Source: Schmidtea nova
Lineage: Eukaryota
DNA length: 51,809 bases
Assembly: GCA_044892505.1 (NCBI GenBank)
Contig: CM097882.1
Span: 202,442,192 to 202,494,000, forward strand
Direction: 5' to 3'
This document shows, one piece after another, positions 1 to 51,809 of the stretch. The position numbers and the translations under genes were made by a program. The notes beneath the pieces were generated by a model that made no database searches, was not told where the DNA came from, and saw nothing but the letters and a program-made list of their open reading frames with translations. How positions within the stretch are numbered: position 1 is the stretch's first letter; each line of letters starts with the position of its first letter.

Positions 1-14184: not shown

Positions 14185-14826
14185 ATGAAGCGAGAACCGA
14201 CCACCAAATCCATATTGAAATAAACATCCACTAGCGATAAAAATCGGAATACGCTAAGAAAGAACCAGGAGAGAACCACGCGGAGATCGCGAGCTAGTGC
14301 CTCGAGGATAAGGCTCCAAGGAATCGCAGATGTCCCCACGTCAATTATTCAACAGGCGCGTAGACACCTTCGTCTATGGATCCGACGATACATCAACGTC
14401 GCCGCCAAGGTGCCATCCGGTTCCTTTCCAATACAACTCCGGTGGGAAGGAGAGTCGAAGTGGCCAATAGCCGCGAATCGATCGCACAAGACGTCCCCAA
14501 ATTGGTTCCTCCAGATGACCAACGATGCGGGTCAACCCCGATGGATTTTATGTGATGCCACGATAACAGGTCCAGAATTCTTCAAGCTTGGTTACCTACT
14601 CATGGATAGGCCTCGGTGTAGCGACACTGGAGAAATCCAACCCTACCGACATGCACCCGGAAGTATGACATCGGAACAGAACCCGAAACCGGACGAGCTC
14701 AGGCTATGGGAGGTATTCACCTACCAGGACAAACTCGTTTGGGATCCATGCCCTGAACTCTATTTACCAGGTGGCAGAAGGCGAGCGGATCGACGTCTCG
14801 ACCAAGAGATTCGACCCTTCTTCTGA
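14185..14826 (+). pseudogene. LTR-encoded ORF L1, solo-LTR copy (one in-frame TAA at 14221)
   Basis: ATG 14185 is in frame with the tracked ORF 14410-14826. Homologous to 26727-27362 (ARRHLR.W, LQLRWEG, LGYLL.DRPRC, ELRLWEVF.Y.DKL.W). Acceptor TTATTCAG 4 nt upstream. Confidence 0.8.
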
Positions 14827-15052
14827 GAAGGAGTGATTGTAACTACGATCCGATGTAGATGAAATTAACAATAAAATTATTCATTGGTTCTTCTTGTTAT
14901 GACTTGACTGTATGTGAATGACTGAGTATGAAGGAATGATGTGAGAAAGTTCAGGATGGGTAGTGTGTAGTAATCTAAATTTCCGAAGGGTGAAGGGAAG
15001 TACGAATTCATAGTCGAATCATAATTCGAATTACTAATATAATTTATTAGAA

Positions 15053-15613
15053 ATGAGCCTCAATAATATTCACAACTACGAAAAGGAAGCCAAGGAGCAT
15101 AGATCGCGGATTAAAGTATTAGAAAGCCGGCTGCATCAGTTAAACGATGAGTACCAGTGGGTAAAAACGACCTGGTTTAACCCGGAGCGGGTAAAGTCCA
15201 TCTTACAAGCCCGATATAGAGCAGAAAGAATCGCCAAGGAACAGACGAGAGAAGGGGCAGCAGTAAAAATAGAGTTGCACAACTACCTGAAAGACTCCAC
15301 TCAGGAGTTTATCACCCAACAATTGCGCCCACTGATCCGGGATAGCACATTCAACCGATGGGTGGATACGGTTGCTACGACGACAAGTACCCAGACGGAA
15401 ATTGAATCCGGTACTACGACAACCACTCCAGAGATCGTATCGCCACCAGAAGGTTCAAAGAGGACCAAGCGCCGAAATCGCCTCGGGGCGAAAAGACGTC
15501 GCGAGCGTAGGGCTTACGCGGAAAGAATTGGTATTCAGGTAGATTTGCTGAGTGGTTTAACGAAAAGGCAACTGTTGGAGGTGATGAATCCCTCAGTGTT
15601 GTTAAATGAATAA
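15053..15613 (+). CDS. LTR-encoded ORF L2, solo-LTR copy (coiled coil, TQT motif, Arg-rich motif)
   Basis: Intact 186-aa homolog of 25972-26535; branch-like TACTAAT and acceptor TTTATTAG 2 nt before ATG; AATAAA at the stop (15612-15617). Confidence 0.8.
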   Translation: MSLNNIHNYEKEAKEHRSRIKVLESRLHQLNDEYQWVKTTWFNPERVKSILQARYRAERIAKEQTREGAAVKIELHNYLKDSTQEFITQQLRPLIRDSTFNRWVDTVATTTSTQTEIESGTTTTTPEIVSPPEGSKRTKRRNRLGAKRRRERRAYAERIGIQVDLLSGLTKRQLLEVMNPSVLLNE

Positions 15614-15785
15614 TAAATGTTTATTAGTCAGCTGAATTGATTTGATTGTCTGTGGAATGATTGTGCAAACAACGGAAAAATAAATCAAACCGATTCATTT
15701 TATACTACAGGTACCCCGAAATTGAGTTTACCCTAGAATAAATAAGGGAGCGCACGAAAGAGGGACCGAAAGAAATCCACATAAA

Positions 15786-15959
15786 CCTTCTATCGGTAGT
15801 GGTGGACCCGTGAATAAACAAGGGAATAGTACCCGCAAGGTTGCTCACCTGCCTTGTCATTTCACAACGTTGACACAGTACCAACATGATGATTAGTTAT
15901 GGATACATCATGGGTGTCAGCGGGGAGATGTTTTTTATGTTGGCGAGATCACCCTAACG
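15786..15959 (+). ncRNA. Putative structured U5 cis-element (GNRA-capped hairpin plus long hairpin), solo-LTR copy
   Basis: 174 nt with only about 7-8 differences from the reverse complement of 25636-25809, while neighbouring ORFs differ at about half of the silent sites checked. Confidence 0.55.
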
Positions 15960-15998
15960 AATAAAGTCCAAAATAATCTCAGTTGAATAACCAACCAG

Positions 15999-16285
15999 AC
16001 AAATCGGAAATGACTAACTCTAAAAATCTACAAATCAATACATTGGATCACAATCAATCTCGATTAATGGATTATTTGTCAGCACCGGAAATCAATCAAT
16101 ACGGACTGTCATGGAGCCTTCTCATTTCAACTCTTGATATCATTGATCAAGATCTCCGTTTGCGAAAAACCGGCTTATCAATTAGCGATCAATTTCTATT
16201 AATAAAATCTAATTGGTTTTTAGTATTCCTACATATCATTTTATATTTATGGCTTCTGTTCAGGAATTCAGCTAAAAATGATTAA
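15999..16285 (+). pseudogene. Nuclear receptor pseudogene, 3' part (hinge and start of LBD-like region)
   Basis: GLSISDQFLLIKSNWFLVFL matches the LBD signature F..L...DQ..LL...W; rejoining 12918 to 16003 at the shared ACAA restores the frame (...ILIYKSEMTNS...). Confidence 0.65.
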
Positions 16286-19200
16286 ATACTGTGACAGTTA
16301 AATTTAATAAATTCACTACCTTTTTTAAAACCTTAAAAATAAAAACTTAATTTCAAATAAAAATAACGTCATATCATTGCAATTTTCTACGGTAAAATAA
16401 CCAAACATACAAACCATATTTTAATTAAGTCTTTTTGTGATAAACGTTGTTAGTTACGCTGCTATGGAGAGTTTATAAATGTACTTTGTCATCATATGGC
16501 GACACAGAGAAAAGGAATTAAATTAGTCTCATTTTAAAAAAAATAATTAAGTTAATTATATTATATTAGTAATCTTTTATAAAACAACATTAATTTTGGT
16601 GCCAGACTTTAAAAATGTATTTTCATTTTCCAACTAGAATCCAATAAAATGAGTATTAAATTTGTAATATCGTCAAGAGCACATAGATAAAAACAAAATT
16701 ATATAAAGCATTTTAATACTTATTATTTACAGAAAATATTTTAAAATATTAATTTTTGATAAAAGACTAAGACGATCTTTTATATTTATTCAAATTTGAA
16801 GTTATTATTTATTTTATTATTAATATTACCTATCATTTATTGTTTATATAATATTAATTATTTATTAAATAAGAAACTGAAGAATATTTTAGAAATATTT
16901 AATTTTACAAAAAAAAATTTAATAAAGAAGTTACGTGGTGCGGTCAAAAAGTTTCCGGGCTACCCTACTTAACAAATTGATTTTTTAATGGAAATAGGTT
17001 TATTTTATCTGGGTTTATTATATTTAATCATATAGAATTTCATTGAATTACGACTTTACACTTAGTGCTAAGAATGGTGAATTGCGTTAGGTATCTAACA
17101 TTAAGTTTCTATAGTAACGAATGTTGCCTATCAGTCATTAGACAATATTCCCCCAACTCGTCCAACCTTATTCCAGCATATGTACCTGTTGGACAAAAAT
17201 TAAACCCAAGGGATTTTTTTTGTTGAGGTTCCCAGAATCTCTATTTGATGATCTTATATAAATAAATAAGATAACACTGTTTCGTACTAAATTTTTATTA
17301 AATAACAAAATGATAATTACAATAAATCAAAATCAAACTTCTTTTCAATCAAAATTTGTTTGTGTGTAAATGTGTTGTGAATGTAATATGTGAATGCTGC
17401 TCTTAGCTCGATTTACTGTATGCTCTAATTTCATATTATAGCCGATAACAACTATAAGATTTTTTTGCGATATAGAGATTTTTTGGGTGGTTTGACTAAG
17501 AAAAACTATGGTTTATATAGTTATTTTTTGTGGTCCTTAACTTCAAGTGATAAGAGTTGTTAACTGTCCATAATATTGTTTTTTTGAACAACAAATTTCT
17601 ATTTTCAAAAGTTCAAACAACAATTACTATTTTTACAGTCATCTTTATTCCCAGCATCCTCGAGGTTAAAAATACATTAATATATAGTGGGTTGGTACCT
17701 ATAAGTAGGTAAAAGTGTGGAGCAGGAAACAATTTTTTCAAGCCATTTATCCCTAAACTGTCTAATATTACATAATGATTATAAATTTACCCCGTCCGAA
17801 ATAACGTAATACTTTATATATATTTCGTAATTTTACCAAATTTAAAAAATTATTACATAACAATTTTCATTGAATAATTCATGACGTAATACTGAAATTT
17901 ATTAATTTTTATTTATTTTTTCATAATTTTTACAAAATATATAAAATAAATTAATTTTTTCAACATTTTTTCCAAAACTTTCAAAAATGCTCAAATTTCA
18001 ATAATTTTTATACTAATCTACTGAGAATTCAGTGGCGAACAAAAAAGCACAAAAAATGAAAACATAAAAAATTGGTCTCATCCGACCAAATTTTACACGT
18101 AAAAAAGGGTCAAGTCGGGGAAATTCAAAAATTCAAAAATTTATCAGAAATTAATAATTTTTATACTAATCTACTAAGAATTGAAAGGCAAACAATAATT
18201 GTTTAAAAAACCTGAAATTTTTCAAAAAACATAAATTTTTAAAATACAAAAAGTGAACATTTATCAACATTTATTAATAAATACACACATATACTACATC
18301 AATGTTATTTATGCAATTCTATCTATGCAATTCTAGCGCTTTTTATTTTCCAAATTGGATACATTGATTCTTTTGTATCGATTTTATATCCTTGGATGTA
18401 TATATCAATAAACCAATTTTCATTATCCTTAAATTCAACTGATTGAAATGCATCATGAAATTCGGTGTTCCTGTTGTTGATGAATATTGTTTCATTGCAA
18501 GATAATTTCTTGTTGATTTTCGTCAACACTTTATTGATTGCAACAACATATTTATAAATCTGACCAATCAAGTTGGAATATTGCGAAGTCGAAAGCTTTA
18601 CTGGATTTGGGACCTTGAAAAATATTTCGTTTACCTAGAGAAACATTTGGTAATCGTGAAACATCTGAACCGGTCGCAAATCAAATTTGTTTTGAATTGA
18701 TTTGTTATCGCTCCTAACTGGTTTCATTTTAATTGGACTCTATTTGATGAAAATATTTTGCATTTTATGAACAACACTATTTTTTTCTATTATTTATACT
18801 CGTCAACGTCTGTGTGCAGCCAATCAAATTCTTGCACATGTCTTGCAAATCGATTTCACATGTATTAATAATTGAGTTTGTATGCAAGTTGGCGATTATC
18901 TATCTACCGCAATTTCTTTCTATTGTAAGTTATTTACATATCAANNNNNNNNNNNNNNNNNNNNNNNNNNNNNNNNNNNNNNNNNNNNNNNNNNNNNNNN
19001 NNNNNNNNNNNNNNNNNNNNNNNNNNNNNNNNNNNNNNNNNNNNNNNNNNNNNNNNNNNNNNNNNNNNNNNNNNNNNNNNNNNNNNNNNNNNNNNNNNNN
19101 NNNNNNNNNNNNNNNNNNNNNNNNNNNNNNNNNNNNNNNNNNNNNNNNNNNNNNNNNNNNNNNNNNNNNNNNNNNNNNNNNNNNNNNNNNNNNNNNNNNN

Positions 19201-19468
19201 NNNNNNNNNNNNNNNNNNNNNNNNNNNNNNNNNNNNNNNNNNNNNNNNNNNNNNNNNNNNNNNNNNNNNNNNNNNNNNNNNNNNNNACACATAAAAATCA
19301 ACAAAATTAAAAACTAATTTTTTTTGATAAAAATTAATAAAATAACAAAGAGCCGTCTATATTATCAAATTGGACATGCAAGTCCCTCGGCATTTCCCCA
19401 ATTATCTACGACATTGTATCGTCGTTTATGGGCAACATTATGTTATTGACATTAGCCCATTTCAGATT

Positions 19469-19973
19469 TTCGGCATCTGGCCATTTGGCATCTGGCCATT
19501 CGGCATCTGGCCATTCGGCATCTGGCCATTCGGCATCTGGCCATTTGGCATCTGGCCATTCGGCATCTTGCCATTTGGCATCTGGCCATTCGGCATCTGG
19601 CCATTCGGCATCTGGCCATTCGGCATCTGACCATTCGGCATCTGGCCATTCGGCATCTGGCCATTCGGCATCTGGCCATTCGGCATCTGGCCATTCGGCA
19701 TCTGGCCATTCGGCATCTGGCCATTCGGCATCTGGCCATTCGGCATCTGGCCATTCGGCATCTGGCCATTCGGCATCTGGCCATTCGGCATCTGGCCATT
19801 CGGCATCTGGCCATTCGGCATCTGGCCATTCGGCATCTGGCCATTCGGCATCTGGCCATTCGGCATCTGGCCATTCGGCATCTGGCCATTCGGCATCTGG
19901 CCATTCGGCATCTGGCCATTCGGCATCTGACTATTTGTCATCTGGCCATTCTATATCTGGCCATTTGGCATCT
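19469..19973. repeat. 15-bp minisatellite (CGGCATCTGGCCATT)n, ~33-34 copies
   Basis: Directly visible tandem array with few variants (TTGG, CTGA, CTTG). Confidence 0.95.
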
Positions 19974-21403
19974 TAACTTATGCTCGTTTATATTCTTCGA
20001 TTTCTTTAACTATCATTTTCATTGTTGATATATCTTTACAGCTTCTTGGCTGCCGTGCCATATTATTTTGTTGGGCTATCCCGGAAAAGGCTAAACGAAG
20101 GAATGACCCTGGTATTTGCAAATGCTGCTTGATATTCTTCAAGTATCTCGATGACTAATTCCCTGGGAACGGTCTTAAGTGACATAGTCACAATTAAGTG
20201 ATTGTTATAAATCTTAGGGTGCGTGGCGTTCTGGGTTGATGGGGCGGACTCTCCTTTCACTCCCTGGAACCGGAAAGATTGATCGTTCATGATATAATCT
20301 AGGTTAACAAATAATGATATACATATACATGAATATTTGTTGTTGCTTTTTAATTTTTATTTATGTTATACTTGTTAATTTAATTTTGAGTGAATTTTCT
20401 GAACATTTAAGCTAACAATTACAATAATTTGCATTAACCATCATCGGGAGAAACATATAAACAAATTAAAATTGTATTTAATAATGGAAATTAGTATTGT
20501 TATTATCATACATGCAGTAGATTTTCCCCATTGTCATTTCCCACGCTAAAACAAAATTTGTTTAATGGATTGCTCCTGGTCTCCCTAATTATGGAAGCTG
20601 CTCGCTCTACCTGTCATCCCATAATTTCATCTCTCCGCTTAGTGATAACTACATTTACTCAACACAAGGGAATTCTTTTCGAGACGGTTCTTTAACAATT
20701 AATTGCTGTAATTTAATCTATCAAAACTTAGGAATCTTTTATGGTTAGCCACGGATCTATAAACGCAGTTTATAATTTTTCCAGTTATAAACTGATTACG
20801 TCACTACACAGGAATGGGTAAATTTATATGACTGAAAATTTCCCTGACTATCGGGATTAGTGTTGATATCTCGGACTGATTCACAGACGAAAACTGCTGA
20901 TATCGTTCATTATTTCTACTAGTTTTAAAAAAATATCGTCACTATTATTTTATGATAGGATTACAGACGATAATGAATTGCTCAAATCATTAAATGGAAC
21001 TGCCGACTCTAAGATTATCACTTGGATATTATTGGTATTAAATTTTTATACTATCACCCTCTATCATCAATTGTCATTTAAAGGGGAACTACTGACGTTG
21101 GTAATTACGTGGGTCACTTGTACTAGTAACCGAATTCAGATGTATTTTTATAACCGATCACGAGATAGAAGAACCCCTGACACCGCAGTATTCTAACATT
21201 CGCTGCACAATCGTGTTATTATTTTACTATATTGTCCTTAAGTAGTTCCCCCATCTCTCCCGCGCTTGCGGCGCGAAATTGAGGGCTGAACTCCAGGCCG
21301 TCCTGACTCTCAAGGCAACGTTCCTAAGCATAAGTTAAAACCAAACAAAAACAAAATCTAAACCATATTATAAGCATAAATATTTATTGACAAAACTAAA
21401 ATT

Positions 21404-21618
21404 ACTTACATAGCTTTTCCAAATGAATCGAACAAGAATTTCACAAAGTACAAGTTTAATTTTGAATAATGCTGCTACTACAAATGATGTGATAAAAAGA
21501 TAAGAAATGTTAACAAAAATATGCTCAAAGTTGATGATTGAAAAACACTGCTAATAACAATGCTGCTCCTACTGACTTGCGCCCTTTATATACTAATTTT
21601 GGCGCTTAAGCAGCCAAT
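21404..21618 (-). promoter_or_regulatory. Isolated LTR-like promoter with leader exon and donor
   Basis: Minus strand: ATTGG (21614-21618), TATATAAA (21585-21592), TCAGT (21571-21575), then GTAAGT donor (21404-21409). Confidence 0.4.
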
Positions 21619-23465
21619 CAAAATCGATTTAGCTTTTTTATTGGTTAACTAAACCGATTTTTTATTTAATTTAATATTGTTTATTTTCTATTAATTATTT
21701 CTTTTCTTTTTGTTAATATTTCCTCTTTTAATTTATTAATTGATTTATTTCCTATTTCATTCTTTTTCTTTTAGTTTCATGTTACATTCTCAGTTTTAAT
21801 TGTTTTAATTTTCTCTTTCCAGTTATTATTATTTTCTTAATTCTTTAGGATTTTTGATTTTTACTTTCTTTTATTGTTTCTCTTTCCCAATTAATTATAT
21901 AATTGTTTAATTATTATTCTATTATTCAGCCTTTCTATCGCCTGTGCCAACCCAACACCTGCAATTTCCCATAATTTAAAGGGTTATGACCTGCACCATA
22001 TTTTTAAACACGACTTAAAAGATTTTAAAACATAGAAAATCTTTGTAATTTCAATAGCCAGTGAAAATTTTTTGACATTGTTAATTCTTGACCTTTAAAT
22101 CCATCGACTCTTTTTAGTTTGTACTAGTGTGTTACCCGTCAAAAAAGACGGAATTTTTAGAAATAAATATATTTCAGCTGTATAATAAAAATATTTCTAA
22201 AAACACTGTCATGTAGAAAACATTCATTATAATTGGGAATGAGATAATACGTACTTCACACCATTGAAAAGCTTTTGAAAAGATCTTTAAAACACTTTTT
22301 GTTTGGGCTTTCTATCTTAAAAAATGAAAAGGTTATGAGTTAGCGAAAACAGCGTTACACACAAACAAACAAANNNNNNNNNNNNNNNNNNNNNNNNNNN
22401 NNNNNNNNNNNNNNNNNNNNNNNNNNNNNNNNNNNNNNNNNNNNNNNNNNNNNNNNNNNNNNNNNNNNNNNNNNNNNNNNNNNNNNNNNNNNNNNNNNNN
22501 NNNNNNCTATTTATGTTACGTATGTGTGTTTAAGGTTATATTCTGTTTTGTGACTCTAGAAGAATGTAAGAGCCCGAGAGAGTCTGGCGTTAACTGTGTA
22601 CCGACACTCGGGGTGTATGCTTTGTAGTGCTAGAGTGTATACAATAAAATAAGACAACCAATAATGAAATAAATTAATTATTAACGCTAAACACAACTAT
22701 TATCACCAATGTCAAATACGCAATTTTACAAAAGTTACTTTAGGGGGATTATAGAGTTTCGGAGTGATCAGGTGGATTTGAATACGTTTCTGTTCGTTTT
22801 CAGGTTTGGAGTATTTTTTCCTGATAGATCAACTAAATTAATTTTTTTATTTGAGGAATATAGTTGGGAAATAGAGGTTGGGGATTTTTATTTTTTAGGT
22901 ATTTCAATTTTAAGTTTCTAAAATCTGAGTAACAGTAGTAGGTATGTTCCCAAAGATCCAAGAACTAATTTCTAGTTTAAAATTCTCTTGAAATATTGAG
23001 AATTTCAAAATCTCAGTATGATATAATCTCCGTTATCCAATTCTCGGTTTTTTTAAATCTCTCCTAGTTTATTTGTTTAATTTTTTCCCATTTGATAATC
23101 AATCTGTTTATTGATTATTTTTAGCTTATATAGTTTCCTATAGTAAGCTATTTGAATTTAATAATTCAAATTTTATTTAAATAATTTTATAATTTTTATT
23201 ATATGTAATACTTTAGGATATTTATCATTATTAAAATATTAATAGCATCTATCTATATGATATAAATACATTTTATTATATACATACTTACATGAATGAA
23301 TAATTCAATATTAACAACGTTAAATAACATAGAACAATAAGTCACATGCGACAGACAGACAGAGACAGTCGCGAATTAGTATTATAGATATTAAGACACT
23401 GTTAAGACACTGTTAAGACACTTACTTCTTTACCCTTGACTCAATCTGAATTCACAGGGACCATT

Positions 23466-23870
23466 ATTGATTGTAAGGATATTTTTCCATATAATTTTGC
23501 AACGTCTTTAGAGATTCTTAATGAAACTTATGAATTACCGCCAAAATGGGTAGGTGTTAGTCAAGCTGAATGTGACAAAACTGGCATTTGAAGGGAATCC
23601 CAGTGTTAAACCTTTTGTAACAATATGATGGACTACCTTAAACTCGATGTCTTTCTTTTTACCAATTTTTTAGCAGTTTAAGGCAAAATCCAAAGCACAC
23701 AAAAGGTTAGAAACTCTGATTTTTTTGGGATTCCATGTATGCCGTGGTCTTCTGCACTTATTACCTTGGATAAGCCTATTGAATTGCTTCAGGATGTGGA
23801 GATATATAATTTTTACGAAAGGAGGATCCGGGGCGGTTTGACATTTGTCAACGAGCATCATATAGTGTCC
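23466..23870 (+). pseudogene. Protein-primed family B DNA polymerase fragment (Polinton/Maverick-like)
   Basis: KDIFPYNFATSLEILNETYELPP..., DYLKLDVFLL, PWSSALITLDKPIELLQDVEIYNFYERRIRGGLTFV match the conserved KGVFPYEY / YLKTDVLLL / ELLTD...RGIRGG blocks; contains stops and a frameshift. Confidence 0.75.
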
Positions 23871-25635
23871 TCTAAAACGACTGAATTACTTTACAATGAA
23901 TGGATTATAAATCAGAATAAATTAAATAAATCAATTAATTTAATGGATACCAATTTGACTATTTTATTTTAGAGATCCGTAAATCAATAGTCAGCATAAT
24001 AGTCAGTAAGAATTATCAGCTTTTTACTCACAAAAAGTCTAAAATAACATTTACTAATTTAGATGACAGTAGACTTCGGATAGGTAACAATGAGAACCTG
24101 GCTAATGTCAATTATAGCGTTATTGATATGATTATAAAGGTGCGTGATAATGCTGTTGATGAAGCTGAAGAAGATGTTAACGAAAATGCCGAATATTTTA
24201 GTTATATTAAAATTTATTTTAAAATTTTGTGTTACTTCGAAGATTTTTTTGTTTTTGTCGGAGAAGAGCAGTTTTTGATATAATTTGTTTTTTAGGTGTT
24301 TCTTTTGGTAATTCGATTGTTAACTTTTAACTTTGGGATTATTTTTACATTTTACATCTTTTCTGTACTCGAGTTTTAGAGCATTTTCAAAGTATGTGGC
24401 ATTTCACCCATGACTTTTGAAAAATTAAACGAGTATAGAACACAAATCAAAAGAAGAAAAATAATAATCCGTCAGTTCTTCCGGTATTCTTTGAAAGTTT
24501 GTCTAGGAAAAAGTTTGTATTTAATTTTTATAATTCTAAATGTATAGAGTTTTATATTGTCAAATTAGTATTTCGATTTAATGATGAGGTTTACACTCGT
24601 GCTGATTCCTTTTCTTATTCTATTGTTTATGAATTAATTGATGTGATTGATGGCGATTCTAAGTATTCTGTATTGTTCTTTGCTCTGTTCTCGTTTATAT
24701 TTTCAAACGTCATGGGTAAAGACTGCCTGTCTTCTATCTATTCGAGTTTCAGAACGGAGTCAATTAATGGGATTTAGCGTTGTTTTCAGTCATATCGATG
24801 TTTGTGAATATGTGAGTGTGAGAGTTTTGAGCCCGTGTGTTTGCCTCATTTTTTGCGGTTTAAGTAAATTAACTGATGTGGTTGTTGATGATGTTTATTT
24901 TCTTCTTTTAATTTGTGTTCTATACTCGTTTAATTTTTCAAATGTCATGGGCGTAATGCCACATACTTTGGACAAGACTGACCGTCTTTTCTGTACTCGA
25001 GTTTTAGAACATTTTCAATTGGGGATTATGGATTTCGTTTTCAATCATTCTGTTGTTTATAAATATGGAAATATTTATAATATATTCTTAAAAAATATAT
25101 TTTTTTGTATAAAAATAAAATAATATTATATTTTTAAGATTAATTTATTTAAATTAAAAAATTTTAATCGATTAAAATTTTTTGAATAATATAGAATTTA
25201 AAATTTATATTTTATTTTAAAAATTAATACTAATACGTTTGAATAATCGATTTATATTTGAATGTAAGATTGGGTAGCACCTGATGAAGAGAATTAAGTT
25301 CCCAAAATATATTGTGCAAAATATATATTTGGATTGGCGTTTGTTTTTAATTATTTTAGTGCCATGCTAGTTGTGTTACGTATTAAATATTTTATAGTTA
25401 GAATAAAAAAATAATAATAAAAGAAATTCATTTTGAATAAATATGTCAAAATATAAAGCTAGCGACCAATATTGTAAACAAGTTTAAAACAGTCAGAAAT
25501 ACAATATCATTTTCAAATGCGAATTTAACATTTTAATAAGATTAGGAAATTCGACGAAATTCTAAGAATTAAGAGTTACATTATCTGTGCTGGTGTGTTG
25601 GTTAGATTGACAACTGAGATCCTTATGATTTTATA

Positions 25636-25809
25636 CGTTAGGGTGATCTCGCCAACATAAAAACATTTTCCCCGCTGACACCCATGATGTATCCCTAACT
25701 ACTCATCATGTTGGTGCTGTGTCAACGTTGTGAAATGACAAGGCAGGTGAGCAACCTTTCGGCTACTATTCCCTTGTTTATTCACGGGTCCACCACTACC
25801 GATAGAAGG
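25636..25809 (-). ncRNA. Putative structured U5 cis-element
   Basis: Sense RNA folds by eye into GUGAA/UUCAC - ACAAGG/CCUUGU - GUAGCC-GAAA-GGUUGC and CGUUGACAC/GUGUCAGCG - CAUGAUG/CAUCAUG. Confidence 0.55.
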
Positions 25810-25971
25810 TGTCTGTGGCTTTCTTTCGGTCCCACTTATGCTCTTTACTTTGCTCTAGGGTAATTTACTTTTTTGGATATCTGCAGCTTTAAATGAACCA
25901 GGTTTTCATTACTTTTAATTCTCATACATACTTCAAACAAACAAGACAAATCAAATCATTCATTTATACAT

Positions 25972-26535
25972 TTATTTGTAGTTCAACAATACAGAGGGTC
26001 GGATTACATTTAGTAGTTCTTGCTCAGATAGACCACTGAGCAAGTCTACCTCTATTCCGAGACGATCTGCATATGCGCGTCTTTCCCTGCGCTTTTTCGC
26101 TCCTAAGCGATTCCTCCTCTTTGTGCGTTGTGAGCCTGCGGGAATTGTATTTGTCACTGTAGTAGCCGTGGCTATGGTCGATGCATTCTCTGTTTGGGTG
26201 CTCGTAGTCACCGCTATCGTATCTATCCATCGATTAAAGGGGCTCGCTCTGATCACGGGGCGTAGTTGTTCGGTGATGAAGTCGCGGGTCGATACCTTCA
26301 AATAATTCGCCAACTCCAATTTCAGGGCTGCAATCTCTCTGGCATGTTCCTCAGCTACTCGTTCTGCCCTGTACCTAGCCTGCAGGATGGACTTAACCCG
26401 CTCTGGATTAAACCATGTCGTTTTAACCCGCTGATGCTCCTCATTCAGCTGCCTTAATCGATTCTCCAGCACCCGTGCGCGCGCCTTGTGTTCTCGCGCC
26501 TCTTGCTTGAAGTCTCTGCCCTTGGGTTCCGTCAT
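25972..26535 (-). CDS. LTR-encoded ORF L2, 187 aa: coiled coil, TSTQTE (LC8-type motif), Arg-rich motif, Leu-rich C-terminus
   Basis: Intact; 23-aa block VKTTWFNPERVKSILQARYRAER is identical to the solo copy with 12 synonymous codon differences; AATAAA overlaps the stop (25971-25976). Confidence 0.85.
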   Translation of the reverse strand: MTEPKGRDFKQEAREHKARARVLENRLRQLNEEHQRVKTTWFNPERVKSILQARYRAERVAEEHAREIAALKLELANYLKVSTRDFITEQLRPVIRASPFNRWIDTIAVTTSTQTENASTIATATTVTNTIPAGSQRTKRRNRLGAKKRRERRAYADRLGIEVDLLSGLSEQELLNVIRPSVLLNYK

Positions 26536-26726
26536 GTCTGTAAATATATCATTAATGTTGGTATATGTTATGTGTCTGATTTTTCGGTCATCTTATCGTC
26601 GTTAAACAACTCCGTTCTATCATCATATTATTTCCATGCGCTCGAAAGAAAAACAAAACAAGACCGTTTTCACACAAATACATATATTTTGTAACTACGA
26701 CAATCATTCTCTCTCGGCTGCGACAA

Positions 26727-27362
26727 TCAACTGAAGGCCCTCAAGTCCTGATCGGCAGGATGCTCGTCGCGACGAATTCCATTCTCCTCATACATTTCTG
26801 GGGCTGGGGTCCAACTCAGCTTATCTTTGTAGATAAACACCTCCCAGAGGCGAAGCTCCTTGGGCTCGGGGTGTTGTTCCACGGAAACACTTCCTGGTGC
26901 ATTGGAATAAGTGAAGACTTCCTCAGTGTAGCGACACCGAGGCCTGTCTAGCAGCAGGTATCCTAATTGGAAAAGAGCCCTTCCGGTCATCATTCCATTG
27001 CTCAATACCCAGCGGGGTCGTCTCTGCTCGTCGAGAAATTGGAAGAACCATCTAGCGGTCCTTGGTTCGGCAGGGTCCATGGTGGACATCCAATCGGGGT
27101 CTCCTTCCCATCGTAATTGTAACGTGAAGGCGCAAGCCGGAACATCTGCGGCTGCACTCATATGGTGTCTTGTCCACCGCCGTAGGTGGCGACGCGCAGT
27201 TTCGCTAATTCTGCGTGGGGCTTCCATTTCTCCCTCGATGGTGGGGATCCTCCTTGGCCGGACGACGGGACGGATGCGTCGGGGTTTCCGGACGACATAA
27301 TCTTCCATTTTCATCTGTCGATAGGTGCTCGGACTTCTTTGATATTCTTCGGTCTTTATCAT
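26727..27362 (-). CDS. LTR-encoded ORF L1, 211 aa, basic N-terminus plus unknown globular domain
   Basis: Intact; homolog in the solo LTR; strong acceptor CCTAAC...TCTTCTTGTCTTCAG 4 nt before ATG. Confidence 0.85.
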   Translation of the reverse strand: MIKTEEYQRSPSTYRQMKMEDYVVRKPRRIRPVVRPRRIPTIEGEMEAPRRISETARRHLRRWTRHHMSAAADVPACAFTLQLRWEGDPDWMSTMDPAEPRTARWFFQFLDEQRRPRWVLSNGMMTGRALFQLGYLLLDRPRCRYTEEVFTYSNAPGSVSVEQHPEPKELRLWEVFIYKDKLSWTPAPEMYEENGIRRDEHPADQDLRAFS

Positions 27363-28323
27363 TTTTCTGAAGACAAGAAGATGTGATTGTGATGAATTTG
27401 TTAGGTGCGTGCAATTATTTATAATCGGCGACCTACTCGACTCAAGAGTAAAACTCTGTAGGTTGCCGTTGGTGTTTCAGTGTTAGATCGGTTCGATGTT
27501 CAAGATAGTAGGTAGGTTGTATGTTATCGTCATGTGGTTGAGTGTATTCACTATGTCAAGTTGCTTAACTGATTTGGCCACGCAAAAATTCAGTGCAGTT
27601 TATGACAATCTTTATTCATTTATGATGATCACTTGATCATTTATTATGTTAGAATATCATCATTTCATAGACCATTTGGGTTTATATCTACAGCAATCAT
27701 ACTCACTCGCATCTCAGGTGTTATCTCCATACCTCAGGTTCAACTATCAAGAATCACATCATCCGGGGAACATGATCGACCCCTTATTCAGGTTAATTGG
27801 GTACAGATTGTACTTGCATTACATTTCGTGGGTCTATCCTTCGTACCCTTCGAGAGGTGTACATATATGTTGGGATATCCTGTGGATTCATGGTTTACCT
27901 CTGACCCTAGCCCTGTCGGTCTCTGACTCACCTGACTCATGTAGTGTATATCTCCATACTAACCCTTTGCACAAAACCGTCGTTACTCTACTCGACTTCA
28001 CGACGCTGGACACTCCTGGTCTATTAACAAGCCTTTTATGTATACTGATTTACTCGGTGTCGTCGTGACAGATGATACGTCCTTCAATTGCTTTCACCCA
28101 TACCGATGTTGCGATGGCATGAGATATCCGATGTGCCCTTCCCCCTTCCGCTTGTTAAATATTTAGAACACCTATGGTCCCGCCGCATCAGCACCTCACA
28201 ACCGAAAGATTGTGTTGCGCTGAGAGGCCCCAAGAATCCGTCAGGCTGTTAGGCCTCCGGAAAACCTTATGGATTTTAACATATTTATATAATTATGAGG
28301 GTTTAAAAGACTAATACAACGTG

Positions 28324-28463
28324 AATTACCTTTTATTTCTTTCCAAATTGGTTTCACAATGTTCTCAGTAGTCACAAACAATTCACACTTGGTAAAGATA
28401 ACATTGTCAAATACTGATTTGACTTCAGTATTTATACTCCACCGGTGTTGTTGGTTAGCCAAT
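28324..28463 (-). promoter_or_regulatory. LTR promoter and leader-exon splice donor
   Basis: ATTGG 28459-28463, TATAAATA 28429-28436, TCAGT 28413-28417, donor AAG|GTAATT at 28330/28329; same layout as the solo LTR. Confidence 0.65.
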
Positions 28464-28838
28464 CAGCATCGAGTATGTGTGTATGTTTGCTTCATTATTT
28501 TGTGTTGTCGGCTTTTTGCTGCCTAACTTAACTTGCCGATTTGTTTGGTTAATCATGCGGTAAGTTTTTCTTAGTCATCAATTTATTTTATTTTATTTTT
28601 GTTTATAGGTCTTTGGTGACATCCGCCCACGCGCTGTCATATTCAGATTTTATCTGCTTCGCATGAGTAAGTTTTGAAGATTTTTGTTGTTTTGATTAAT
28701 ATTTTATTTCTTTTAGATGTTGCCGCCTATTTTGTTACGCTTTGGTGTTGGTAATTTATTTTGTTGTTATTCTGTTGTAAATTTATTTTATTGATTGTAT
28801 ATTATTTTCAGATGCTGCTCGATTTGGCTGGCCCAACA

Positions 28839-28858
28839 TCACTCGGGGTCCCCTAAAA
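28839..28858 (-). other. Polypurine-tract position (atypical): TTTTAGGGGACCCCGAGTGA|TG
   Basis: Immediately precedes the 3' LTR TG; G-rich but interrupted by CCCC. Confidence 0.45.
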
Positions 28859-29038
28859 TTGCGTCCCGCAATTACATGCATATACCTACATCAACATACA
28901 TAAAAAGTTCGTGACAGAACTTACATGCAAAACCACATAAGGTGGTAGCTTTTATACACATTTATACAAATACACCTTGTCATTGTCATGTTTATATTGT
29001 TACACAGTTCAATGTTTCTGGCTCATAGGGGTCGATTT

Positions 29039-29563
29039 TCAGGTCCTTTCACTGGTTGACTGCATTTCGTATCGGGCTTGAATTTGTCGTAGATGGCTTC
29101 TCATTCTTTGGTGGGTTTTGGCTTCTCTTCTGGCGCATCTACACATTATCGTTTGTTGTTGTTTGAGGCTTCTGATTCGATATAGGGTATACGTGATCAC
29201 TATGATCAAGATGATTGTCAGTATTGTCATTGTGACTATTCCCACGATGATCCATCTGTTTCGGATTTCGGATTCGATTTGGGTTTGACCTTTGATTGGC
29301 TTTAGGTGATCTTGAAATGTTCTATGGATTTCTCGGATCTTCTCGATTTGATTGAATAGGGTTTGTACGGGTTTGCGATGATCATGACTGATCCGCATTT
29401 GTCGGATTAATTGTTTCAAGTCTTCTCTGACTTCGTTTAGTTGTTTTTCGATCTCTTGGGATATCTCGTTTGACAGGGTTCTTTGGATTTCGGTTGTTGA
29501 ACAGTTCATGATTGTTGTAGCTAACATAATCGTTAGGATTGATAGGGTTTTGAGCCAGATCAT
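29039..29563 (-). CDS. 174-aa type I membrane protein (signal peptide, coiled-coil ectodomain, TM, basic tail)
   Basis: MIWLKTLSILTIMLATTIMNC signal-like; TM WIIVGIVTMTILTIILIIVITYTLY; acceptor CAG 2 nt before ATG. Confidence 0.8.
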   Translation of the reverse strand: MIWLKTLSILTIMLATTIMNCSTTEIQRTLSNEISQEIEKQLNEVREDLKQLIRQMRISHDHRKPVQTLFNQIEKIREIHRTFQDHLKPIKGQTQIESEIRNRWIIVGIVTMTILTIILIIVITYTLYRIRSLKQQQTIMCRCARREAKTHQRMRSHLRQIQARYEMQSTSERT

Positions 29564-29636
29564 TTCTGATTATTCTACTGATTAATACCTGTTACATCGA
29601 TTTGTACATTTTTACACACGGATTTTTCGCCTCTTT

Positions 29637-30800
29637 TTACACATCCGTCTCCTCTGGTTCATGAAACCCTTCATCTTGGAGTTCCATTGGTGGTGGTGGT
29701 ATAAACGGTAACCACACCACTCTGCTTCTCCACATTGCAATTTCATCTTGATACGTTCGAGAGATTTGTATCTCTTCATCTAACAGATACTCCATGTAAT
29801 CTGATTGTTCGCTTAGAGTTTCAATTTGTCTTTCCATCTCTTCCACTTTTCTCTTCAGGGCTTCTACTTCTGTAGGTTCGGTTTCTACTTCTATGGTTTC
29901 TTTCAGGGTTATTATTTGTTGTTTCAGCTCCTCGTTTTCTTTCGTCAAGTTCGTTATGTTTTCCTCGTAAGCTCGGTTTGATTCCGCATGTCTTTCTTTC
30001 ACAGCTTTCAGTTCCATTTTCTTTTGGGTCACCACCCCTTGATAACCATTTACATCTCTTTCCAAGCTTTCTTTTTCCCTGTTCAACTTTTGTCTTTCCG
30101 CTTCCTCTTTTTGTCTAATACCTCGCATTTCTCCATTTATCATCTGTACTTGCCATTGCGCTTTCTTTAGTTCCTTTGCCTGCTCTCGAATAAATCGTTG
30201 TCGTTTTCGACTCCATTCTTTGTTTGCTTGTTCTTGTCGTTTTCTCTGTTCTAATTCCTCTTTCAATTCGTCTATCTCTTGATACAGTTTCCAATCTTCG
30301 CTGTGTGCTGTCCTTCTGATTATTTCTTTGGCTTCTTTATACACTCGTTTCGACTCCATCTTCCAATGTCTCGCTTGAGCCTTGATTGCTAGTATTTTTA
30401 CCTCCATCTTTTCCTCTTGTTTCTCCTTCTCTTCTCTTCGCGTTTTCATCATATTTTTATAATGTTCTGCTTGTTTCCTCATCAACTGATAGGTCTCTTC
30501 TATCTTCTGTCGACTTCGTGCATTCGTTCCTTTTAGCTTCTCTATTTGTGTTGTCAGTTGTACTATCTCTTTGTTTACTTCCTCGAGTTCTAGTTGATAT
30601 AACTCCATTCGTCGTTCGCATTCCAGTTTCTCGTAGAAATTGTTTGTCATCACTTCGTGTAACTCTCTGGTTCTTTGTTCCACTTCCATTTTACATCTCT
30701 TTTCGATTTCTCTTTCGATTTCTCTTTCTATTGTTTCTTGTTCGTTCAACATCTCGCTTCTCGTTTCATCTTCGATTACATGTTCATTTGCGTTTTCCAT
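29637..30800 (-). CDS. 387-aa long coiled-coil protein with C-terminal PPPP and acidic tail
   Basis: Intact E/K/Q/R-rich heptad sequence; acceptor TTACAG 1 nt before ATG. Confidence 0.8.
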   Translation of the reverse strand: MENANEHVIEDETRSEMLNEQETIEREIEREIEKRCKMEVEQRTRELHEVMTNNFYEKLECERRMELYQLELEEVNKEIVQLTTQIEKLKGTNARSRQKIEETYQLMRKQAEHYKNMMKTRREEKEKQEEKMEVKILAIKAQARHWKMESKRVYKEAKEIIRRTAHSEDWKLYQEIDELKEELEQRKRQEQANKEWSRKRQRFIREQAKELKKAQWQVQMINGEMRGIRQKEEAERQKLNREKESLERDVNGYQGVVTQKKMELKAVKERHAESNRAYEENITNLTKENEELKQQIITLKETIEVETEPTEVEALKRKVEEMERQIETLSEQSDYMEYLLDEEIQISRTYQDEIAMWRSRVVWLPFIPPPPMELQDEGFHEPEETDV

Positions 30801-30889
30801 TCTGTAATTTACAAATTTACACTTGTTATACTATACGTTTATTGTTGCTGTCGATTTTTACACTTTATTTACAGGGTCGTTCATTCTGA

Positions 30890-32302
30890 CTACTCCAACC
30901 ATCCTTTCGTTGACTTCGTGTTCATCACTGTTGTACTTGCTTTCTTTTCGATTTCCAATTCTACGTATAGGTTGTCGTCGTACAACATTTCCCACATTGT
31001 TTGGTGTGGTATGAATTTTGGTTCTCCAGTCGCTAATGAACATTCTGTGGTTGGTCTTTTGTAAGCTTCGTGCTTACCATCAATTTTGAATACTCTCGCT
31101 ATTGTTTCTTTCGAGTTTTTCACTCTCATTATAGCCTTTGTTTCTAGTGGCCATTCCAATATGTCGTCGTAACCACCTTTACACAACGCAAAGAATAATG
31201 ACACATGCGTTTCCTTTCCTGATCCATCTCCATTTGGATAAATTCTCATCCGGACTTTGTATTCATTTTTCCACAGATAGAATGGTGGACTTGTTACCGA
31301 CACTTGACTTCCTGTTTTTGCTGCTGTGAATTTGTCATTGAAGTTCTTGATTTTCCATACATATGGTGCAACAGGTAAACTCTCGATATCCTCTGCATCT
31401 CGCACCCATATTTGATGTCGCACGTTTACTTCTTTTACTAGCGTCTCTATGACTTTGATTTTCTCCATCATTTTCTCTCTGGTGAGCTCGAATTGCTCTC
31501 TCGTTTCCAGTAATAACTCTGTCATGATCCTCTGAGATTCAATTTCTTTTCCTAGTTTCTGTATGGTTTGTTCCATTCCGTTCAAATTTTCTGTTAACAT
31601 CTCTGCGTGTTGTACCGTCTCGGTTTCCAAATGTTCTTTCATTTCTTTGCTCGTTTTCTTTACTACACATCCTTGTTTGCTCCATACGCACTTTCTTGGC
31701 CTTGCTTCACATCGTTCCCAATGTTCTTTCAACATCACCTCTTCTCTGGCTCCACAATTACTTGGACACATTCCTCTGAATTTTCCGCACACTTTCTCTT
31801 CTGCTACATTGAGATGTTCTGTTTCAATTATCTCTCTTGTCTCCCTTTGTTCACAGTATTGACATTCTATTATTTCTGCTTTGCACTCGTTCTTGTGACT
31901 TTTCAACTGCTTGATGGTTATCGTCTGTTGACACTTTTCACATGTTGCTTTCTTGTTTTCGCATTTCTCCAGATGTTGTCTGAGTTCGATTATTTGACCT
32001 TTCCACTCACATGGTTGGTTTATACATTCTGTTTTTATCTTCCAGATCTCCTTTTGGATTGCTTTGTCTGGTTTCGTCTCGTTGATTAGTAGTTTATCGT
32101 CACACTCTGGACACTTTCTTGTCTCACTTTCACTGATTATTTGCAATATACACTTGGTGCACATCCTGCATCCACATTCCGTTTGCCTCGGTTTTAACAG
32201 TAGATTTTTACACTTTACACACGTCACATTTACTCCCCATTGTCGATTTTCTCTTCTTAGCATCTCGATCGTTTGGTAATCTGCTTCACTTTCTGCTCTC
32301 AT
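30890..32302 (-). CDS. TRAF-family protein, 470 aa (RING, TRAF zinc fingers, coiled coil, MATH)
   Basis: RING CVKC...CGCRMCTKC...CPEC; zinc fingers CINQPCEW...HLEKC; MATH VWKIKNF...SPPFY...RIYPNGDGSGKETHVSLFFALCKGGYDDILEWP...PKFI; intronless. Confidence 0.95.
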   Translation of the reverse strand: MRAESEADYQTIEMLRRENRQWGVNVTCVKCKNLLLKPRQTECGCRMCTKCILQIISESETRKCPECDDKLLINETKPDKAIQKEIWKIKTECINQPCEWKGQIIELRQHLEKCENKKATCEKCQQTITIKQLKSHKNECKAEIIECQYCEQRETREIIETEHLNVAEEKVCGKFRGMCPSNCGAREEVMLKEHWERCEARPRKCVWSKQGCVVKKTSKEMKEHLETETVQHAEMLTENLNGMEQTIQKLGKEIESQRIMTELLLETREQFELTREKMMEKIKVIETLVKEVNVRHQIWVRDAEDIESLPVAPYVWKIKNFNDKFTAAKTGSQVSVTSPPFYLWKNEYKVRMRIYPNGDGSGKETHVSLFFALCKGGYDDILEWPLETKAIMRVKNSKETIARVFKIDGKHEAYKRPTTECSLATGEPKFIPHQTMWEMLYDDNLYVELEIEKKASTTVMNTKSTKGWLE

Positions 32303-32392
32303 TCTACAACAATATTTACATCAATTTCCCCATATTTTTGATTTTTTCTGGTTCTTTATTTACACGTATTTACACAATTTTCCGCTTATTCA

Positions 32393-32743
32393 CTATACAT
32401 CCTCAGTTGAATCCGCCTCTGGATACACGTCTATTTCATTTACAATCCAGCTCGTCCAACTATCTGGTATCTCTTCCTCTTCATGTCTCGTTAATCGGTC
32501 AATTTCCTCTGCTTGCCAGTTGTTCACTTCATTCAATGTTCGGTTCTCGTTCTGTAATTCGTTTATCTGTATTTGTTGGATCTCGATTTTGTTCATTGCT
32601 TCGAAATTACAGTTATAACTCTCGGTTAATAATTGCGTTTTTGCCGTCAACTGGCTCTGTAATTCATTTACTGTTCTGGCTAGCAGGTCGCATTGTACTT
32701 TCCATCTCGTCATCATTGACATCTCGATATTTTCTTGGTTCAT
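32393..32743 (-). CDS. 116-aa coiled-coil acidic protein
   Basis: Intact, same strand and spacing as neighbours; acceptor TAG 7 nt before ATG. Confidence 0.7.
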   Translation of the reverse strand: MNQENIEMSMMTRWKVQCDLLARTVNELQSQLTAKTQLLTESYNCNFEAMNKIEIQQIQINELQNENRTLNEVNNWQAEEIDRLTRHEEEEIPDSWTSWIVNEIDVYPEADSTEDV

Positions 32744-32866
32744 CGTTTTTCTAGATTATATACATCATTCTCTTTTTTCTGTTTTTATGTTTTATAATAT
32801 TTATACCCATACGTATACGGTTATGCATTGGTTTTTACAATATTATTTACACTCATATTCCACCCT

Positions 32867-35524
32867 CTATACAACTATTACTGGTTTTCCTTCGTACAGT
32901 TCTTCGTCCTCGATCTGTACCCACATCTCTTCGTGTTTTGATCGTCTTCTCAGCTCTTCTCGTACTTCTTTTGGTAGTTTTTTGTTGTAATTCGTGACCT
33001 TTACGTCCGGCCATTTTACTGCTATGGTCTTATTTCTCATGCCATATCTCCAACATACTATCATGATCGTTATCAGCGGTATACACGCTATGAATACTCC
33101 CATGCTGATTAATCCCATTACTGTTTTTCCAATGCTCATTCTTGGAGTCTCACTTTGGTTTATCATCACGCCATATTGACCTTTCCATTCTGCTTCCCAT
33201 TGTTCGTATTGTTGTTGTCTCCGTCTGACTTCTTCGATCACTTTCTCGGGTTCCCATCTTTCTTGTTGATTTTGTAGTATTTCCTCCGTCTCTGTTTGTT
33301 CTCTTTTCTGACTCAATTCTCGGAATTCTAACTTGCGGGTTCCCCCTTTTATCGTTATGTTCCTTGGCGTGTAATAGGTTTCGCACCTTTCTTGTTGATT
33401 TCCTTGTGCGTCTACTTCTTCGATTGCACACACTTCGTATTCTGCGTTTGTTTTCAACCTCCTCATTTCTACCTCGATTATTTCCCTTTTGTCATTTGAT
33501 GTCTTTTGACAGTTTCGTGGAGACTCTCTCATACTGTTTGGCATTAATGTCCAACAGATTTCTAGGACCTTTTTATGGATCTTCCATATTATCAGAGTCG
33601 TTGATTCCGGTTCGTTTTTTATTGACGTCCCTTCTGTTGTCTGTTGAGTTCCTTGACTGTTGGTTGTCGTGGTTCTTCTTGACTTTCTTTTCCTCTGTCG
33701 ACTTCCTCCCATTTCGATCGTTCTTGTACCGTTAATTTGCTCTGGCGTCTTGTACAGTCTGCACTCCAGGCTTCTTTGTATTACTTCTCTTATTCTTCGG
33801 ATTACGCAAATTTCGTAAGCTTGTCCGACTTCGAATCCATTTAGTTGAAACGGGATTCCTCGTTCTCTCGTTTTACATTGCGGTATTATGTTGTTGGTCG
33901 ATACTCCGATGTATTTTCTCCAACACATCCCAATTGTTCTCCGACCAATGTTTTTTATCTCCACCGTTACTACTTCATTCGCAATCGTTTCTTGATCTTG
34001 TTTCTTTCTTTTTGGGAATTCAATTATCTCCTTTGCTTGGAACACTTTACACTCGCTTGTTCCTGGTCTGTTTCCGTTTGCTGCTTTTTCCATGAGACAT
34101 AGTTCACATTTTCTATCTGTCTCCATTTCAGTTATCTCTATTTCCTCATTTGTCTCCGCCTCTACTATTTCTCTTGTTTCGCTGATTCCAATTACCTCAT
34201 TGTTTCGTCCCCAACATCTTCCATTCGTTGTTCGTTGATCTTGGATGTTTACTAACGTCATCACGCTGATATCTATGTCCTCCATGATTCTCTTAATGAG
34301 GATTAATATTAATGCTACACATATCAATTCTGGTTGGAATGTTAATTTGCCCGCTGAATTTCTGGTTATTCTTTCTTTCTCTGTTCGGTTTCTGATTCCT
34401 TCTTCTGCTTCAGATTGATTCTTCCCTTTCTCTGATTCCACTTCTGTTCTTCTCGTTGTCTCTTCGCTTCTTTTTCCAATCCATTTCTGTATTTTCAGCG
34501 CTTCTGTTGCTTTATATAATTGACATGCAGTTACCTGAGGTGCTTTTGGTTCTCCTCTCTGCTTTATTGCGCATATTATGTATGACTTTTCTTTCTCTAA
34601 TCCTTTGATTTGGATGACGTCCCGCTTCAAATCTGACAATATACACTTCAGCGTATCGTTTTTCCTCATATTCTCTTTCCAGCATATTCTTTCGTATACT
34701 TCATTTCTTCTAATTATCTCTAGCGTGACGTATTGTTTCTTGGCTTCTCCTTGTCCGATGATTGTTATCAATATCGCAATACACAACATTTCCGGTCTCA
34801 AAAGTAGACTTCCTGTTCGTTTTCCATAGTTTGTACGTTCGTCTTTTGTTCCATTGTTTTCTCGTTCTTCGGCTTCCCCTTTCTTGTCTTTTTCCGTTGG
34901 CTTTGGTTCTTCTTGTCTTTCTTTTTCATTATCCTCTGTTCTTTTGTTGTCATTGTCTTCGTTGTTCTTTTCGTTGTTACTTTTGTCGTCGAAGTCTCTG
35001 TAACCACCCCCTGGTCCTTTGAAAATGTCGTCCTCGACATTAATTTCTTTAATCAGTCTTTCATACGCTTGAACCGCGAGTGTGCTAGACTCGAATTCAC
35101 GTATTTCCATCTCCTTGGATGGTTCCCTGTCTTCTAGTCTACTTTGCTTGATTGCTCCTTTGGCATTTGTCCATTCATTCACATATTTTCTGAACAAGTC
35201 TTTCCATCTTCCCGTTCGTTCGGGTTCCTTTGGATTGTTCGTGAACTTCAAATCTCTTCTCTTTAAGAATTCTTCTACTATCTCTGGCTTTTTGTGTCTT
35301 AACAACGCGCTTCTGATACACCAATTCTGATTCTGTTCCATATGGTCATTGATCTTGAATGCCGGTTCCTTGGTGATCGGATTCACCCATGTTAGCAATG
35401 CTCTTGTTTTCTCTATGTCGTGTATCATTACTGTCAGACTGAAATTCTTTACGTTATTTGCCAGGTATTCTATGTCCTCTTGTCTCTTGATGGACTTTAT
35501 GAACTTGATCATCTCGAAATTGTT
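32867..35524 (-). CDS. Polyprotein C-terminal segment: end of ankyrin repeats, acidic linker, signal-like segments, ~4 FN3-like repeats, TM, short tail
   Basis: In frame with 35525-43984 across one TAG (IDIAIQ*NNFEMIKF); repeats such as IKGLEKEKSYIICA, LNGFEVGQAYEICV, LKTNAEYEVCA; TM GLISMGVFIACIPLITIMIVCW. Confidence 0.75.
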   Translation of the reverse strand, partial: NNFEMIKFIKSIKRQEDIEYLANNVKNFSLTVMIHDIEKTRALLTWVNPITKEPAFKINDHMEQNQNWCIRSALLRHKKPEIVEEFLKRRDLKFTNNPKEPERTGRWKDLFRKYVNEWTNAKGAIKQSRLEDREPSKEMEIREFESSTLAVQAYERLIKEINVEDDIFKGPGGGYRDFDDKSNNEKNNEDNDNKRTEDNEKERQEEPKPTEKDKKGEAEERENNGTKDERTNYGKRTGSLLLRPEMLCIAILITIIGQGEAKKQYVTLEIIRRNEVYERICWKENMRKNDTLKCILSDLKRDVIQIKGLEKEKSYIICAIKQRGEPKAPQVTACQLYKATEALKIQKWIGKRSEETTRRTEVESEKGKNQSEAEEGIRNRTEKERITRNSAGKLTFQPELICVALILILIKRIMEDIDISVMTLVNIQDQRTTNGRCWGRNNEVIGISETREIVEAETNEEIEITEMETDRKCELCLMEKAANGNRPGTSECKVFQAKEIIEFPKRKKQDQETIANEVVTVEIKNIGRRTIGMCWRKYIGVSTNNIIPQCKTRERGIPFQLNGFEVGQAYEICVIRRIREVIQRSLECRLYKTPEQINGTRTIEMGGSRQRKRKSRRTTTTNSQGTQQTTEGTSIKNEPESTTLIIWKIHKKVLEICWTLMPNSMRESPRNCQKTSNDKREIIEVEMRRLKTNAEYEVCAIEEVDAQGNQQERCETYYTPRNITIKGGTRKLEFRELSQKREQTETEEILQNQQERWEPEKVIEEVRRRQQQYEQWEAEWKGQYGVMINQSETPRMSIGKTVMGLISMGVFIACIPLITIMIVCWRYGMRNKTIAVKWPDVKVTNYNKKLPKEVREELRRRSKHEEMWVQIEDEELYEGKPVIVV

Positions 35525-36790
35525 CTACTGTATTGCGATATCTATGATGGAATTATTCTTTCCATTTTTCCCTTCGATTTTTGCTCCTGCTTCGTATAAT
35601 TCGCTTAGCACTTTAAAGTTCGTCTTCTTTCTTGCTGCGATTATCATGATTGTATCTCCGTTATCATCAACCGTATTCATGTCCGCTTCGCATTTGACCA
35701 TTGCTTTCGTTATTTCTAGCACTTCGTTTTCTTTCTTTCGACGTAATGCCCAGTGTATCGGCAATCTCCCATCCTTTGATAATAGGAATGCCACTGGCAT
35801 TTGATTCTTGATTGTGTCCATATCACTCTCGTTATAATCTCCTTGTGCGTATCTGTGCACTTTCTCTGTAATCGCTCCTAGTATCTCTAGCGAGTTTTTA
35901 TTCTCTTTGAATTCCGATAATTTTTCCTGCGCTTTTACTACGATTGCGTCTAATCTCTCTTGATATTCCGCTTTTGCATTGAACAACACTGCTTTGTTTC
36001 TTATTCGCGTTTGCATCTGTTTCATTCGTTGGTCTTGATATACTGCTTGTCTGAAGAATTGTCCATACTTCAATGCTTCCATCAGCTCTTTATATCGCTT
36101 GCTTATTTCTTTGTGCTGCTTTTGGATGTCATAGAAATGTTCGAAGCTCATATCCGGATTCCATTGCTTATCACACCATTTCTTGATTAATCCGAATAAT
36201 TCTTTCTTTCTGTCTTCCAGCTTGTATTCTCTTGGGTTCTCACTAACCCGTAGCGTATCTCTCGCTATCAACACTGCAAGTGTTTTTGGATCGTATGTTA
36301 CTTCTAATAGATGTTTCAGTAACGCATTTTCTCCCCTTATGAACACTTCATTACAATCTATGACCCACGAATCTCCTTCTGGTCGTTTCCACTTTAGCAA
36401 TATTCTCCAGGTTTTACTATTTCTTACTCCGATTGCTTGTTTCATGATCGATCCTCTAGTTAGTTCATCGATTTCCCACGTGGCATTTTCCGTGATATAC
36501 TTCAGTATTCGGTGATTCGCTCTATCAATTGCATGATTCAAGAATGTTCGTCCCTCTTTATCTTTTGTCAACCAATTCGATCTGGTGTTTCCGAATAGCT
36601 TGATTATTTCATCTTTTCTTCCATGAATCGTCATCATCATAAGTGGAGTAATTCCTTCCCAATTCACTTTGTCAATTTCTCCTCCACCTTCGAGTATCAT
36701 CCCTACAATTTCCTTCACTTTTTCGTTTCCACTGTGCTTGATTGCATTGTGCAACGCGGTATTACCGTCTTTGTCTTGTAGATTCAATGT
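35450..36790 (-). CDS. Ankyrin-repeat region fused downstream of integrase
   Basis: QDKDGNTALHNA, NWEGITPLMM, KDKEGRTFLNHA, KDGRLPIHWA, DDNGDTIMIIAA, GKNNSIIDIA. Domain edges approximate. Confidence 0.9.
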
Positions 36791-37149
36791 CTGAGGGATC
36801 TCCTCTAGCAGCGTCCTTGTTATTGGATGTGCTGTTCTGTCTTTTGCATACTCCATTACATTCTTTCGAACTTCTGACAGTATATTGAAATCGTGCCACC
36901 ACCTCCATTCCGGTATAATTTCTCTGGTTTTCCTTGCCAGTTCTTTGATGTCTATTATCTCCCTTCGGTTGTCCTCTAGACTTGTTTGCGGCTTTTGTTG
37001 TACTCGCAACATACTGATTCTCGCCGTCTGTGATCTTGTCATTACCCGTTTCTCTGGTGATAGAGTTGCTGTCTTTGGTATTTTCCTGCATCGACATGCA
37101 TTCACGTATATTGGTCTTACCAATGGATTGTTCACCAATCGTACTCGCA

Positions 37150-40100
37150 CATTATTTTCGTTTACTGTTGTGATTTCATATGGCCCTTTGCCTGGTCGTT
37201 GGAGTTTTTTGACCGTACCGGGTATTATCTCTGGTGTTTCGATTATCACCCAATCTCCAACTTTTAAATCATGTGCTTTCACATTCTTTTTCTGATCATG
37301 CAGATCCTTGTAACTCTCTTGATAGAACTTGATGTTCAGTTCCGCCGTTTTCCAGATTTCTTGCATTCTTTCTTTGAACTTTGTAACGTAATCGTCAACC
37401 TCCATGTACTGTGATAATGGTGGTTGGTATTCTAAATCGATCGGTAAGTTGCAATCTCTTCCGTACATCAGTTGGAATGGACTTAGCTTTGTTGCCGCAT
37501 GTATTGACATTCTGTATGCCATTAAACACAAGTTTATATACTCGTCCCAGTCAGTCTGGTGTTTGCTGACGTAATTCGACAACATGCGTATTAATGTTCC
37601 ATTGAATCTTTCTGTTTGACCGTTCGTTTGTGGATGGTATGGGGATGTTCGTAATTTCGCAATTCGGAAGTAATTCGTAACTTCGTCTAATATTTCACTC
37701 ATGAAATTTGTTCCTTGATCCGTTAGGATTTTCTTTGGTGTTCCGTATCTGCAGCATATCTCTTCCACCAATATTCTCGCGACTGTTTTTGCCTTTTGAT
37801 CCGGTATTGCGTATGCTTCTGGGAACTTTGTTAGATAGTCCGTGACTACTAATATATACTGATTCCCCTTTAAACTTTCCGGCAATGGTCCAACTACATC
37901 CATTGCTATCGTCGCCATAGGTTCTGCAGGTATTGGCATTGGTTTTAGTGGTGTTTTCCACTTCGTTCCGACGTTCTTTCTTGTCGCACAGGTTAAGCAG
38001 TTCTTTATCCATTCTTTCACATCATCTTCCATGGTTGGCCAAAAATACTTTTGTCTCAATCTCCCGATTGTCTTTTTTGCTGACATATGTCCGCCTAATT
38101 TTCCGTCATGATATTGAGTCATGATTTCCTTTCGTCTGTTCGCAGGTAAGCACATTAATCTCCGTTCTCCATCTTGTATCAATAACCATCCTTTCTCCAC
38201 CACATATCTATGTTGATATTTCTGCATATGTTCGCGCAACGTTTGGTTCTTGCCGAATATTTCCATTTCCCTTTCTTTCAGATACTTGCTGATCATTCCC
38301 AACTCCTCATCTTCGAGTTGATCTTTCCTTAGTTCGCTGAAATCCAAATCTTCCGCTATTAATGCACATATTTTTAGAGCATTCAGGTTCACCAATTCTG
38401 GAAATGTAAACCTTGACATGCAATCCGCATTTGCATTTGCTTTTCCTGCTTTAAACTTTATGAATGGCGAGTATTCCTGCAACTGCATCGCCCAACGCAT
38501 CAATCTACTTGATGATTCTTTATGTTGACCTAACCATACCAATGGTTGATGATCCGTCGTGATATATATTTCATGACCCCACAATAAGTACTTGAAATGC
38601 TTGATTGCCAATATTATCGCATAGGCTTCTCTTTCCGTGACTGAGTAATTCTTTTCGTGCTTCCTGAACGTTCGACTGTAATATCCAATTACTCTTTCCT
38701 TGCCTTCTTCGTCAAATTGGCCTAGTACTGCTCCTGCTGCATATCCACTTGCGTCTGTTGCCAACAGAAATGGCTTCTTAAAGTCTGGATGGACCAATAT
38801 TGGTGCTGTAATCAGCTTATCTCGTAATGTTTCAAATGCTGCTTGCTGTTCTGGTCCCCATACAAACGACACGTCTTGTCTTACTAATTCTTGCATTGGC
38901 TTTGATATTCCGGCATAGTCCTTGATAAACTTTCGATAATATCCACACAATCCCAAAAATTCTTGTATTTGAGTCACTGTCTTTGGTGGTGGACATTCTT
39001 TAACTTTCTCGATATTCCTTGGATCTGGTTCTTTTCCTTTTGCCGATACAATGTGACCTAAGAATGTCACTTTTTCTTTTGCCCAATCGCACTTTGACGG
39101 CTTTAATTTCAGTTTCCATTGCCTTAATTTCACGAACACATTTCTGATGTCTTGCAAGTGATCCTCGAATGTTGCAGAGTAGATCAATAGATCGTCGATG
39201 TACACCATGCATTGTTTTATGCCATGTGTTACGAAATTCATGCATCTCTGGCATGATGCTGGCGCGTTTGTTAACCCAAACGGCATTTTCTTGAATTGGT
39301 ACAGATCTCGTCCGATTGTAAATGCTGTCTTCTCTTTATCCTCGTCTTTCATTTTGATCTGCCAATATCCACTTTTTAAATCCAGTGACGTGAAATAAGC
39401 TGCTCCTTGTAACGTCAATAACATTTCGTTTATGTCTGGCAGTGGGTACGTATCTCTTTTCGTAACTGCGTTCAATCGTCTGTAATCGATACAGAATCTC
39501 TGAGTTCCATCCTTCTTTTTCACCATCACCACTGGGAATTGCCAGGGTGAGCAACTAGGTTCGATGACCTCTGCATCTAACATCTTTTGTACCTCTTCTT
39601 CTGCCACTGCTTTTTGCGCTTCTGCCAATTTATATGGTCGTAATGCGATTGGCGTTTCGTCCGTCAACGGTATCGTATGTAATGTTACATCGCATGTTCC
39701 TAAATCCAGATCCGATGCTGCGAATATATCTTTATACTCCATCAACAGTTTCTGTAGCCGTTCTTTTTGTCGTTCGTCTAACAACACACTGTCGATTTTC
39801 CATGGTAATTCGCCTTTGCCTTTCTCATTCTTGTCTGGTATCTCGATTTCGGACATGGGTGTTAATTTACCCAAATTCTCATTCTCGTATATTATCTTGT
39901 CCTCTTCGTCGAAGTTTACCAGATTAATCGGTATTTCTCCTTCTTGGTTTATCGTGACCAATTCTCTTGCCATTGGTAATTCTTTCTTTGCTTCGAACTT
40001 CTTACTGGGTTCGAATATCATATCTCCTTTTATTGTCGAATCGATCTTTACATAACACATCATTTCATGTCTCGCTGGCACTACTATTTGTTCCGCACTT

Positions 40101-40480
40101 GCCACTTTAACTTTCATCCTGCAGATTTTTCCTGTCCTATCTTTTAACTTCATTGCTCCTAGATCAATTATGATTTCCTTGAACAGGTCTGGCATCAGGT
40201 CAGTTCCAATAATACATGGTACACTCAGCGATGGTATTACAGCGATGTACGTGTTGATCTCTGCACCTCGATGCTTAATTTTTACAAACCATCTTCCGGC
40301 TACTTCTACTGTCTCTTGACTGCACGCGATTACATGTACGTTCGTCTTCTCGATTTCTCCTTGATTTTTCTCTGGTATATAGTTGATGTCGATTGCCGAA
40401 ATATTCGCGCCTGTATCGATCATTGCTTCAATTTCTCTGCCATTTATTTCTACGGTTGTTGTTAAGATCGGTCCCATATT
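37150..40480 (-). CDS. pol: Pol domains: aspartyl protease, RT, RNase H, integrase (within ORF 35525-43984)
   Basis: PR AMIDTGAN (~40415); RT RFCIDYRRLN, LDLKSGYWQ, MPFGLTNAP, VYIDD (39191-39205); RH ATDASG...TDHQPL; IN HHCC finger, MDVVGP / TDQGTNF / NGQTERFN, GPY motif. Domain edges approximate. Confidence 0.97.
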
Positions 40481-40699
40481 TGTGGACATAACCGCTATCG
40501 TGTGCGTGTCTTCTAACGAGTTTACACTTCCACCTCGTTTTACTTTGCATCCTTCGGGAATTATCGGGTATATACTTGTCATCGGCATCATCTGCATCAT
40601 ATTCGGCTTCGCTTTGTATATTGGTTCGTTATACATTGACTGAGGTGGAGCGCTGTATCTCCAATTCTCAACTGCACTCTTTTCGTTATACTGTGGAAT

Positions 40700-42850
40700 C
40701 TGGTTTATATTCGCTTGTCCTCCTCGATCGTCATCGTCATCGTCGTCGTTGCTTGAATCATCTTGTGTTCGATATCCCTTCACTCTTTCCCATAATCCTT
40801 TCCTTTCTTTCTTGAGTTGTCGCCTTGCTTGTTCGTCTTGCATTATCTTTTTGAATTTTCTTCCGACATCTTCATTTGTTCCTTTCATTTTTGCAAGTAT
40901 TTTCAACAATCTCTTTATTCGATGAATGTCTTTTGAGTGTCCGTGTAACACCATCGTTTTCGCAAGGAATGGTAAAAACCCTACTACCATCTTCCAATTC
41001 ACTTTCTTTTCTCTTTTGTAGATATCGAAACACGCTAACATTTGCGTTATTATCACTCTGACGATTTGTATTATCAATATAACACCCAGTATTCCAGCCA
41101 TCATTTGTCCAAATATCAGGAATCTTCCCCACATTGCCTTCATCATATTTTCTGTGGCTTTCTTGAAATGTGCCGGTGACAACAACAGTTCGTAATTCGG
41201 TCCTTCTCGATAATTCGTTCCTCCCGTTATTGTTACGATATTTGACAGTAATGCTTCTCTTCTTGCCGGAAATAGTATATTCTGTCTTGCTGCTTCCAGA
41301 TCTTTTGGACTATAGATTCCGTTGTTTGAGACATCTACGTCACTGAACTGTCTATCCTTCGATAACTGCATTAGCTCAAATTCTCTTGGTGCTAATACTT
41401 CTGTTCTTCCTGGGAACATAACCCATTTGCCATCTGGCTTCTGATAAAGCGGTCCGTACGCGTTACTACAGTTGAATGGATTTGGTTCAAACCCTGGTGG
41501 ATTGATGATTCTCGTCACCGGTTGAACGTATCGTACTTTTCCTTTGTAATCGATTTCTAGTTCGTTTGTACATTGTCCAGGTTTCAACTGCGTTGTTGCT
41601 GCTAGCGATGCATGTGTCTTTTCGCAAATGTATACGTACATTGCCTCTCCAACCACTCTTCCGAAATGTCCTTCTCTCAGTGGTAATAACGGCATCGCGC
41701 TATCTGGATTCGTAATCGCTACGGCCAACTTTGTCTTCAATATTTCCCGATTCAGTATACAATCGTTGTTTATCAGATCATAGTACACTTTTTGCAATGA
41801 GGCTTGTCCTCTATGGAATAAGAAATCCATTTTATTATTCACATACAAGTGTAGCTTGATATCCATGGTGTCGATCTTGGGTTTCGCATTCGGCACTTCT
41901 TGCTTTGACACGTATATTCCTGGATAGTTCGTTTCGTATACTGTTGTACTGCACTTAAGGGTTGCTTTCCCTTTTATGAATCTCATGCCCACATCCTGAT
42001 TTGTGGTTATCAACACTGTTGGTGTGGTTCTCATTTCTATCCGTTTCTCTCTATGATCCGGTTTCAATTGTCTTTTATTCTCTAAAGCCTCTTTGAGATG
42101 TTTTGCTCTAGCTTTGTCATCATCATCTTCTTCTTGGAATGTTTTCCCTTGAATTTCGTCAAACTTTGCTCCTTGTAGCAGTTGTAATTGACATTCGTTC
42201 ACTTTTGGTTTGTATACCAATGTTGACATTCCCGTTTGACACATGCTTCTGTCAATTTTACACATGGATAACGTTTTCATTTCTCCTGTTGTTGGTTCGA
42301 AGAATGCTTCGTAACTTTTCAGTTCAACTATGTACGTATCCATTACTACTAAGTTGGTTGCGGGTACTCCGAATATTGGGTAGGTTTCTCCTTGACAATA
42401 CCCTTCTCCTCCCGTAATCCGTCCTGCTACATAATACGTCTGCTGTAACATCATTCCTGGCTTTCCTTTTATCTTGATTTTATCTCTCGTTGTTACTTCT
42501 CCATGTTTGAACAATGCTTCGCAGTCTTCTCCTTGCAACACAATTGGTTCTCTTTCGGTTCCTGGCATGACAATTGCTGAATAATGTCCTCTACCGCAAT
42601 AGAATGCGAATCTCGTCTTTTGCACTTTGCATTCATTCACCATTGTCTTTATTAGTTCTGCCTCTTGATACACGTGATACCATTGTTCCTTTTTGATCTC
42701 TTTCAATTTTACTGGAGTTGCATCTTTGCACTGCTCCGTACCTCTCAATGAGTACTTTTCTCCTAACTTCATTTGATCACAGTCAAATACTTCAAATGTT
42801 GTTACACCCTCTGTGCTTAACAACCATACTATCATCATCATGATTATCGA
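40700..42850 (-). CDS. env: Envelope glycoprotein, chuvirus (Jingchuvirales)-like class III fusion type, between Gag and Pol
   Basis: Signal-like NSIIMMMIVWLLS then FEVFDC...YSLRGTEQC; CKVQKTRFAFYCGRGHYS; YVNNKMDFL...VYYDLINNDCILNREIL...GEAMYVYIC; TM FLIFGQMMAGILGVILIIQIVRVII. Family assignment comes from my recollection of the motif pattern, not from a search. Confidence 0.8.
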
Positions 42851-42964
42851 GTTCAAATTCAACGTCGATCTTCCGTTTCCTTGCATCGTTTGTCTATTCT
42901 CCATTTCTCTCAATACTCCTTCAAGTTTCTTTCTCATCACGTTTGACCCTTCTTTTGTCTGGTT

Positions 42965-43360
42965 CTCTTTTATGAACTTTTCCCATCCTCCTTTTCTGAG
43001 GATATACGGTTCAATTTCTTTCTCGATAATCATCGCCGTATTTTTAATATGTCTTCCCATCGGGCTTGACTTCGGACTTTCTCGGCTTAGCGTTAACAAA
43101 TTGTATATCGTATACGAGATTGCTACTAGATATTTGCTGTCCGTTTCTGCTCCGTTTAGTAGCCTTTTTACCAACGTCGTGGTTCCTTGCCAATCTAGAT
43201 GATTCGATTTTGTTTTCGCCTTGATCAGTTCTGGCATAATCGGTGCTATCGCGTTGTGTAGCATCCTTGCCTTCGTACCGGGTTCGTTTATCCGCCACAG
43301 ATTCTTTAATTCTGGGTCAATTATCGCTAACACATCCATTATCGTTTTGGTGAGCCATTC
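42965..43360 (-). CDS. Divergent Bcl-2-like domain (within polyprotein)
   Basis: BH2-like IEPYILRKGGWEKFIKE (compare Bcl-xL LEPWIQENGGWDTFVE); BH1-position helix LVKRLLNGAETDSKYLVAISY lacks NWGR. Confidence 0.6.
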
Positions 43361-43987
43361 CTCTCCTTGGCAGACTTGATTCTCCTCTTTTCCTCTGATT
43401 TCTGCGATTTTGTCTAATTTCTTCAAGCAAATCTCCCATTGCTCTTGTCTCCTTTCTTCCCTTGTCTTTGGGATTGCTGTTGCTGGATCTATCTTTGGTC
43501 TTCCTCTTGGTCGTTTTTCCATTCCAGTTCCGGTTTCTACAAATCTCGTTACTCTTCCCGTTTCTTCCGTAACATCTCTTCCTTCGTTTGCTCGTTGTTC
43601 TAACCATCTTTCCATTTCTTGAGTAAACTGTGGTTGTTCTTGCTCGTCTTCTGAATCGTTTACCATTTCTATGACTACCTCCTGTTCCACTCCTTGATCG
43701 TCGATTTCTGCTGGTGACGTTATTGGCATCTCTATTATTCTGTCAAAAATATTCGCCGTTGGTTTTTGAGTCAACTTTGTTAATTCTTCTATCGCCTCAT
43801 CACTGTCTGTTAGTATCTCATCGACGTCATACGCTTCTGGCGGTGTTCTCTCTCTCGTTTTTATTGGTGTTGTCCTTGCTTGTCCTGAACTTGTTCCTGG
43901 GGTCATTGTTGACTTCATCGGACTTGGTGTACTCATGCTTCCTTTCGCTTTCTTTTCCTCTTTAAACTTCAGTGGTTGACCCACTAT

Positions 43988-46576
43988 CTATGCCACGGTT
44001 AACGTATTCATTAGATCCAATTGCACTGGTGTCAGCCAGATTTCCAAATTGTTATCCAACGATCGTCCTTGATGTTGCAGGTGGAATGGTAGTTCGTACA
44101 TCAGTTTCTCTTTAACACTTTTCACTTTTTCCGTTAGCATCACCCAAAACTCTTCTTTTCTTTGATTCGGATACATTATCCTCAAATGTATTTTCTGTGG
44201 CGTTTCTTCCGCAAACTCTTTGTTTCTCCACTTTTTTATTGCATCGTCTAGTTGCTCTGGACACCACTCGTTAACTCTCTTGTATTCTGCTATCGCTTTA
44301 GCTACTTTTCTCAAGTTCGTCATGTCTTCTCCATTTGAGATTATGAATTGTGCTAAGCCTTTTATTGTTTGTCTTTTTCCCCGAGTATTTCCTCTCAATA
44401 GCTCGATCAATTCACTCGTTTTCTGTTTCTCCAATTCTGCCCATATTACTGCAGTTTCTGGTCCGTCTAAGTCCGTTGGTAATATCCTCCTTGTTACCAT
44501 ACATATCCGTTTCGTATTCCGTTCATATCTGTCTTCTCCTTCCGGATCTTCTTCATATACGCCTCTTTTCACTTTCCAACATTTCTCTTTGTTATCCCAT
44601 TGCTTCTCTACTGGCGTCAATCGTCGTCTGTTAAGATCCAATTCTCCCAATATTGTCTCCCATTCTGGCTTCATCTGCCAGTTCCGATAGATTTCTACTA
44701 TCTGCCTCAACTTGCGCATAACGTCCTCTTGTCGTTTCTTTCTCCTTTCCTCATCTCTTGGTGTTGCTCTTGGCACATCATCCATTCTGATGACATGTAT
44801 TGTTTGATAATTATCCCATATGCCAATTTTATACGCTCGTCTTTCGTCACGTTCATTCAGTAGGTGTTCTTTGTATTTTATCGCAATGTCATCCTCGAAT
44901 TCATCTTCCCGTTCTCGTTGTAATATCGTCTCATTGATGACATCTACTATTTCTCCCACTTTACTATCTGGTATTACCTCAATTTGTCTTGTCTCTTCAT
45001 TCGGCAATCTCACGGTAATCTTCAGATCTGATACCTCTCCTCGTTTAAACATTTCTTTCCCCATCTTGGCGATTAACTTATCCGTTTTGAAATTTGAGTG
45101 TCTCGTTTGACTGGTATCTCGTATGTTCTCGATACACTGTTTCAAATTCTCATACTCGCTTTTCGTCAATTCCTTTCGATGTTTCTTGATTTGTTGAATG
45201 ATCTGTTCTATCATCGTATTCAAATTCTCCGCCAAGATTCTCTCTTTTGCCTCTATCAACTGAGGTTTTATTCTCATCTCGTAACACGTATTCGCTTCTT
45301 TGACGATTCCTTGTAAGTTCTCTTCCTTTTTGGTGTTGCATATTGATAACGTCGTTATTTCTCCTGGCCAGATGCCTGTGTCTATCATATGCGTGCCTTT
45401 TCTCACCAATCCGTTTTGTGAGTATATGAACTTGTCTTTGTACGAGCTTCCCAATCTGTCCTCAACCCATCGATATATTCCATCCGTCATTGGGTTCTTT
45501 ATCCAGATTCTCGGTGAACACTCGTTTATCCATATTTGTATTACGTATTCGTTCAGTGGCTCTTTCAATAACTTCTCTATGAATTCTTGTATTACCCTCA
45601 CTTCTCCTTCTTGTAACCACTCTTTATACTTCGTCTGCCATACTGCTCGTATAAACTTTCGATATCGTTTCGTGTCGATAAACTCCTCGTTATGGATTAC
45701 TTCCAACGCGTTATCCATCAGCTTCTGAATTTCGTCTTCCGTTACTGACAATGTTTCTATTGTCTCGACTACTTCCATCTTTTTGTCCTCGTTTTCCGGT
45801 TCCTTTAGCATGTCTCCTGCCAGACTGCTAACTTCGCTGTCGTCTTCTTCATCTGACAACTCTTGTCTTGGGTGTCTCAGCATCCCAATATGTGCGGTTG
45901 GTCTCGTTTCGTTTTTGCTAACTTCTTGTATTAGTTCATTCTCGTTTCCTGTTACTTCAGCTTTTCCCATTCTTTTCTCCAATTCGTCTATTTCTTCCAA
46001 CCGTCTTCGTCTTATTTTTCCCTTGAATATTCGACTGATCCGAGTTTGATGTTTCACTGGTGGTGGGATTTTCTCCGGTTCCACCTCTCTGATGATCATC
46101 ACGTTTATTTTTGTCTCCGTTACTCCCATATCTTCCCATATATCAGTCATCTTTAACTTCACTTCCGGTAAATCTTCTGTTTGTAGGAATGCTTCTCTGG
46201 GCAGTTTCATCACTCCCGGCATCATCTCATTTACTTTATTGAACAATCTTCCCACTTCTTCTTTTACATCGTATTTGAATCGCCACACGTGATCATTCGG
46301 CATGATCACCAACATTCCTCTTTGTTTGATTCTCACTTCCTCTTCTTGATTCGTTTCTTTTTCTGTTTCTTTTTCTTTTTCTACTTCTTCATCCTTTTGA
46401 TTCTGCTCTGCGGCTTCTACTTCCTGATTCACTTCTTCTTGTTTCTGCTCTTCGTTTCTTTTCTCTTTAATTTCTAACTCGTCTGACTCATCCTGCTGCT
46501 TCTCTTCCATCATTGCTCGCATCATGTTGATCCTTGGATTTCCCTTTTTTAACTGTTGTAATCGTTGTTGCCTGAC
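43988..46576 (-). CDS. Polyprotein segment with three ubiquitin-like (beta-grasp) domains
   Basis: Ubl-like stretches GMLVIMPNDHVWRFKY... (~46320-46085), LKITVRLPNEETRQIEVIPDSKVGEI...TIHVIR (~45030-44785), IHLRIMYPNQRKEEFWV...NTLTV (~44195-43991); in frame with both neighbours. Confidence 0.6.
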   Translation of the reverse strand, partial: VRQQRLQQLKKGNPRINMMRAMMEEKQQDESDELEIKEKRNEEQKQEEVNQEVEAAEQNQKDEEVEKEKETEKETNQEEEVRIKQRGMLVIMPNDHVWRFKYDVKEEVGRLFNKVNEMMPGVMKLPREAFLQTEDLPEVKLKMTDIWEDMGVTETKINVMIIREVEPEKIPPPVKHQTRISRIFKGKIRRRRLEEIDELEKRMGKAEVTGNENELIQEVSKNETRPTAHIGMLRHPRQELSDEEDDSEVSSLAGDMLKEPENEDKKMEVVETIETLSVTEDEIQKLMDNALEVIHNEEFIDTKRYRKFIRAVWQTKYKEWLQEGEVRVIQEFIEKLLKEPLNEYVIQIWINECSPRIWIKNPMTDGIYRWVEDRLGSSYKDKFIYSQNGLVRKGTHMIDTGIWPGEITTLSICNTKKEENLQGIVKEANTCYEMRIKPQLIEAKERILAENLNTMIEQIIQQIKKHRKELTKSEYENLKQCIENIRDTSQTRHSNFKTDKLIAKMGKEMFKRGEVSDLKITVRLPNEETRQIEVIPDSKVGEIVDVINETILQREREDEFEDDIAIKYKEHLLNERDERRAYKIGIWDNYQTIHVIRMDDVPRATPRDEERRKKRQEDVMRKLRQIVEIYRNWQMKPEWETILGELDLNRRRLTPVEKQWDNKEKCWKVKRGVYEEDPEGEDRYERNTKRICMVTRRILPTDLDGPETAVIWAELEKQKTSELIELLRGNTRGKRQTIKGLAQFIISNGEDMTNLRKVAKAIAEYKRVNEWCPEQLDDAIKKWRNKEFAEETPQKIHLRIMYPNQRKEEFWVMLTEKVKSVKEKLMYELPFHLQHQGRSLDNNLEIWLTPVQLDLMNTLTVA

Positions 46577-48262
46577 TTATTCTTCTTCTCGTCGTACTCT
46601 AGCCCATTCTTGATTATGTTTCTGTTGACTCTCTCTGTTTTCTCTTTCGGCCTCAGCTTCTATTAACTGGATCATGTTTATCTTTGGTTGAGCAGCTTGC
46701 TGGCTTCCCTTTGCCATGCTTTCGATTATCTCGTGTAATCTGGATACCTCCTGTCTCAACTTAGCTTCTTTCATACTAGCTTCGTTTGCACTGCTGTTTG
46801 GGTTGTTCCGTTGTTGACCTTGATTCCCATAGCTTGGTCGATTCCCGTAATTCGGTCTATTTCCACTGTTTGACCAACTTCTCTGTTGATTACAGTCTCT
46901 TGACATGTGTCCGGTTTTCCCACATGTGTAACACGTTTTCCCATAACATCGATTTTCTGAGTGACCCTTTTGTCCACACAGTTTACAGGCTACATTCTGA
47001 AAACACTCTTGTTGCCAATGTCCGTTTTTCCCACACGTCTGACATTGCCTATTCTGCCTGTCATTGTAACTATTTCCTCCATTCGGGTTCACCGTGATAT
47101 ATCCGTTATTTTTCCTCGCTGGCGGTTCTTTGAACAATCTCTGCGAATGGGGAATACTTTGATTCATGTTTCTTTTTCCTTGTTCTTCATCTTCTGTCGT
47201 TTTTCCCATTACCGCCGTAATTCTCATGTCATTCATTGCCATATGCAATTCGAATAGGTTGGCTGCTTCCAACGCTTCATCTACTGTTTTACATCCTTTG
47301 CATCCCACTTGTGCTCTGATGTCAGGTCTCCTGAGACCTCGTACGAATAACGCTGTCATCAATTCTTCGTCTACTGGGCTTCCTCTATTGAATGCCAGTT
47401 TCGCCAACTTTCTTAATTCACTTGCGTACACTGCATTTGACTCGTTTCTCCTCTGTTTTCTTGCTGAGAACTCATCGAACGCTTCGTTCAACACTTTATT
47501 TATCCCAAACGTCTGTTGGAAGAACTCCTTGATTGCTTCCCACGTTCTGGGTGGATTACTTCCCGATCTCTTCTCAATATACAGATCCAATGCGCTATCT
47601 TTCAAGTATAGCGGGATTCGATTCGCTAACGTTTCTGCACTCCATCCGCATATATCCACGAATATGCCAAATTCCTTTAGAAACGTATCCAATCTACTGG
47701 CGTCTCCATTGAATGGTTCGCCCTTGAATTTTTCTCTTAGATCCTCTCTGTGATCACTCATCCCGATTCCACTATCTTGGAATACTGTACTAGTTTTCTT
47801 TACTTCTAGTTCACCACTTGTTTCTGAATTCGACTCTTCTTCTTCACCACTCTCTGTTTCGTTATCTCTTGATTCGCTTCTTGTTCTGTTTTCCCTGACT
47901 AGTTCACTGTCTATCGTCTCTACTTCGTTTTGTACTTCTAGATCTTCTGGGGTTTCTTCTTGGTTCTCTTTGTTACTCGAATTATCGCGGATCTCTACTT
48001 GTTTGTTCTTTTGTTGCTTAGGCTTGTTACCTGTTCTTGTCCTTTTTGCTGCTTTTCTTTCTGCTTCCGTTAAGATTGGTATTATACCTGATCTTGTTTC
48101 TCGTCCCTCAATTTTGTCTATTCCTCAACTGCTTATATTCTCAACCGATTTTCTACTTCGCTTTTGCTTTGCTTCTTCTTTGATTTGTTTCCTTTGATTG
48201 CTCTGACTGCTAGATTGCCTTGAATTGCTTGATTGATTTGTTTCCTTAAAACAAATAATCAC
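46577..48262 (-). CDS. gag: Gag (Ty3-type capsid plus three CCHC knuckles) with an in-frame acidic/basic N-terminal extension
   Basis: PFNGDASRLDTFL...PLYLKDSALDLY capsid; CQTCGKNGHWQQEC, CKLCGQKGHSENRC, CYTCGKTGHMSRDC; frame stays open upstream of ATG 47761 to 48262 apart from TGA at 48125-48127. Confidence 0.9.
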
Positions 48263-48634
48263 TTACACGATACGTCCCCGTTATCGTGTTTCTCGTCCCT
48301 CTCACGGGTGTAGTCATAATTCATGAAGATCCCCATTTTTCCCATTTCCCTTGATTTTACGTCTATTTAAATTATCTATGCAGTCGCATCAATTATCTAT
48401 TCTTTATCAAATACACCAATTACTTTTCCCCAGTTTCCCAATTACTTTGTCGCTCAGCGCTCTTATTATCCCCTTTACTTTTCTCAGGCTTCTCTGGCTC
48501 TGAGTTCTAATTTCCCCTTATCTGTTGACTACTCTGTTTCTCGACTACTCACTTTATCTCTTATTCACACTACGTTTACTACTTCATTTCAATTCTCATC
48601 TCTACTCACCTTTAATTCAGCTGACCTCTCTCGT

Positions 48635-49102
48635 TGGCCTGCTGGGCTTTCCAGTCAGCACCTTTAATCTCACCTTTTATCTCGATCTTTGTTTCTCTCA
48701 ACTTCACTCATTATCTCATTAGCCTGCTGGGTTTTCCAGTCAGCGCTTTTAATCTCCCCTTTTACTTCTGCTTCATTATTCTCGACCTCAATTGTCGTTT
48801 CATTAGCCTGCTGGGTTTTCCAGTCAGCGCTCTTATTACTCTCCATTTATCTCTTTACTGTCGACTTTTAACTGCTCTTTACTCCGATGATCATCACTTT
48901 TGACCTGCTGGGTCTTCCAGTCAGCGTCCTCAATTTTACCACTTTATTATCACTCCCTTTTATTCTCTCGATCTTTCCTGATCGTTATCATTGACCTGCT
49001 AGGTTTTCTAGCTAGCGTCTTTACCACTTTACCTGTCTTAACAAACCGGTTTCATTTTACTCCCGTCGAATCTCATGGTCTGCTGGGTTTTCCAGTCAGC
49101 AC
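48635..49102 (-). repeat. Array of six conserved ~27-nt hairpin motifs (GCUGACUGGAAAACCCAGCAGG), ~85-95 bp period
   Basis: Copies near 48635, 48721, 48805, 48901, 48992 (degenerate) and 49076; spacers far more diverged than the motif. Confidence 0.85.
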
Positions 49103-49420
49103 CCTTCACTTACTCACTTTACTTTGCTACTCCTCCTTGTATGCATACTTTAACATCATTAGGCCACATAATCAGCTTTACTCGCATTTATCAATACCCA
49201 GGTGCGCACCTTCAACTCTCTCGTTATTAATTCGGTTTCTTTCAACCCTTATTCCTCATTATTCATTTTCACTATTCATCATTTATCCTCATTATCAATT
49301 ATTCGTCTCTATTATCGCTTATTGATCTTCACTATCCGGATAGTTTTATGCTTTATTTAGTCCTCATCTGCCTCACTTCGTCGTCTTTCTCGTGGGCTTT
49401 TACTCAATATTTTATTTCGA

Positions 49421-50015
49421 ACGAGAACTATGCTCACTGCTGAGAACTATGCTCACTAACGAGAACTATGCTCAATGACGAGAACTATGCTCAATGACGA
49501 GAACTATGCTCACTGACGAGAACTATGCTCACTGACGAGAACTATGCTCACTGACGAGAACTATGCTCAATGACGAGAACTATGCTCAATGACGAGAACT
49601 ATGCTCACTGACGAGAACTATGCTCAATGACGAGAACTATGCTCACTGGCAAAACATGGTTGTTATGAGGGTTTTGCCTACTGATGGAAACTCTTTGCTC
49701 CGGGGGCTATGCTCCCCGATGAGAACTATGCTCACTGATGGTGACTACAGGAATTATGTTTCCTGATGAGAACTAAGCTCACTACGATGATTATGTTTAT
49801 TTCTGAGAACTACGCTCACTGATGAGGACTATGTTCGCTGGTCTTGTGTTTATTACTGAGAACTCTGCTCACTACGAGAACTATGCTCACTATGGTGTTG
49901 TGTTTTATGACGAGACCTACGCTCACTAGGATGTTATGTTTTATGACGAGACCTATGCTCACTATGATGTTATTTTTATGACGAGACCTATGCTCACTAT
50001 GAGACCTATGCTCAC
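49421..50015. repeat. 19-bp tandem repeat (GACGAGAACTATGCTCAMT), ~12 clean units to ~49650, then degenerate expanded units
   Basis: Directly visible; internal GAG-N7-CTC dyad. Confidence 0.9.
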
Positions 50016-50709
50016 GAACGAAAACTCGAAATATCATCTCTCAGTGGTTGCATGTGTTGCTTCGGGATGTTCCTCCCATTGGTCACTTATGCTTCTTCGG
50101 AGAATCTATTGTCGCGTTTCGTTAAGTTCTATCTTTCAAGAACTATGGGCAAATCCTTTCTCTTTAGGACCCCTTTTATCATTTCCTTTCTTTCAAGGAT
50201 TTCCTTTAACCTCGAGTTTTCCATTTACTCGGTTCATCTGTTATACCCCTTTATTCTATTATCTATTCGTCGACTTCTCTACTTGATTTTACTTTATGCG
50301 AGCTGATTACGTGCCTTTCCTCATATACCACATTTATCCCCTTTTATTATTCATTTCCTCATTCTCCTTCTCTACTGATCAGTTTATCATCCTATTTTTA
50401 TAGTTTTTCTGCGCGCGCCTAAACCTCATTGGGTTGTCCTTACCTTTCACCCCAACCAAAATATATAAAAAGATCGCATTGGTCCACCGATGCACGATGT
50501 GGTGATCAGTCACATCACAAGGGTTTTCCAATATCCGCGATTGGCCCCTTTCTACACATCTCGGGTAAGTTGATCAGTTGGTTCCCCCCAATGGGTGCTT
50601 ATCGGACTACTCGTGAGTAGCTCATTATTACTTAGGTCATTTTTACCAAATCATCTTTAAACCCTCATAATTTCAATAACAACTGCACTTGTTCAAAACT
50701 TTATTTCTA

Positions 50710-51168
50710 TTACAAGTACACTGTTATTTTCTCGGATACGGGAAGGTTGCACATAGGACATCGTTCGTTTATTTTACAGTCATTACAGAATCGAAAATGC
50801 CCACACGGCAACAACATTATCTGTATCTTATTCATTTCACAGATATAACACGTCAGGTACTGTTTCGTATATTCGGTTGTTAGTCTTGTCCACTCATCGT
50901 GTTTTGTTGTTAACTGTTGCTCTAGCCTGTGGCACTCGATATTCATTTCAGGGTTGTTTAATCTTTCTCTGTACCATTTGTATCGCGTTGTTGTATCCAC
51001 TGTTATCTTATTCTCGCTTATGCTCATCATCATTTCGGCTCTTTCTGTGTTGTTTGTCGGTTCGTGGTATCCTTCTACCTCGAGTCGTCTTAACTTCCTC
51101 ATTATTGTCTCCACTGTTTCGTTGTTTGTTTCGAAAAACGTTTGCATTTCTTTTATTTTGTTCTCCAT
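50710..51168 (-). CDS. 152-aa protein: coiled coil plus C-terminal IAP/MDM2-type RING (C3HC4), no BIR
   Basis: CYICEMNKIQIMLLPCGHFRFCNDCKINERCPMCNLPVSEKITVYL-stop; acceptor TTCATTCAG 3 nt before ATG; AATAAA at 50700-50705. Confidence 0.85.
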   Translation of the reverse strand: MENKIKEMQTFFETNNETVETIMRKLRRLEVEGYHEPTNNTERAEMMMSISENKITVDTTTRYKWYRERLNNPEMNIECHRLEQQLTTKHDEWTRLTTEYTKQYLTCYICEMNKIQIMLLPCGHFRFCNDCKINERCPMCNLPVSEKITVYL

Positions 51169-51701
51169 CCCCTGAATGAATTACCGTTAATTTCTGTCGA
51201 TCTTTATTTATTATTTATTATTTCTATTCTATGGTAGCCCTACTGTTCGCTTTCTGTTGTTCTGTTTTGCGTCGTTACTTGCGTATCCCCCCGTGTTCTT
51301 GAATGTCGCCCCGACATGATCATTGCTAGTTGCTCACACTCATACCATTTTCATGCACGCTTTTCAGCATACTTTTACCTCACGTCATGCATACTTTTCA
51401 TCACTTTTCGTACTGTTATTCCACATATTATTCCTCATACTTCATTCATCCCCATACTTACATTCCATTATCATTCATACTTTCATTCTCATGCATACTT
51501 TCATCACGTTCATCAATCTCATTATTTTACACTCATACTTTTATTTATTATTTTTCAACCCGATTCATTCTTGCTTCAGGACCCTCAAACCCTCTATTAT
51601 TTACTTTACTTTTCCTCGCTAAATTCAATTCCATCCCGGTTCAGGCGCTCTAACACTGTCCGCAGATATCGAATTCAATTTTTCCCACAAAGATCGATTT
51701 A

Positions 51702-51719
51702 ATCCCGGCTGAGCCCCCA
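51702..51719 (-). promoter_or_regulatory. Primer binding site, tRNA-Pro
   Basis: TGGGGGCTCAGCCGGGAT, 6 nt inside the 5' LTR edge; 16/18 identical to the MLV tRNA-Pro PBS TGGGGGCTCGTCCGGGAT. Confidence 0.9.
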
Positions 51720-51725
51720 AATTTA

Positions 51726-51809
51726 TGCTGGTGTGTTGGTTAGATTGACAACTGAGATCCTTATGATTTTATACGTTAGGGTGATCTCGCCAACATAAAA
51801 ACATTTTCC
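51726..51809 (-). repeat. 3' end (U5) of the 5' LTR, truncated by the window
   Basis: 84/84 identical to 25588-25671. Confidence 0.95.

Follow-up and report, generated by a model that had tools for sequence, protein, structure and literature searches.

Long terminal repeats (LTRs) are usually regarded as non-coding DNA, and a solo LTR as a promoter that has no gene. A stretch of 51,809 nt from Schmidtea nova (assembly GCA_044892505.1, contig CM097882.1, positions 202,442,192 to 202,494,000; hereafter the window) raises the question of whether an LTR may carry protein genes of its own, as an earlier note on this DNA had placed two selected genes inside a 3.25-kb LTR, together with a promoter, a splice donor and an AATAAA followed by GT-rich DNA. 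All of these elements were located in the sequence (Table 1), and both ORFs, termed L1 and L2, lie wholly within the 3' LTR that is bounded by the target-site duplication.

Table 1. Features of the element, its LTR and the diverged solo LTR in the window
Feature	Position	Strand	Remarks
3' LTR	25588..28838	-	3,251 bp, TG...CA
Target-site duplication TCTG, 4 bp	25584..25587	.	partner beyond window, at 5' LTR
5' LTR, inner end	51726..51809	-	remainder beyond window
Primer-binding site	51701..51719	-	complementary to host tRNA-Pro(TGG) 3' end
gag	46577..47761	-	Retrotrans_gag, CCHC knuckles
2,803-aa ORF	35525..43936	-	mononegavirus-type fusion glycoprotein, protease, RT, RNase H, integrase, ankyrin repeats
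TRAF-like accessory ORF	30890..32302	-	RING, zf-TRAF, MATH; acceptor-like AG directly 5' of ATG
CCAAT-box-like ATTGG	28459..28463	-	CTGATTGGCT in 54/55 aligned LTRs
TATA box TATAAATA	28429..28436	-	exact in 52/55; present in divergent subfamily too
Initiator-like TCAGT, predicted transcription start	28413..28417	-	AATCAGTA in 54/55
AATAAA overlapping donor, candidate first poly(A) signal	28332..28337	-	about 85 nt after initiator; T/GT-rich DNA downstream
Predicted donor AAG/GTAAT	28328..28330 (junction 28330/28329)	-	GTA behind hexamer-like motif in 90/91 copies
17-nt conserved motif	28291..28307	-	exact complement of leader 50656-50672
Conserved RNA stem-loop, predicted packaging or regulatory element	28176..28266	-	just 3' of donor; z -3.66
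Predicted L1 acceptor AG	27367..27368	-	4 nt 5' of L1 ATG
ORF L1	26727..27362	-	211 aa; basic N-terminus, alpha/beta core
AATATA (AATAAA in many copies), candidate L1 poly(A) signal	26683..26688	-	after L1
Predicted L2 acceptor AG	26538..26539	-	2 nt 5' of L2 ATG
ORF L2	25972..26535	-	187 aa; long predicted helices, conserved basic N-x3-A-x3-R motif
23-codon block in L2	26359..26427	-	12 codons (14 nt) differ from window's solo LTR
AATAAA overlapping L2 stop	25971..25976	-	GT-rich DNA downstream
Third acceptor-like motif TTCAT...YAG	25881..25897	-	behind L2 poly(A) site; 85/93 copies
Near-invariant 3' block	25640..25838	-	97-99% conserved; predicted hairpins, embedded AATAAA at 25782-25777
Old diverged solo LTR	12920..15997 (3' end approximate)	+	layout like 3' LTR; ends degraded
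L1 homologue in window's solo LTR	14185..14826	+	in-frame stop, codon 13, 14221-14223
L2 homologue in window's solo LTR	15053..15613	+	open, 186 aa

A Burro-like giant retrotransposon houses the LTR

The LTR belongs to a Ty3/gypsy element on the minus strand that measures 29.4 kb in total, with an internal region of 22.9 kb, and the window holds most of it. Its membership in Ty3/gypsy is indicated by the PR-RT-RH-IN order as well as by paired TG...CA LTRs, a target duplication and a tRNA primer site, the last being a 19-nt match for tRNA-Pro(TGG) located 6 nt inside from the LTR end. The element is very young, as its 3' LTR and its 5' LTR, whose sequence was taken from the genome, differ at 1 of 3,251 positions.

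The accessible text of PMC6431247 describes Burro/GYPSM1, planarian Ty3/gypsy giants of about 30 kb with multi-kb LTRs and a gag with CCHC knuckles, which in the same way carry an in-frame env of mononegavirus type ahead of protease-RT-RH-IN, together with ankyrin repeats and a MATH/TRAF accessory ORF. The element has the size of a Burro (internal region above 20 kb, total of about 30 kb), an env in frame upstream of the protease (PF24664, E = 1e-71 in the pol ORF), and the ankyrin and MATH/TRAF cargo. In contrast to the single gag-to-pol polyprotein of about 5,000 aa (4,900-5,100 aa according to that text), gag, a middle ORF and env-pol are separate here, as ORFs of 394, 845 and 2,803 aa, and the TRAF-like gene is located downstream of pol, unlike what that text gives for Burro. 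Because of this split of the polyprotein into three ORFs, the element is named Burro-like. Further accessory ORFs are present besides the TRAF-like gene.

L1 and L2 are under purifying selection between element lineages

A protein search of the genome with L1 gave 3,103 candidates, the best 150 of which were scored and were mostly open, with 65-100% identity; the genome thus holds at least 150 near-full-length L1 copies, and candidate copies number in the hundreds. We analysed 105 insertions, 15 of them found via the L2 of the window's element, 60 picked from the best 150 L1 matches to span the identity range, and 30 found via the L2 of the window's solo LTR.

A comparison between element lineages shows purifying selection on both genes. 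Between copies, the median dN/dS was 0.21-0.37 across divergence bins for L1 (4,186 pairs from 92 copies) and 0.08-0.16 for L2 (3,081 pairs from 79 copies), with broken copies excluded and the pairs not being independent of each other. The note's observation of a 23-codon block in L2 with 12 synonymous and 0 non-synonymous codon differences from the solo LTR of the window was reproduced, and the same two LTRs differ with pS 0.90 and pN 0.22 over the whole of L2, and with pS 0.70 and pN 0.34 over the L1 core. That the two ORFs are products of chance or of conservation at the RNA level, and untranslated, would agree with the lack of a homologue in any of the databases searched (see below), yet this explanation is hardly credible: synonymous sites are near saturation whereas the amino acids are kept, the frames are open in most of the best 150 L1 matches, and the gap fraction within the ORFs is 0.00-0.01.

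The proteins themselves offer few comparisons. The structure prediction proposed for the L1 domain was run and modelled an alpha/beta core (pLDDT 67, pTM 0.65) next to a basic N-terminus of low confidence, with 0 matches at E<=0.001 in Foldseek searches against PDB and viral sets, and 0 at Z>=5 in a VIA wide search, where the best match reached Z 3.4 with an rmsd of 4.9 over 81 residues. In the L2 model (pTM 0.27), long helices and a linker rich in Thr are combined with a basic helix that is conserved. L1, L2 and the L1 alignment found no homologue in a large protein set, in which only lengths near the query were compared; neither protein had one in Pfam, PHROGs or PDB sequences, nor did L2 in viral contigs or L1 in metagenome contigs. 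A search of the ESM Atlas likewise gave no homologue, its best match of 0.82 being a mere lead.

Rev/Rex-type proteins are arginine-rich regulators, and L2 resembles these as well as the bZIP basic region in its RxxNxxxAxxxR-like basic helix followed by a leucine-rich stretch, with the basic motif N-x3-A-x3-R (bZIP-type N-x7-R) present in 32 of 33 copies. Assignment of L2 as a bZIP protein was nevertheless not adopted and the likeness kept as a lead only, as L2 scores 14.4 bits against Pfam bZIP_1 (E=0.043; 8 of 33 members at E<=0.5) versus a cut-off of 27.6, and its predicted helix breaks after the basic region, at residue 159, leaving no continuous leucine zipper. As the most likely role we tentatively surmise that L1 and L2 might be small basic proteins which bind nucleic acids and regulate the transcription of their own element or the processing of its RNA; they would be made early and be able to act in trans. 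An alternative role, antagonism of host silencing, is raised because Burro elements are described as PIWI targets (PMC8532177, as far as its accessible text goes).

Predicted promoter, splice and poly(A) signals

The TATA box, the initiator, the donor, the acceptors and the poly(A) signals are conserved across LTRs as distant as 35-50% L1 identity. The 960-nt spacer in front of L1, by contrast, reaches only 63-72% identity once its first 200 nt are set aside. The TCAGT motif, which we take to be initiator-like, is spaced about 21 nt from the TATA box, less than the usual spacing of roughly 30 nt, and this counts against the reading preferred below. A YAG lies within 0-9 nt upstream of the start codon in 89 of 105 copies of L1 and in 98 of 103 copies of L2, whereas the background taken over every ATG of these loci is 2,496 of 10,138 (25%). 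This spacing is not frame-locked, as expected because the first exon would be non-coding. AG also stands just 5' of the ATG in three internal accessory ORFs. The hexamer that overlaps the donor reads AATAAA in 65 and AATACA in 7 of the 72 copies scored; the scoring preferred donors with an AAT motif, and printed alignments agree with it. Donor positions +4 to +6 vary among copies, whereby the putative donor may be only a poly(A) site, which is evidence against a role in splicing. Six copies without the G at -1 carry a G at +5.

Our preferred reading, to which we give a probability of about 0.68, is that L1 and L2 are protein-coding accessory genes in the LTR of a Burro-like giant retrotransposon, selected in the replicating lineage and likely expressed from the LTR promoter by splicing. 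The TATA/initiator promoter of the LTR would drive both genes, a short non-coding first exon would be spliced to the acceptor before each start codon, and each mRNA would end at its own poly(A) signal. The third acceptor, behind L2, could permit splicing over both genes and would thus serve other mRNAs. Genomic RNA from the same start would have to escape splicing and read through as many as four poly(A) signals of the 5' LTR. The need for full-length RNA to bypass such a signal, pointed out in the earlier note, is supported. Suppression of these signals would probably be helped by U1 at the donor that overlaps the first AATAAA. In foamy virus, a donor and a poly(A) signal are present in both LTRs and are read differently through U1 and RNA structure, according to the accessible part of PMC3694450; that the donor comes first there, and the hexamer first here, is a point against this reading.

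The stem-loop behind the donor, with no match in Rfam, shows two-sided changes in 7 of 29 pairs among 35 sequences, a covariation above all 500 shuffles and all slid controls, with few independent events. This covarying stem may mark unspliced RNA for packaging, and packaging of unspliced RNA only would explain why no intron-less LTR was found: gapped exact-pattern motif searches, which are a weak test, gave 0 matches each for DNA copies spliced from exon 1 to L2, to L1 or to the third acceptor. Contigs of four runs of unknown type covered the spacer as well and contained no joint at the predicted splice sites, which is no evidence either way.

Splicing from the LTR donor has a competitor in an operon-like arrangement, in which a long transcript would be cut at each poly(A) site and the downstream genes capped by the spliced-leader trans-splicing of the host. 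Within the LTR, and likewise among the accessory ORFs on the 3' side, a poly(A) signal, about 90-150 nt, an acceptor and an ATG do recur in this order, and spliced-leader trans-splicing and operons with a spacing of about 100 bp occur in flatworms, as described for a different flatworm in the accessible text of PMC8629364. However, a first gap of about 960 nt is long for an operon, and the GTA of the donor is kept in 90 of 91 copies, with a +5 G in the six copies that lack the -1 G. We therefore regard such an arrangement as quite improbable.

Layout of U3, R and U5

With cis-splicing from the LTR as the preferred reading, genomic RNA would probably start at the same site as the L1 and L2 mRNAs, which would put the genes downstream, in R or U5; the sequence motifs favour such a position. 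The earlier note had gone further and assigned R a length of about 2.4 kb and coding content. This was not established, as the conserved AATAAA overlapping the donor allows an R of about 100 nt with a 2.7-kb U5, and the AATAAA in the 3' hairpin at 25782-25777 allows a short R near the 3' end. An R of about 2.4-2.7 kb has, in our estimate, somewhat less than an even chance, and a layout in which R stops behind the first AATAAA after about 100 nt, leaving both genes in a 2.7-kb U5, is a little more doubtful. These two layouts share the initiator start and a strong-stop DNA of 2.8 kb; minus-strand strong-stop DNA would reach about this length whichever poly(A) site ends the genome.

Window correlations, four-gamete counts and copying-model switches revealed recombination throughout the LTRs, highest in conserved stretches, and linkage to the internal flanks was near zero everywhere (24 and 19 elements). 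The block of L1 and L2 is correlated with the promoter part of U3 at rho 0.42-0.55, compared with 0.01-0.24 for the 3' end, and template-switch estimates rise near 26140-25840 and near the initiator. The tracking of the U3 promoter part, together with the rise at 26140-25840, therefore makes a poorer fit to the model with a short R and a long U5. A breakpoint at R is to be expected if first-strand transfer is intermolecular, according to the accessible part of PMC6894440; the LTRs are mosaic throughout, and no single R breakpoint was singled out by the recombination tests.

The genes might also be situated in U3 as in MMTV sag, with genomic RNA starting just upstream of the near-invariant 3' block and ending behind the AATAAA at 25782, a short R, and the upstream TATA/initiator as a second promoter for L1 and L2 only. 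This block, the last 200 nt before the primer site, is the most conserved part of the LTR (97-99% over 25838-25640), its AATAAA is found in 54 of 55 copies inside a predicted hairpin, linkage falls at about 25990-25840, and L1 and L2 track the segment U3b better than the 3' end. Besides, an ORF in the MMTV 3' LTR is established, as far as the accessible text of PMC2191119 goes. We still consider genes in U3 unlikely, since the alignments show no TATA or TCAGT near the 3' block, the conserved motif at 25897-25881 looks like an acceptor, three poly(A) signals of the 3' LTR would have to be read through by the genomic RNA all the same, and the hairpin of the block has a two-sided change in only 1 of 65 pairs. 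We rate a common start at the upstream initiator as more probable.

Solo LTRs retain the cassette and appear to decay

Two DNA copies of L1 and L2 per element, as first proposed, are supported by the paired LTRs. The proposal also held that the layout recurs in the diverged solo LTR of the window. This is correct for the order of the cassette at 12920 to about 15997, including an acceptor before the L1 ATG at 14185; L1 is interrupted there by a stop at codon 13, and the 3' end and the target duplication are degraded. Examination of the ends of 62 loci gave 33 solo LTRs, 11 5' LTRs, 13 3' LTRs and 5 loci with incomplete ends, and the 4-bp duplication was detected in 33/33 of the true solos, defined by both ends being found and internal flanks being absent. 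Both ORFs were open in 23 of these 33 verified solos, a sample from the best L1 matches that favours open frames. In the older set, found via the L2 of the window's solo, 18/30 L1 and 17/30 L2 copies were open within the aligned part, a measure that overcounts, as even the stop-bearing solo of the window passes.

Differences between both LTRs of one element represent changes after insertion. In 32 LTR pairs these amounted to 47.5 non-synonymous versus 12.5 synonymous changes, i.e. about 48 of 60 non-synonymous, where the neutral share is 0.76 (p=0.55), along with 3 stops and 2 one-base indels; the ratio was 2.2 for L1 alone and 0.57 for L2 alone (14 non-synonymous, 8 synonymous), counts too small to call. 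Across 31 solos the private changes have a pN/pS of 0.52-0.56, compared with 0.50-0.56 for those of 24 paired LTRs, and 5 private stops were found in solos. As the changes in paired LTRs are neutral and solos are no more constrained than pairs, we conclude that the genes serve the replicating element and that landed copies drift.

The same data bear on whether solo LTRs are maintained as genes useful to the host or as restriction factors. The hundreds of candidate copies, the open frames in 23/33 verified solos and the pN/pS of private changes in solos would be in line with such a domesticated cassette. In paired LTRs, however, the ratio of private changes is the same, and yet their true post-insertion changes are neutral; the solos bear private stops, the older set is open in little more than half of its copies even within the aligned part, and the choice of solos from the best L1 matches is biased to open frames. 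Constraint after insertion, which a domesticated solo-LTR gene should exhibit, is absent, directly in the pairs and via private changes in the solos, and we judge domestication to be very improbable. True solos do retain the cassette whole, but the expectation that every solo LTR can keep expressing the genes is weakened, in that post-insertion change is neutral, solos are no more constrained than pairs and the L1 of the window's solo is broken. Solo LTRs appear to keep the cassette physically as passive, decaying copies of genes selected in the replicating lineage.

Relation to known systems and implications

MMTV sag is situated in U3, and nef and foamy accessory genes overlap U3. The element type is already known, and so is a gene in an LTR, from MMTV: as given in the accessible text of PMC2191119, sag is likewise a protein-coding sequence inside the LTR and hence duplicated and carried by LTR copies. 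In contrast to that one gene of a vertebrate retrovirus, there are two genes here, each with a predicted acceptor and poly(A) signal of its own, in a Ty3/gypsy element and downstream of the only evident TATA/initiator, and no sequence relation to sag was found. The foamy virus R also combines a major donor and a poly(A) signal inside the LTR, of which the 5' poly(A) signal must be suppressed; it is, however, a non-coding region of 193 nt with the donor upstream of the signal (accessible part of PMC3694450), whereas in the present LTR the hexamer sits directly against the 5' side of the donor, with more poly(A) signals and genes to follow. Ogre elements share the very long LTRs (1.9-6.5 kb) and extra ORFs, but the latter are located in the internal region and not in the LTR, as reported in the accessible text of PMC6431247. 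That text, a review of Burro, makes no mention of LTR-internal genes, of which there are two per LTR here, and no account of genes within Burro LTRs was found in the literature, although Grohme 2018, its supplements and Repbase entries may annotate such genes. Nor did the literature searched, primary Burro descriptions aside, show a Ty3/gypsy LTR that contains two putatively spliced orphan genes, each having a poly(A) signal.

The neutral decay after insertion tempers claims of host use. Within the element family, the cassette (spacer and L1 N-terminus) has a diversity of 26-36% compared with 5-6% in the flanking internal DNA, a contrast suggestive of an arms race or of specificity types. It is conceivable, although we hold this only tentatively, that the LTR by itself forms a full regulatory unit of two genes lying after the genomic start. 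Reverse transcription would then copy a 2.8-kb strong-stop DNA that carries two orphan regulators, possibly with a new fold, and the choice among alternative acceptors would decide whether the 5' LTR yields early regulator mRNAs or genomic RNA. Deeply diverged alleles of the cassette would be exchanged between backbones that are nearly identical, and young solos in their hundreds would supply the regulators in trans. If transcription starts upstream of the genes, the strong-stop DNA and the 5' leader would be several times longer than in the retroviruses for which an R of 193 and 228 nt is described in the accessible part of PMC3694450, and the element would be a natural test of the reach of first-strand transfer and of poly(A) suppression. 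Gene annotation and repeat masking would miss this protein family, with its at least 150 near-full-length L1 copies.

Diversity of the LTR cassette

Loci L112-L189 of the same genome, which include further LTR copies, were compared with positions 29288-25588 of the window, which revealed that the backbone is far less diverse than the cassette. Diversity amounted to 26-36% across the spacer and the L1 N-terminus, whereas the PPT side gave 4.6% and the leader 6%. Between copies, the identity of L1 was not coupled to that of L2.

Rearranged copies were also observed. At two loci (L143 and L221), family LTRs are nested in other LTRs of the same family, the insertion point at L221 lying inside the predicted first exon, while two solo LTRs (L130 and L141) carry internal deletions by which L2 was wholly or partly lost.

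Leader features and other repeats

Features of the leader, the 3' LTR and the rest of the window
Feature	Location	Positions	Strand	Remark
17-nt motif	LTR	28307-28291	(-)	
Exact complement of the 17-nt motif	leader	50656-50672		
RING-finger ORF	leader	51168-50710	(-)	152 aa
Two tandem-repeat arrays	long leader upstream of gag	48600-50030		
15-bp tandem repeat		19469-19974		open frames result on both strands
73-bp inverted repeat pair		24388-24460 and 24898-24970		94.5% alike

The RING-finger ORF lies 550 nt past the primer-binding site, with an acceptor-like AG ahead of its ATG and AATAAA past its stop. A pattern search of the genome for tRNA-Pro(TGG), whose 3' end the primer-binding site complements, returned 1,106 matches; besides, locus L231 (C1:459.61-459.66 Mb) holds a tandem array of these genes with a 308-bp period.

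The 17-nt complementarity between LTR and leader was matched in 1 of 60 shuffles and recurs in 19 of 20 other elements. A third copy of the motif, in direct orientation, is located at 49674. Since no covariation was found between the LTR motif and its leader complement, the motif may take part in long-range RNA pairing or else constitute a protein-binding DNA site.

The inverted repeat pair resembles a small non-autonomous DNA element.

Insertion site of the old solo LTR

A zf-C4 domain (E 5e-12) in the flank at 12722-12919 stops directly before the old solo LTR, and an open frame picks up again past it (15998-16282). The old solo LTR thus lies within an apparent coding exon of a host nuclear receptor.

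Follow-up and report, generated by a model that had tools for sequence, protein, structure and literature searches.

Leader splicing to the first LTR gene and conserved candidate splice acceptors before the other genes of a Burro-like giant retrotransposon in Schmidtea nova

The planarian giant Ty3/gypsy elements described as Burro or GYPSM1 are ~30 kb long and encode a single polyprotein of ~4,900–5,100 aa in which Env sits between Gag and PR and ankyrin repeats occur; RING and MATH/TRAF domains and accessory ORFs are further features (PMC6431247). Planarian genomes contain Burro elements in abundance, and one of these has been reported, in a second-hand account, to aid regeneration via an anti-apoptotic cargo protein (PMC13465017); the literature covered leaves the translation of the cargo genes unaddressed. 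LTR-borne genes and the expression of accessory ORFs are not described in the part of the Burro account used here (PMC6431247).

We analyzed a 51,809-nt stretch of Schmidtea nova DNA (the window), which carries on its minus strand a Ty3/gypsy element of 29,391 bp that runs beyond the window to the equivalent of position 54978. The two LTRs start with TG and end with CA, differ by one mismatch, and are flanked by a 4-bp target site duplication, CAGA; the 5′ LTR is directly followed by a primer binding site (PBS)-like motif that may resemble tRNA-Pro. Pfam places RVP, RVT_1, RT_RNaseH, Integrase_H2C2 and rve in the PR-RT-RH-IN order of Ty3/gypsy elements. The likeness to Burro extends to size, to a single 4,964-codon polyprotein frame, broken in the window copy, and to the Pfam domains Monjiviricetes_fusion before RVP, Ank_2, MATH_2 and zf-C3HC4_3; we call the element Burro-like on these described features and not by membership of the Burro1–4 RT clade. 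BIR and BCL2 gave no Pfam matches in the element, and the published Burro assignments are partly HHpred-based (PMC6431247). The TRAF gene here stands alone, as an ORF located downstream of pol; in the described Burro elements TRAF is part of the polyprotein or lies upstream. Across the seven stand-alone ORFs, pN/pS ranges from 0.16 to 0.37.

Table 1. Positions in the window of the element's features and of a related solo LTR.
Feature	Position	Strand	Description
Solo LTR, related family	12920..16001	+	~71% identity where aligned; donor 13445/13446; acceptors 14180, 15050
3′ LTR	25588..28840	-	3,253 bp, TG..CA; contains promoter, leader, one intron, two ORFs
LTR ORF2	25972..26535	-	187 aa; acceptor G 26538; pN/pS 0.16; AATAAA overlaps stop codon
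LTR ORF1	26727..27362	-	211 aa; acceptor G 27367; pN/pS 0.23 over core
LTR intron 1	27367..28329	-	GT..AG, 963 nt; homologous intron missing in L128/L130, L129/L134, L163
Leader exon	28330..28405	-	predicted 5′ end; ends AATAAAAG directly before GT; donor 28330/28329
CCAAT box (GATTGG) and TATA box	28429..28464	-	kept in both LTR families and the sister family
174-aa ORF	29039..29563	-	two hydrophobic stretches; acceptor G 29566
387-aa ORF	29637..30800	-	coiled-coil-like by composition; acceptor G 30802; pN/pS 0.24
TRAF-like ORF	30890..32302	-	470 aa; RING, zf-TRAF, MATH (Pfam); acceptor G 32304
116-aa ORF	32393..32743	-	acceptor G 32751; pN/pS 0.18
Polyprotein frame	32867..47761	-	Gag-Env-PR-RT-RH-IN-ankyrin; 4,964 codons; three in-frame stops in window copy
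Candidate polyprotein acceptor	48245..48258	-	T tract followed by AAG; first ATG lies 483 nt on, with none between
RING-finger ORF	50710..51168	-	152 aa; Pfam zf-C3HC4_3; acceptor G 51172; AATAAA at 50705
PBS-like motif	51702..51719	-	directly after 5′ LTR; kept in sister family
5′ LTR end	51726..51809	-	remainder outside window

Each of the seven stand-alone ORFs has a YAG 1–7 nt 5′ of its ATG (3, 7, 1, 1, 2, 4 and 2 nt on the minus strand; 4 and 2 nt in the solo LTR), as against 129 of the 647 other sense-strand ATGs of the element (20%; p ~1e-5). An earlier note on this DNA had reported these distances, spacers of 123, 90, 89 and 73 nt between the 3′ ORFs, and a donor after the promoter in both LTR families, all of which our recount reproduced. 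Its tally of nine sites in nine holds as to the sites, but the independent number is seven, the pair in the solo LTR (where ORF1 is broken and ORF2 spans 15053–15613) being homologues of those at 27362 and 26535. The ATG-started ORFs at 47761, 46525, 43936 and 35512 all lack a YAG within 7 nt (nearest at 10, 27, none within 40, and 12 nt); leaving them out is fair because they are pieces of the one polyprotein frame cut by three stops, which the other copies spanning these sites lack (6/6, 5/5 and 6/6). Pyrimidine content at the 3′ acceptors is 35–45%, with a background of 36%. YTRAY words, which precede five of eight acceptors (background 15%), are only suggestive of branch sites.

The acceptors are conserved beyond chance. 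Across divergent LTR variants, a YAG lies within 7 nt of LTR ORF1 in 31/33 unspliced contexts and is kept at LTR ORF2 in 30/31, although the flanking sequence turns over. It is kept at the RING ORF in all 50 loci examined, the window copy included, while the 3′ genes retain TAG (116-aa ORF, 75/75 copies; TRAF-like ORF, 72/75), YAG (387-aa ORF, 75/75) and CAG (174-aa ORF, 72/75). Departures from the column majority number 1 in 593 bases at acceptor AGs, 437 in 27,191 at other spacer positions, and 2,224 in 35,250 at TRAF third positions; the copies are related by descent, and such counts are non-independent events. In a sister family with proteins 31–56% identical, six of seven ORFs have a YAG 0–3 nt from the ATG; the seventh has AAG.

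Transcription would start near 28405, judging from the promoter motifs. The leader donor is GT in 67 of 72 distinct leaders compared, and in 62 of those 67 an AATAAA is adjacent, at 28337–28332 in the window, immediately 5′ of the donor; the sister-family leader lacks AATAAA at its donor-like site. Neither LTR ORF protein had a Pfam match. Recombination was pervasive when linkage between LTR windows was examined in an attempt to locate R/U5.

Splicing could be read directly from intron-less genomic copies. Three LTRs elsewhere in the genome (L128/L130, L129/L134 and L163) carry the leader joined to LTR ORF1. Upstream of the junction, L134 is 95% identical to L150, which has a 768-nt GT..AG intron precisely at that point; downstream, L130 is 97% identical to L182, which has an 856-nt intron there. 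L163 has the leader–ORF1 junction without a close unspliced relative among the LTRs compared. In the 3′ array, one copy, L029/L050, lacks 54 nt inside spacer 4, precisely 29619–29566, bounded by GT..AG, and the deletion cannot be slid; this loss used a local donor and not the LTR leader. Thus, the LTR leader is joined in cis to the first LTR ORF acceptor, and 29566 can serve as a cis 3′ splice site.

In six exact pattern searches of genome copies, the leader junctions recovered all led to LTR ORF1, and none to ORF2, the RING gene, the polyprotein or a gene of the 3′ array. The patterns returned 0 hits, 1 chance hit, 1 junction, 1 junction, 6 hits (one known junction, two unspliced LTRs with variant donors, three unrelated) and 10 hits (one new junction, one known, seven unspliced LTRs, one unrelated). 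Because the patterns were exact while leaders vary (an exact 23-mer finds 12 places against 1,286 candidates), the missing junctions are weak evidence; LTR replication, moreover, is not expected to copy junctions past the PBS. An ORF2 junction would keep the PBS and could have been copied, so its absence counts against a common leader. Several apparent splices were rejected: L196 and L069 are donor mutants; the ends of a 3.5-kb deletion in L178 are not at splice sites; and the 95-nt loss from spacer 2 in L166 ends one base from the TRAF acceptor as an imprecise GT..AG, the base needed for a precise excision occurring in 0/38 unspliced loci tallied. The deletion scan misses losses adjoining divergent sequence and did not pick up that of L130. 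Four read runs that covered the host flanks at low depth, in DNA-like fashion, gave no joint matching a predicted splice among the joints listed (15 of 23 and 15 of 65); neither these runs nor the depth differences over the LTR are taken as evidence either way.

The polyprotein may also have an acceptor. Its frame stays open for 121 further codons upstream without an ATG, and among the 1,634 HAG sites of the internal region the one at 48245 ranks first in T content; in two other families the corresponding place also has a T tract, there with TAG. The earlier inventory of acceptors, correct for the seven ORFs, had overlooked this candidate and the AATAAA abutting the leader donor.

Taken together, a model for expression of the element emerges. 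With LTR ORF1 receiving the leader by removal of a GT..AG intron, we think it probable that the same leader is joined to the conserved acceptor of each other gene. One promoter would thus give a set of single-gene mRNAs in the style of complex retroviruses, with the leader also spliced to LTR ORF2, the RING gene, the polyprotein (at 48245) and the four 3′ genes. Each message would end at a UGUA/AAUAAA-type signal 3′ of its stop, in regions where TGTA is enriched (see below). Binding of U1 to the donor may restrain the adjoining AAUAAA and permit longer RNAs, of which the PBS-retaining RNA would be the genome. The LTR encloses the promoter, the leader and two genes; standing alone, as a solo LTR, it would therefore form a self-contained two-gene unit, implying that solo LTRs can be protein-coding. 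The polyprotein, too, may derive from spliced RNA, and a probe or RNAi directed at a single part of the element would reach only some of the messages. The predicted junctions are exact, hence testable. The earlier proposal of one promoter with a common leader finds partial support in ORF1 cis-splicing and the use of 29566; for its extension to every acceptor, the exact-pattern searches yielded no further leader junctions. The accompanying argument that an AUG-ending spliced leader (SL), in frame at one of nine sites, mildly favours cis-splicing has little force, the chance expectation being three of nine.

The 3′ array is where other readings compete. Its spacers, and those of the sister family (75–125 nt), have the form expected of operons: 73–125 nt of spacer, a 3′-end signal, then an acceptor. 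TGTA is enriched in eight post-stop regions (22 against 5.7 in shuffles; 0/5,000 shuffles reach 22), and poly(A)-like signals lie 40–70 nt upstream of the next acceptor. AATAAA, which the earlier note had listed at five places, is present at all of them; taken alone it is weak evidence, since the 22.9-kb internal region contains 35 and two of the four short spacers contain none. The ~100-nt spacers make SL trans-splicing a live rival. The leader would be cis-spliced to nearby acceptors only (LTR ORFs, RING, polyprotein), and the four 3′ genes would form an operon in which cleavage at poly(A) sites leaves donor-less RNA, onto which the SL exon of the host is spliced at the acceptor that follows. 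Operon candidates in flatworms are defined at ≤300 bp (PMC12582326), Macrostomum operon spacing peaks at ~100 bp (PMC8629364), S. mediterranea has reported SL trans-splicing, and the gypsy-related Cer1 has an SL1-spliced mRNA (PMC3315495). A leader splice to the array would span ~22–25 kb, past several rival acceptors and poly(A) signals, to pyrimidine-poor sites, and the exact-pattern searches found no such junction. Conversely, at none of the four array acceptors of the window family would an SL ending in AUG be in frame (upstream frames of 28, 5, 5 and 1 codons), as compared with two of four in frame in the sister family; 29566 has been used in cis at least once, and a cis donor located upstream reportedly prevails over the SL (PMC4558846). 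We regard this combination as possible but doubtful. We are equally tentative about a true retrotransposon operon, in which the four 3′ genes, TRAF included, would be SL-resolved, the LTR leader cis-spliced elsewhere, and intact solo LTRs dispersed as two-gene units; if true, this would be a retroelement operon.

Two further explanations fare worse. Both families have recurring GTAAAT-like words in their spacers; these, with GTGTGT, could act as local donors that make the spacers small introns or re-initiation linkers within persisting polycistronic mRNAs; the 54-nt loss in L029/L050 and the 95-nt loss in L166 fit this. Such losses affect just two of 75 copies, that of L166 is imprecise, the same words can be read as UGUA plus AAUAAA, and the LTR, RING and polyprotein acceptors go unexplained, all of which makes this account improbable. 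It is very unlikely that separate promoters drive the internal ORFs, the YAGs being leftover 5′ UTR context or chance: TATAAA-like words occur within the 123-nt spacer and foamy viruses have an internal promoter (PMC3694450), but conservation of the AG exceeds that of the remaining spacer, TATAAATA of spacer 1 is not kept in the sister family, and the use of two acceptors is demonstrated. We retain common-leader splicing as the preferred reading, conditionally for the array.

In HIV-1 and in the adenovirus major late unit, one 5′ leader serves many acceptors, each directly before a start codon, and the adenovirus unit has several poly(A) sites. The present element differs in being an endogenous Ty3/gypsy element and in that the first leader junction is the only one demonstrated. 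Burro elements are already known, and we found no description of this multi-acceptor expression scheme in the literature surveyed; the primary Burro papers (Lee et al. 2026 Dev Cell, Grohme 2018) and their supplements, which may describe Burro transcripts, lay outside the search. Compared with foamy viruses as set out in PMC3694450, the AAUAAA abuts the 5′ side of the donor, the 3.25-kb LTR includes an intron along with two genes, the candidate acceptors number eight, and suppression by U1 is only proposed here. The array resembles flatworm and nematode SL operons in its ~100-nt spacers and in the order of 3′-end signal and acceptor (PMC8629364, PMC12582326). Cer1 of C. elegans illustrates that SL1 can be spliced onto a gypsy mRNA (PMC3315495), with one spliced message there as against a gene array here.

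The right half of the window is occupied by a minus-strand LTR retrotransposon. Its LTRs are 3,253 bp long and differ from each other by a single mismatch, the target duplication is CAGA, and the whole element measures 29,391 bp. Pfam matches include RING (ORF at 51168), Gag, viral fusion protein, PR, RT, RH, IN, ankyrins and TRAF; the element matches the planarian Burro elements (PMC6431247), a likeness from which a planarian host is inferred. The ORFs at 47761, 46525, 43936 and 35512 lie in one common frame split by three stops that are absent from 5–6 other copies covering those sites. As the LTRs differ at only 1 of 3,253 bases, this is probably a defective copy mobilised recently in trans.

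Positions of the element's boundaries and of other features in and around it
Feature	Position	Strand	Basis
3' LTR	28840-25588	minus	LTR comparison
5' LTR end	51726, remainder past window	minus	LTR comparison
LTR interior	25790-28410	minus	
Inverted repeat TACTGA-N7-TCAGTA	28412-28430	minus	
Polyprotein in-frame stops	46579, 43990, 35527	minus	
Open stretch before first polyprotein ATG	47762-48124	minus	
Tandem arrays between RING gene and polyprotein	48600-50010		
C4 zinc-finger coding stretch	12761-12919	plus	Pfam zf-C4
Open frame after solo LTR	16010-16285	plus	
15-nt tandem repeat	19428-19976		

A protein search scored 150 matches for the RING gene, and an LTR search gave 1,286 candidates. 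Between copies the LTR interior differs by 13–40%, against 4–7% for the internal region; ORF1 moves together with the intron and the beginning of ORF2 as one linked block, with the leader varying independently, and the interior reads as a swappable, hypervariable cassette. Both LTR families retain the inverted repeat, which overlaps the TATA box; the sister family, a related element with divergent proteins, lacks it.

The earlier note had proposed that a splice acceptor precedes every stand-alone ORF, and all its figures were reproduced on rechecking the sequence: the nine YAG-ATG distances, the lengths of the four spacers and the five AATAAA positions. Its tally of nine out of nine counts two solo-LTR cases that are homologous rather than independent. 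A YAG lies at most 7 nt before all seven ORF starts compared with 129 of 647 other ATGs (p ~1e-5). The acceptor pattern is real, and it extends across copies picked by similarity searches, not as a random sample: a YAG is found no more than 7 nt from the homologous ATG in 31 of 33 ORF1 contexts that are unspliced and in 30 of 31 ORF2 contexts (two intron-less LTRs were set aside, and loci lacking a matching ATG, 5 for ORF1 and 1 for ORF2, were left uncounted). The acceptor is retained despite the wide divergence of LTR interiors. The RING acceptor, alternating between CAG and TAG, is present in 50 of 50 loci examined. The 3' array, made up of the four ORFs behind the polyprotein, was compared in 75 copies: acceptor AGs diverge at 1 of 593 bases, against 1.6% at other spacer sites and 6.3% at TRAF third positions. 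The sister family has a YAG 0–3 nt before six of seven ORFs and AAG before the seventh, with spacers of 125, 92, 113 and 75 nt. At the other end of the putative introns, leaders vary in length and sequence; 67 of 72 distinct ones end in a GT donor, with AATAAA beside it in 62. All seven ORFs have pN/pS of 0.16–0.37 (measured over part of the sequence for LTR ORF1 and the 174-aa gene), and a route to translation is therefore needed. AATAAA is frequent here (one per 654 nt), and two of the four spacers lack it; TGTA, counted 22 times versus 5.7 in mononucleotide shuffles, is the stronger 3'-end signature.

Among the internal region's 1,634 HAG sites, the one at 48245 is the richest in T (10 of 14 positions; runner-up 7), and the 483 nt between it and the polyprotein start are ATG-free. 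In two other families a T tract with TAG precedes the polyprotein start by 571 and 517 nt, again with no ATG between; 48245 is a candidate eighth acceptor. Because the polyprotein ATG would lie ~6.8 kb downstream of a cap near the LTR TATA box and behind three ORFs, the polyprotein mRNA is likely to be spliced. Ahead of the first ATG the polyprotein frame is open for 121 codons, and for 170 in the sister family; in seven copies this stretch has pN/pS 0.46 and one in-frame stop, versus 0.62–0.73 and 6–8 stops in the other frames, and it is possibly a non-AUG N-terminal extension. The tandem arrays consist of 19-nt, 36-nt and ~85-nt units, whose numbers differ among copies.

Direct evidence of splicing came from scanning the genome for promoters whose leader runs directly into an ATG. 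The leader end is joined to the ORF1 start in a 3' LTR of 2,307 bp (L128/L130); at the junction point L182, which is 97% identical downstream, carries a GT..AG intron of 856 nt. The same join occurs in L129/L134, a solo LTR whose duplication is GTAT; precisely at this junction L150, with 95% identity upstream, carries a GT..AG intron of 768 nt. L163 is a third such junction, with no close unspliced relative among the loci compared. The simplest reading is that these intron-less LTRs are reverse-transcribed spliced RNA. One further copy (L029 = L050) lacks 29619-29566, a 54-nt GT..AG piece with no room to slide that ends at the 174-aa ORF acceptor, which shows that this acceptor works in cis, though with a local donor. 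L166, whose 95-nt loss stops one base from the TRAF acceptor, was left out of the count. Exact-pattern genome searches, of low power with three events, found leader junctions at ORF1 only; a junction that removes the primer-binding site is not expected to be copied, but one at ORF2 could have been.

The conserved acceptors, the splicing of the leader to ORF1 and the cis use of 29566 are established; leader junctions at the other ORFs, as in the common-leader option of the earlier note, are predicted from the pattern. In such a scheme a single TATA promoter and a single leader would feed eight acceptors, each ORF would be followed by a 3'-end signal, and U1 at the donor might damp the adjacent AAUAAA, on the model of foamy virus and HIV-1 (PMC3694450). 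The intron could have been lost at the 5' end of genomic RNA, with R plus U5 of ~2.8 kb, or, at the opposite end of that RNA, within a long U3. Testing linkage to find the end of R did not separate the two options.

We lean towards the LTR leader being spliced in cis to every acceptor. A mixed arrangement, with leader cis-splicing at nearby acceptors and the host spliced leader (SL) resolving the 3' array as an operon, seems rather unlikely to us, although several features speak for it: the array spacing resembles that of operons (PMC8629364, PMC12582326), its pyrimidine tracts are weak, the donor lies 22–25 kb away, no leader junction beyond ORF1 emerged from the low-powered searches, and the gypsy-related Cer1 mRNA can take SL1 (PMC3315495). 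Flatworm SLs end in AUG; none of the four array acceptors here would put such an AUG in frame, but two of four in the sister family would, leaving the frame argument indecisive.

Outside the element, the solo LTR starts just 3' of the zinc-finger stretch, and an open frame comes after it, so that a nuclear-receptor-like gene is apparently interrupted; L143 is 72–81% identical on either side. The 15-nt repeat is open in several frames. Near a solo LTR, a RING-like ORF of 114 aa that shares 30% identity with the RING gene of the element was found twice (L168, L170) and is possibly a host or other-element homologue.

The Burro element type is already known. Retroviruses and some retrotransposons make spliced subgenomic RNAs. 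No LTR that bears genes and an intron of its own, with one leader serving eight candidate acceptors, came up in the literature listings searched; primary Burro studies may cover part of such a scheme. This analysis identified and checked the three LTRs with leader junctions, the loss of 54 nt and the candidate site at 48245.

Follow-up and report, generated by a model that had tools for sequence, protein, structure and literature searches.

Complex retroviruses are the textbook setting for proteins that regulate the fate of RNA in trans, and the literature searched showed none for Ty3/gypsy elements. The closest described counterparts of the element analysed here are Burro and GYPSM1, giant gypsy-like elements of planarians (PMC6431247; articles cited by PMC number are drawn on in excerpt), with which it shares a size of 25-30 kb, a Gag, a mononegavirus-type fusion protein in frame before protease, reverse transcriptase, RNase H and integrase (PR-RT-RH-IN), ankyrin, TRAF and IAP-type RING domains, and accessory open reading frames (ORFs). 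Section 7 of that article gives no gene inside the long terminal repeat (LTR), as the primary Burro paper may; the literature we searched, outside which the primary paper and its supplements fall, yielded no description of Burro LTR genes. The LTR of the present element holds two ORFs, L1 and L2, the second of which is our subject.

In several respects L2 resembles HIV-1 Rev, HTLV-1 Rex and MMTV Rem: it is the small, probably spliced product of a gene that places a basic motif ahead of a Leu-rich end, and a structured RNA in or near the LTR (where the RexRE lies) would be confined to unspliced RNA (PMC12789967). It differs in having no sequence, profile or fold match to these proteins, in nuclear export signal (NES) patterns that are not conserved across families, in carrying an 80-residue coiled coil and an LC8 site, and in the place of its gene, which does not extend beyond the LTR and follows the promoter. 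Coding sequence within an LTR is also seen in MMTV sag and HIV nef, and foamy virus LTRs share the placing of a splice donor ahead of the poly(A) signal; sag and nef, however, lie in U3, upstream of the promoter, whereas L1 and L2 lie downstream of it, a position from which a solo LTR could express both.

The right half of the window (the whole 51,809-nucleotide stretch analysed) is occupied on its minus strand by a giant Ty3/gypsy element. We call it Burro-like on the basis of size, domain order, the position of env between gag and pol, and tandem repeats, all compared with section 7 of PMC6431247. Its parts, and those of a second LTR in the window, are as follows.

28839 to 51725, minus strand: internal region, with a RING ORF, Gag, Monjiviricetes-type fusion protein, PR, RT, RNase H, IN, ankyrin, TRAF and other ORFs
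25588 to 28838, minus strand: 3' LTR of 3,251 bp, TG...CA, holding L1 and L2
51726 to 51809, minus strand: end of the 5' LTR, which runs beyond the window in locus L081, where its L2 is identical
51702 to 51719, minus strand: primer-binding site (PBS), with 2,969 exact matches in the host genome (reversed control, 0)
28413 to 28463, minus strand: LTR promoter (reverse CCAAT, TATA, initiator-like TCAGT), present in 19/20 family-A and 8/8 family-B LTRs
28325 to 28331, minus strand: splice-donor-like AG|GTAAT, about 100 nt past the TATA box, in all 19 family-A and all 8 family-B LTRs with a promoter match
26727 to 27362, minus strand: L1 ORF, the second LTR gene, no Pfam match
15053 to 15613, plus strand: family-B L2, 66% identical to L2, in the solo LTR at 12920-15995

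The fusion protein stands in frame upstream of protease, RT, RNase H and integrase, which are followed by ankyrin repeats and then by TRAF and other ORFs. The two LTRs differ by one mismatch across 3,251 bp (with the 5' LTR completed in L081), and a 4-bp target duplication, TCTG, flanks the element. The PBS is presumably of tRNA-Pro type. By LTR homology the solo LTR belongs to a sister family, B. The promoter lies 1.3-2.0 kb upstream of L2 in A and B LTRs and was matched in five D/E stretches and in one of three F stretches; the pattern found no match in C or G LTR stretches, and no clear splice donor was seen in D/E stretches. The TATA box sits within a short inverted repeat (28425-28445, minus strand; also L296, L297 and L299), whose arms vary by family and are imperfect in A. 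Both window LTRs carry GCGTGGGCG in U3 (about 28620-28635, minus strand; 13125-13140, plus strand), as do 12 of 20 family-A LTR stretches; we take this to be an EGR-type site.

The features of the L2 gene and its product are these.

25972 to 26535, minus strand: L2 ORF, open, 187 aa, inside the 3' LTR, downstream of TATA and splice donor
26536 to 26560, minus strand: splice-acceptor-like AG 2 nt upstream of the L2 ATG (AG 0-3 nt before the start in 80/81 loci)
25971 to 25976, minus strand: AATAAA that overlaps the stop codon of L2 and precedes a GU-rich tract (79/81 loci)
26263 to 26511, minus strand: residues 9-91, a likely coiled coil of long helices kinked at W-F-x-P (AlphaFold; W41, F42 and P44 invariant in 13/13 proteins)
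26188 to 26211, minus strand: residues 109-116, LC8-type motif VTTSTQTE (TQT in 56/58 intact copies; equivalents in four distant families)
26077 to 26127, minus strand: residues 137-153, basic helix round an invariant Gly, an NLS-type, candidate nucleic-acid-binding segment (G145, R149 and R150 invariant in 13/13)
25984 to 26061, minus strand: residues 159-184, amphipathic tail comprising the end of the basic helix and a short helix (AlphaFold helices 143-167 and 171-178)

L2 is a real, selected accessory gene of the LTR. The translation holds TSTQTE, RTKRRNRLGAKKRRERR and LGIEVDLLSGL, and the motifs that the first-pass annotation had reported for both copies are indeed in both, the 66%-identical family-B copy having TSTQTE, a K-to-R variant of the basic motif and IGIQVDLLSGL as its Leu-rich end. 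In each host-genome protein search the 150 best of about 9,000 candidates were scored, and a stop codon occurs in 6 of the 150 family-A matches. From 81 loci (30 top A, 30 top B, 20 chosen lower A and the 5' LTR), which were picked by protein similarity and are hence enriched for intact copies, we obtained 72 distinct coding sequences, 58 of them intact; TQT is retained in 68/72, the exact basic motif in 59/72 and the Leu motif in 68/72. The ratio dN/dS is 0.09 within family A and 0.06 within family B (between A and B synonymous sites are saturated, with pS 0.92 and pN 0.20), and it approaches neutrality only in the linker at residues 117-133 (0.74 and 0.34), beside which the LC8 site stands at 0.08 and 0.19. 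L2 is thus under strong purifying selection. Its mRNA is probably spliced, with the AATAAA used as poly(A) site, as judged from the signals; only some of the families show a clear donor and a clear AATAAA at the stop. In contigs of X1-X4 no joint of donor and acceptor was found, a result that weighs neither for nor against splicing. The protein is likely a nucleic-acid-binding dimer of no known family, for which the motifs suggest a likely role as regulator.

AlphaFold predicts helices at residues 9-40 and 44-91 (pLDDT 84-96 by block), which agrees with the N-terminal coiled coil proposed earlier and suggests that L2 likely forms a coiled-coil dimer. Rabies P and Ebola VP35 are viral LC8 clients with TQT motifs. 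The likeness of L2 to these viral proteins, and to LC8 clients such as Panoramix (PMC7861614, PMC6607443), lies in a TQT-type motif at the border of a coiled coil and a disordered linker; the difference is that they have no homology to L2. VTTSTQTE agrees with the preference for a polar residue at -4 and an acidic one at +2, with a Thr at -3 that is less ideal than Lys or Arg (PMC6607443). TQT alone arises in 6% of shuffles of the Thr-rich L2 and [ST]TQT[DE] in 0.1%; TQT is absent from eight other ORFs of the element (6,380 aa), and the motif is kept within a variable region of the protein. In all six families tested an LC8-type tetrapeptide (TQTE, CGTE, IGTD, VSTD or TNTD, with swapped anchors G, S and N) lies 11-12 residues past the invariant W103, the flanks being unrelated in C-F, and linker shuffles put the chance of one at such a spacing at 0.0015-0.014 per family, for a pattern drawn after the sites were known. 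Of 31 distinct family-F rows, 26 have TNT[DE], and two of the other five were read on the wrong strand. N, S and G are observed LC8 anchors (PMC12057147), and N-anchored sites of KANK1 bind (PMC12803091). The conservation and the swapped anchors in distant families make the LC8-type motif better founded at the level of sequence than a first reading could have known. Residues 97-114, taking in half of the site, are modelled as helical, with pLDDT below 50 from 114 on, and this counts against binding because LC8 binds extended chains. On balance we think it quite probable that LC8 binds the motif beside the coiled coil as a dimer clamp, not necessarily as a link to dynein, LC8 acting mostly as a dynein-independent dimerisation hub (PMC7861614). 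The literature search on LC8 together with retrotransposons or Gag showed nothing relevant. About 20 intronless, near-identical LC8 genes stand in clusters on C2 of the host genome, between 5 and 45 Mb (L082-L093).

The basic segment contains eight Arg and three Lys in residues 137-153, so that an Arg-rich motif is present, and K[KR]x[KR] NLS-type words occur in 12 of the 13 L2-type proteins. The resemblance to Rev that had been proposed finds no specific support. The fit of this segment to the Rev motif is one of composition, with 955 of 3000 shuffles fitting as well (67-715 of 2000 across nine proteins); Pfam REV matched 3 of 40 L2 copies, all at E>=1.8, no Rev or Rex chain was among the PDB matches, and the NES patterns are not shared across families. 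Lambda N and P22 N, tried with motifs from PMC6023938, were rejected likewise (an equal or better fit in 111-984 of 2000 shuffles). Against 10 host bZIP basic regions (11 were found, one being dropped for a missing anchor), L2 scored 34.7, within the hosts' leave-one-out range of 28.8-47.0 and with 0 of 3000 shuffles as good; of the single host 15-mers, 9/10 gave at most 18 of 1500 shuffles as good. This order-specific fit holds in A, B and F (equalled by 0 of 2000 shuffles in A, in B and in either F protein), is weak in E (12) and fails in C (127), D (187) and G. The invariant bZIP register is N-x7-R/K (PMC4676100); L2 has N-x7-R (N142, R150) in A, B and 23 of 27 F rows, the Asn being replaced by H or K in C, D and E. 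Pfam bZIP_1 matched 11 of 40 copies (best E 0.008), with 14.4 bits for whole L2 and 18.7 for the tail alone, against a curated cut-off of 27.6 that is not reached. Both PDB matches of the tail are Fos/FosB, as are 4/8 of those of the cross-family tail profile, at sub-significant values (PDB E 0.9-8, hhalign probability 8.6%). L2 thus resembles a Fos-type bZIP in the register of A, B and F and in a continuous basic helix leading into one Leu heptad, and differs in the missing Asn of C-E, a Gly within the helix, a hinge one residue short (the Leu repeat of a bZIP begins after exactly nine residues, and L159 lies 9, not 10, residues past the Arg, one early versus nine host rows, so that alignments need a gap) and the want of a full zipper, the Leu heptads making about two turns and ending by residue 167-170. 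The short hinge and incomplete zipper thus indicate that L2 does not belong among the bZIP proteins, from one of which its tail may nevertheless derive. No conserved AP-1/CRE/CEBP site was found in 28 A/B LTR stretches.

The Leu-rich end had been read as an NES. Of the 58 intact A/B copies, 57-58 do carry strict NES patterns (1c-R, 1c and 1d), yet some strict pattern also turns up in 93% of L2 shuffles and in 30 of 31 equally long windows taken from other proteins of the element; none is found in the 6/6 tails of families C-E, and family F has a different one. The class spacings used here were checked against PMC6488578, which counts 3,763 of 4,226 pattern matches as false and describes 1c-R as rare. 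With patterns at chance level and absent from every C-E protein, the NES reading finds no support, and the models suggest that the conserved feature of the L2 end is an amphipathic helix.

Four further families, C-F, are 21-27% identical to L2 in the same LTR position and keep the coiled coil, an LC8-type site in the same place and the basic helix; W41, F42, P44, coiled-coil positions, W103, T115, G145, R149 and R150 are invariant in 13/13 L2-type proteins. In a similarity-free sample of 90 elements, taken from the first 100 of the 2,969 PBS matches, 12 have L2 homologues (families A, C, D, E and F), 9 an analogous ORF (family G) and 69 no L2-type match. The family-G ORF was rejected as a homologue: the layout is the same, but only the basic segment aligns (hhalign 13%) and there is no LC8 site. 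The commonest PBS-sharing family (L167, L174, L200, L135) supplies 70/90 LTR ends, a minority of its copies having the analogous ORF, with coiled coil, Trp kink, basic helix and IDLT-type end and without LC8 site; IDL(T/N) words, which we take to be SUMO-interacting-like motifs, occur in F and G only. Three family-A LTRs of about 1.57 kb (L178, L202, L209) keep the U3/promoter and the last 330 nt, with about 520 unrelated nucleotides in place of L1 and L2, and probably belong to non-autonomous elements. Family C (L163/L164, L275-L294) is very young: 47 of the best 150 scored matches share the top score with L2 100% identical, mostly in pairs about 25 kb apart.

Outside the host genome no homologue of L2 was found among near-length candidates (0/287 and 0/3,790), in a profile search with alignment A1 over 1.84 billion representatives, or in metagenome contigs. 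The PDB gave no significant match by sequence, Foldseek none at E<=0.001 against PDB and viral structures, and a VIA structure search only generic coiled coils (Z<=6). As evidence of novelty this is weak because the searched libraries are poor in animal transposon proteins. A search with the fusion domain led to smaller gypsy families, and 20 stretches extending past the element ends gave no L2 match other than a G-type ORF (L135).

Both RNA structures to which the first-pass annotation had pointed as possible targets fold and covary.

25610 to 25837, minus strand: structured RNA, conserved and lying past L2 in what is probably U5; a candidate cis-element (16/24 pairs change on both sides)
48636 to 49112, minus strand: six repeated leader hairpins, second candidate RNA target (z -2.9; 4/10 pairs change on both sides, 6 copies)

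For the U5 RNA the count of changed pairs comes from 15 sequences of families A-F, with 2-5 for slid partners, and from the same alignment as the structure itself; A and B alone show covariation in 1/52 pairs, so that the signal needs the distant families. Behind L2 the sequence hardly varies among 40 A/B copies and is recognisable in G, and its whole-region folding z is weak (-0.68 and -1.83). The core motif lies within 330 nt of the PBS in 90/90 sampled elements, 69 of these having no L2-type match, and the three short family-A LTRs retain U5 RNA and promoter. Rfam gave no match above the gathering score in the LTR or leader. A GNRA-type loop varies (GAAA/GCAA/GCGA), and pairing between an AGGG loop and a CCCT further downstream would form a putative pseudoknot. 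Since the donor and the AATAAA of L2 both precede it, the structure would be present only in unspliced or read-through RNA, a position that has the topology of a response element and would equally suit a packaging or priming signal. Its conservation is no proof of an L2 target, because structure is expected there anyway for priming, packaging or integration.

The reading that we favour, tentatively and at somewhat less than even confidence, is that L2 is an LC8-clamped coiled-coil dimer that acts in trans on the structured RNA of the element and favours full-length transcripts. Splicing would join a short LTR leader to the acceptor ahead of L2, and the mRNA would end at the AATAAA of the L2 stop, so that any LTR (5', 3' or solo) could make L2 early. 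Host LC8 would clamp the coiled-coil dimer via the motif alongside, the basic helix would carry L2 into the nucleus, the two basic helices of the dimer would bind the structured RNA, and this binding would stabilise, read through or export unspliced or read-through RNA in trans, the outcome being full-length over spliced or prematurely ended transcripts. The circuit logic would be Rev/Rex-like without L2 being Rev, and probably without a classical CRM1 signal. With such a layout the element would face three outcomes, an end in the 5' LTR, splicing or full-length RNA, and L2 would be well placed to set the choice among them.

Of the original proposal of a Rev/Rex-type regulator, then, the selected and probably spliced gene, the LC8-type motif and the basic helix have support, and the likeness to Rev and the NES have none. 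Its premise, that a heavily spliced element needs unspliced RNA, is borne out by the donor and poly(A) layout, which creates a need for unspliced read-through RNA. That need proves nothing, however, because foamy viruses manage without such a protein: their unspliced RNA is exported without one of viral origin (PMC12789967), and their 5' LTR polyadenylation is suppressed through U1 (PMC3694450). The favoured reading gains from the Arg-rich helices of C-E, which lack the bZIP Asn, from the A/B LTRs, which lack a conserved AP-1/CRE site, and from the 69/90 elements that are without L2 yet, like all 90, keep the RNA core. It is weakened because the basic helix fits bZIP regions and not Rev, lambda N or P22 N, because elements without L2 also fit a dispensable accessory, and because the implied R region, at about 2.4 kb, would exceed the 15-250 nt that retroviruses have (PMC12789967). 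A bolder version strikes us as improbable: each LTR would be a two-gene unit whose L2, with a captured Fos-type helix retooled for RNA and dimerised by LC8, licenses full-length RNA via the U5 structure, also for the majority without L2, as an independently evolved counterpart of the early/late switch of complex retroviruses.

The same basic helix might instead grip DNA. L2 would then be a transcription regulator with a tail from a captured Fos-type bZIP, acting on the LTR or on host AP-1-type genes, with coiled coil and LC8 standing in for the lost zipper. The N-x7-R register (N142, R150), the order-specific fit (0/2000 shuffles in A, B and both F, 12 in E), Pfam bZIP_1 in 11/40 copies, the Fos/FosB among the PDB matches and the capture of other host domains by the element (TRAF, RING, ankyrin) all speak for it; yet every Pfam, PDB and hhalign match is below significance, the Asn is H or K in C, D and E (fits of 127, 187 and 12 of 2000), the first Leu comes one residue early with heptads ending after about two turns, and the 28 A/B LTR stretches have no conserved AP-1/CRE/CEBP site, so that we hold it unlikely. 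More doubtful still is the narrower form of the favoured reading that makes L2 a Rev/Rex equivalent proper, its Arg-rich helix sitting on a response element and its Leu-rich NES recruiting CRM1 for the export of unspliced RNA. The order of oligomer, basic motif and Leu-rich end, the strict NES patterns in 57-58/58 intact A/B copies and the RRE-like position of the U5 RNA would suit it, but those patterns are at chance level (93% of shuffles, 30/31 windows) in a class where most matches are false (3,763/4,226) and 1c-R is rare (PMC6488578), the 6/6 C-E tails have none and F a different one, and the Rev-motif fit is compositional; we give it little credence.

L2 might also work in the cytoplasm or in particles, as an adaptor in which LC8 and coiled coil link RNA or capsids to transport or assembly and the basic helix provides a nucleocapsid-like grip on RNA. 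The LC8 motif, the long coiled coil, the fusion glycoprotein of the element and a U5 RNA that could serve as packaging signal are all compatible with this improbable role, against which stand the mostly dynein-independent action of LC8 (PMC7861614), the NLS-type K[KR]x[KR] words in 12/13 proteins and the zinc knuckles that Gag itself carries. Least probable, in our judgement, is an action on the host, such as competition for LC8 or for a silencing complex, with no specific nucleic-acid target in the element. LC8 is required for piRNA-guided silencing in Drosophila (PMC7861614), SMEDWI-2 silences Burro (PMC8532177), and thousands of LTRs could express L2 (about 9,000 first-look candidates per query); a single motif per chain, however, is a poor LC8 sink, the basic helix is conserved as well as the LC8 site, and Panoramix is not known outside insects.

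Whichever account is preferred, the L2 family is encoded downstream of the promoter within thousands of LTRs, with no database relative found, and its LC8 motif persists by anchor swapping, paired with an RNA structure that has no Rfam match. One peptide, one helix and one 230-nt RNA offer handles on the self-control of the largest LTR elements, and if solo LTRs express L2 it would also be an abundant hidden host protein.

Some minor observations concern the body of the element and its surroundings. The polyprotein frame (32867-48124, minus strand) has three in-frame stops in the present copy despite the 1-base LTR difference, and the Gag frame within it has no ATG near its start. Each of the accessory ORFs (RING, 120-aa, TRAF, coiled-coil and membrane; 29039-32755 and 50710-51180, minus strand) begins a few bases past an AG, and AATAAA-like words occur in several of the spacers between them, which may reflect common-leader splicing or trans-splicing. 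Tandem arrays of 19-nt and 36-nt units lie in the element leader (49421-50002), and a 15-nt array of 34 copies lies outside the element at 19469-19973.

Follow-up and report, generated by a model that had tools for sequence, protein, structure and literature searches.

A recently inserted Burro-clade retroelement of Schmidtea nova with signalling-type cargo under purifying selection

The 51,809-nucleotide stretch of Schmidtea nova DNA analysed here (the window, contig CM097882.1) carries a Ty3/gypsy element of 29.4 kb that bears an env gene and belongs to the Burro clade. We interpret it, with a probability of roughly 0.6, as a defective, recently inserted copy of an active element whose selected cargo would benefit it by disturbing stress and death signalling of the host. 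This reading counts TRAF, RING, ankyrin and FN3-TM as modules, and the ubiquitin-like (Ubl) repeats and the Bcl-2-like domain as likely ones. A comparison of copies shows purifying selection on every cargo module. The idea of such a toolkit is not new: most modules were listed for Burro elements between 2007 and 2019, so the initial annotation overrated the novelty of the cargo. The present analysis adds quantitative evidence of this selection and identifies an RT-less relative, present in high copy number, as the carrier of the IAP.

Anatomy of the element

TG...CA LTRs, a TSD, a primer-binding-site-like word and gag followed by PR-RT-RH-IN mark the element as Ty3/gypsy. We placed it in the Burro clade by its anatomy compared with published descriptions. 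Like Burro1/GYPSM1 and Burro2–4, it is about 30 kb in size with multi-kb LTRs and a single gag-env-pol frame of about 5000 aa, in which gag has three CCHC knuckles and Env lies in frame between a BCL2-like motif on one side and the protease on the other, and its cargo includes Ubl, ankyrin, TRAF/MATH and coiled-coil modules. Unlike Burro1, it has no BIR, and its TRAF forms a complete gene from RING to MATH, in an accessory ORF of its own downstream of the polyprotein, whereas PMC6431247 locates MATH within the Burro1 polyprotein and, in a Dugesia element, upstream. The FN3-TM module is unnamed in section 7 of PMC6431247. Protein-library searches with the FN3 ORF, the Ubl ORF and the Bcl-2/Env region returned no reference Burro sequence among their matches. 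The features are as follows.

25588..28838, minus strand: 3' LTR of 3251 bp, TG...CA, with a 4-bp TSD (TCTG)
25972..26535, minus strand: LTR-borne ORF with no assigned function, 187 aa from the first Met
26727..27362, minus strand: second LTR-borne ORF with no assigned function (ORF list and copy comparison)
29039..29563, minus strand: accessory ORF with signal-like start, helical region and TM, in 18/18 copies
29637..30800, minus strand: accessory coiled-coil-like ORF
30890..32302, minus strand: full TRAF ORF with RING, TRAF zinc fingers, coiled coil and MATH
32393..32743, minus strand: short coiled-coil-like accessory ORF, in 18/18 copies
33047..33103, minus strand: TM helix predicted by hydropathy at the end of the FN3 module, with a short tail before the stop of the polyprotein
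33350..34807, minus strand: four FN3-like repeats (alignment), repeats 1 and 2 each preceded by a signal-like hydrophobic segment
35528..36940, minus strand: two ankyrin-repeat clusters after integrase (Pfam, PDB)
37631..40459, minus strand: pol in Ty3/gypsy order (protease, dUTPase-position segment, RT, RNase H, integrase)
40898..42805, minus strand: Env-like fusion glycoprotein (Pfam PF24664, E 1e-71), in frame with gag before and pol after
42938..43390, minus strand: Bcl-2-like domain, BH2-type GGW retained, BH1 NWGR replaced
43991..46339, minus strand: four ubiquitin-like repeats (43991-44221, 44777-45025, 45308-45562, 46067-46339) with helical segments between
46880..47761, minus strand: gag with three CCHC knuckles, first Met at 47761 (Pfam and zinc-knuckle pattern)
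50710..51168, minus strand: accessory ORF with helical region and IAP-type C-terminal RING, BIR-less (Pfam, PDB, motif scan)
51702..51719, minus strand: primer-binding-site-like word common to families A, B, C and E
51726..51809, minus strand: inner end of the 5' LTR, which runs past the window to the equivalent of 54976

The initial annotation had proposed that one retroelement carries all modules, on its sense strand and in uninterrupted ORFs; the LTR boundaries enclose them all, and the ORF map bears out both strand and layout. The 5' and 3' LTRs differ by one mismatch across 3253 aligned bases. The window holds no tRNA genes; the primer-binding-site-like word is presumably a candidate complement of tRNA-Pro. 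Among 116 scored RT matches in the genome, 106 are 96–100% identical, and of these 27 have a frame of at least 5070 aa at the RT and 79 a shorter one. The first LTR-borne ORF has homologues in 16 of 18 copies of the window family (family A) and in 6/6 copies of the related family B.

The Ubl, Bcl-2-like, ankyrin and FN3 modules all lie inside one 5086-codon gag-env-pol frame (48124-32867, minus strand), a placement absent from the initial annotation. Its pol region matches Pfam RVP, RVT_1, RT_RNaseH, Integrase_H2C2 and rve, with catalytic words present. In the window copy, three stops private to that copy interrupt the frame; the terminal stop (32867) is common to 18/18 copies. Programmed readthrough at the three internal stops was rejected, since every aligned copy has a sense codon there (16/16, 16/16 and 18/18). 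Judging from motifs, the element protease would cut the polyprotein of about 5080 aa into Gag, the Ubl array, the Bcl-2-like domain, Env, the enzymes and the ankyrins. Internal signal-like segments would target both Env and FN3-TM to membranes; the hydrophobic stretch ahead of Env may also serve as a C-terminal anchor of the Bcl-2 domain. The accessory ORFs would be expressed from spliced RNAs, again on the basis of motifs; a YAG lies at most 10 nt upstream of the first ATG in 7/7 of them, compared with 136 of 655 ATGs overall. The coiled-coil-like ORF at 29637..30800 is probably the "Smc" motif of the Burro descriptions.

Identity of the cargo modules

The full TRAF is confirmed by its Pfam domain set (RING, zf-TRAF, MATH) and by PDB matches to TRAF5/3/1/2 (E 7e-26 to 5e-23), and all 89 scored matches to this ORF stand at 93–100%. 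The RING of the upstream ORF is evident from Pfam zf-C3HC4_3 (E 3e-9) and from top PDB matches to the cIAP2, cIAP1 and XIAP RINGs (E 1e-6 to 3e-5). An IAP, as the initial annotation had suggested, it is not, because an IAP has at least one BIR and none was found in this ORF by Pfam; BIR zinc patterns were likewise absent (0) from the six frames of the whole window element. For the same reason, the window family lacks the module with a reported function, and it is unlikely, as far as its sequence indicates, to block caspases directly.

The ankyrin repeats are clear (Pfam Ank_2, E 7e-17), whereas their earlier description as IkB-like is not supported as stated, because generic ankyrins and DARPins make up most of the PDB matches and rank first, far above Bcl-3 (E 2e-7). 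The receptor-like FN3 module could be upheld as four repeats before a TM helix, of which one (33725-33988) was folded and the others were assigned by alignment. The model of that repeat (pLDDT 81) retrieved almost exclusively FN3 structures in Foldseek (E 0.02–0.15, probability mostly 0.9–1.0) and gave VIA Z scores of 6.2–7.6 against FN3 structures. Pfam fn3 had no match in the window and matched sister family E at E 0.001–0.002, and a protein search with the FN3 ORF gave 0 matches among 7993 candidates of near length.

Neither the Ubl nor the Bcl-2 fold reaches formal significance, and the model of the Bcl-2 domain is poor, so that both assignments are weak. As a single sequence, the Ubl ORF had no Pfam or PDB match and 0 matches in a library of 1.84 billion proteins. 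Sequence profiles of the repeats matched a ubiquitin-like domain and ubiquitin variants, with a best E of 0.0025, and a distant relative (P0001) matches Pfam ubiquitin at E 4e-5. The support for the proposed Ubl domains is thus consistent yet weak; a fourth Ubl-like repeat (45308-45562) raises their number from the three first counted.

The Bcl-2-like domain gave no match in single-sequence searches, and a protein search with the Bcl-2/Env region gave 1 match among 6595. Its profile points to Bcl-xL/A1 (E 0.05–0.26), and its low-confidence model of 8 helices (pLDDT 51) gave Foldseek matches that, among those listed, all belong to the Bcl-2 family or its complexes (E 0.06–0.22). In the VIA-wide comparison, unrelated helical proteins came out on top, and Bcl-2 chains reached Z ≤4.3. 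The homologous segment of family D matches PF00452 (Bcl-2) at E 4e-6. The fold proposed initially thus has weak but consistent backing, and the canonical anti-apoptotic label is not supported: NWGR of BH1 is replaced in families A, B, D and E, whereas two host Bcl-2 genes of the same genome keep it. Poxvirus A52, B14 and K7 are viral Bcl-2-fold proteins lacking BH1. The window domain would resemble them as a parasite-borne Bcl-2-type fold minus canonical BH1, a general likeness with no direct similarity demonstrated, and differs in being embedded in a retroelement polyprotein beside Env.

Selection across copies and an RT-less relative

We compared 18 family-A copies chosen by RT rank with 6 family-B copies, and obtained dN/dS as a simple count over at most 19 related sequences, with 12 non-coding frames as controls. 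Each cargo module occurs in 16–18 of the 18 family-A copies (gag in 16, Env in 17) and in 6/6 family-B copies, apart from one FN3 repeat below the coverage cut. For variants shared among copies, dN/dS of the cargo overall is 0.01–0.22, compared with 0.29–1.55 in the controls. The values are 0.01 for the Bcl-2-like domain (52 synonymous, 2 non-synonymous shared variants), 0.03–0.09 for Ubl, 0.08 for TRAF, 0.06–0.10 for the ankyrins, 0.05–0.16 for FN3, 0.14 for the RING and 0.22 for the TM tail, with 0.01 for RT for comparison; the accessory ORFs at 29039..29563, 29637..30800 and 32393..32743 reach 0.10, 0.11 and 0.04. The cargo is therefore kept, being neither absent nor decayed in most copies. 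Between families A and B, pS is 0.56–1.03, with synonymous sites near saturation, and cargo pN is 0.15–0.46. In most modules, constraint is stronger on shared than on private variants, the pattern expected from selection during element replication. This selection shows that the proteins matter to the replicating lineages; action on host death pathways is not thereby shown.

The RT of family E is 88% identical to that of the window, and its MATH is placed as in Burro1; the distant relative P0001 retains Ubl, Env and Ank as well as a segment in the position of the Bcl-2-like domain. Family C has paired LTRs and a TSD and lacks RT, RNase H, integrase and env, and is hence non-autonomous. With at least 150 copies and LTR pairs 99.8–100% identical, it was recently mobilised. 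Its LTR ends are 95–97% identical to those of family E, with which it has the primer-binding-site word in common; we base their kinship on identities and LTR ends and not on the protease tree, where the position of family C is unresolved and the root lies on a very long branch. Family C carries an intact-looking protease together with RING, Ubl, Ank, FN3, TRAF, IAP and coiled coils, most of them under purifying selection (shared dN/dS 0.09–0.20 for TRAF, RING, IAP and Ank). There are 1295 BIR candidates in all, and the sampled BIR-RING ORFs sit in family C, with none in A, B or the sampled stretches of D and E. Non-autonomous LTR derivatives include LARDs/TRIMs and defective retroviruses. Family C resembles these in being LTR-bounded, with a TSD, without RT and integrase, and with terminal cis-sequences as in an autonomous family, and differs from them in having a protease and selected accessory genes.

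Function of the cargo

The signalling modules would likely help the host cell stay alive. TRAF and the BIR-less RING would work either as ubiquitin ligases or as decoys, with TRAF/IAP-type complexes of the host as their targets, and the cargo would take effect in the cell producing the element. NF-kB, named as a target in the initial annotation, is not supported as stated: PMC13563047 reports no clear planarian homolog, yet seven divergent RHD factors.

Alternatively, the modules might mainly serve the life cycle of the particle. On this view, Ubl and the RING/TRAF ligases would take part in sorting, budding or turnover of the polyprotein, FN3-TM would mediate attachment or cell contact next to Env, and the Bcl-2-like domain would act as a membrane adaptor where it joins Env instead of regulating cell death. 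Such a role would suit the frame that Ubl, Bcl-2-like, Ank and FN3 share with gag-env-pol, and the Bcl-2-like domain, which lacks NWGR, is as constrained as RT and adjoins Env in A, B, D, E and P0001, both being missing in family C. However, TRAF and the upstream RING each have an ORF of their own, and family C keeps its cargo selected without Env, RT or integrase, which suits host-directed action. We thus regard a mainly particle-directed role as a serious but clearly less probable explanation.

Retention for host benefit, such as stem-cell survival and regeneration, appears unlikely for the window element, although precedent exists. Anti-apoptotic Burro cargo, to which the initial annotation had alluded, has indeed been published: according to PMC6431247, Burro elements carry TRAF/MATH, BIR, ankyrin, BCL2-like, Ubl and env, and PMC13465017, citing Lee et al. 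2026, credits the B-IAP of Burro1 with protecting stem cells. The large number of copies, most of them with intact cargo, would also agree with mutualism. The window RING shares with B-IAP an IAP-type RING on a Burro element but has no BIR, and the stronger constraint on shared than on private variants fits selection during element replication. That a successful Burro family lacks the BIR credited with stem-cell protection implies that cargo functions differ between families. The notion of neutral, hitch-hiking host sequence, despite the three stops of the window copy and the 79 of 106 copies with shortened frames, can be rejected, since dN/dS of every module lies far under the non-coding controls and the cargo is conserved between families whose synonymous sites are saturated.

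The FN3-TM module and a sister family with BIR-RING IAP and TRAF were not found in print; literature searches yielded neither FN3 in Burro nor an RT-less, cargo-bearing Burro, and Lee et al. 2026 and Grohme 2018, outside their scope, may cover FN3, BIR-less or non-autonomous copies. Alongside the host-signalling reading, we tentatively propose a split of labour, in which Gag, Env and the enzymes come from autonomous families that have no BIR (A, B and the Burro1-like E), and family C, as an RT-less satellite, brings the BIR-RING IAP and a full TRAF. A defective retroelement would then earn its transport by supplying anti-death genes, and the planarian host-transposon mutualism would become a three-party system. 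Element-borne TRAF copies also bear on the planarian TRAF expansion, described as unexplained in passages of PMC6109357 in which the whole word "Burro" does not occur; under a split of labour, family C copies could explain part of it.

Anatomy of the cargo-bearing element

The cargo lies within a single minus-strand LTR element of 29.4 kb, which extends from 25588 past the end of the window. Its LTRs of 3251 bp end in TG...CA and are accompanied by a 4-bp TSD; the second LTR, found in adjoining genomic sequence, differs by a single mismatch when 3253 bases are aligned. The polyprotein frame comprises 5086 codons with three internal stops in the window copy, and its Env-like segment is a Monjiviricetes-type fusion protein (Pfam, E 1e-71).

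Upstream of the polyprotein, minus strand: separate ORF, RING protein
48124 to 32867, minus strand: polyprotein; by Pfam, gag with CCHC knuckles, protease, RT, RNase H, integrase and ankyrins
Downstream of the polyprotein, minus strand: separate ORFs for a short coiled coil, TRAF, a long coiled coil and a TM protein, and two in the LTR
14224-14826 and 15038-15613: ORFs in an older LTR

A YAG is found within 10 nt upstream of 7/7 accessory ATGs, as against 136/655 ATGs compared, and the accessory ORFs would be expressed by splicing. About 120 codons 5' of the first gag Met (47762-48124) are open and constrained (dN/dS 0.23 for variants shared by at least two copies) and bounded by an upstream stop common to 16/16 copies; this region is possibly entered by a non-AUG start or splicing. 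The 5' leader (48602-50002) carries six repeat units spaced by ~85 nt as well as a tandem array in which a 19-nt unit recurs about 12 times. Before the 3' LTR (28839-28875), a plain polypurine tract is absent, and a conserved word is held in common with family C, a related family. Outside the element, we observed a 15-nt tandem array of about 34 copies (19349-20033) and, on the plus strand, the older LTR (12912-15995), which is diverged (70-76% to the element's LTR) and is probably a solo LTR. Its ORF at 14224-14826 has at least 150 relatives in the genome, at 48-100% among the matches listed.

Identity of the cargo modules

As the initial annotation had proposed, the TRAF ORF is complete in domain content (Pfam and structure-database matches). 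The FN3 module was likewise borne out by four FN3-like repeats, one of which, modelled at pLDDT 81, matches FN3 domains in Foldseek and VIA; sister family E gave a weak Pfam fn3 match. The RING called IAP-type indeed has cIAP/XIAP RINGs as its nearest relatives, but neither Pfam nor a six-frame search of the element for zinc patterns found a BIR. The ankyrin repeats are genuine, but their matches are mostly generic ankyrins and do not point to an IkB-like type. Instead of three Ubl domains, we counted four Ubl-like repeats, for which only profile searches gave matches (best E 0.0025), single-sequence searches including Pfam giving none. Judged by eye, the helical segment before the last Ubl (44222-44400) may be likened to a TFIIS N-terminal-type bundle, and families C and D and P0001, a distant relative, have comparable segments ahead of Ubl.

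The Bcl-2-like segment found no match as a single sequence. Its profile matches Bcl-xL/A1 (E 0.05-0.26), and a sulfotransferase ties for first place; the segment's model is of poor quality, and on it Foldseek listed Bcl-2-family entries only, but VIA-wide did not single out Bcl-2 proteins. The family D counterpart (26-28% identical) matches Pfam Bcl-2 at E 4e-6. When a pair of host Bcl-2 genes is used for comparison, the element domains retain GGW but lack NWGR. The segment is a candidate Bcl-2 domain, and the missing NWGR speaks against a canonical anti-apoptotic Bcl-2.

Maintenance and possible roles of the cargo

The RT search returned 116 scored matches, 106 at 96-100% (family A, the window's own) and 10 at 93% (family B). 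Family A encodes a single polyprotein, since 27/106 copies have frames of at least 5070 aa at RT. Among every sixth family A copy by RT rank (n=18), each cargo module was present in 16-18 (gag 16, Env 17) and unbroken in 13-18; the first six of the ten family B copies held all modules, save one FN3 repeat under the 80% coverage cut. With matches below 85% nucleotide identity excluded, cargo dN/dS was 0.01-0.22 for shared variants and 0.09-0.50 for variants private to one copy, versus 0.29-1.55 for non-coding frame controls (n=12), so the cargo is maintained as anticipated. LTR pairs are 98.6-100% identical in the 15/18 A copies that allowed a comparison and 99.9-100% in 6/6 B copies. The three stops of the window copy are private (sense codon in 16/16, 16/16 and 18/18 other copies). 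Together with its near-identical LTRs, they suggest that it was copied in trans from a template that was defective.

We favour, at a probability of roughly 0.6, a reading of the cargo as an accessory kit similar to those of complex viruses, selected for aiding element replication. The element protease would cleave the polyprotein, internal signal-like segments would route products to membranes, and the cargo would act on host TRAF/ubiquitin/death signalling. The main alternative, a particle-centred role, is consistent with the Bcl-2-like domain travelling with Env, yet we consider it unlikely. A benefit of the BIR-less family A cargo to the host is more improbable still: anti-apoptotic Burro cargo has indeed been described, as B-IAP of Burro1 is reported to shield stem cells from caspase-mediated death (Lee et al. 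2026, cited in PMC13465017), but it combines BIR and RING, whereas the window element's RING stands without BIR.

The initial toolkit observation holds for the most part, but its functional labels were too strong. An NF-kB target becomes less likely, as Schmidtea has no clear NF-kB homolog, though seven divergent RHD factors, according to PMC13563047. The toolkit theme itself is already published: PMC6431247 (section 7) describes MATH_TRAF_C, BIR, ankyrin, BCL2-like, Ubi2/SUMO-like and dUTPase-like domains and an in-frame env in Burro/GYPSM1, and suggests interference with apoptosis and ubiquitination. Other sources report BURRO1 expression under PIWI control (PMC8532177) and TRAF expansion in planarians (PMC6109357); 'transpos' and 'intron' are not mentioned in the part available of PMC7586133. 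Our data mainly add selection estimates, the FN3-TM module and an RT-less IAP carrier.

A BIR-RING carrier and other related families

The genome BIR search listed the best 150 of 1295 candidates, mostly in ~399-aa frames. Flanks were fetched for seven, from top candidates only (one truncated upstream), and six share one layout, family C: RING ORF, ~1045-aa ORF, coiled coil, TRAF, BIR-RING IAP, coiled coil. The ~1045-aa ORF, split in one copy, contains Ubl, protease, Ank and one FN3. Most of gag is missing, and Env, RT, RNase H, integrase and Bcl-2 were unmatched at E 1 between the LTRs of six copies. LTR pairs are 99.8-100% identical, with a 4-bp TSD in 5/5 non-tandem copies, and the family counts at least 150 copies (protease matches listed, 95-100%). 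Four protease frames among these 150 exceed 1070 aa and none 2134 aa; of these, three were inspected and proved to be a long insertion, a remnant of gag and a fusion caused by deletion. Variants shared between copies give a dN/dS of 0.09 for TRAF, 0.20 for IAP, 0.09 for Ank and 0.17 for protease; FN3 (0.52) and Ubl (0.98) rest on few changes.

The best 150 of 178 matches to the gag remnant included no close long-frame parent, the nearest listed being family E with ~5000-aa frames. No BIR pattern occurred in the stretches checked of families B (one copy), E (three) and D (two). Because only top BIR candidates were sampled, an autonomous BIR-bearing carrier may reside elsewhere in the genome.

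Families C and E have LTR ends 95-97% identical and the PBS flank in common, and family C LTRs did not align with those of family A. The ~5000-aa family E polyprotein carries several FN3-like repeats with TM and, like Burro1, an internal MATH, here between Ubl domains; its RT is 88% identical to the window's and its protease 72% to that of family C. In family D, a ~3070-aa frame encodes gag-Ubl-Bcl2-Env-pol, and a downstream ORF of 739-869 aa, which overlaps it, gave no Pfam match. P0001 (4057 aa) contains gag, Ubl and Env, then Ank ahead of protease and pol, and has a TM at its C-terminus; its cargo order is unlike that of the window element.

Follow-up and report, generated by a model that had tools for sequence, protein, structure and literature searches.

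A complete TRAF gene as accessory cargo of a Burro-type giant retroelement in Schmidtea nova

An open reading frame (ORF) at 30890-32302 on the minus strand of a 51,809-nucleotide stretch of the Schmidtea nova genome (hereafter the window) encodes an intact, intronless RING/zinc-finger/coiled-coil/MATH protein of the TRAF2/3/5 type. The gene is an accessory gene of a giant LTR retroelement and is regarded here as a variant of the cargo already published for Burro elements. The His-to-Cys change in its RING domain is ordinary, and the indication that such elements have captured TRAF genes repeatedly is the lead most worth following.

Architecture of the TRAF protein

The ORF is open for 470 codons, without a stop and without need of an intron, and was characterized by ORF scan, Pfam, PDB search, an AlphaFold2 model and codon usage. 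From the N-terminus, it encodes on the minus strand an all-Cys (C4C4) RING domain (residues 28-67, 32102..32221, from alignments), about five TRAF-type zinc fingers (residues 93-232, 31607..32026, from Pfam and alignment), a long helix or coiled coil corresponding to TRAF-N (residues 229-306, 31385..31618, from the AlphaFold2 model) and a MATH/TRAF-C domain (residues 314-451, 30950..31363, from Pfam and PDB matches). The protein thus has the marks of the TRAF family: an N-terminal RING with TRAF zinc fingers, a coiled coil before the MATH domain and, at the C-terminus, a TRAF-C/MATH domain. The MATH domain is above the Pfam cut-off (MATH_2, 7.8e-27 for residues 314-451; TRAF-mep_MATH, 1.9e-23), and the matches of residues 28-67 to the TRAF2/3/5 RING (1.4e-4) and of the zinc fingers to zf-TRAF (1.6e-4) are under it. 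The top PDB matches of the whole ORF are the MATH domains of TRAF5/3/1/2 (6.6e-26 to 4.5e-23); the MATH domain itself matches TRAF5 at 1.2e-26, with TRAF5/3/1/2 nearest and TRAF6 more distant, and the RING-zinc finger part matches the same region of TRAF6 (3.9e-14) as well as the RING regions of TRAF5/2/3. The AlphaFold2 model, built from a 17-sequence alignment (mean pLDDT 86.8, pTM 0.40), contains a RING, zinc fingers, a single 78-residue helix at 229-306 (pLDDT about 90) and a MATH sandwich. The zinc-finger ligands are invariant or almost so among 13 aligned sequences, and the Atlas groups the protein with TRAFs at 0.98. The original prediction of a complete intronless TRAF with a CGCRMC RING is therefore borne out by Pfam, PDB, AlphaFold2 and the ligand alignment.

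The same layout of RING, zinc fingers, coiled coil and MATH is reported for vertebrate TRAF2/3/5 and for planarian Smed-TRAF-2A/B (PMC7586133). The RING and MATH domains of the ORF are closest to those of TRAF3/5/2, although identity to named vertebrate TRAF2-like proteins is only about 25% and vertebrate TRAFs carry His as the fourth ligand where this protein has Cys. Capture of a TRAF by a mobile genome is also reported for viruses, as in the case of megalocytivirus ORF111L (PMC3352826) and the TRAF-like proteins of giant viruses. Foldseek relates the present protein to an iridovirus TRAF (E 1.5e-20), whereas the iridoviruses are DNA viruses and their TRAFs are shorter (206-296 aa).

The carrier element

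An LTR element encloses the TRAF ORF, which stands after pol and ahead of the 3' LTR; gag, env, PR, RT, RH and IN are upstream on the same strand. The 5' LTR is cut by the window edge, and its 3' end (51726..51809, minus strand) is identical to 25588-25671 in 84 of 84 nt, which is all that the window lets be compared. The 3' LTR (25588..28838, minus strand; about 3.25 kb, TGTTGG...CCAGCA ends) was recognized by this match and by homology to an inverted relative at about 12920-16000, which together with the terminal inverted repeat set its start. It holds two intact minus-strand ORFs without a Pfam family, at 25972-26535 (187 aa) and 26727-27362 (211 aa), which are kept in the sister LTR and differ in codon usage from the internal region. 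An 18-mer adjoining the 5' LTR (51702..51719, minus strand), which resembles a primer-binding site, is presumably of the tRNA-Pro type; a tRNA scan found no tRNA.

On the minus strand, the gene order begins with a 152-aa accessory ORF (50710..51168; Pfam, PDB search) with a C-terminal IAP-type RING, whose top PDB matches are the RINGs of cIAP2, cIAP1 and XIAP and in which Pfam finds no BIR domain. It is followed by a block of tandem repeats found by repeat scan (48602..49974; 19-nt units and longer dispersed repeats) and by gag (46577..48124; Pfam), which has Retrotrans_gag and CCHC knuckles, is open from 48124 and has its first ATG at 47761. An 845-aa ORF (43988..46525) lies by frame analysis in frame with gag and the polyprotein, with one stop on either side; it has no Pfam family, and its last 402 aa have no PDB match. 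BCL2-like and ubiquitin-like motifs before env, the latter as stretches within the 845-aa ORF, were seen by eye only and have no Pfam match and 0 PDB matches; a ubiquitin match of a relative, P0161, is below the cut-off. The 2803-aa polyprotein (35525..43936; Pfam) comprises a mononegavirus-like fusion glycoprotein (1.2e-71), protease, RT, RNase H, integrase and ankyrin repeats (Ank_2, 6.9e-17). Behind one stop and in the polyprotein frame stands an 881-aa ORF (32867..35512), a probable membrane protein with fibronectin-III-like domains according to the Atlas (fn3 0.86, a lead only) and its hydrophobic segments; two of its hydrophobic stretches are internal and signal-like, it has a multi-fibronectin-III look, and a membrane protein of this type is not described in the Burro section of PMC6431247. 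Then come an ORF of 116 aa, coiled-coil-like with an acidic tail (32393..32743; ORF scan, Pfam), the TRAF ORF, a coiled-coil-like ORF of 387 aa with no family above the cut-off (29637..30800; ORF scan, Pfam), an ORF of 174 aa with an N-terminal hydrophobic stretch and one transmembrane segment (29039..29563; ORF scan, hydrophobicity) and the LTR with its two ORFs.

In anatomy, as far as it can be read from the sequence, the element matches the giant env-bearing Ty3/gypsy elements of the Burro type as described in PMC6431247. Burro1/GYPSM1 and Burro-2 to -4 of Schmidtea mediterranea are likewise giant gypsy-type LTR elements with env between gag and pol, ankyrin repeats, tandem repeats and MATH_TRAF_C and IAP-type cargo (PMC6431247). 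Here the internal region (28839-51725) measures 22.9 kb, within the Burro range of more than 20 kb between long LTRs; the mononegavirus-like env stands between gag and PR-RT-RH-IN, ankyrin repeats are present, and MATH_TRAF_C occurs together with an IAP-type ORF without a detected BIR, whereas B-IAP of Burro1 is reported as BIR-RING. The long frame of Burro elements, a gag-env-pol ORF of about 5,000 aa, is uninterrupted in that description, while here gag and the 845-aa, 2803-aa and 881-aa ORFs share one frame cut by single stops at 46577, 43988 and 35525. ATG codons lie 17, 17 and 4 codons downstream of these stops, respectively. Of the 15 env-bearing relatives inspected, 9 have gag and env-pol joined in one ORF; this copy therefore either is decaying, as the in-frame stops suggest it may be, or is read in a programmed way.

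MATH_TRAF_C, BIR, BCL2-like, ankyrin and env domains have all been reported in Burro elements, and TRAF-domain cargo is therefore already known (PMC6431247). In S. mediterranea, however, MATH_TRAF_C is reported among the domains of a 4,873-aa ORF1, while the present TRAF has a complete ORF of its own, located 3' of pol. A Burro-like element of Dugesia (Girardia) tigrina is closer in this respect, since its MATH_TRAF_C is encoded by an accessory ORF distinct from the polyprotein, although that ORF lies upstream of ORF1 and not downstream of pol (PMC6431247).

Codon usage agrees with long residence. The third-position A content is 0.46 in the TRAF ORF and 0.44 in the polyprotein, and the RSCU correlation with the polyprotein is 0.83 for TRAF and 0.85 for gag (0.11 and 0.34 for the LTR ORFs). 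The closest of 135 matches to the protein is only 35% identical, and the zinc ligands are nevertheless kept. That the TRAF is element cargo, as had been predicted, is upheld by its place within the LTRs, its sharing the strand of gag-pol and its element-like codons, and had been published before for Burro elements. The four spacers at 29564-29636, 30801-30889, 32303-32392 and 32744-32866 (minus strand) contain repeated TGTA[AC]A and an AG right before the ATG; 11 of the 32 TGTA[AC]A sites fall in these spacers, which occupy 375 nt of 22,840. The motif [CT]AG stands at most 12 nt from the ATG in 7/7 separately framed accessory ORFs, 45/158 internal ATGs and 0/3 in-frame long ORFs, counts to be read with the fact that the acceptor motifs were picked by eye first and counted afterwards. 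These motifs are candidate splice or trans-splice acceptors.

Outside the element, whose flanks are AT-rich, the inverted LTR-like sequence at 12920-16000 (plus strand) is 64-72% identical to the element LTR, has homologues of both LTR ORFs (14515-14826 and 15053-15613) and is probably the solo LTR of a sister family, for which no target-site duplication was confirmed. To its left, at about 12760-12900 (plus strand), a short Cys-rich stretch resembles, on inspection by eye, a nuclear receptor's second zinc finger; it is possibly a host exon, and 8574-9194 possibly another. The window also contains a tandem array (19349-20050) in which a 15-nt unit occurs some 33 times or more and which is open in several frames, and inverted repeats at 24388-24460/24898-24970 and 3047-3172.

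The RING domain

Cys occupies all eight ligand positions of the RING (28, 31, 43, 45, 48, 51, 64 and 67). At the fourth ligand, the position of C45 (codon TGC at 32168-32170, minus strand), the solved RINGs of TRAF2, 3, 5 and 6 carry His, and the C3HC4 set with His as fourth ligand is thus absent from this protein. Among 135 TRAF matches of up to 740 aa, counted after removal of 19 longer multi-MATH proteins, the fourth ligand is His in 80, Cys in 24 and another residue in 7, with the motif unmatched in 24. None of the top 15 BLAST matches has His (Cys in 11, Phe in 1, no motif in 3). The ORF belongs to a clade of 21 members; of its 20 relatives there, 16 carry Cys and none carries His. Outside this clade, 8 more matches have Cys. 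Given its frequency among the 135 matches, Cys is a clade variant and no ground for excluding the ORF from the TRAF family. An element-specific disabling change is rejected, because Cys is the rule in the clade and all eight zinc ligands are kept. The alignments indicate that the clade inherited the all-Cys form of the RING and that this form still folds around zinc. Since the change is inherited and recurrent, and Cys binds zinc, it is no sign of a decoy, and the original prediction that it might make the protein a decoy or an altered ligase does not hold.

The loop that contacts E2 is a different matter. K30 and K32 align in the RING alignment with TRAF6 I72 and L74, a placement of the TRAF6 numbering that depends on C70, and the hydrophobic I72/L74 loop of a TRAF6-type active E3 is therefore missing. 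Mutation of I72/L74 in TRAF6 is reported to abolish Ubc13 binding, the TRAF2 RING appears not to bind E2, and TRAF5 shows diminished activity alone while working in heterodimers (PMC5702613). TRAF3, which is the best solved-RING match of the ORF and is followed by TRAF2, carries K and H at the two positions. Weak ligase activity, if any, would be better explained by the loop lysines than by the His-to-Cys change, much as in TRAF3, and a weak-ligase or adaptor role is plausible from this loop. Taken together with the TRAF3-like RING and the behaviour of TRAF5 and TRAF2, it makes an adaptor of this kind the most fitting reading of the protein. The QT-CG-R core and the linker helix are conserved, and in that helix a Lys stands where vertebrate TRAFs have Arg.

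Relatives and repeated capture

The expanded TRAF/MATH repertoire of planarians, which the original prediction took as established, is documented by reports of 121 domains (PMC6109357) and 282 contigs (PMC7586133). TRAF occurs 100 times in the RING/U-box table of PMC8807557, where the expansion is described as unresolved. Literature searches for a link between the expansion and elements gave only PMC6431247 and unrelated papers, and no further primary paper on Burro elements was found.

The 21-member clade of the ORF has a FastTree support of 0.945 and an SH-aLRT of 99 in a quick tree (42 rows), and it was not recovered as one starred branch in a smaller careful tree (24 rows, LG+G4). The three nearest relatives are P0008, P0001 and P0027 (support 97/95), in which Leu+Phe+Ser amount to 9-13%, an element-like make-up, versus 19-22% in the group of P0011, P0014, P0015 and P0018; this common make-up can itself draw the ORF and its three relatives together in the tree.

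That some annotated TRAF paralogs are element-borne, as had been proposed, gains one further clear case and one weak case among 154 TRAF matches. In the clear case, P0018, an integrase C-terminal tail (residues 12-58) stands in frame with a complete Cys-type TRAF. This head matches P0180 by phmmer at 1e-14 and scores 51.8 bits by profile, where the top score among 2000 shuffles is 11.9, and its 16 significant matches are the polyprotein of this window and its closest relatives. The model is without a start Met and could be chimeric or an insertion beside a host gene. In the weak case, the head of P0045 (residues 26-137) weakly resembles the LTR ORF (E 0.0035 among 154), scoring 14.1 bits where the highest of 1000 shuffles reaches 11.1. 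P0018 pairs with P0015 and P0021 (99/98), apart from the TRAF ORF of this window. A single capture uniting P0018 with the group of the ORF is rejected (p-AU 0.0007; 24 rows, LG+G4), in a test for which that group was defined from an earlier tree and in which P0015 and P0021 might also be element-borne. Since the fusion lies in another subclade, the trees suggest repeated uptake of TRAF genes by such elements, and an insertion confined to this one copy is unlikely. The literature searches gave no report of a second Cys-type TRAF that is joined to an integrase tail from this element class and belongs to another subclade; Grohme 2018, Jurka 2007 and Lee 2026 may already describe full-length TRAF ORFs. 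The published Smed-TRAF primers have no exact peptide match and at least 5 DNA mismatches to the TRAF matches and the window, an uninformative comparison. A broader set of env-bearing gypsy polyproteins comprises P0156-P0169, of which P0167 bears the label of a Flavobacteriaceae MAG protein and probably comes from a contaminant contig.

Possible function

We give somewhat better than even chances to the explanation that the protein is an accessory adaptor, kept for a long time, which takes part in host TRAF complexes and acts together with the IAP-type RING in favour of carrier-cell survival. In this view, a Burro-type Ty3/gypsy element with env would have acquired a host TRAF2/3/5-like mRNA long ago and retained it 3' of pol as a functional accessory gene, presumably expressed from a spliced or trans-spliced subgenomic RNA. 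The protein would trimerise via its coiled coil and MATH domain and enter host TRAF complexes as a scaffold, not as a stand-alone ubiquitin ligase; with the IAP-type RING of the element, it might shift stress or innate-immune signalling (TAK1/p38, caspases) toward survival of the carrier cell. TRAF, TAK1 and p38 components exist in planarians (PMC7958881, PMC4795655), knockdown of a planarian host TRAF leads to more cell death (PMC7586133), and the Burro1 IAP protects stem cells from apoptosis according to a citing paper (PMC13465017).

Some points stand against the adaptor. None of the protein's matches carries a planarian name. The BIR is the domain by which cIAPs bind TRAF2, and none is detected in the IAP-type ORF of the element. 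The copy, with its single in-frame stops, may be decaying. By analogy, the one studied viral TRAF points the other way, since ORF111L binds TRADD and promotes apoptosis (PMC3352826). A search of two membrane-protein tails for TRAF-binding motifs gave one PxExxE (chance P 0.10) and no TRAF2/3-type motif, and a complex prediction with three MATH/coiled-coil chains and the tail of the 881-aa protein scored 0.00, which is evidence neither way.

The E2-binding loop, being unlike that of TRAF6, would also suit a dominant-negative decoy, whose MATH domain and coiled coil occupy receptor tails or poison host TRAF trimers and so damp antiviral or stress signalling. The Lys in place of the linker-helix Arg fits such a decoy too, as does a MATH domain with YPNGDG and SLFF blocks and a last strand more diverged than in the group of P0011, P0014, P0015 and P0018. 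It is nevertheless unlikely: the same loop and linker residues are found clade-wide, even in members whose amino-acid make-up is not element-like, a mere decoy would not need the zinc ligands, which are all kept, and the His-to-Cys change lends it no support. Those eight intact ligands, in a confidently predicted RING fold with a conserved QT-CG-R core and linker helix, would suit an active E3 ligase that has its own E2 partner and targets host restriction or silencing factors or proteins of the element. All-Cys RINGs such as that of CNOT4 are active ligases and provide a precedent. Such a ligase is still quite improbable, as basic residues occupy both hydrophobic E2-contact positions and the nearest solved RINGs are those of TRAF3 and TRAF2.

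A recent one-off retrocopy, carried as a passenger without function for the element, has very little to recommend it. MATH/TRAF is found in 0/120 related polyproteins, a count in which separate accessory ORFs would not show, and in-frame stops occur elsewhere in this copy. A recent passenger is, however, hard to reconcile with codon usage equilibrated to the element, with an intact ORF whose ligands are conserved at 35% identity to the nearest relative, or with the same element-like amino-acid make-up in P0008, P0001 and P0027; in addition, Burro elements from two species are reported to carry MATH/TRAF cargo (PMC6431247).

Implications

The His-to-Cys change is by itself of no importance. If the adaptor reading holds, the complete TRAF would join the Burro1 IAP (PMC13465017) as a second candidate for cargo that promotes survival. 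As a tentative and rather doubtful extension, env-bearing giant retroelements may have repeatedly captured and spread full-length TRAFs. Cargo of elements, or genes derived from it, would then account for a considerable share of the unexplained TRAF/MATH expansion in planarians (121 to 282 transcripts), and each element might bring a private signalling kit of TRAF adaptor, IAP-type RING and membrane proteins that sets stem-cell survival. Should element-borne TRAFs form much of this expansion, the numbers given for 'host' TRAF genes and the RNAi findings on them would need to be reread.

What the first reader, a model, noticed from the sequence alone, without database searches (positions are those of the whole stretch)
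42810..43360. Bcl-2-like domain placed so that the Env signal peptide could serve as its tail anchor
Seen: BH2-like GGWEKF followed about 35-40 residues later by the hydrophobic Env signal segment. Established: Bcl-2 proteins are anchored by a C-terminal hydrophobic helix, and viral Bcl-2s often lose BH1 NWGR. Inference: after signal-peptidase cleavage the domain stays membrane-anchored facing the cytosol, made one-to-one with Env.
Basis: partly seen in the sequence, partly recalled or inferred. Interest (0 to 1): 0.72.

Follow-up and report, generated by a model that had tools for sequence, protein, structure and literature searches.

The report
Retrotransposon Bcl-2 beside Env signal peptide
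A giant virus-like jumping gene carries a worn but real relative of the cell-death regulator Bcl-2 just ahead of its envelope protein, an arrangement already published for flatworm "Burro" elements; the envelope's likely signal peptide would tether that domain to the endoplasmic reticulum, but a lasting anchor and an anti-death role are untested.

Summary
On the minus strand a Bcl-2-like domain (BH2 GGWEKF, 42974-42991) sits 38 residues before a hydrophobic segment that opens Env, inside a Burro-type Gag-Env-Pol polyprotein (this copy has three premature stops). Pfam misses this copy, but sister families in the genome pass the Bcl-2 cut-off and a profile of these elements finds Bcl-xL (E 1e-7). 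The predicted fold is too poor to judge. The domain, and Env directly behind it, are in print (PMC6431247), and this scan raised the anchor idea twice before on other DNA. The segment looks like Env's own cleavable signal: predicted cleavage site kept in 11 of 12 lineages, short and only moderately hydrophobic here, 33-59 residues from BH2 against 14-23 in free Bcl-2 ORFs. Topology would leave the Bcl-2 piece tethered to the ER, not mitochondria, and not as a true tail-anchored protein. Whether it stays is open (about 40%). New here: a recently mobile Env-less, Pol-less derivative of a sister family keeps Gag, Bcl-2 and the hydrophobic segment in frame while the Env start decays. BH1 is degenerate, so BH3 binding is doubtful.

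The parts
42962..43366 (-). Bcl-2-like domain, residues about 208-342 of the 35525..43987 frame; predicted eight helices
   Evidence: Profile homology; helix pattern from a low-confidence model; dN/dS 0.03-0.12 where dS is measurable between A/B-type subfamilies
43130..43153 (-). Stretch at the BH1 position (GAETDSKY); NWGR replaced by TDSK
   Evidence: Alignments A2, A6 and the HMM alignment to Bcl-xL
42974..42991 (-). BH2-like GGWEKF
   Evidence: the Trp is invariant in 40 of 40 rows of A5
42863..42961 (-). Linker with a predicted amphipathic helix; the least conserved part (32-41% identity between family A and B-type subfamilies); no match to the recurring protease-site-like motif
42797..42862 (-). 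Predicted internal signal peptide of Env (L376-T397, core 380-390), predicted cleavage VTT|FEVFDC
   Evidence: Hydropathy; small residue at -1 in 11 of 12 lineages; PF24664 match starts at profile position 3-7 inside this segment in 8 relatives
41048..42796 (-). Env: Monjiviricetes-type fusion glycoprotein ectodomain (14 Cys, furin-like REKR at residue 646) and TM helix (residues 962-980, 41048-41104)
   Evidence: PF24664 E 1e-71
37631..40459 (-). Pol in the same frame: protease, RT, RNase H, integrase; ankyrin repeats follow
   Evidence: Pfam
44495..44509 (-). Nearest upstream match to the recurring protease-site-like motif (RICMV); candidate start of the piece that would carry the ubiquitin-like domain, Bcl-2 and the signal
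   Evidence: Motif scan, kept in family B as RVCMV; no cut is shown
43991..44194 (-). Probable ubiquitin/SUMO-like domain upstream of Bcl-2
   Evidence: By eye and by position only in the window (no Pfam hit); weak PF00240 hits at this place in relatives (E 0.005-0.03); described for Burro in PMC6431247
32867..48124 (-). One polyprotein frame (Gag to C-terminal TM, about 5,085 codons), broken in this copy by stops at 46577, 43988 and 35525
   Evidence: Four abutting ORFs in one frame; 26 of the 150 scored genome matches lie in stop-free frames of 5,076-5,114 aa

Best explanation
This is the Bcl-2-like cargo domain of a Burro-type giant Ty3/gypsy polyprotein, and the hydrophobic segment behind it is most likely Env's own internal, cleavable signal peptide, which would leave the upstream piece tethered to the cytosolic face of the ER membrane. 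Steps. (1) Shown: Gag, Bcl-2-like domain, hydrophobic segment, Env and Pol share one frame, and the domain is under purifying selection. (2) Predicted: the segment inserts co-translationally with its N side in the cytosol and threads Env into the lumen; signal peptidase cuts before FEVFDC. (3) Inferred: everything upstream stays on the membrane by that segment until something cuts it; the element's protease would trim it from the Gag side (nearest candidate site about 550 residues upstream), giving a ubiquitin-like + Bcl-2 + signal piece on the ER. (4) Untested: whether signal peptide peptidase or the element's protease then frees it (I put lasting retention at about 40%), and whether it blocks apoptosis (about 30%, given the lost BH1 Trp and Gly). 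It would work like HCV core held by the E1 signal, not like a post-translationally inserted tail-anchored Bcl-2.
For: Layout Bcl-2 - 33-59 aa - hydrophobic segment - x(3)[FY]DC in all 12 lineages measured (7 in this genome, 5 outside). The first 30 of 802 Env-start matches in the genome all have the Bcl-2 stretch upstream (29 in frame, 1 frameshifted). BH2-to-Env stretch free of stops in 94 of 98 fetched loci that hold it in one frame (overlapping fetches counted twice). PF24664 begins in the segment. Net positive charge on the N side, +1 to +4. No protease-like motif between BH2 and the signal in families A and B, while one follows integrase in both. An Env-less, Pol-less derivative of family E keeps Gag, Bcl-2 and the segment in frame (5,988-nt in-frame deletion joining lumen side to lumen side); 17 of 150 rows lie in frames of 981-1,001 aa; the 5 of 5 copies examined have 99-100% identical terminal repeats; between its two subfamilies the h-region shows a median 5 changes in 16 codons, none hydrophobic-to-polar, while 5 of 7 Env-start residues changed. 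Precedents: HCV core (PMC5712332, passage), foamy virus Env leader (PMC7828637, passages).
Against: The segment is short and weak in the window's family (KD19 1.55, relatives 1.45-1.97; 1.03 in P0010), as expected of a plain signal peptide. Linker length and sequence vary freely. The motif scan misses cuts that must exist (none at the protease N-terminus) and the strict motif finds nothing in families C-E, so its absence from the linker is weak. In families C-E a second internal signal follows integrase, which cannot stay anchored, so lying upstream of a signal does not by itself mean anchoring. The HCV precedent ends in release by signal peptide peptidase. P0002 (Gag-UBL-Bcl-2, 997 aa) ends 20 residues after GGW without any tail, though it may be cut short. 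The Env-less family may keep the segment for Gag's sake, its counts are small, NTN codons tend to stay hydrophobic, and BH2 has decayed in most of its young copies (RYW, GHW). No Env-less derivative of the window's own family was seen among the 150 scored matches. Fold not confirmed.
Confidence: 0.55

Rival explanations
1. The segment is only Env's signal peptide. The Bcl-2 domain is released to the cytosol by signal peptide peptidase or by a protease cut in the linker, and acts as a soluble factor or reaches mitochondria on its own.
For: Short h-region, variable linker, polar residues in several h-regions; integrase must be freed from a similar internal signal in families C-E; HCV core is released this way; P0002 has no tail.
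Against: No motif match in the linker of A and B; h-region kept hydrophobic without Env; families C-G have TM-strength segments (KD19 2.1-2.4).
Confidence: 0.3
2. The tether matters for assembly: it holds the uncut Gag precursor next to Env on the ER membrane, and the Bcl-2 fold serves as a matrix-like spacer or as a non-apoptotic signalling decoy (as some poxviral Bcl-2-fold proteins do; recalled).
For: Gag has no separate frame, so it is tethered by the same segment; the Env-less family keeps Gag and the segment while BH2 decays; BH1 Trp and Gly are lost in all retroelement rows of A6; Burro1's tested anti-apoptotic cargo is reported to be its IAP (PMC13465017 passage citing Lee et al. 2026).
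Against: BH2 and the helix-5/6 pattern remain close enough to hit Bcl-xL and are conserved in all Env-bearing lineages; viral Bcl-2s without recognisable BH motifs can still be anti-apoptotic (DPV022; PMC11209288 passage).
Confidence: 0.25
3. The GGW match is chance or a decayed relic with no function.
For: No Pfam, PDB or Atlas hit for the window sequence alone; unbiased structure search gives nothing above background.
Against: Shuffle controls, sister families over the Pfam cut-off, dN/dS 0.03-0.12.
Confidence: 0.04

Closest known systems
Burro / GYPSM1 giant gypsy-like LTR retrotransposons of planarians (PMC6431247, section 7 read whole; Grohme 2018 and Lee 2026 not held)
   Same: One polyprotein of about 5,000 aa with Gag, SUMO-like domain, BCL2-like motif, in-frame mononegavirus-like Env between BCL2 and protease, Pol and ankyrin repeats; very many copies.
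   Different: That section does not discuss the Env signal peptide, membrane topology, 3,000-aa sister families or Env-less derivatives. Direct sequence comparison with Burro1 was not possible.
HCV core held by the E1 internal signal sequence (PMC5712332, passage); foamy virus Env leader peptide (PMC7828637, passages)
   Same: A cytosolic domain joined to a glycoprotein's signal segment in type II orientation.
   Different: The cytosolic domain here is a Bcl-2 homologue behind Gag. HCV core is released by signal peptide peptidase; the foamy leader is cut by furin and stays in particles. Which applies here is unknown.
Cellular and viral Bcl-2 proteins with a C-terminal anchor (Bcl-xL, Bcl-2, Bok, vaccinia F1L; PMC2172731 abstract; PMC11209288 passages)
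   Same: BH2 motif, helix 5-6 pattern, a hydrophobic segment C-terminal to the domain.
   Different: BH1 NWGR degenerate; segment 33-59 residues from BH2 instead of 14-23 in the two free ORFs measured; not at the end of the primary product; the window's segment lacks the two downstream basic residues that target Bcl-xL to mitochondria.

Membership tests
Bcl-2 family (PF00452) | Pfam gathering score 31.4 bits | tested here: not met
   Window domain: no hit at E<=1. Sister families C and D pass (33.4, 35.1 bits).
Bcl-2 family (PF00452) | Profile homology to solved Bcl-2 proteins | tested here: met
   Profile of 8 retroelement domains (window first): the 60 rows shown of 190 are all Bcl-xL/Bcl-2, best E 9e-8; window linked to C-G by hhalign 82%, E 1e-5, over the C-terminal 66 columns and by shuffles.
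Bcl-2 family (PF00452) | Eight-helix Bcl-2 bundle | tested here: inconclusive
   pLDDT 44.8 and 46.7. Foldseek: all 40 listed PDB rows are Bcl-2 family but E>=0.27, TM about 0.3; top two viral rows are Bcl-2s, E 0.14 and 0.59; VIA-align: no Z>=8, Bcl-xL at rank 32, Z 5.4, rmsd 3.5, 75 aligned.
Bcl-2 family (PF00452) | BH2 motif (W-x3-GGW-x2-F type) | tested here: met
   EPYILRKGGWEKF, aligned to Bcl-xL EPWIQENGGWDTF through the profile.
Bcl-2 family (PF00452) | BH1 NWGR | tested here: not met
   TDSK in the window; Trp and Gly absent in all retroelement rows, basic residue mostly kept.
Bcl-2 family (PF00452) | Binds BH3 helices and blocks Bax/Bak-type killing | not testable with these tools
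   Needs binding and rescue assays.
Tail-anchored proteins | Single TM segment at the C-terminus of the primary product, inserted after translation | tested here: not met
   More than 2,400 residues follow in frame, with further TM segments.
Cleavable internal signal peptide of Env | Basic n side, hydrophobic core, small residues at -3/-1, placed at the glycoprotein N-terminus | tested here: met
   the -3/-1 rule is recalled, no dedicated predictor was on hand, and the site was placed by alignment to the [FY]DC motif.
Cleavable internal signal peptide of Env | Actual translocation and cleavage | not testable with these tools
   Needs in vitro translocation.
Burro giant gypsy elements | Single frame Gag - BCL2 - Env - PR - RT - RH - IN - ankyrin, about 5,000 aa | tested here: met
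Burro giant gypsy elements | LTR-bounded, over 25 kb | tested here: inconclusive
   An 89-nt 98% direct repeat 26,138 nt apart (25583 and 51721) runs off the window's end; ends not followed.
Burro giant gypsy elements | BIR/IAP cargo | tested here: inconclusive
   RING ORF at 50710-51180 (E 3e-9); BIR not looked for.
Burro giant gypsy elements | Sequence identity to Burro1-4 | not testable with these tools
   No named Burro sequence was available.

The most novel reading that the evidence does not exclude
Burro-type elements replaced the captured Bcl-2's own tail with the Env signal peptide, which stays as a lasting ER anchor, giving a membrane-bound death or stress regulator made with every Env; and short Env-less, Pol-less parasites of these elements spread while keeping exactly this Gag-Bcl-2-anchor unit.
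Probability: 0.2. Interest if true: 0.7.

Novelty: new member of a known kind. Interest (0 to 1): 0.38.

Why it matters
If the anchor is kept, one short helix would do two jobs, Env translocation and placing a Bcl-2 homologue on the ER, which would be a new way for a retroelement to dose and locate an anti-death protein, alongside the IAP already reported for Burro1. It gives a direct test of whether Burro's second apoptosis-type cargo is active. If it is not kept, this is one more copy of a published domain.

Tried and rejected
Single-sequence searches for the window domain gave nothing: Pfam, PDB, Atlas, three word-index protein searches. The Atlas gave Bcl-2 clusters at 0.91-0.92 for sister family D, with recognition under its mark, so weak. 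The second-look structural alignment could not be queued. A complex of the domain with a BH3-like stretch of L022 gave no verdict. No RNA holder was listed, so expression and splicing were not examined. Branch dN/dS for the Env-less family was too noisy and mosaic to use; Env values for L146 are void (frameshift). In one search, 21 of 24 Env-less copies were kept (3 did not give an intact in-frame junction) and 2 intermediates were left out of the two-subfamily comparison. Rejected: mitochondrial tail anchor (insertion would be co-translational; no basic residues after the core in this family); a family-wide stop between Bcl-2 and signal (seen in L031/L055 only among the family D copies listed). 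Literature: 9 searches showed no paper on the signal-as-anchor idea or on Env-less Burro derivatives; Grohme 2018 and Lee 2026 were not held, and they or their supplements may cover either point.

Full report
What is there. The finding lies on the minus strand in a 2,820-aa frame (35525..43987) that abuts three more ORFs in the same frame. Together they make about 5,085 codons, broken in this copy by stops at 46577, 43988 and 35525. Pfam gives Gag with zinc knuckles, a Monjiviricetes-type fusion glycoprotein, protease, RT, RNase H, integrase and ankyrins in that order. In the own genome 150 of 1,021 candidates were scored; 26 lie in stop-free frames of 5,076-5,114 aa. This matches the published description of planarian Burro elements, which names a BCL2-like motif and an in-frame Env between BCL2 and the protease (PMC6431247, section 7 read whole). 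The host group is inferred from that match only.

Is the domain a Bcl-2 homologue? Yes by profile, not yet by fold. Alone it finds nothing. A Pfam Bcl-2 search of the genome turned up sister element families with the same gene order; two pass the curated cut-off (33.4 and 35.1 bits against 31.4). The window domain is tied to them by hhalign (82%, E 1e-5) and by an HMM that lacks it (19.9 bits, 0 of 1,949 scored shuffles). An HMM of 8 free-standing Bcl-2 ORFs scores it 9.7 bits, above all 1,936 scored shuffles. The joint profile of 8 element domains finds Bcl-xL at E 9e-8, and all 60 rows shown are Bcl-2 family. Among 1.84 billion representatives it finds 10 proteins: five with Bcl-2 - signal - Env, one Gag-UBL-Bcl-2, three fragments and one free Bcl-2. 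An HMM from nine of these scores the window 49.3 bits against at most 10.9 for shuffles, with the caveat that they were found with a profile holding the window. dN/dS between A/B-type subfamilies is 0.03-0.12 where measurable. The models are poor (pLDDT 44.8, 46.7). Foldseek lists only Bcl-2 chains in its 40 PDB rows but at E 0.27 or worse, the top two viral rows are Bcl-2s at E 0.14 and 0.59, and the unbiased aligner finds nothing above background. BH2 is kept; BH1 has lost Trp and Gly in all retroelement rows. That this Gly matters for BH3 binding is recalled; that motif-poor viral Bcl-2s can still work is from PMC11209288 (passages).

Is the segment Env's signal? It has the marks of one. 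In 8 relatives the PF24664 match begins at profile position 3-7 inside it. Aligned on the [FY]DC motif, 11 of 12 lineages have a small residue at -1 (VTT in the window, ATA in its closest relatives); the rule itself is recalled and no dedicated predictor was on hand. The N side is basic. The first 30 of 802 Env-start matches all have the Bcl-2 stretch upstream.

Would it anchor the domain? If the signal works from inside the polyprotein, everything upstream is cytosolic and is held by the segment after signal peptidase cuts on the luminal side. This is inference, with precedents in HCV core (PMC5712332, one passage) and the foamy virus leader (PMC7828637, passages). It differs from a tail anchor: insertion would be co-translational into the ER, and the window's segment lacks the downstream basic residues that send Bcl-xL to mitochondria (PMC2172731, abstract). 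For retention: following a lead from note e1-9378568 I scanned for a recurring protease-site-like motif and found none between BH2 and the signal in families A and B, the nearest lying about 550 residues upstream, while one follows integrase. Against: the motif misses cuts that must occur and its strict form is absent from C-E; integrase in C-E also sits before an internal signal and must be freed; the segment is weak in this family (KD19 1.55 against 2.55 for the Env TM); the distance from BH2 is 33-59 residues against 14 and 23 in two free Bcl-2 ORFs; the linker is the least conserved part; HCV core is released by signal peptide peptidase; and P0002 ends without a tail, perhaps because it is cut short.

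A natural experiment. A derivative of family E has lost 5,988 nt in frame, from seven residues after the predicted cleavage site to just before the polyprotein's last TM helix. It keeps Gag, the ubiquitin-like domain, Bcl-2 and the segment in one frame of 981-1,001 aa (17 of 150 rows, one with a stop in the match) and 5 of 5 copies examined have 99-100% identical terminal repeats. The YDC start of Env has decayed, whereas the h-region differs between two subfamilies by a median 5 residues in 16, none hydrophobic-to-polar (64 pairs, not independent). So the segment persists without Env, which fits a second job. It does not say whose: Gag is tethered too, counts are small, and BH2 has drifted to RYW or GHW in most young copies. 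It concerns a sister family; none was seen for the window's family.

What is known. The domain and its place are in print. Burro1's tested anti-apoptotic cargo is reported as its IAP (seen only as passages of PMC13465017 citing Lee et al. 2026). PMC8532177 passages show BURRO1 as an expressed, active element. Nine searches showed nothing on the anchor idea or on Env-less derivatives, but Grohme 2018 and Lee 2026 could not be read. This scan noted the same anchor idea twice in another genome (e1-8073723, e1-8074266), which is no independent support; a word search found no note on the Env-less family.

Verdict. Observation confirmed; interpretation partly supported. Real Bcl-2 homologue about 95%; internal Env signal about 85%; lasting anchor about 40%; BH3-type anti-apoptotic action about 30%. 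New member of a known kind, interest 0.38; the Env-less derivative and the cheap topology test are what lift it above a plain repeat.

Noticed in passing
L125-L129, L106-L124, L088-L105 (own genome): Non-autonomous LTR family of about 6-6.6 kb: one 981-1,001-aa frame (Gag, zinc knuckle, ubiquitin-like, Bcl-2, signal, short loop, C-terminal TM) plus a 636-aa ORF without Pfam hit; Env, protease, RT and integrase removed by a 5,988-nt in-frame deletion at a QN microhomology; terminal repeats 99-100% identical; 5' parts are mosaics of families D and E.
   Followed up: partly
L085-L087: Three compact (about 3,000 aa) Env-bearing single-frame gypsy families with the same Bcl-2 - signal - Env order but no ankyrins; a second internal signal, a small domain and a TM follow integrase.
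   Followed up: partly
L021, L026, L028, L032, L040, L046, L049: Free-standing short Bcl-2 ORFs; L021 lies beside an rve integrase ORF and L040 beside a TBP ORF (Pfam), suggesting Polinton/adintovirus-like DNA elements. L026, L028 and L040 are the closest of 8 such ORFs to every retroelement Bcl-2, and the best viral fold row is an adintovirus Bcl2 (E 0.14): a possible donor, not tested on a tree.
   Followed up: partly
window 32867-35524 (-): C-terminal part of the polyprotein has two further signal-like segments, repeated small Cys-bearing domains and a final TM; no Pfam family.
   Followed up: no
window 50710-51180 (-): RING-finger ORF upstream of gag, as expected for the IAP-type cargo of Burro.
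   Followed up: partly
window 49383-49974 and 48602-49023: 19-nt tandem array and three or four 65-nt repeats between the RING ORF and gag.
   Followed up: no
window 41453-42796 against L051: Env is 97% identical between families A and B (dS 0.48) while the flanking Bcl-2 region is 70-74% identical with saturated dS, hinting at Env exchange between families.
   Followed up: no
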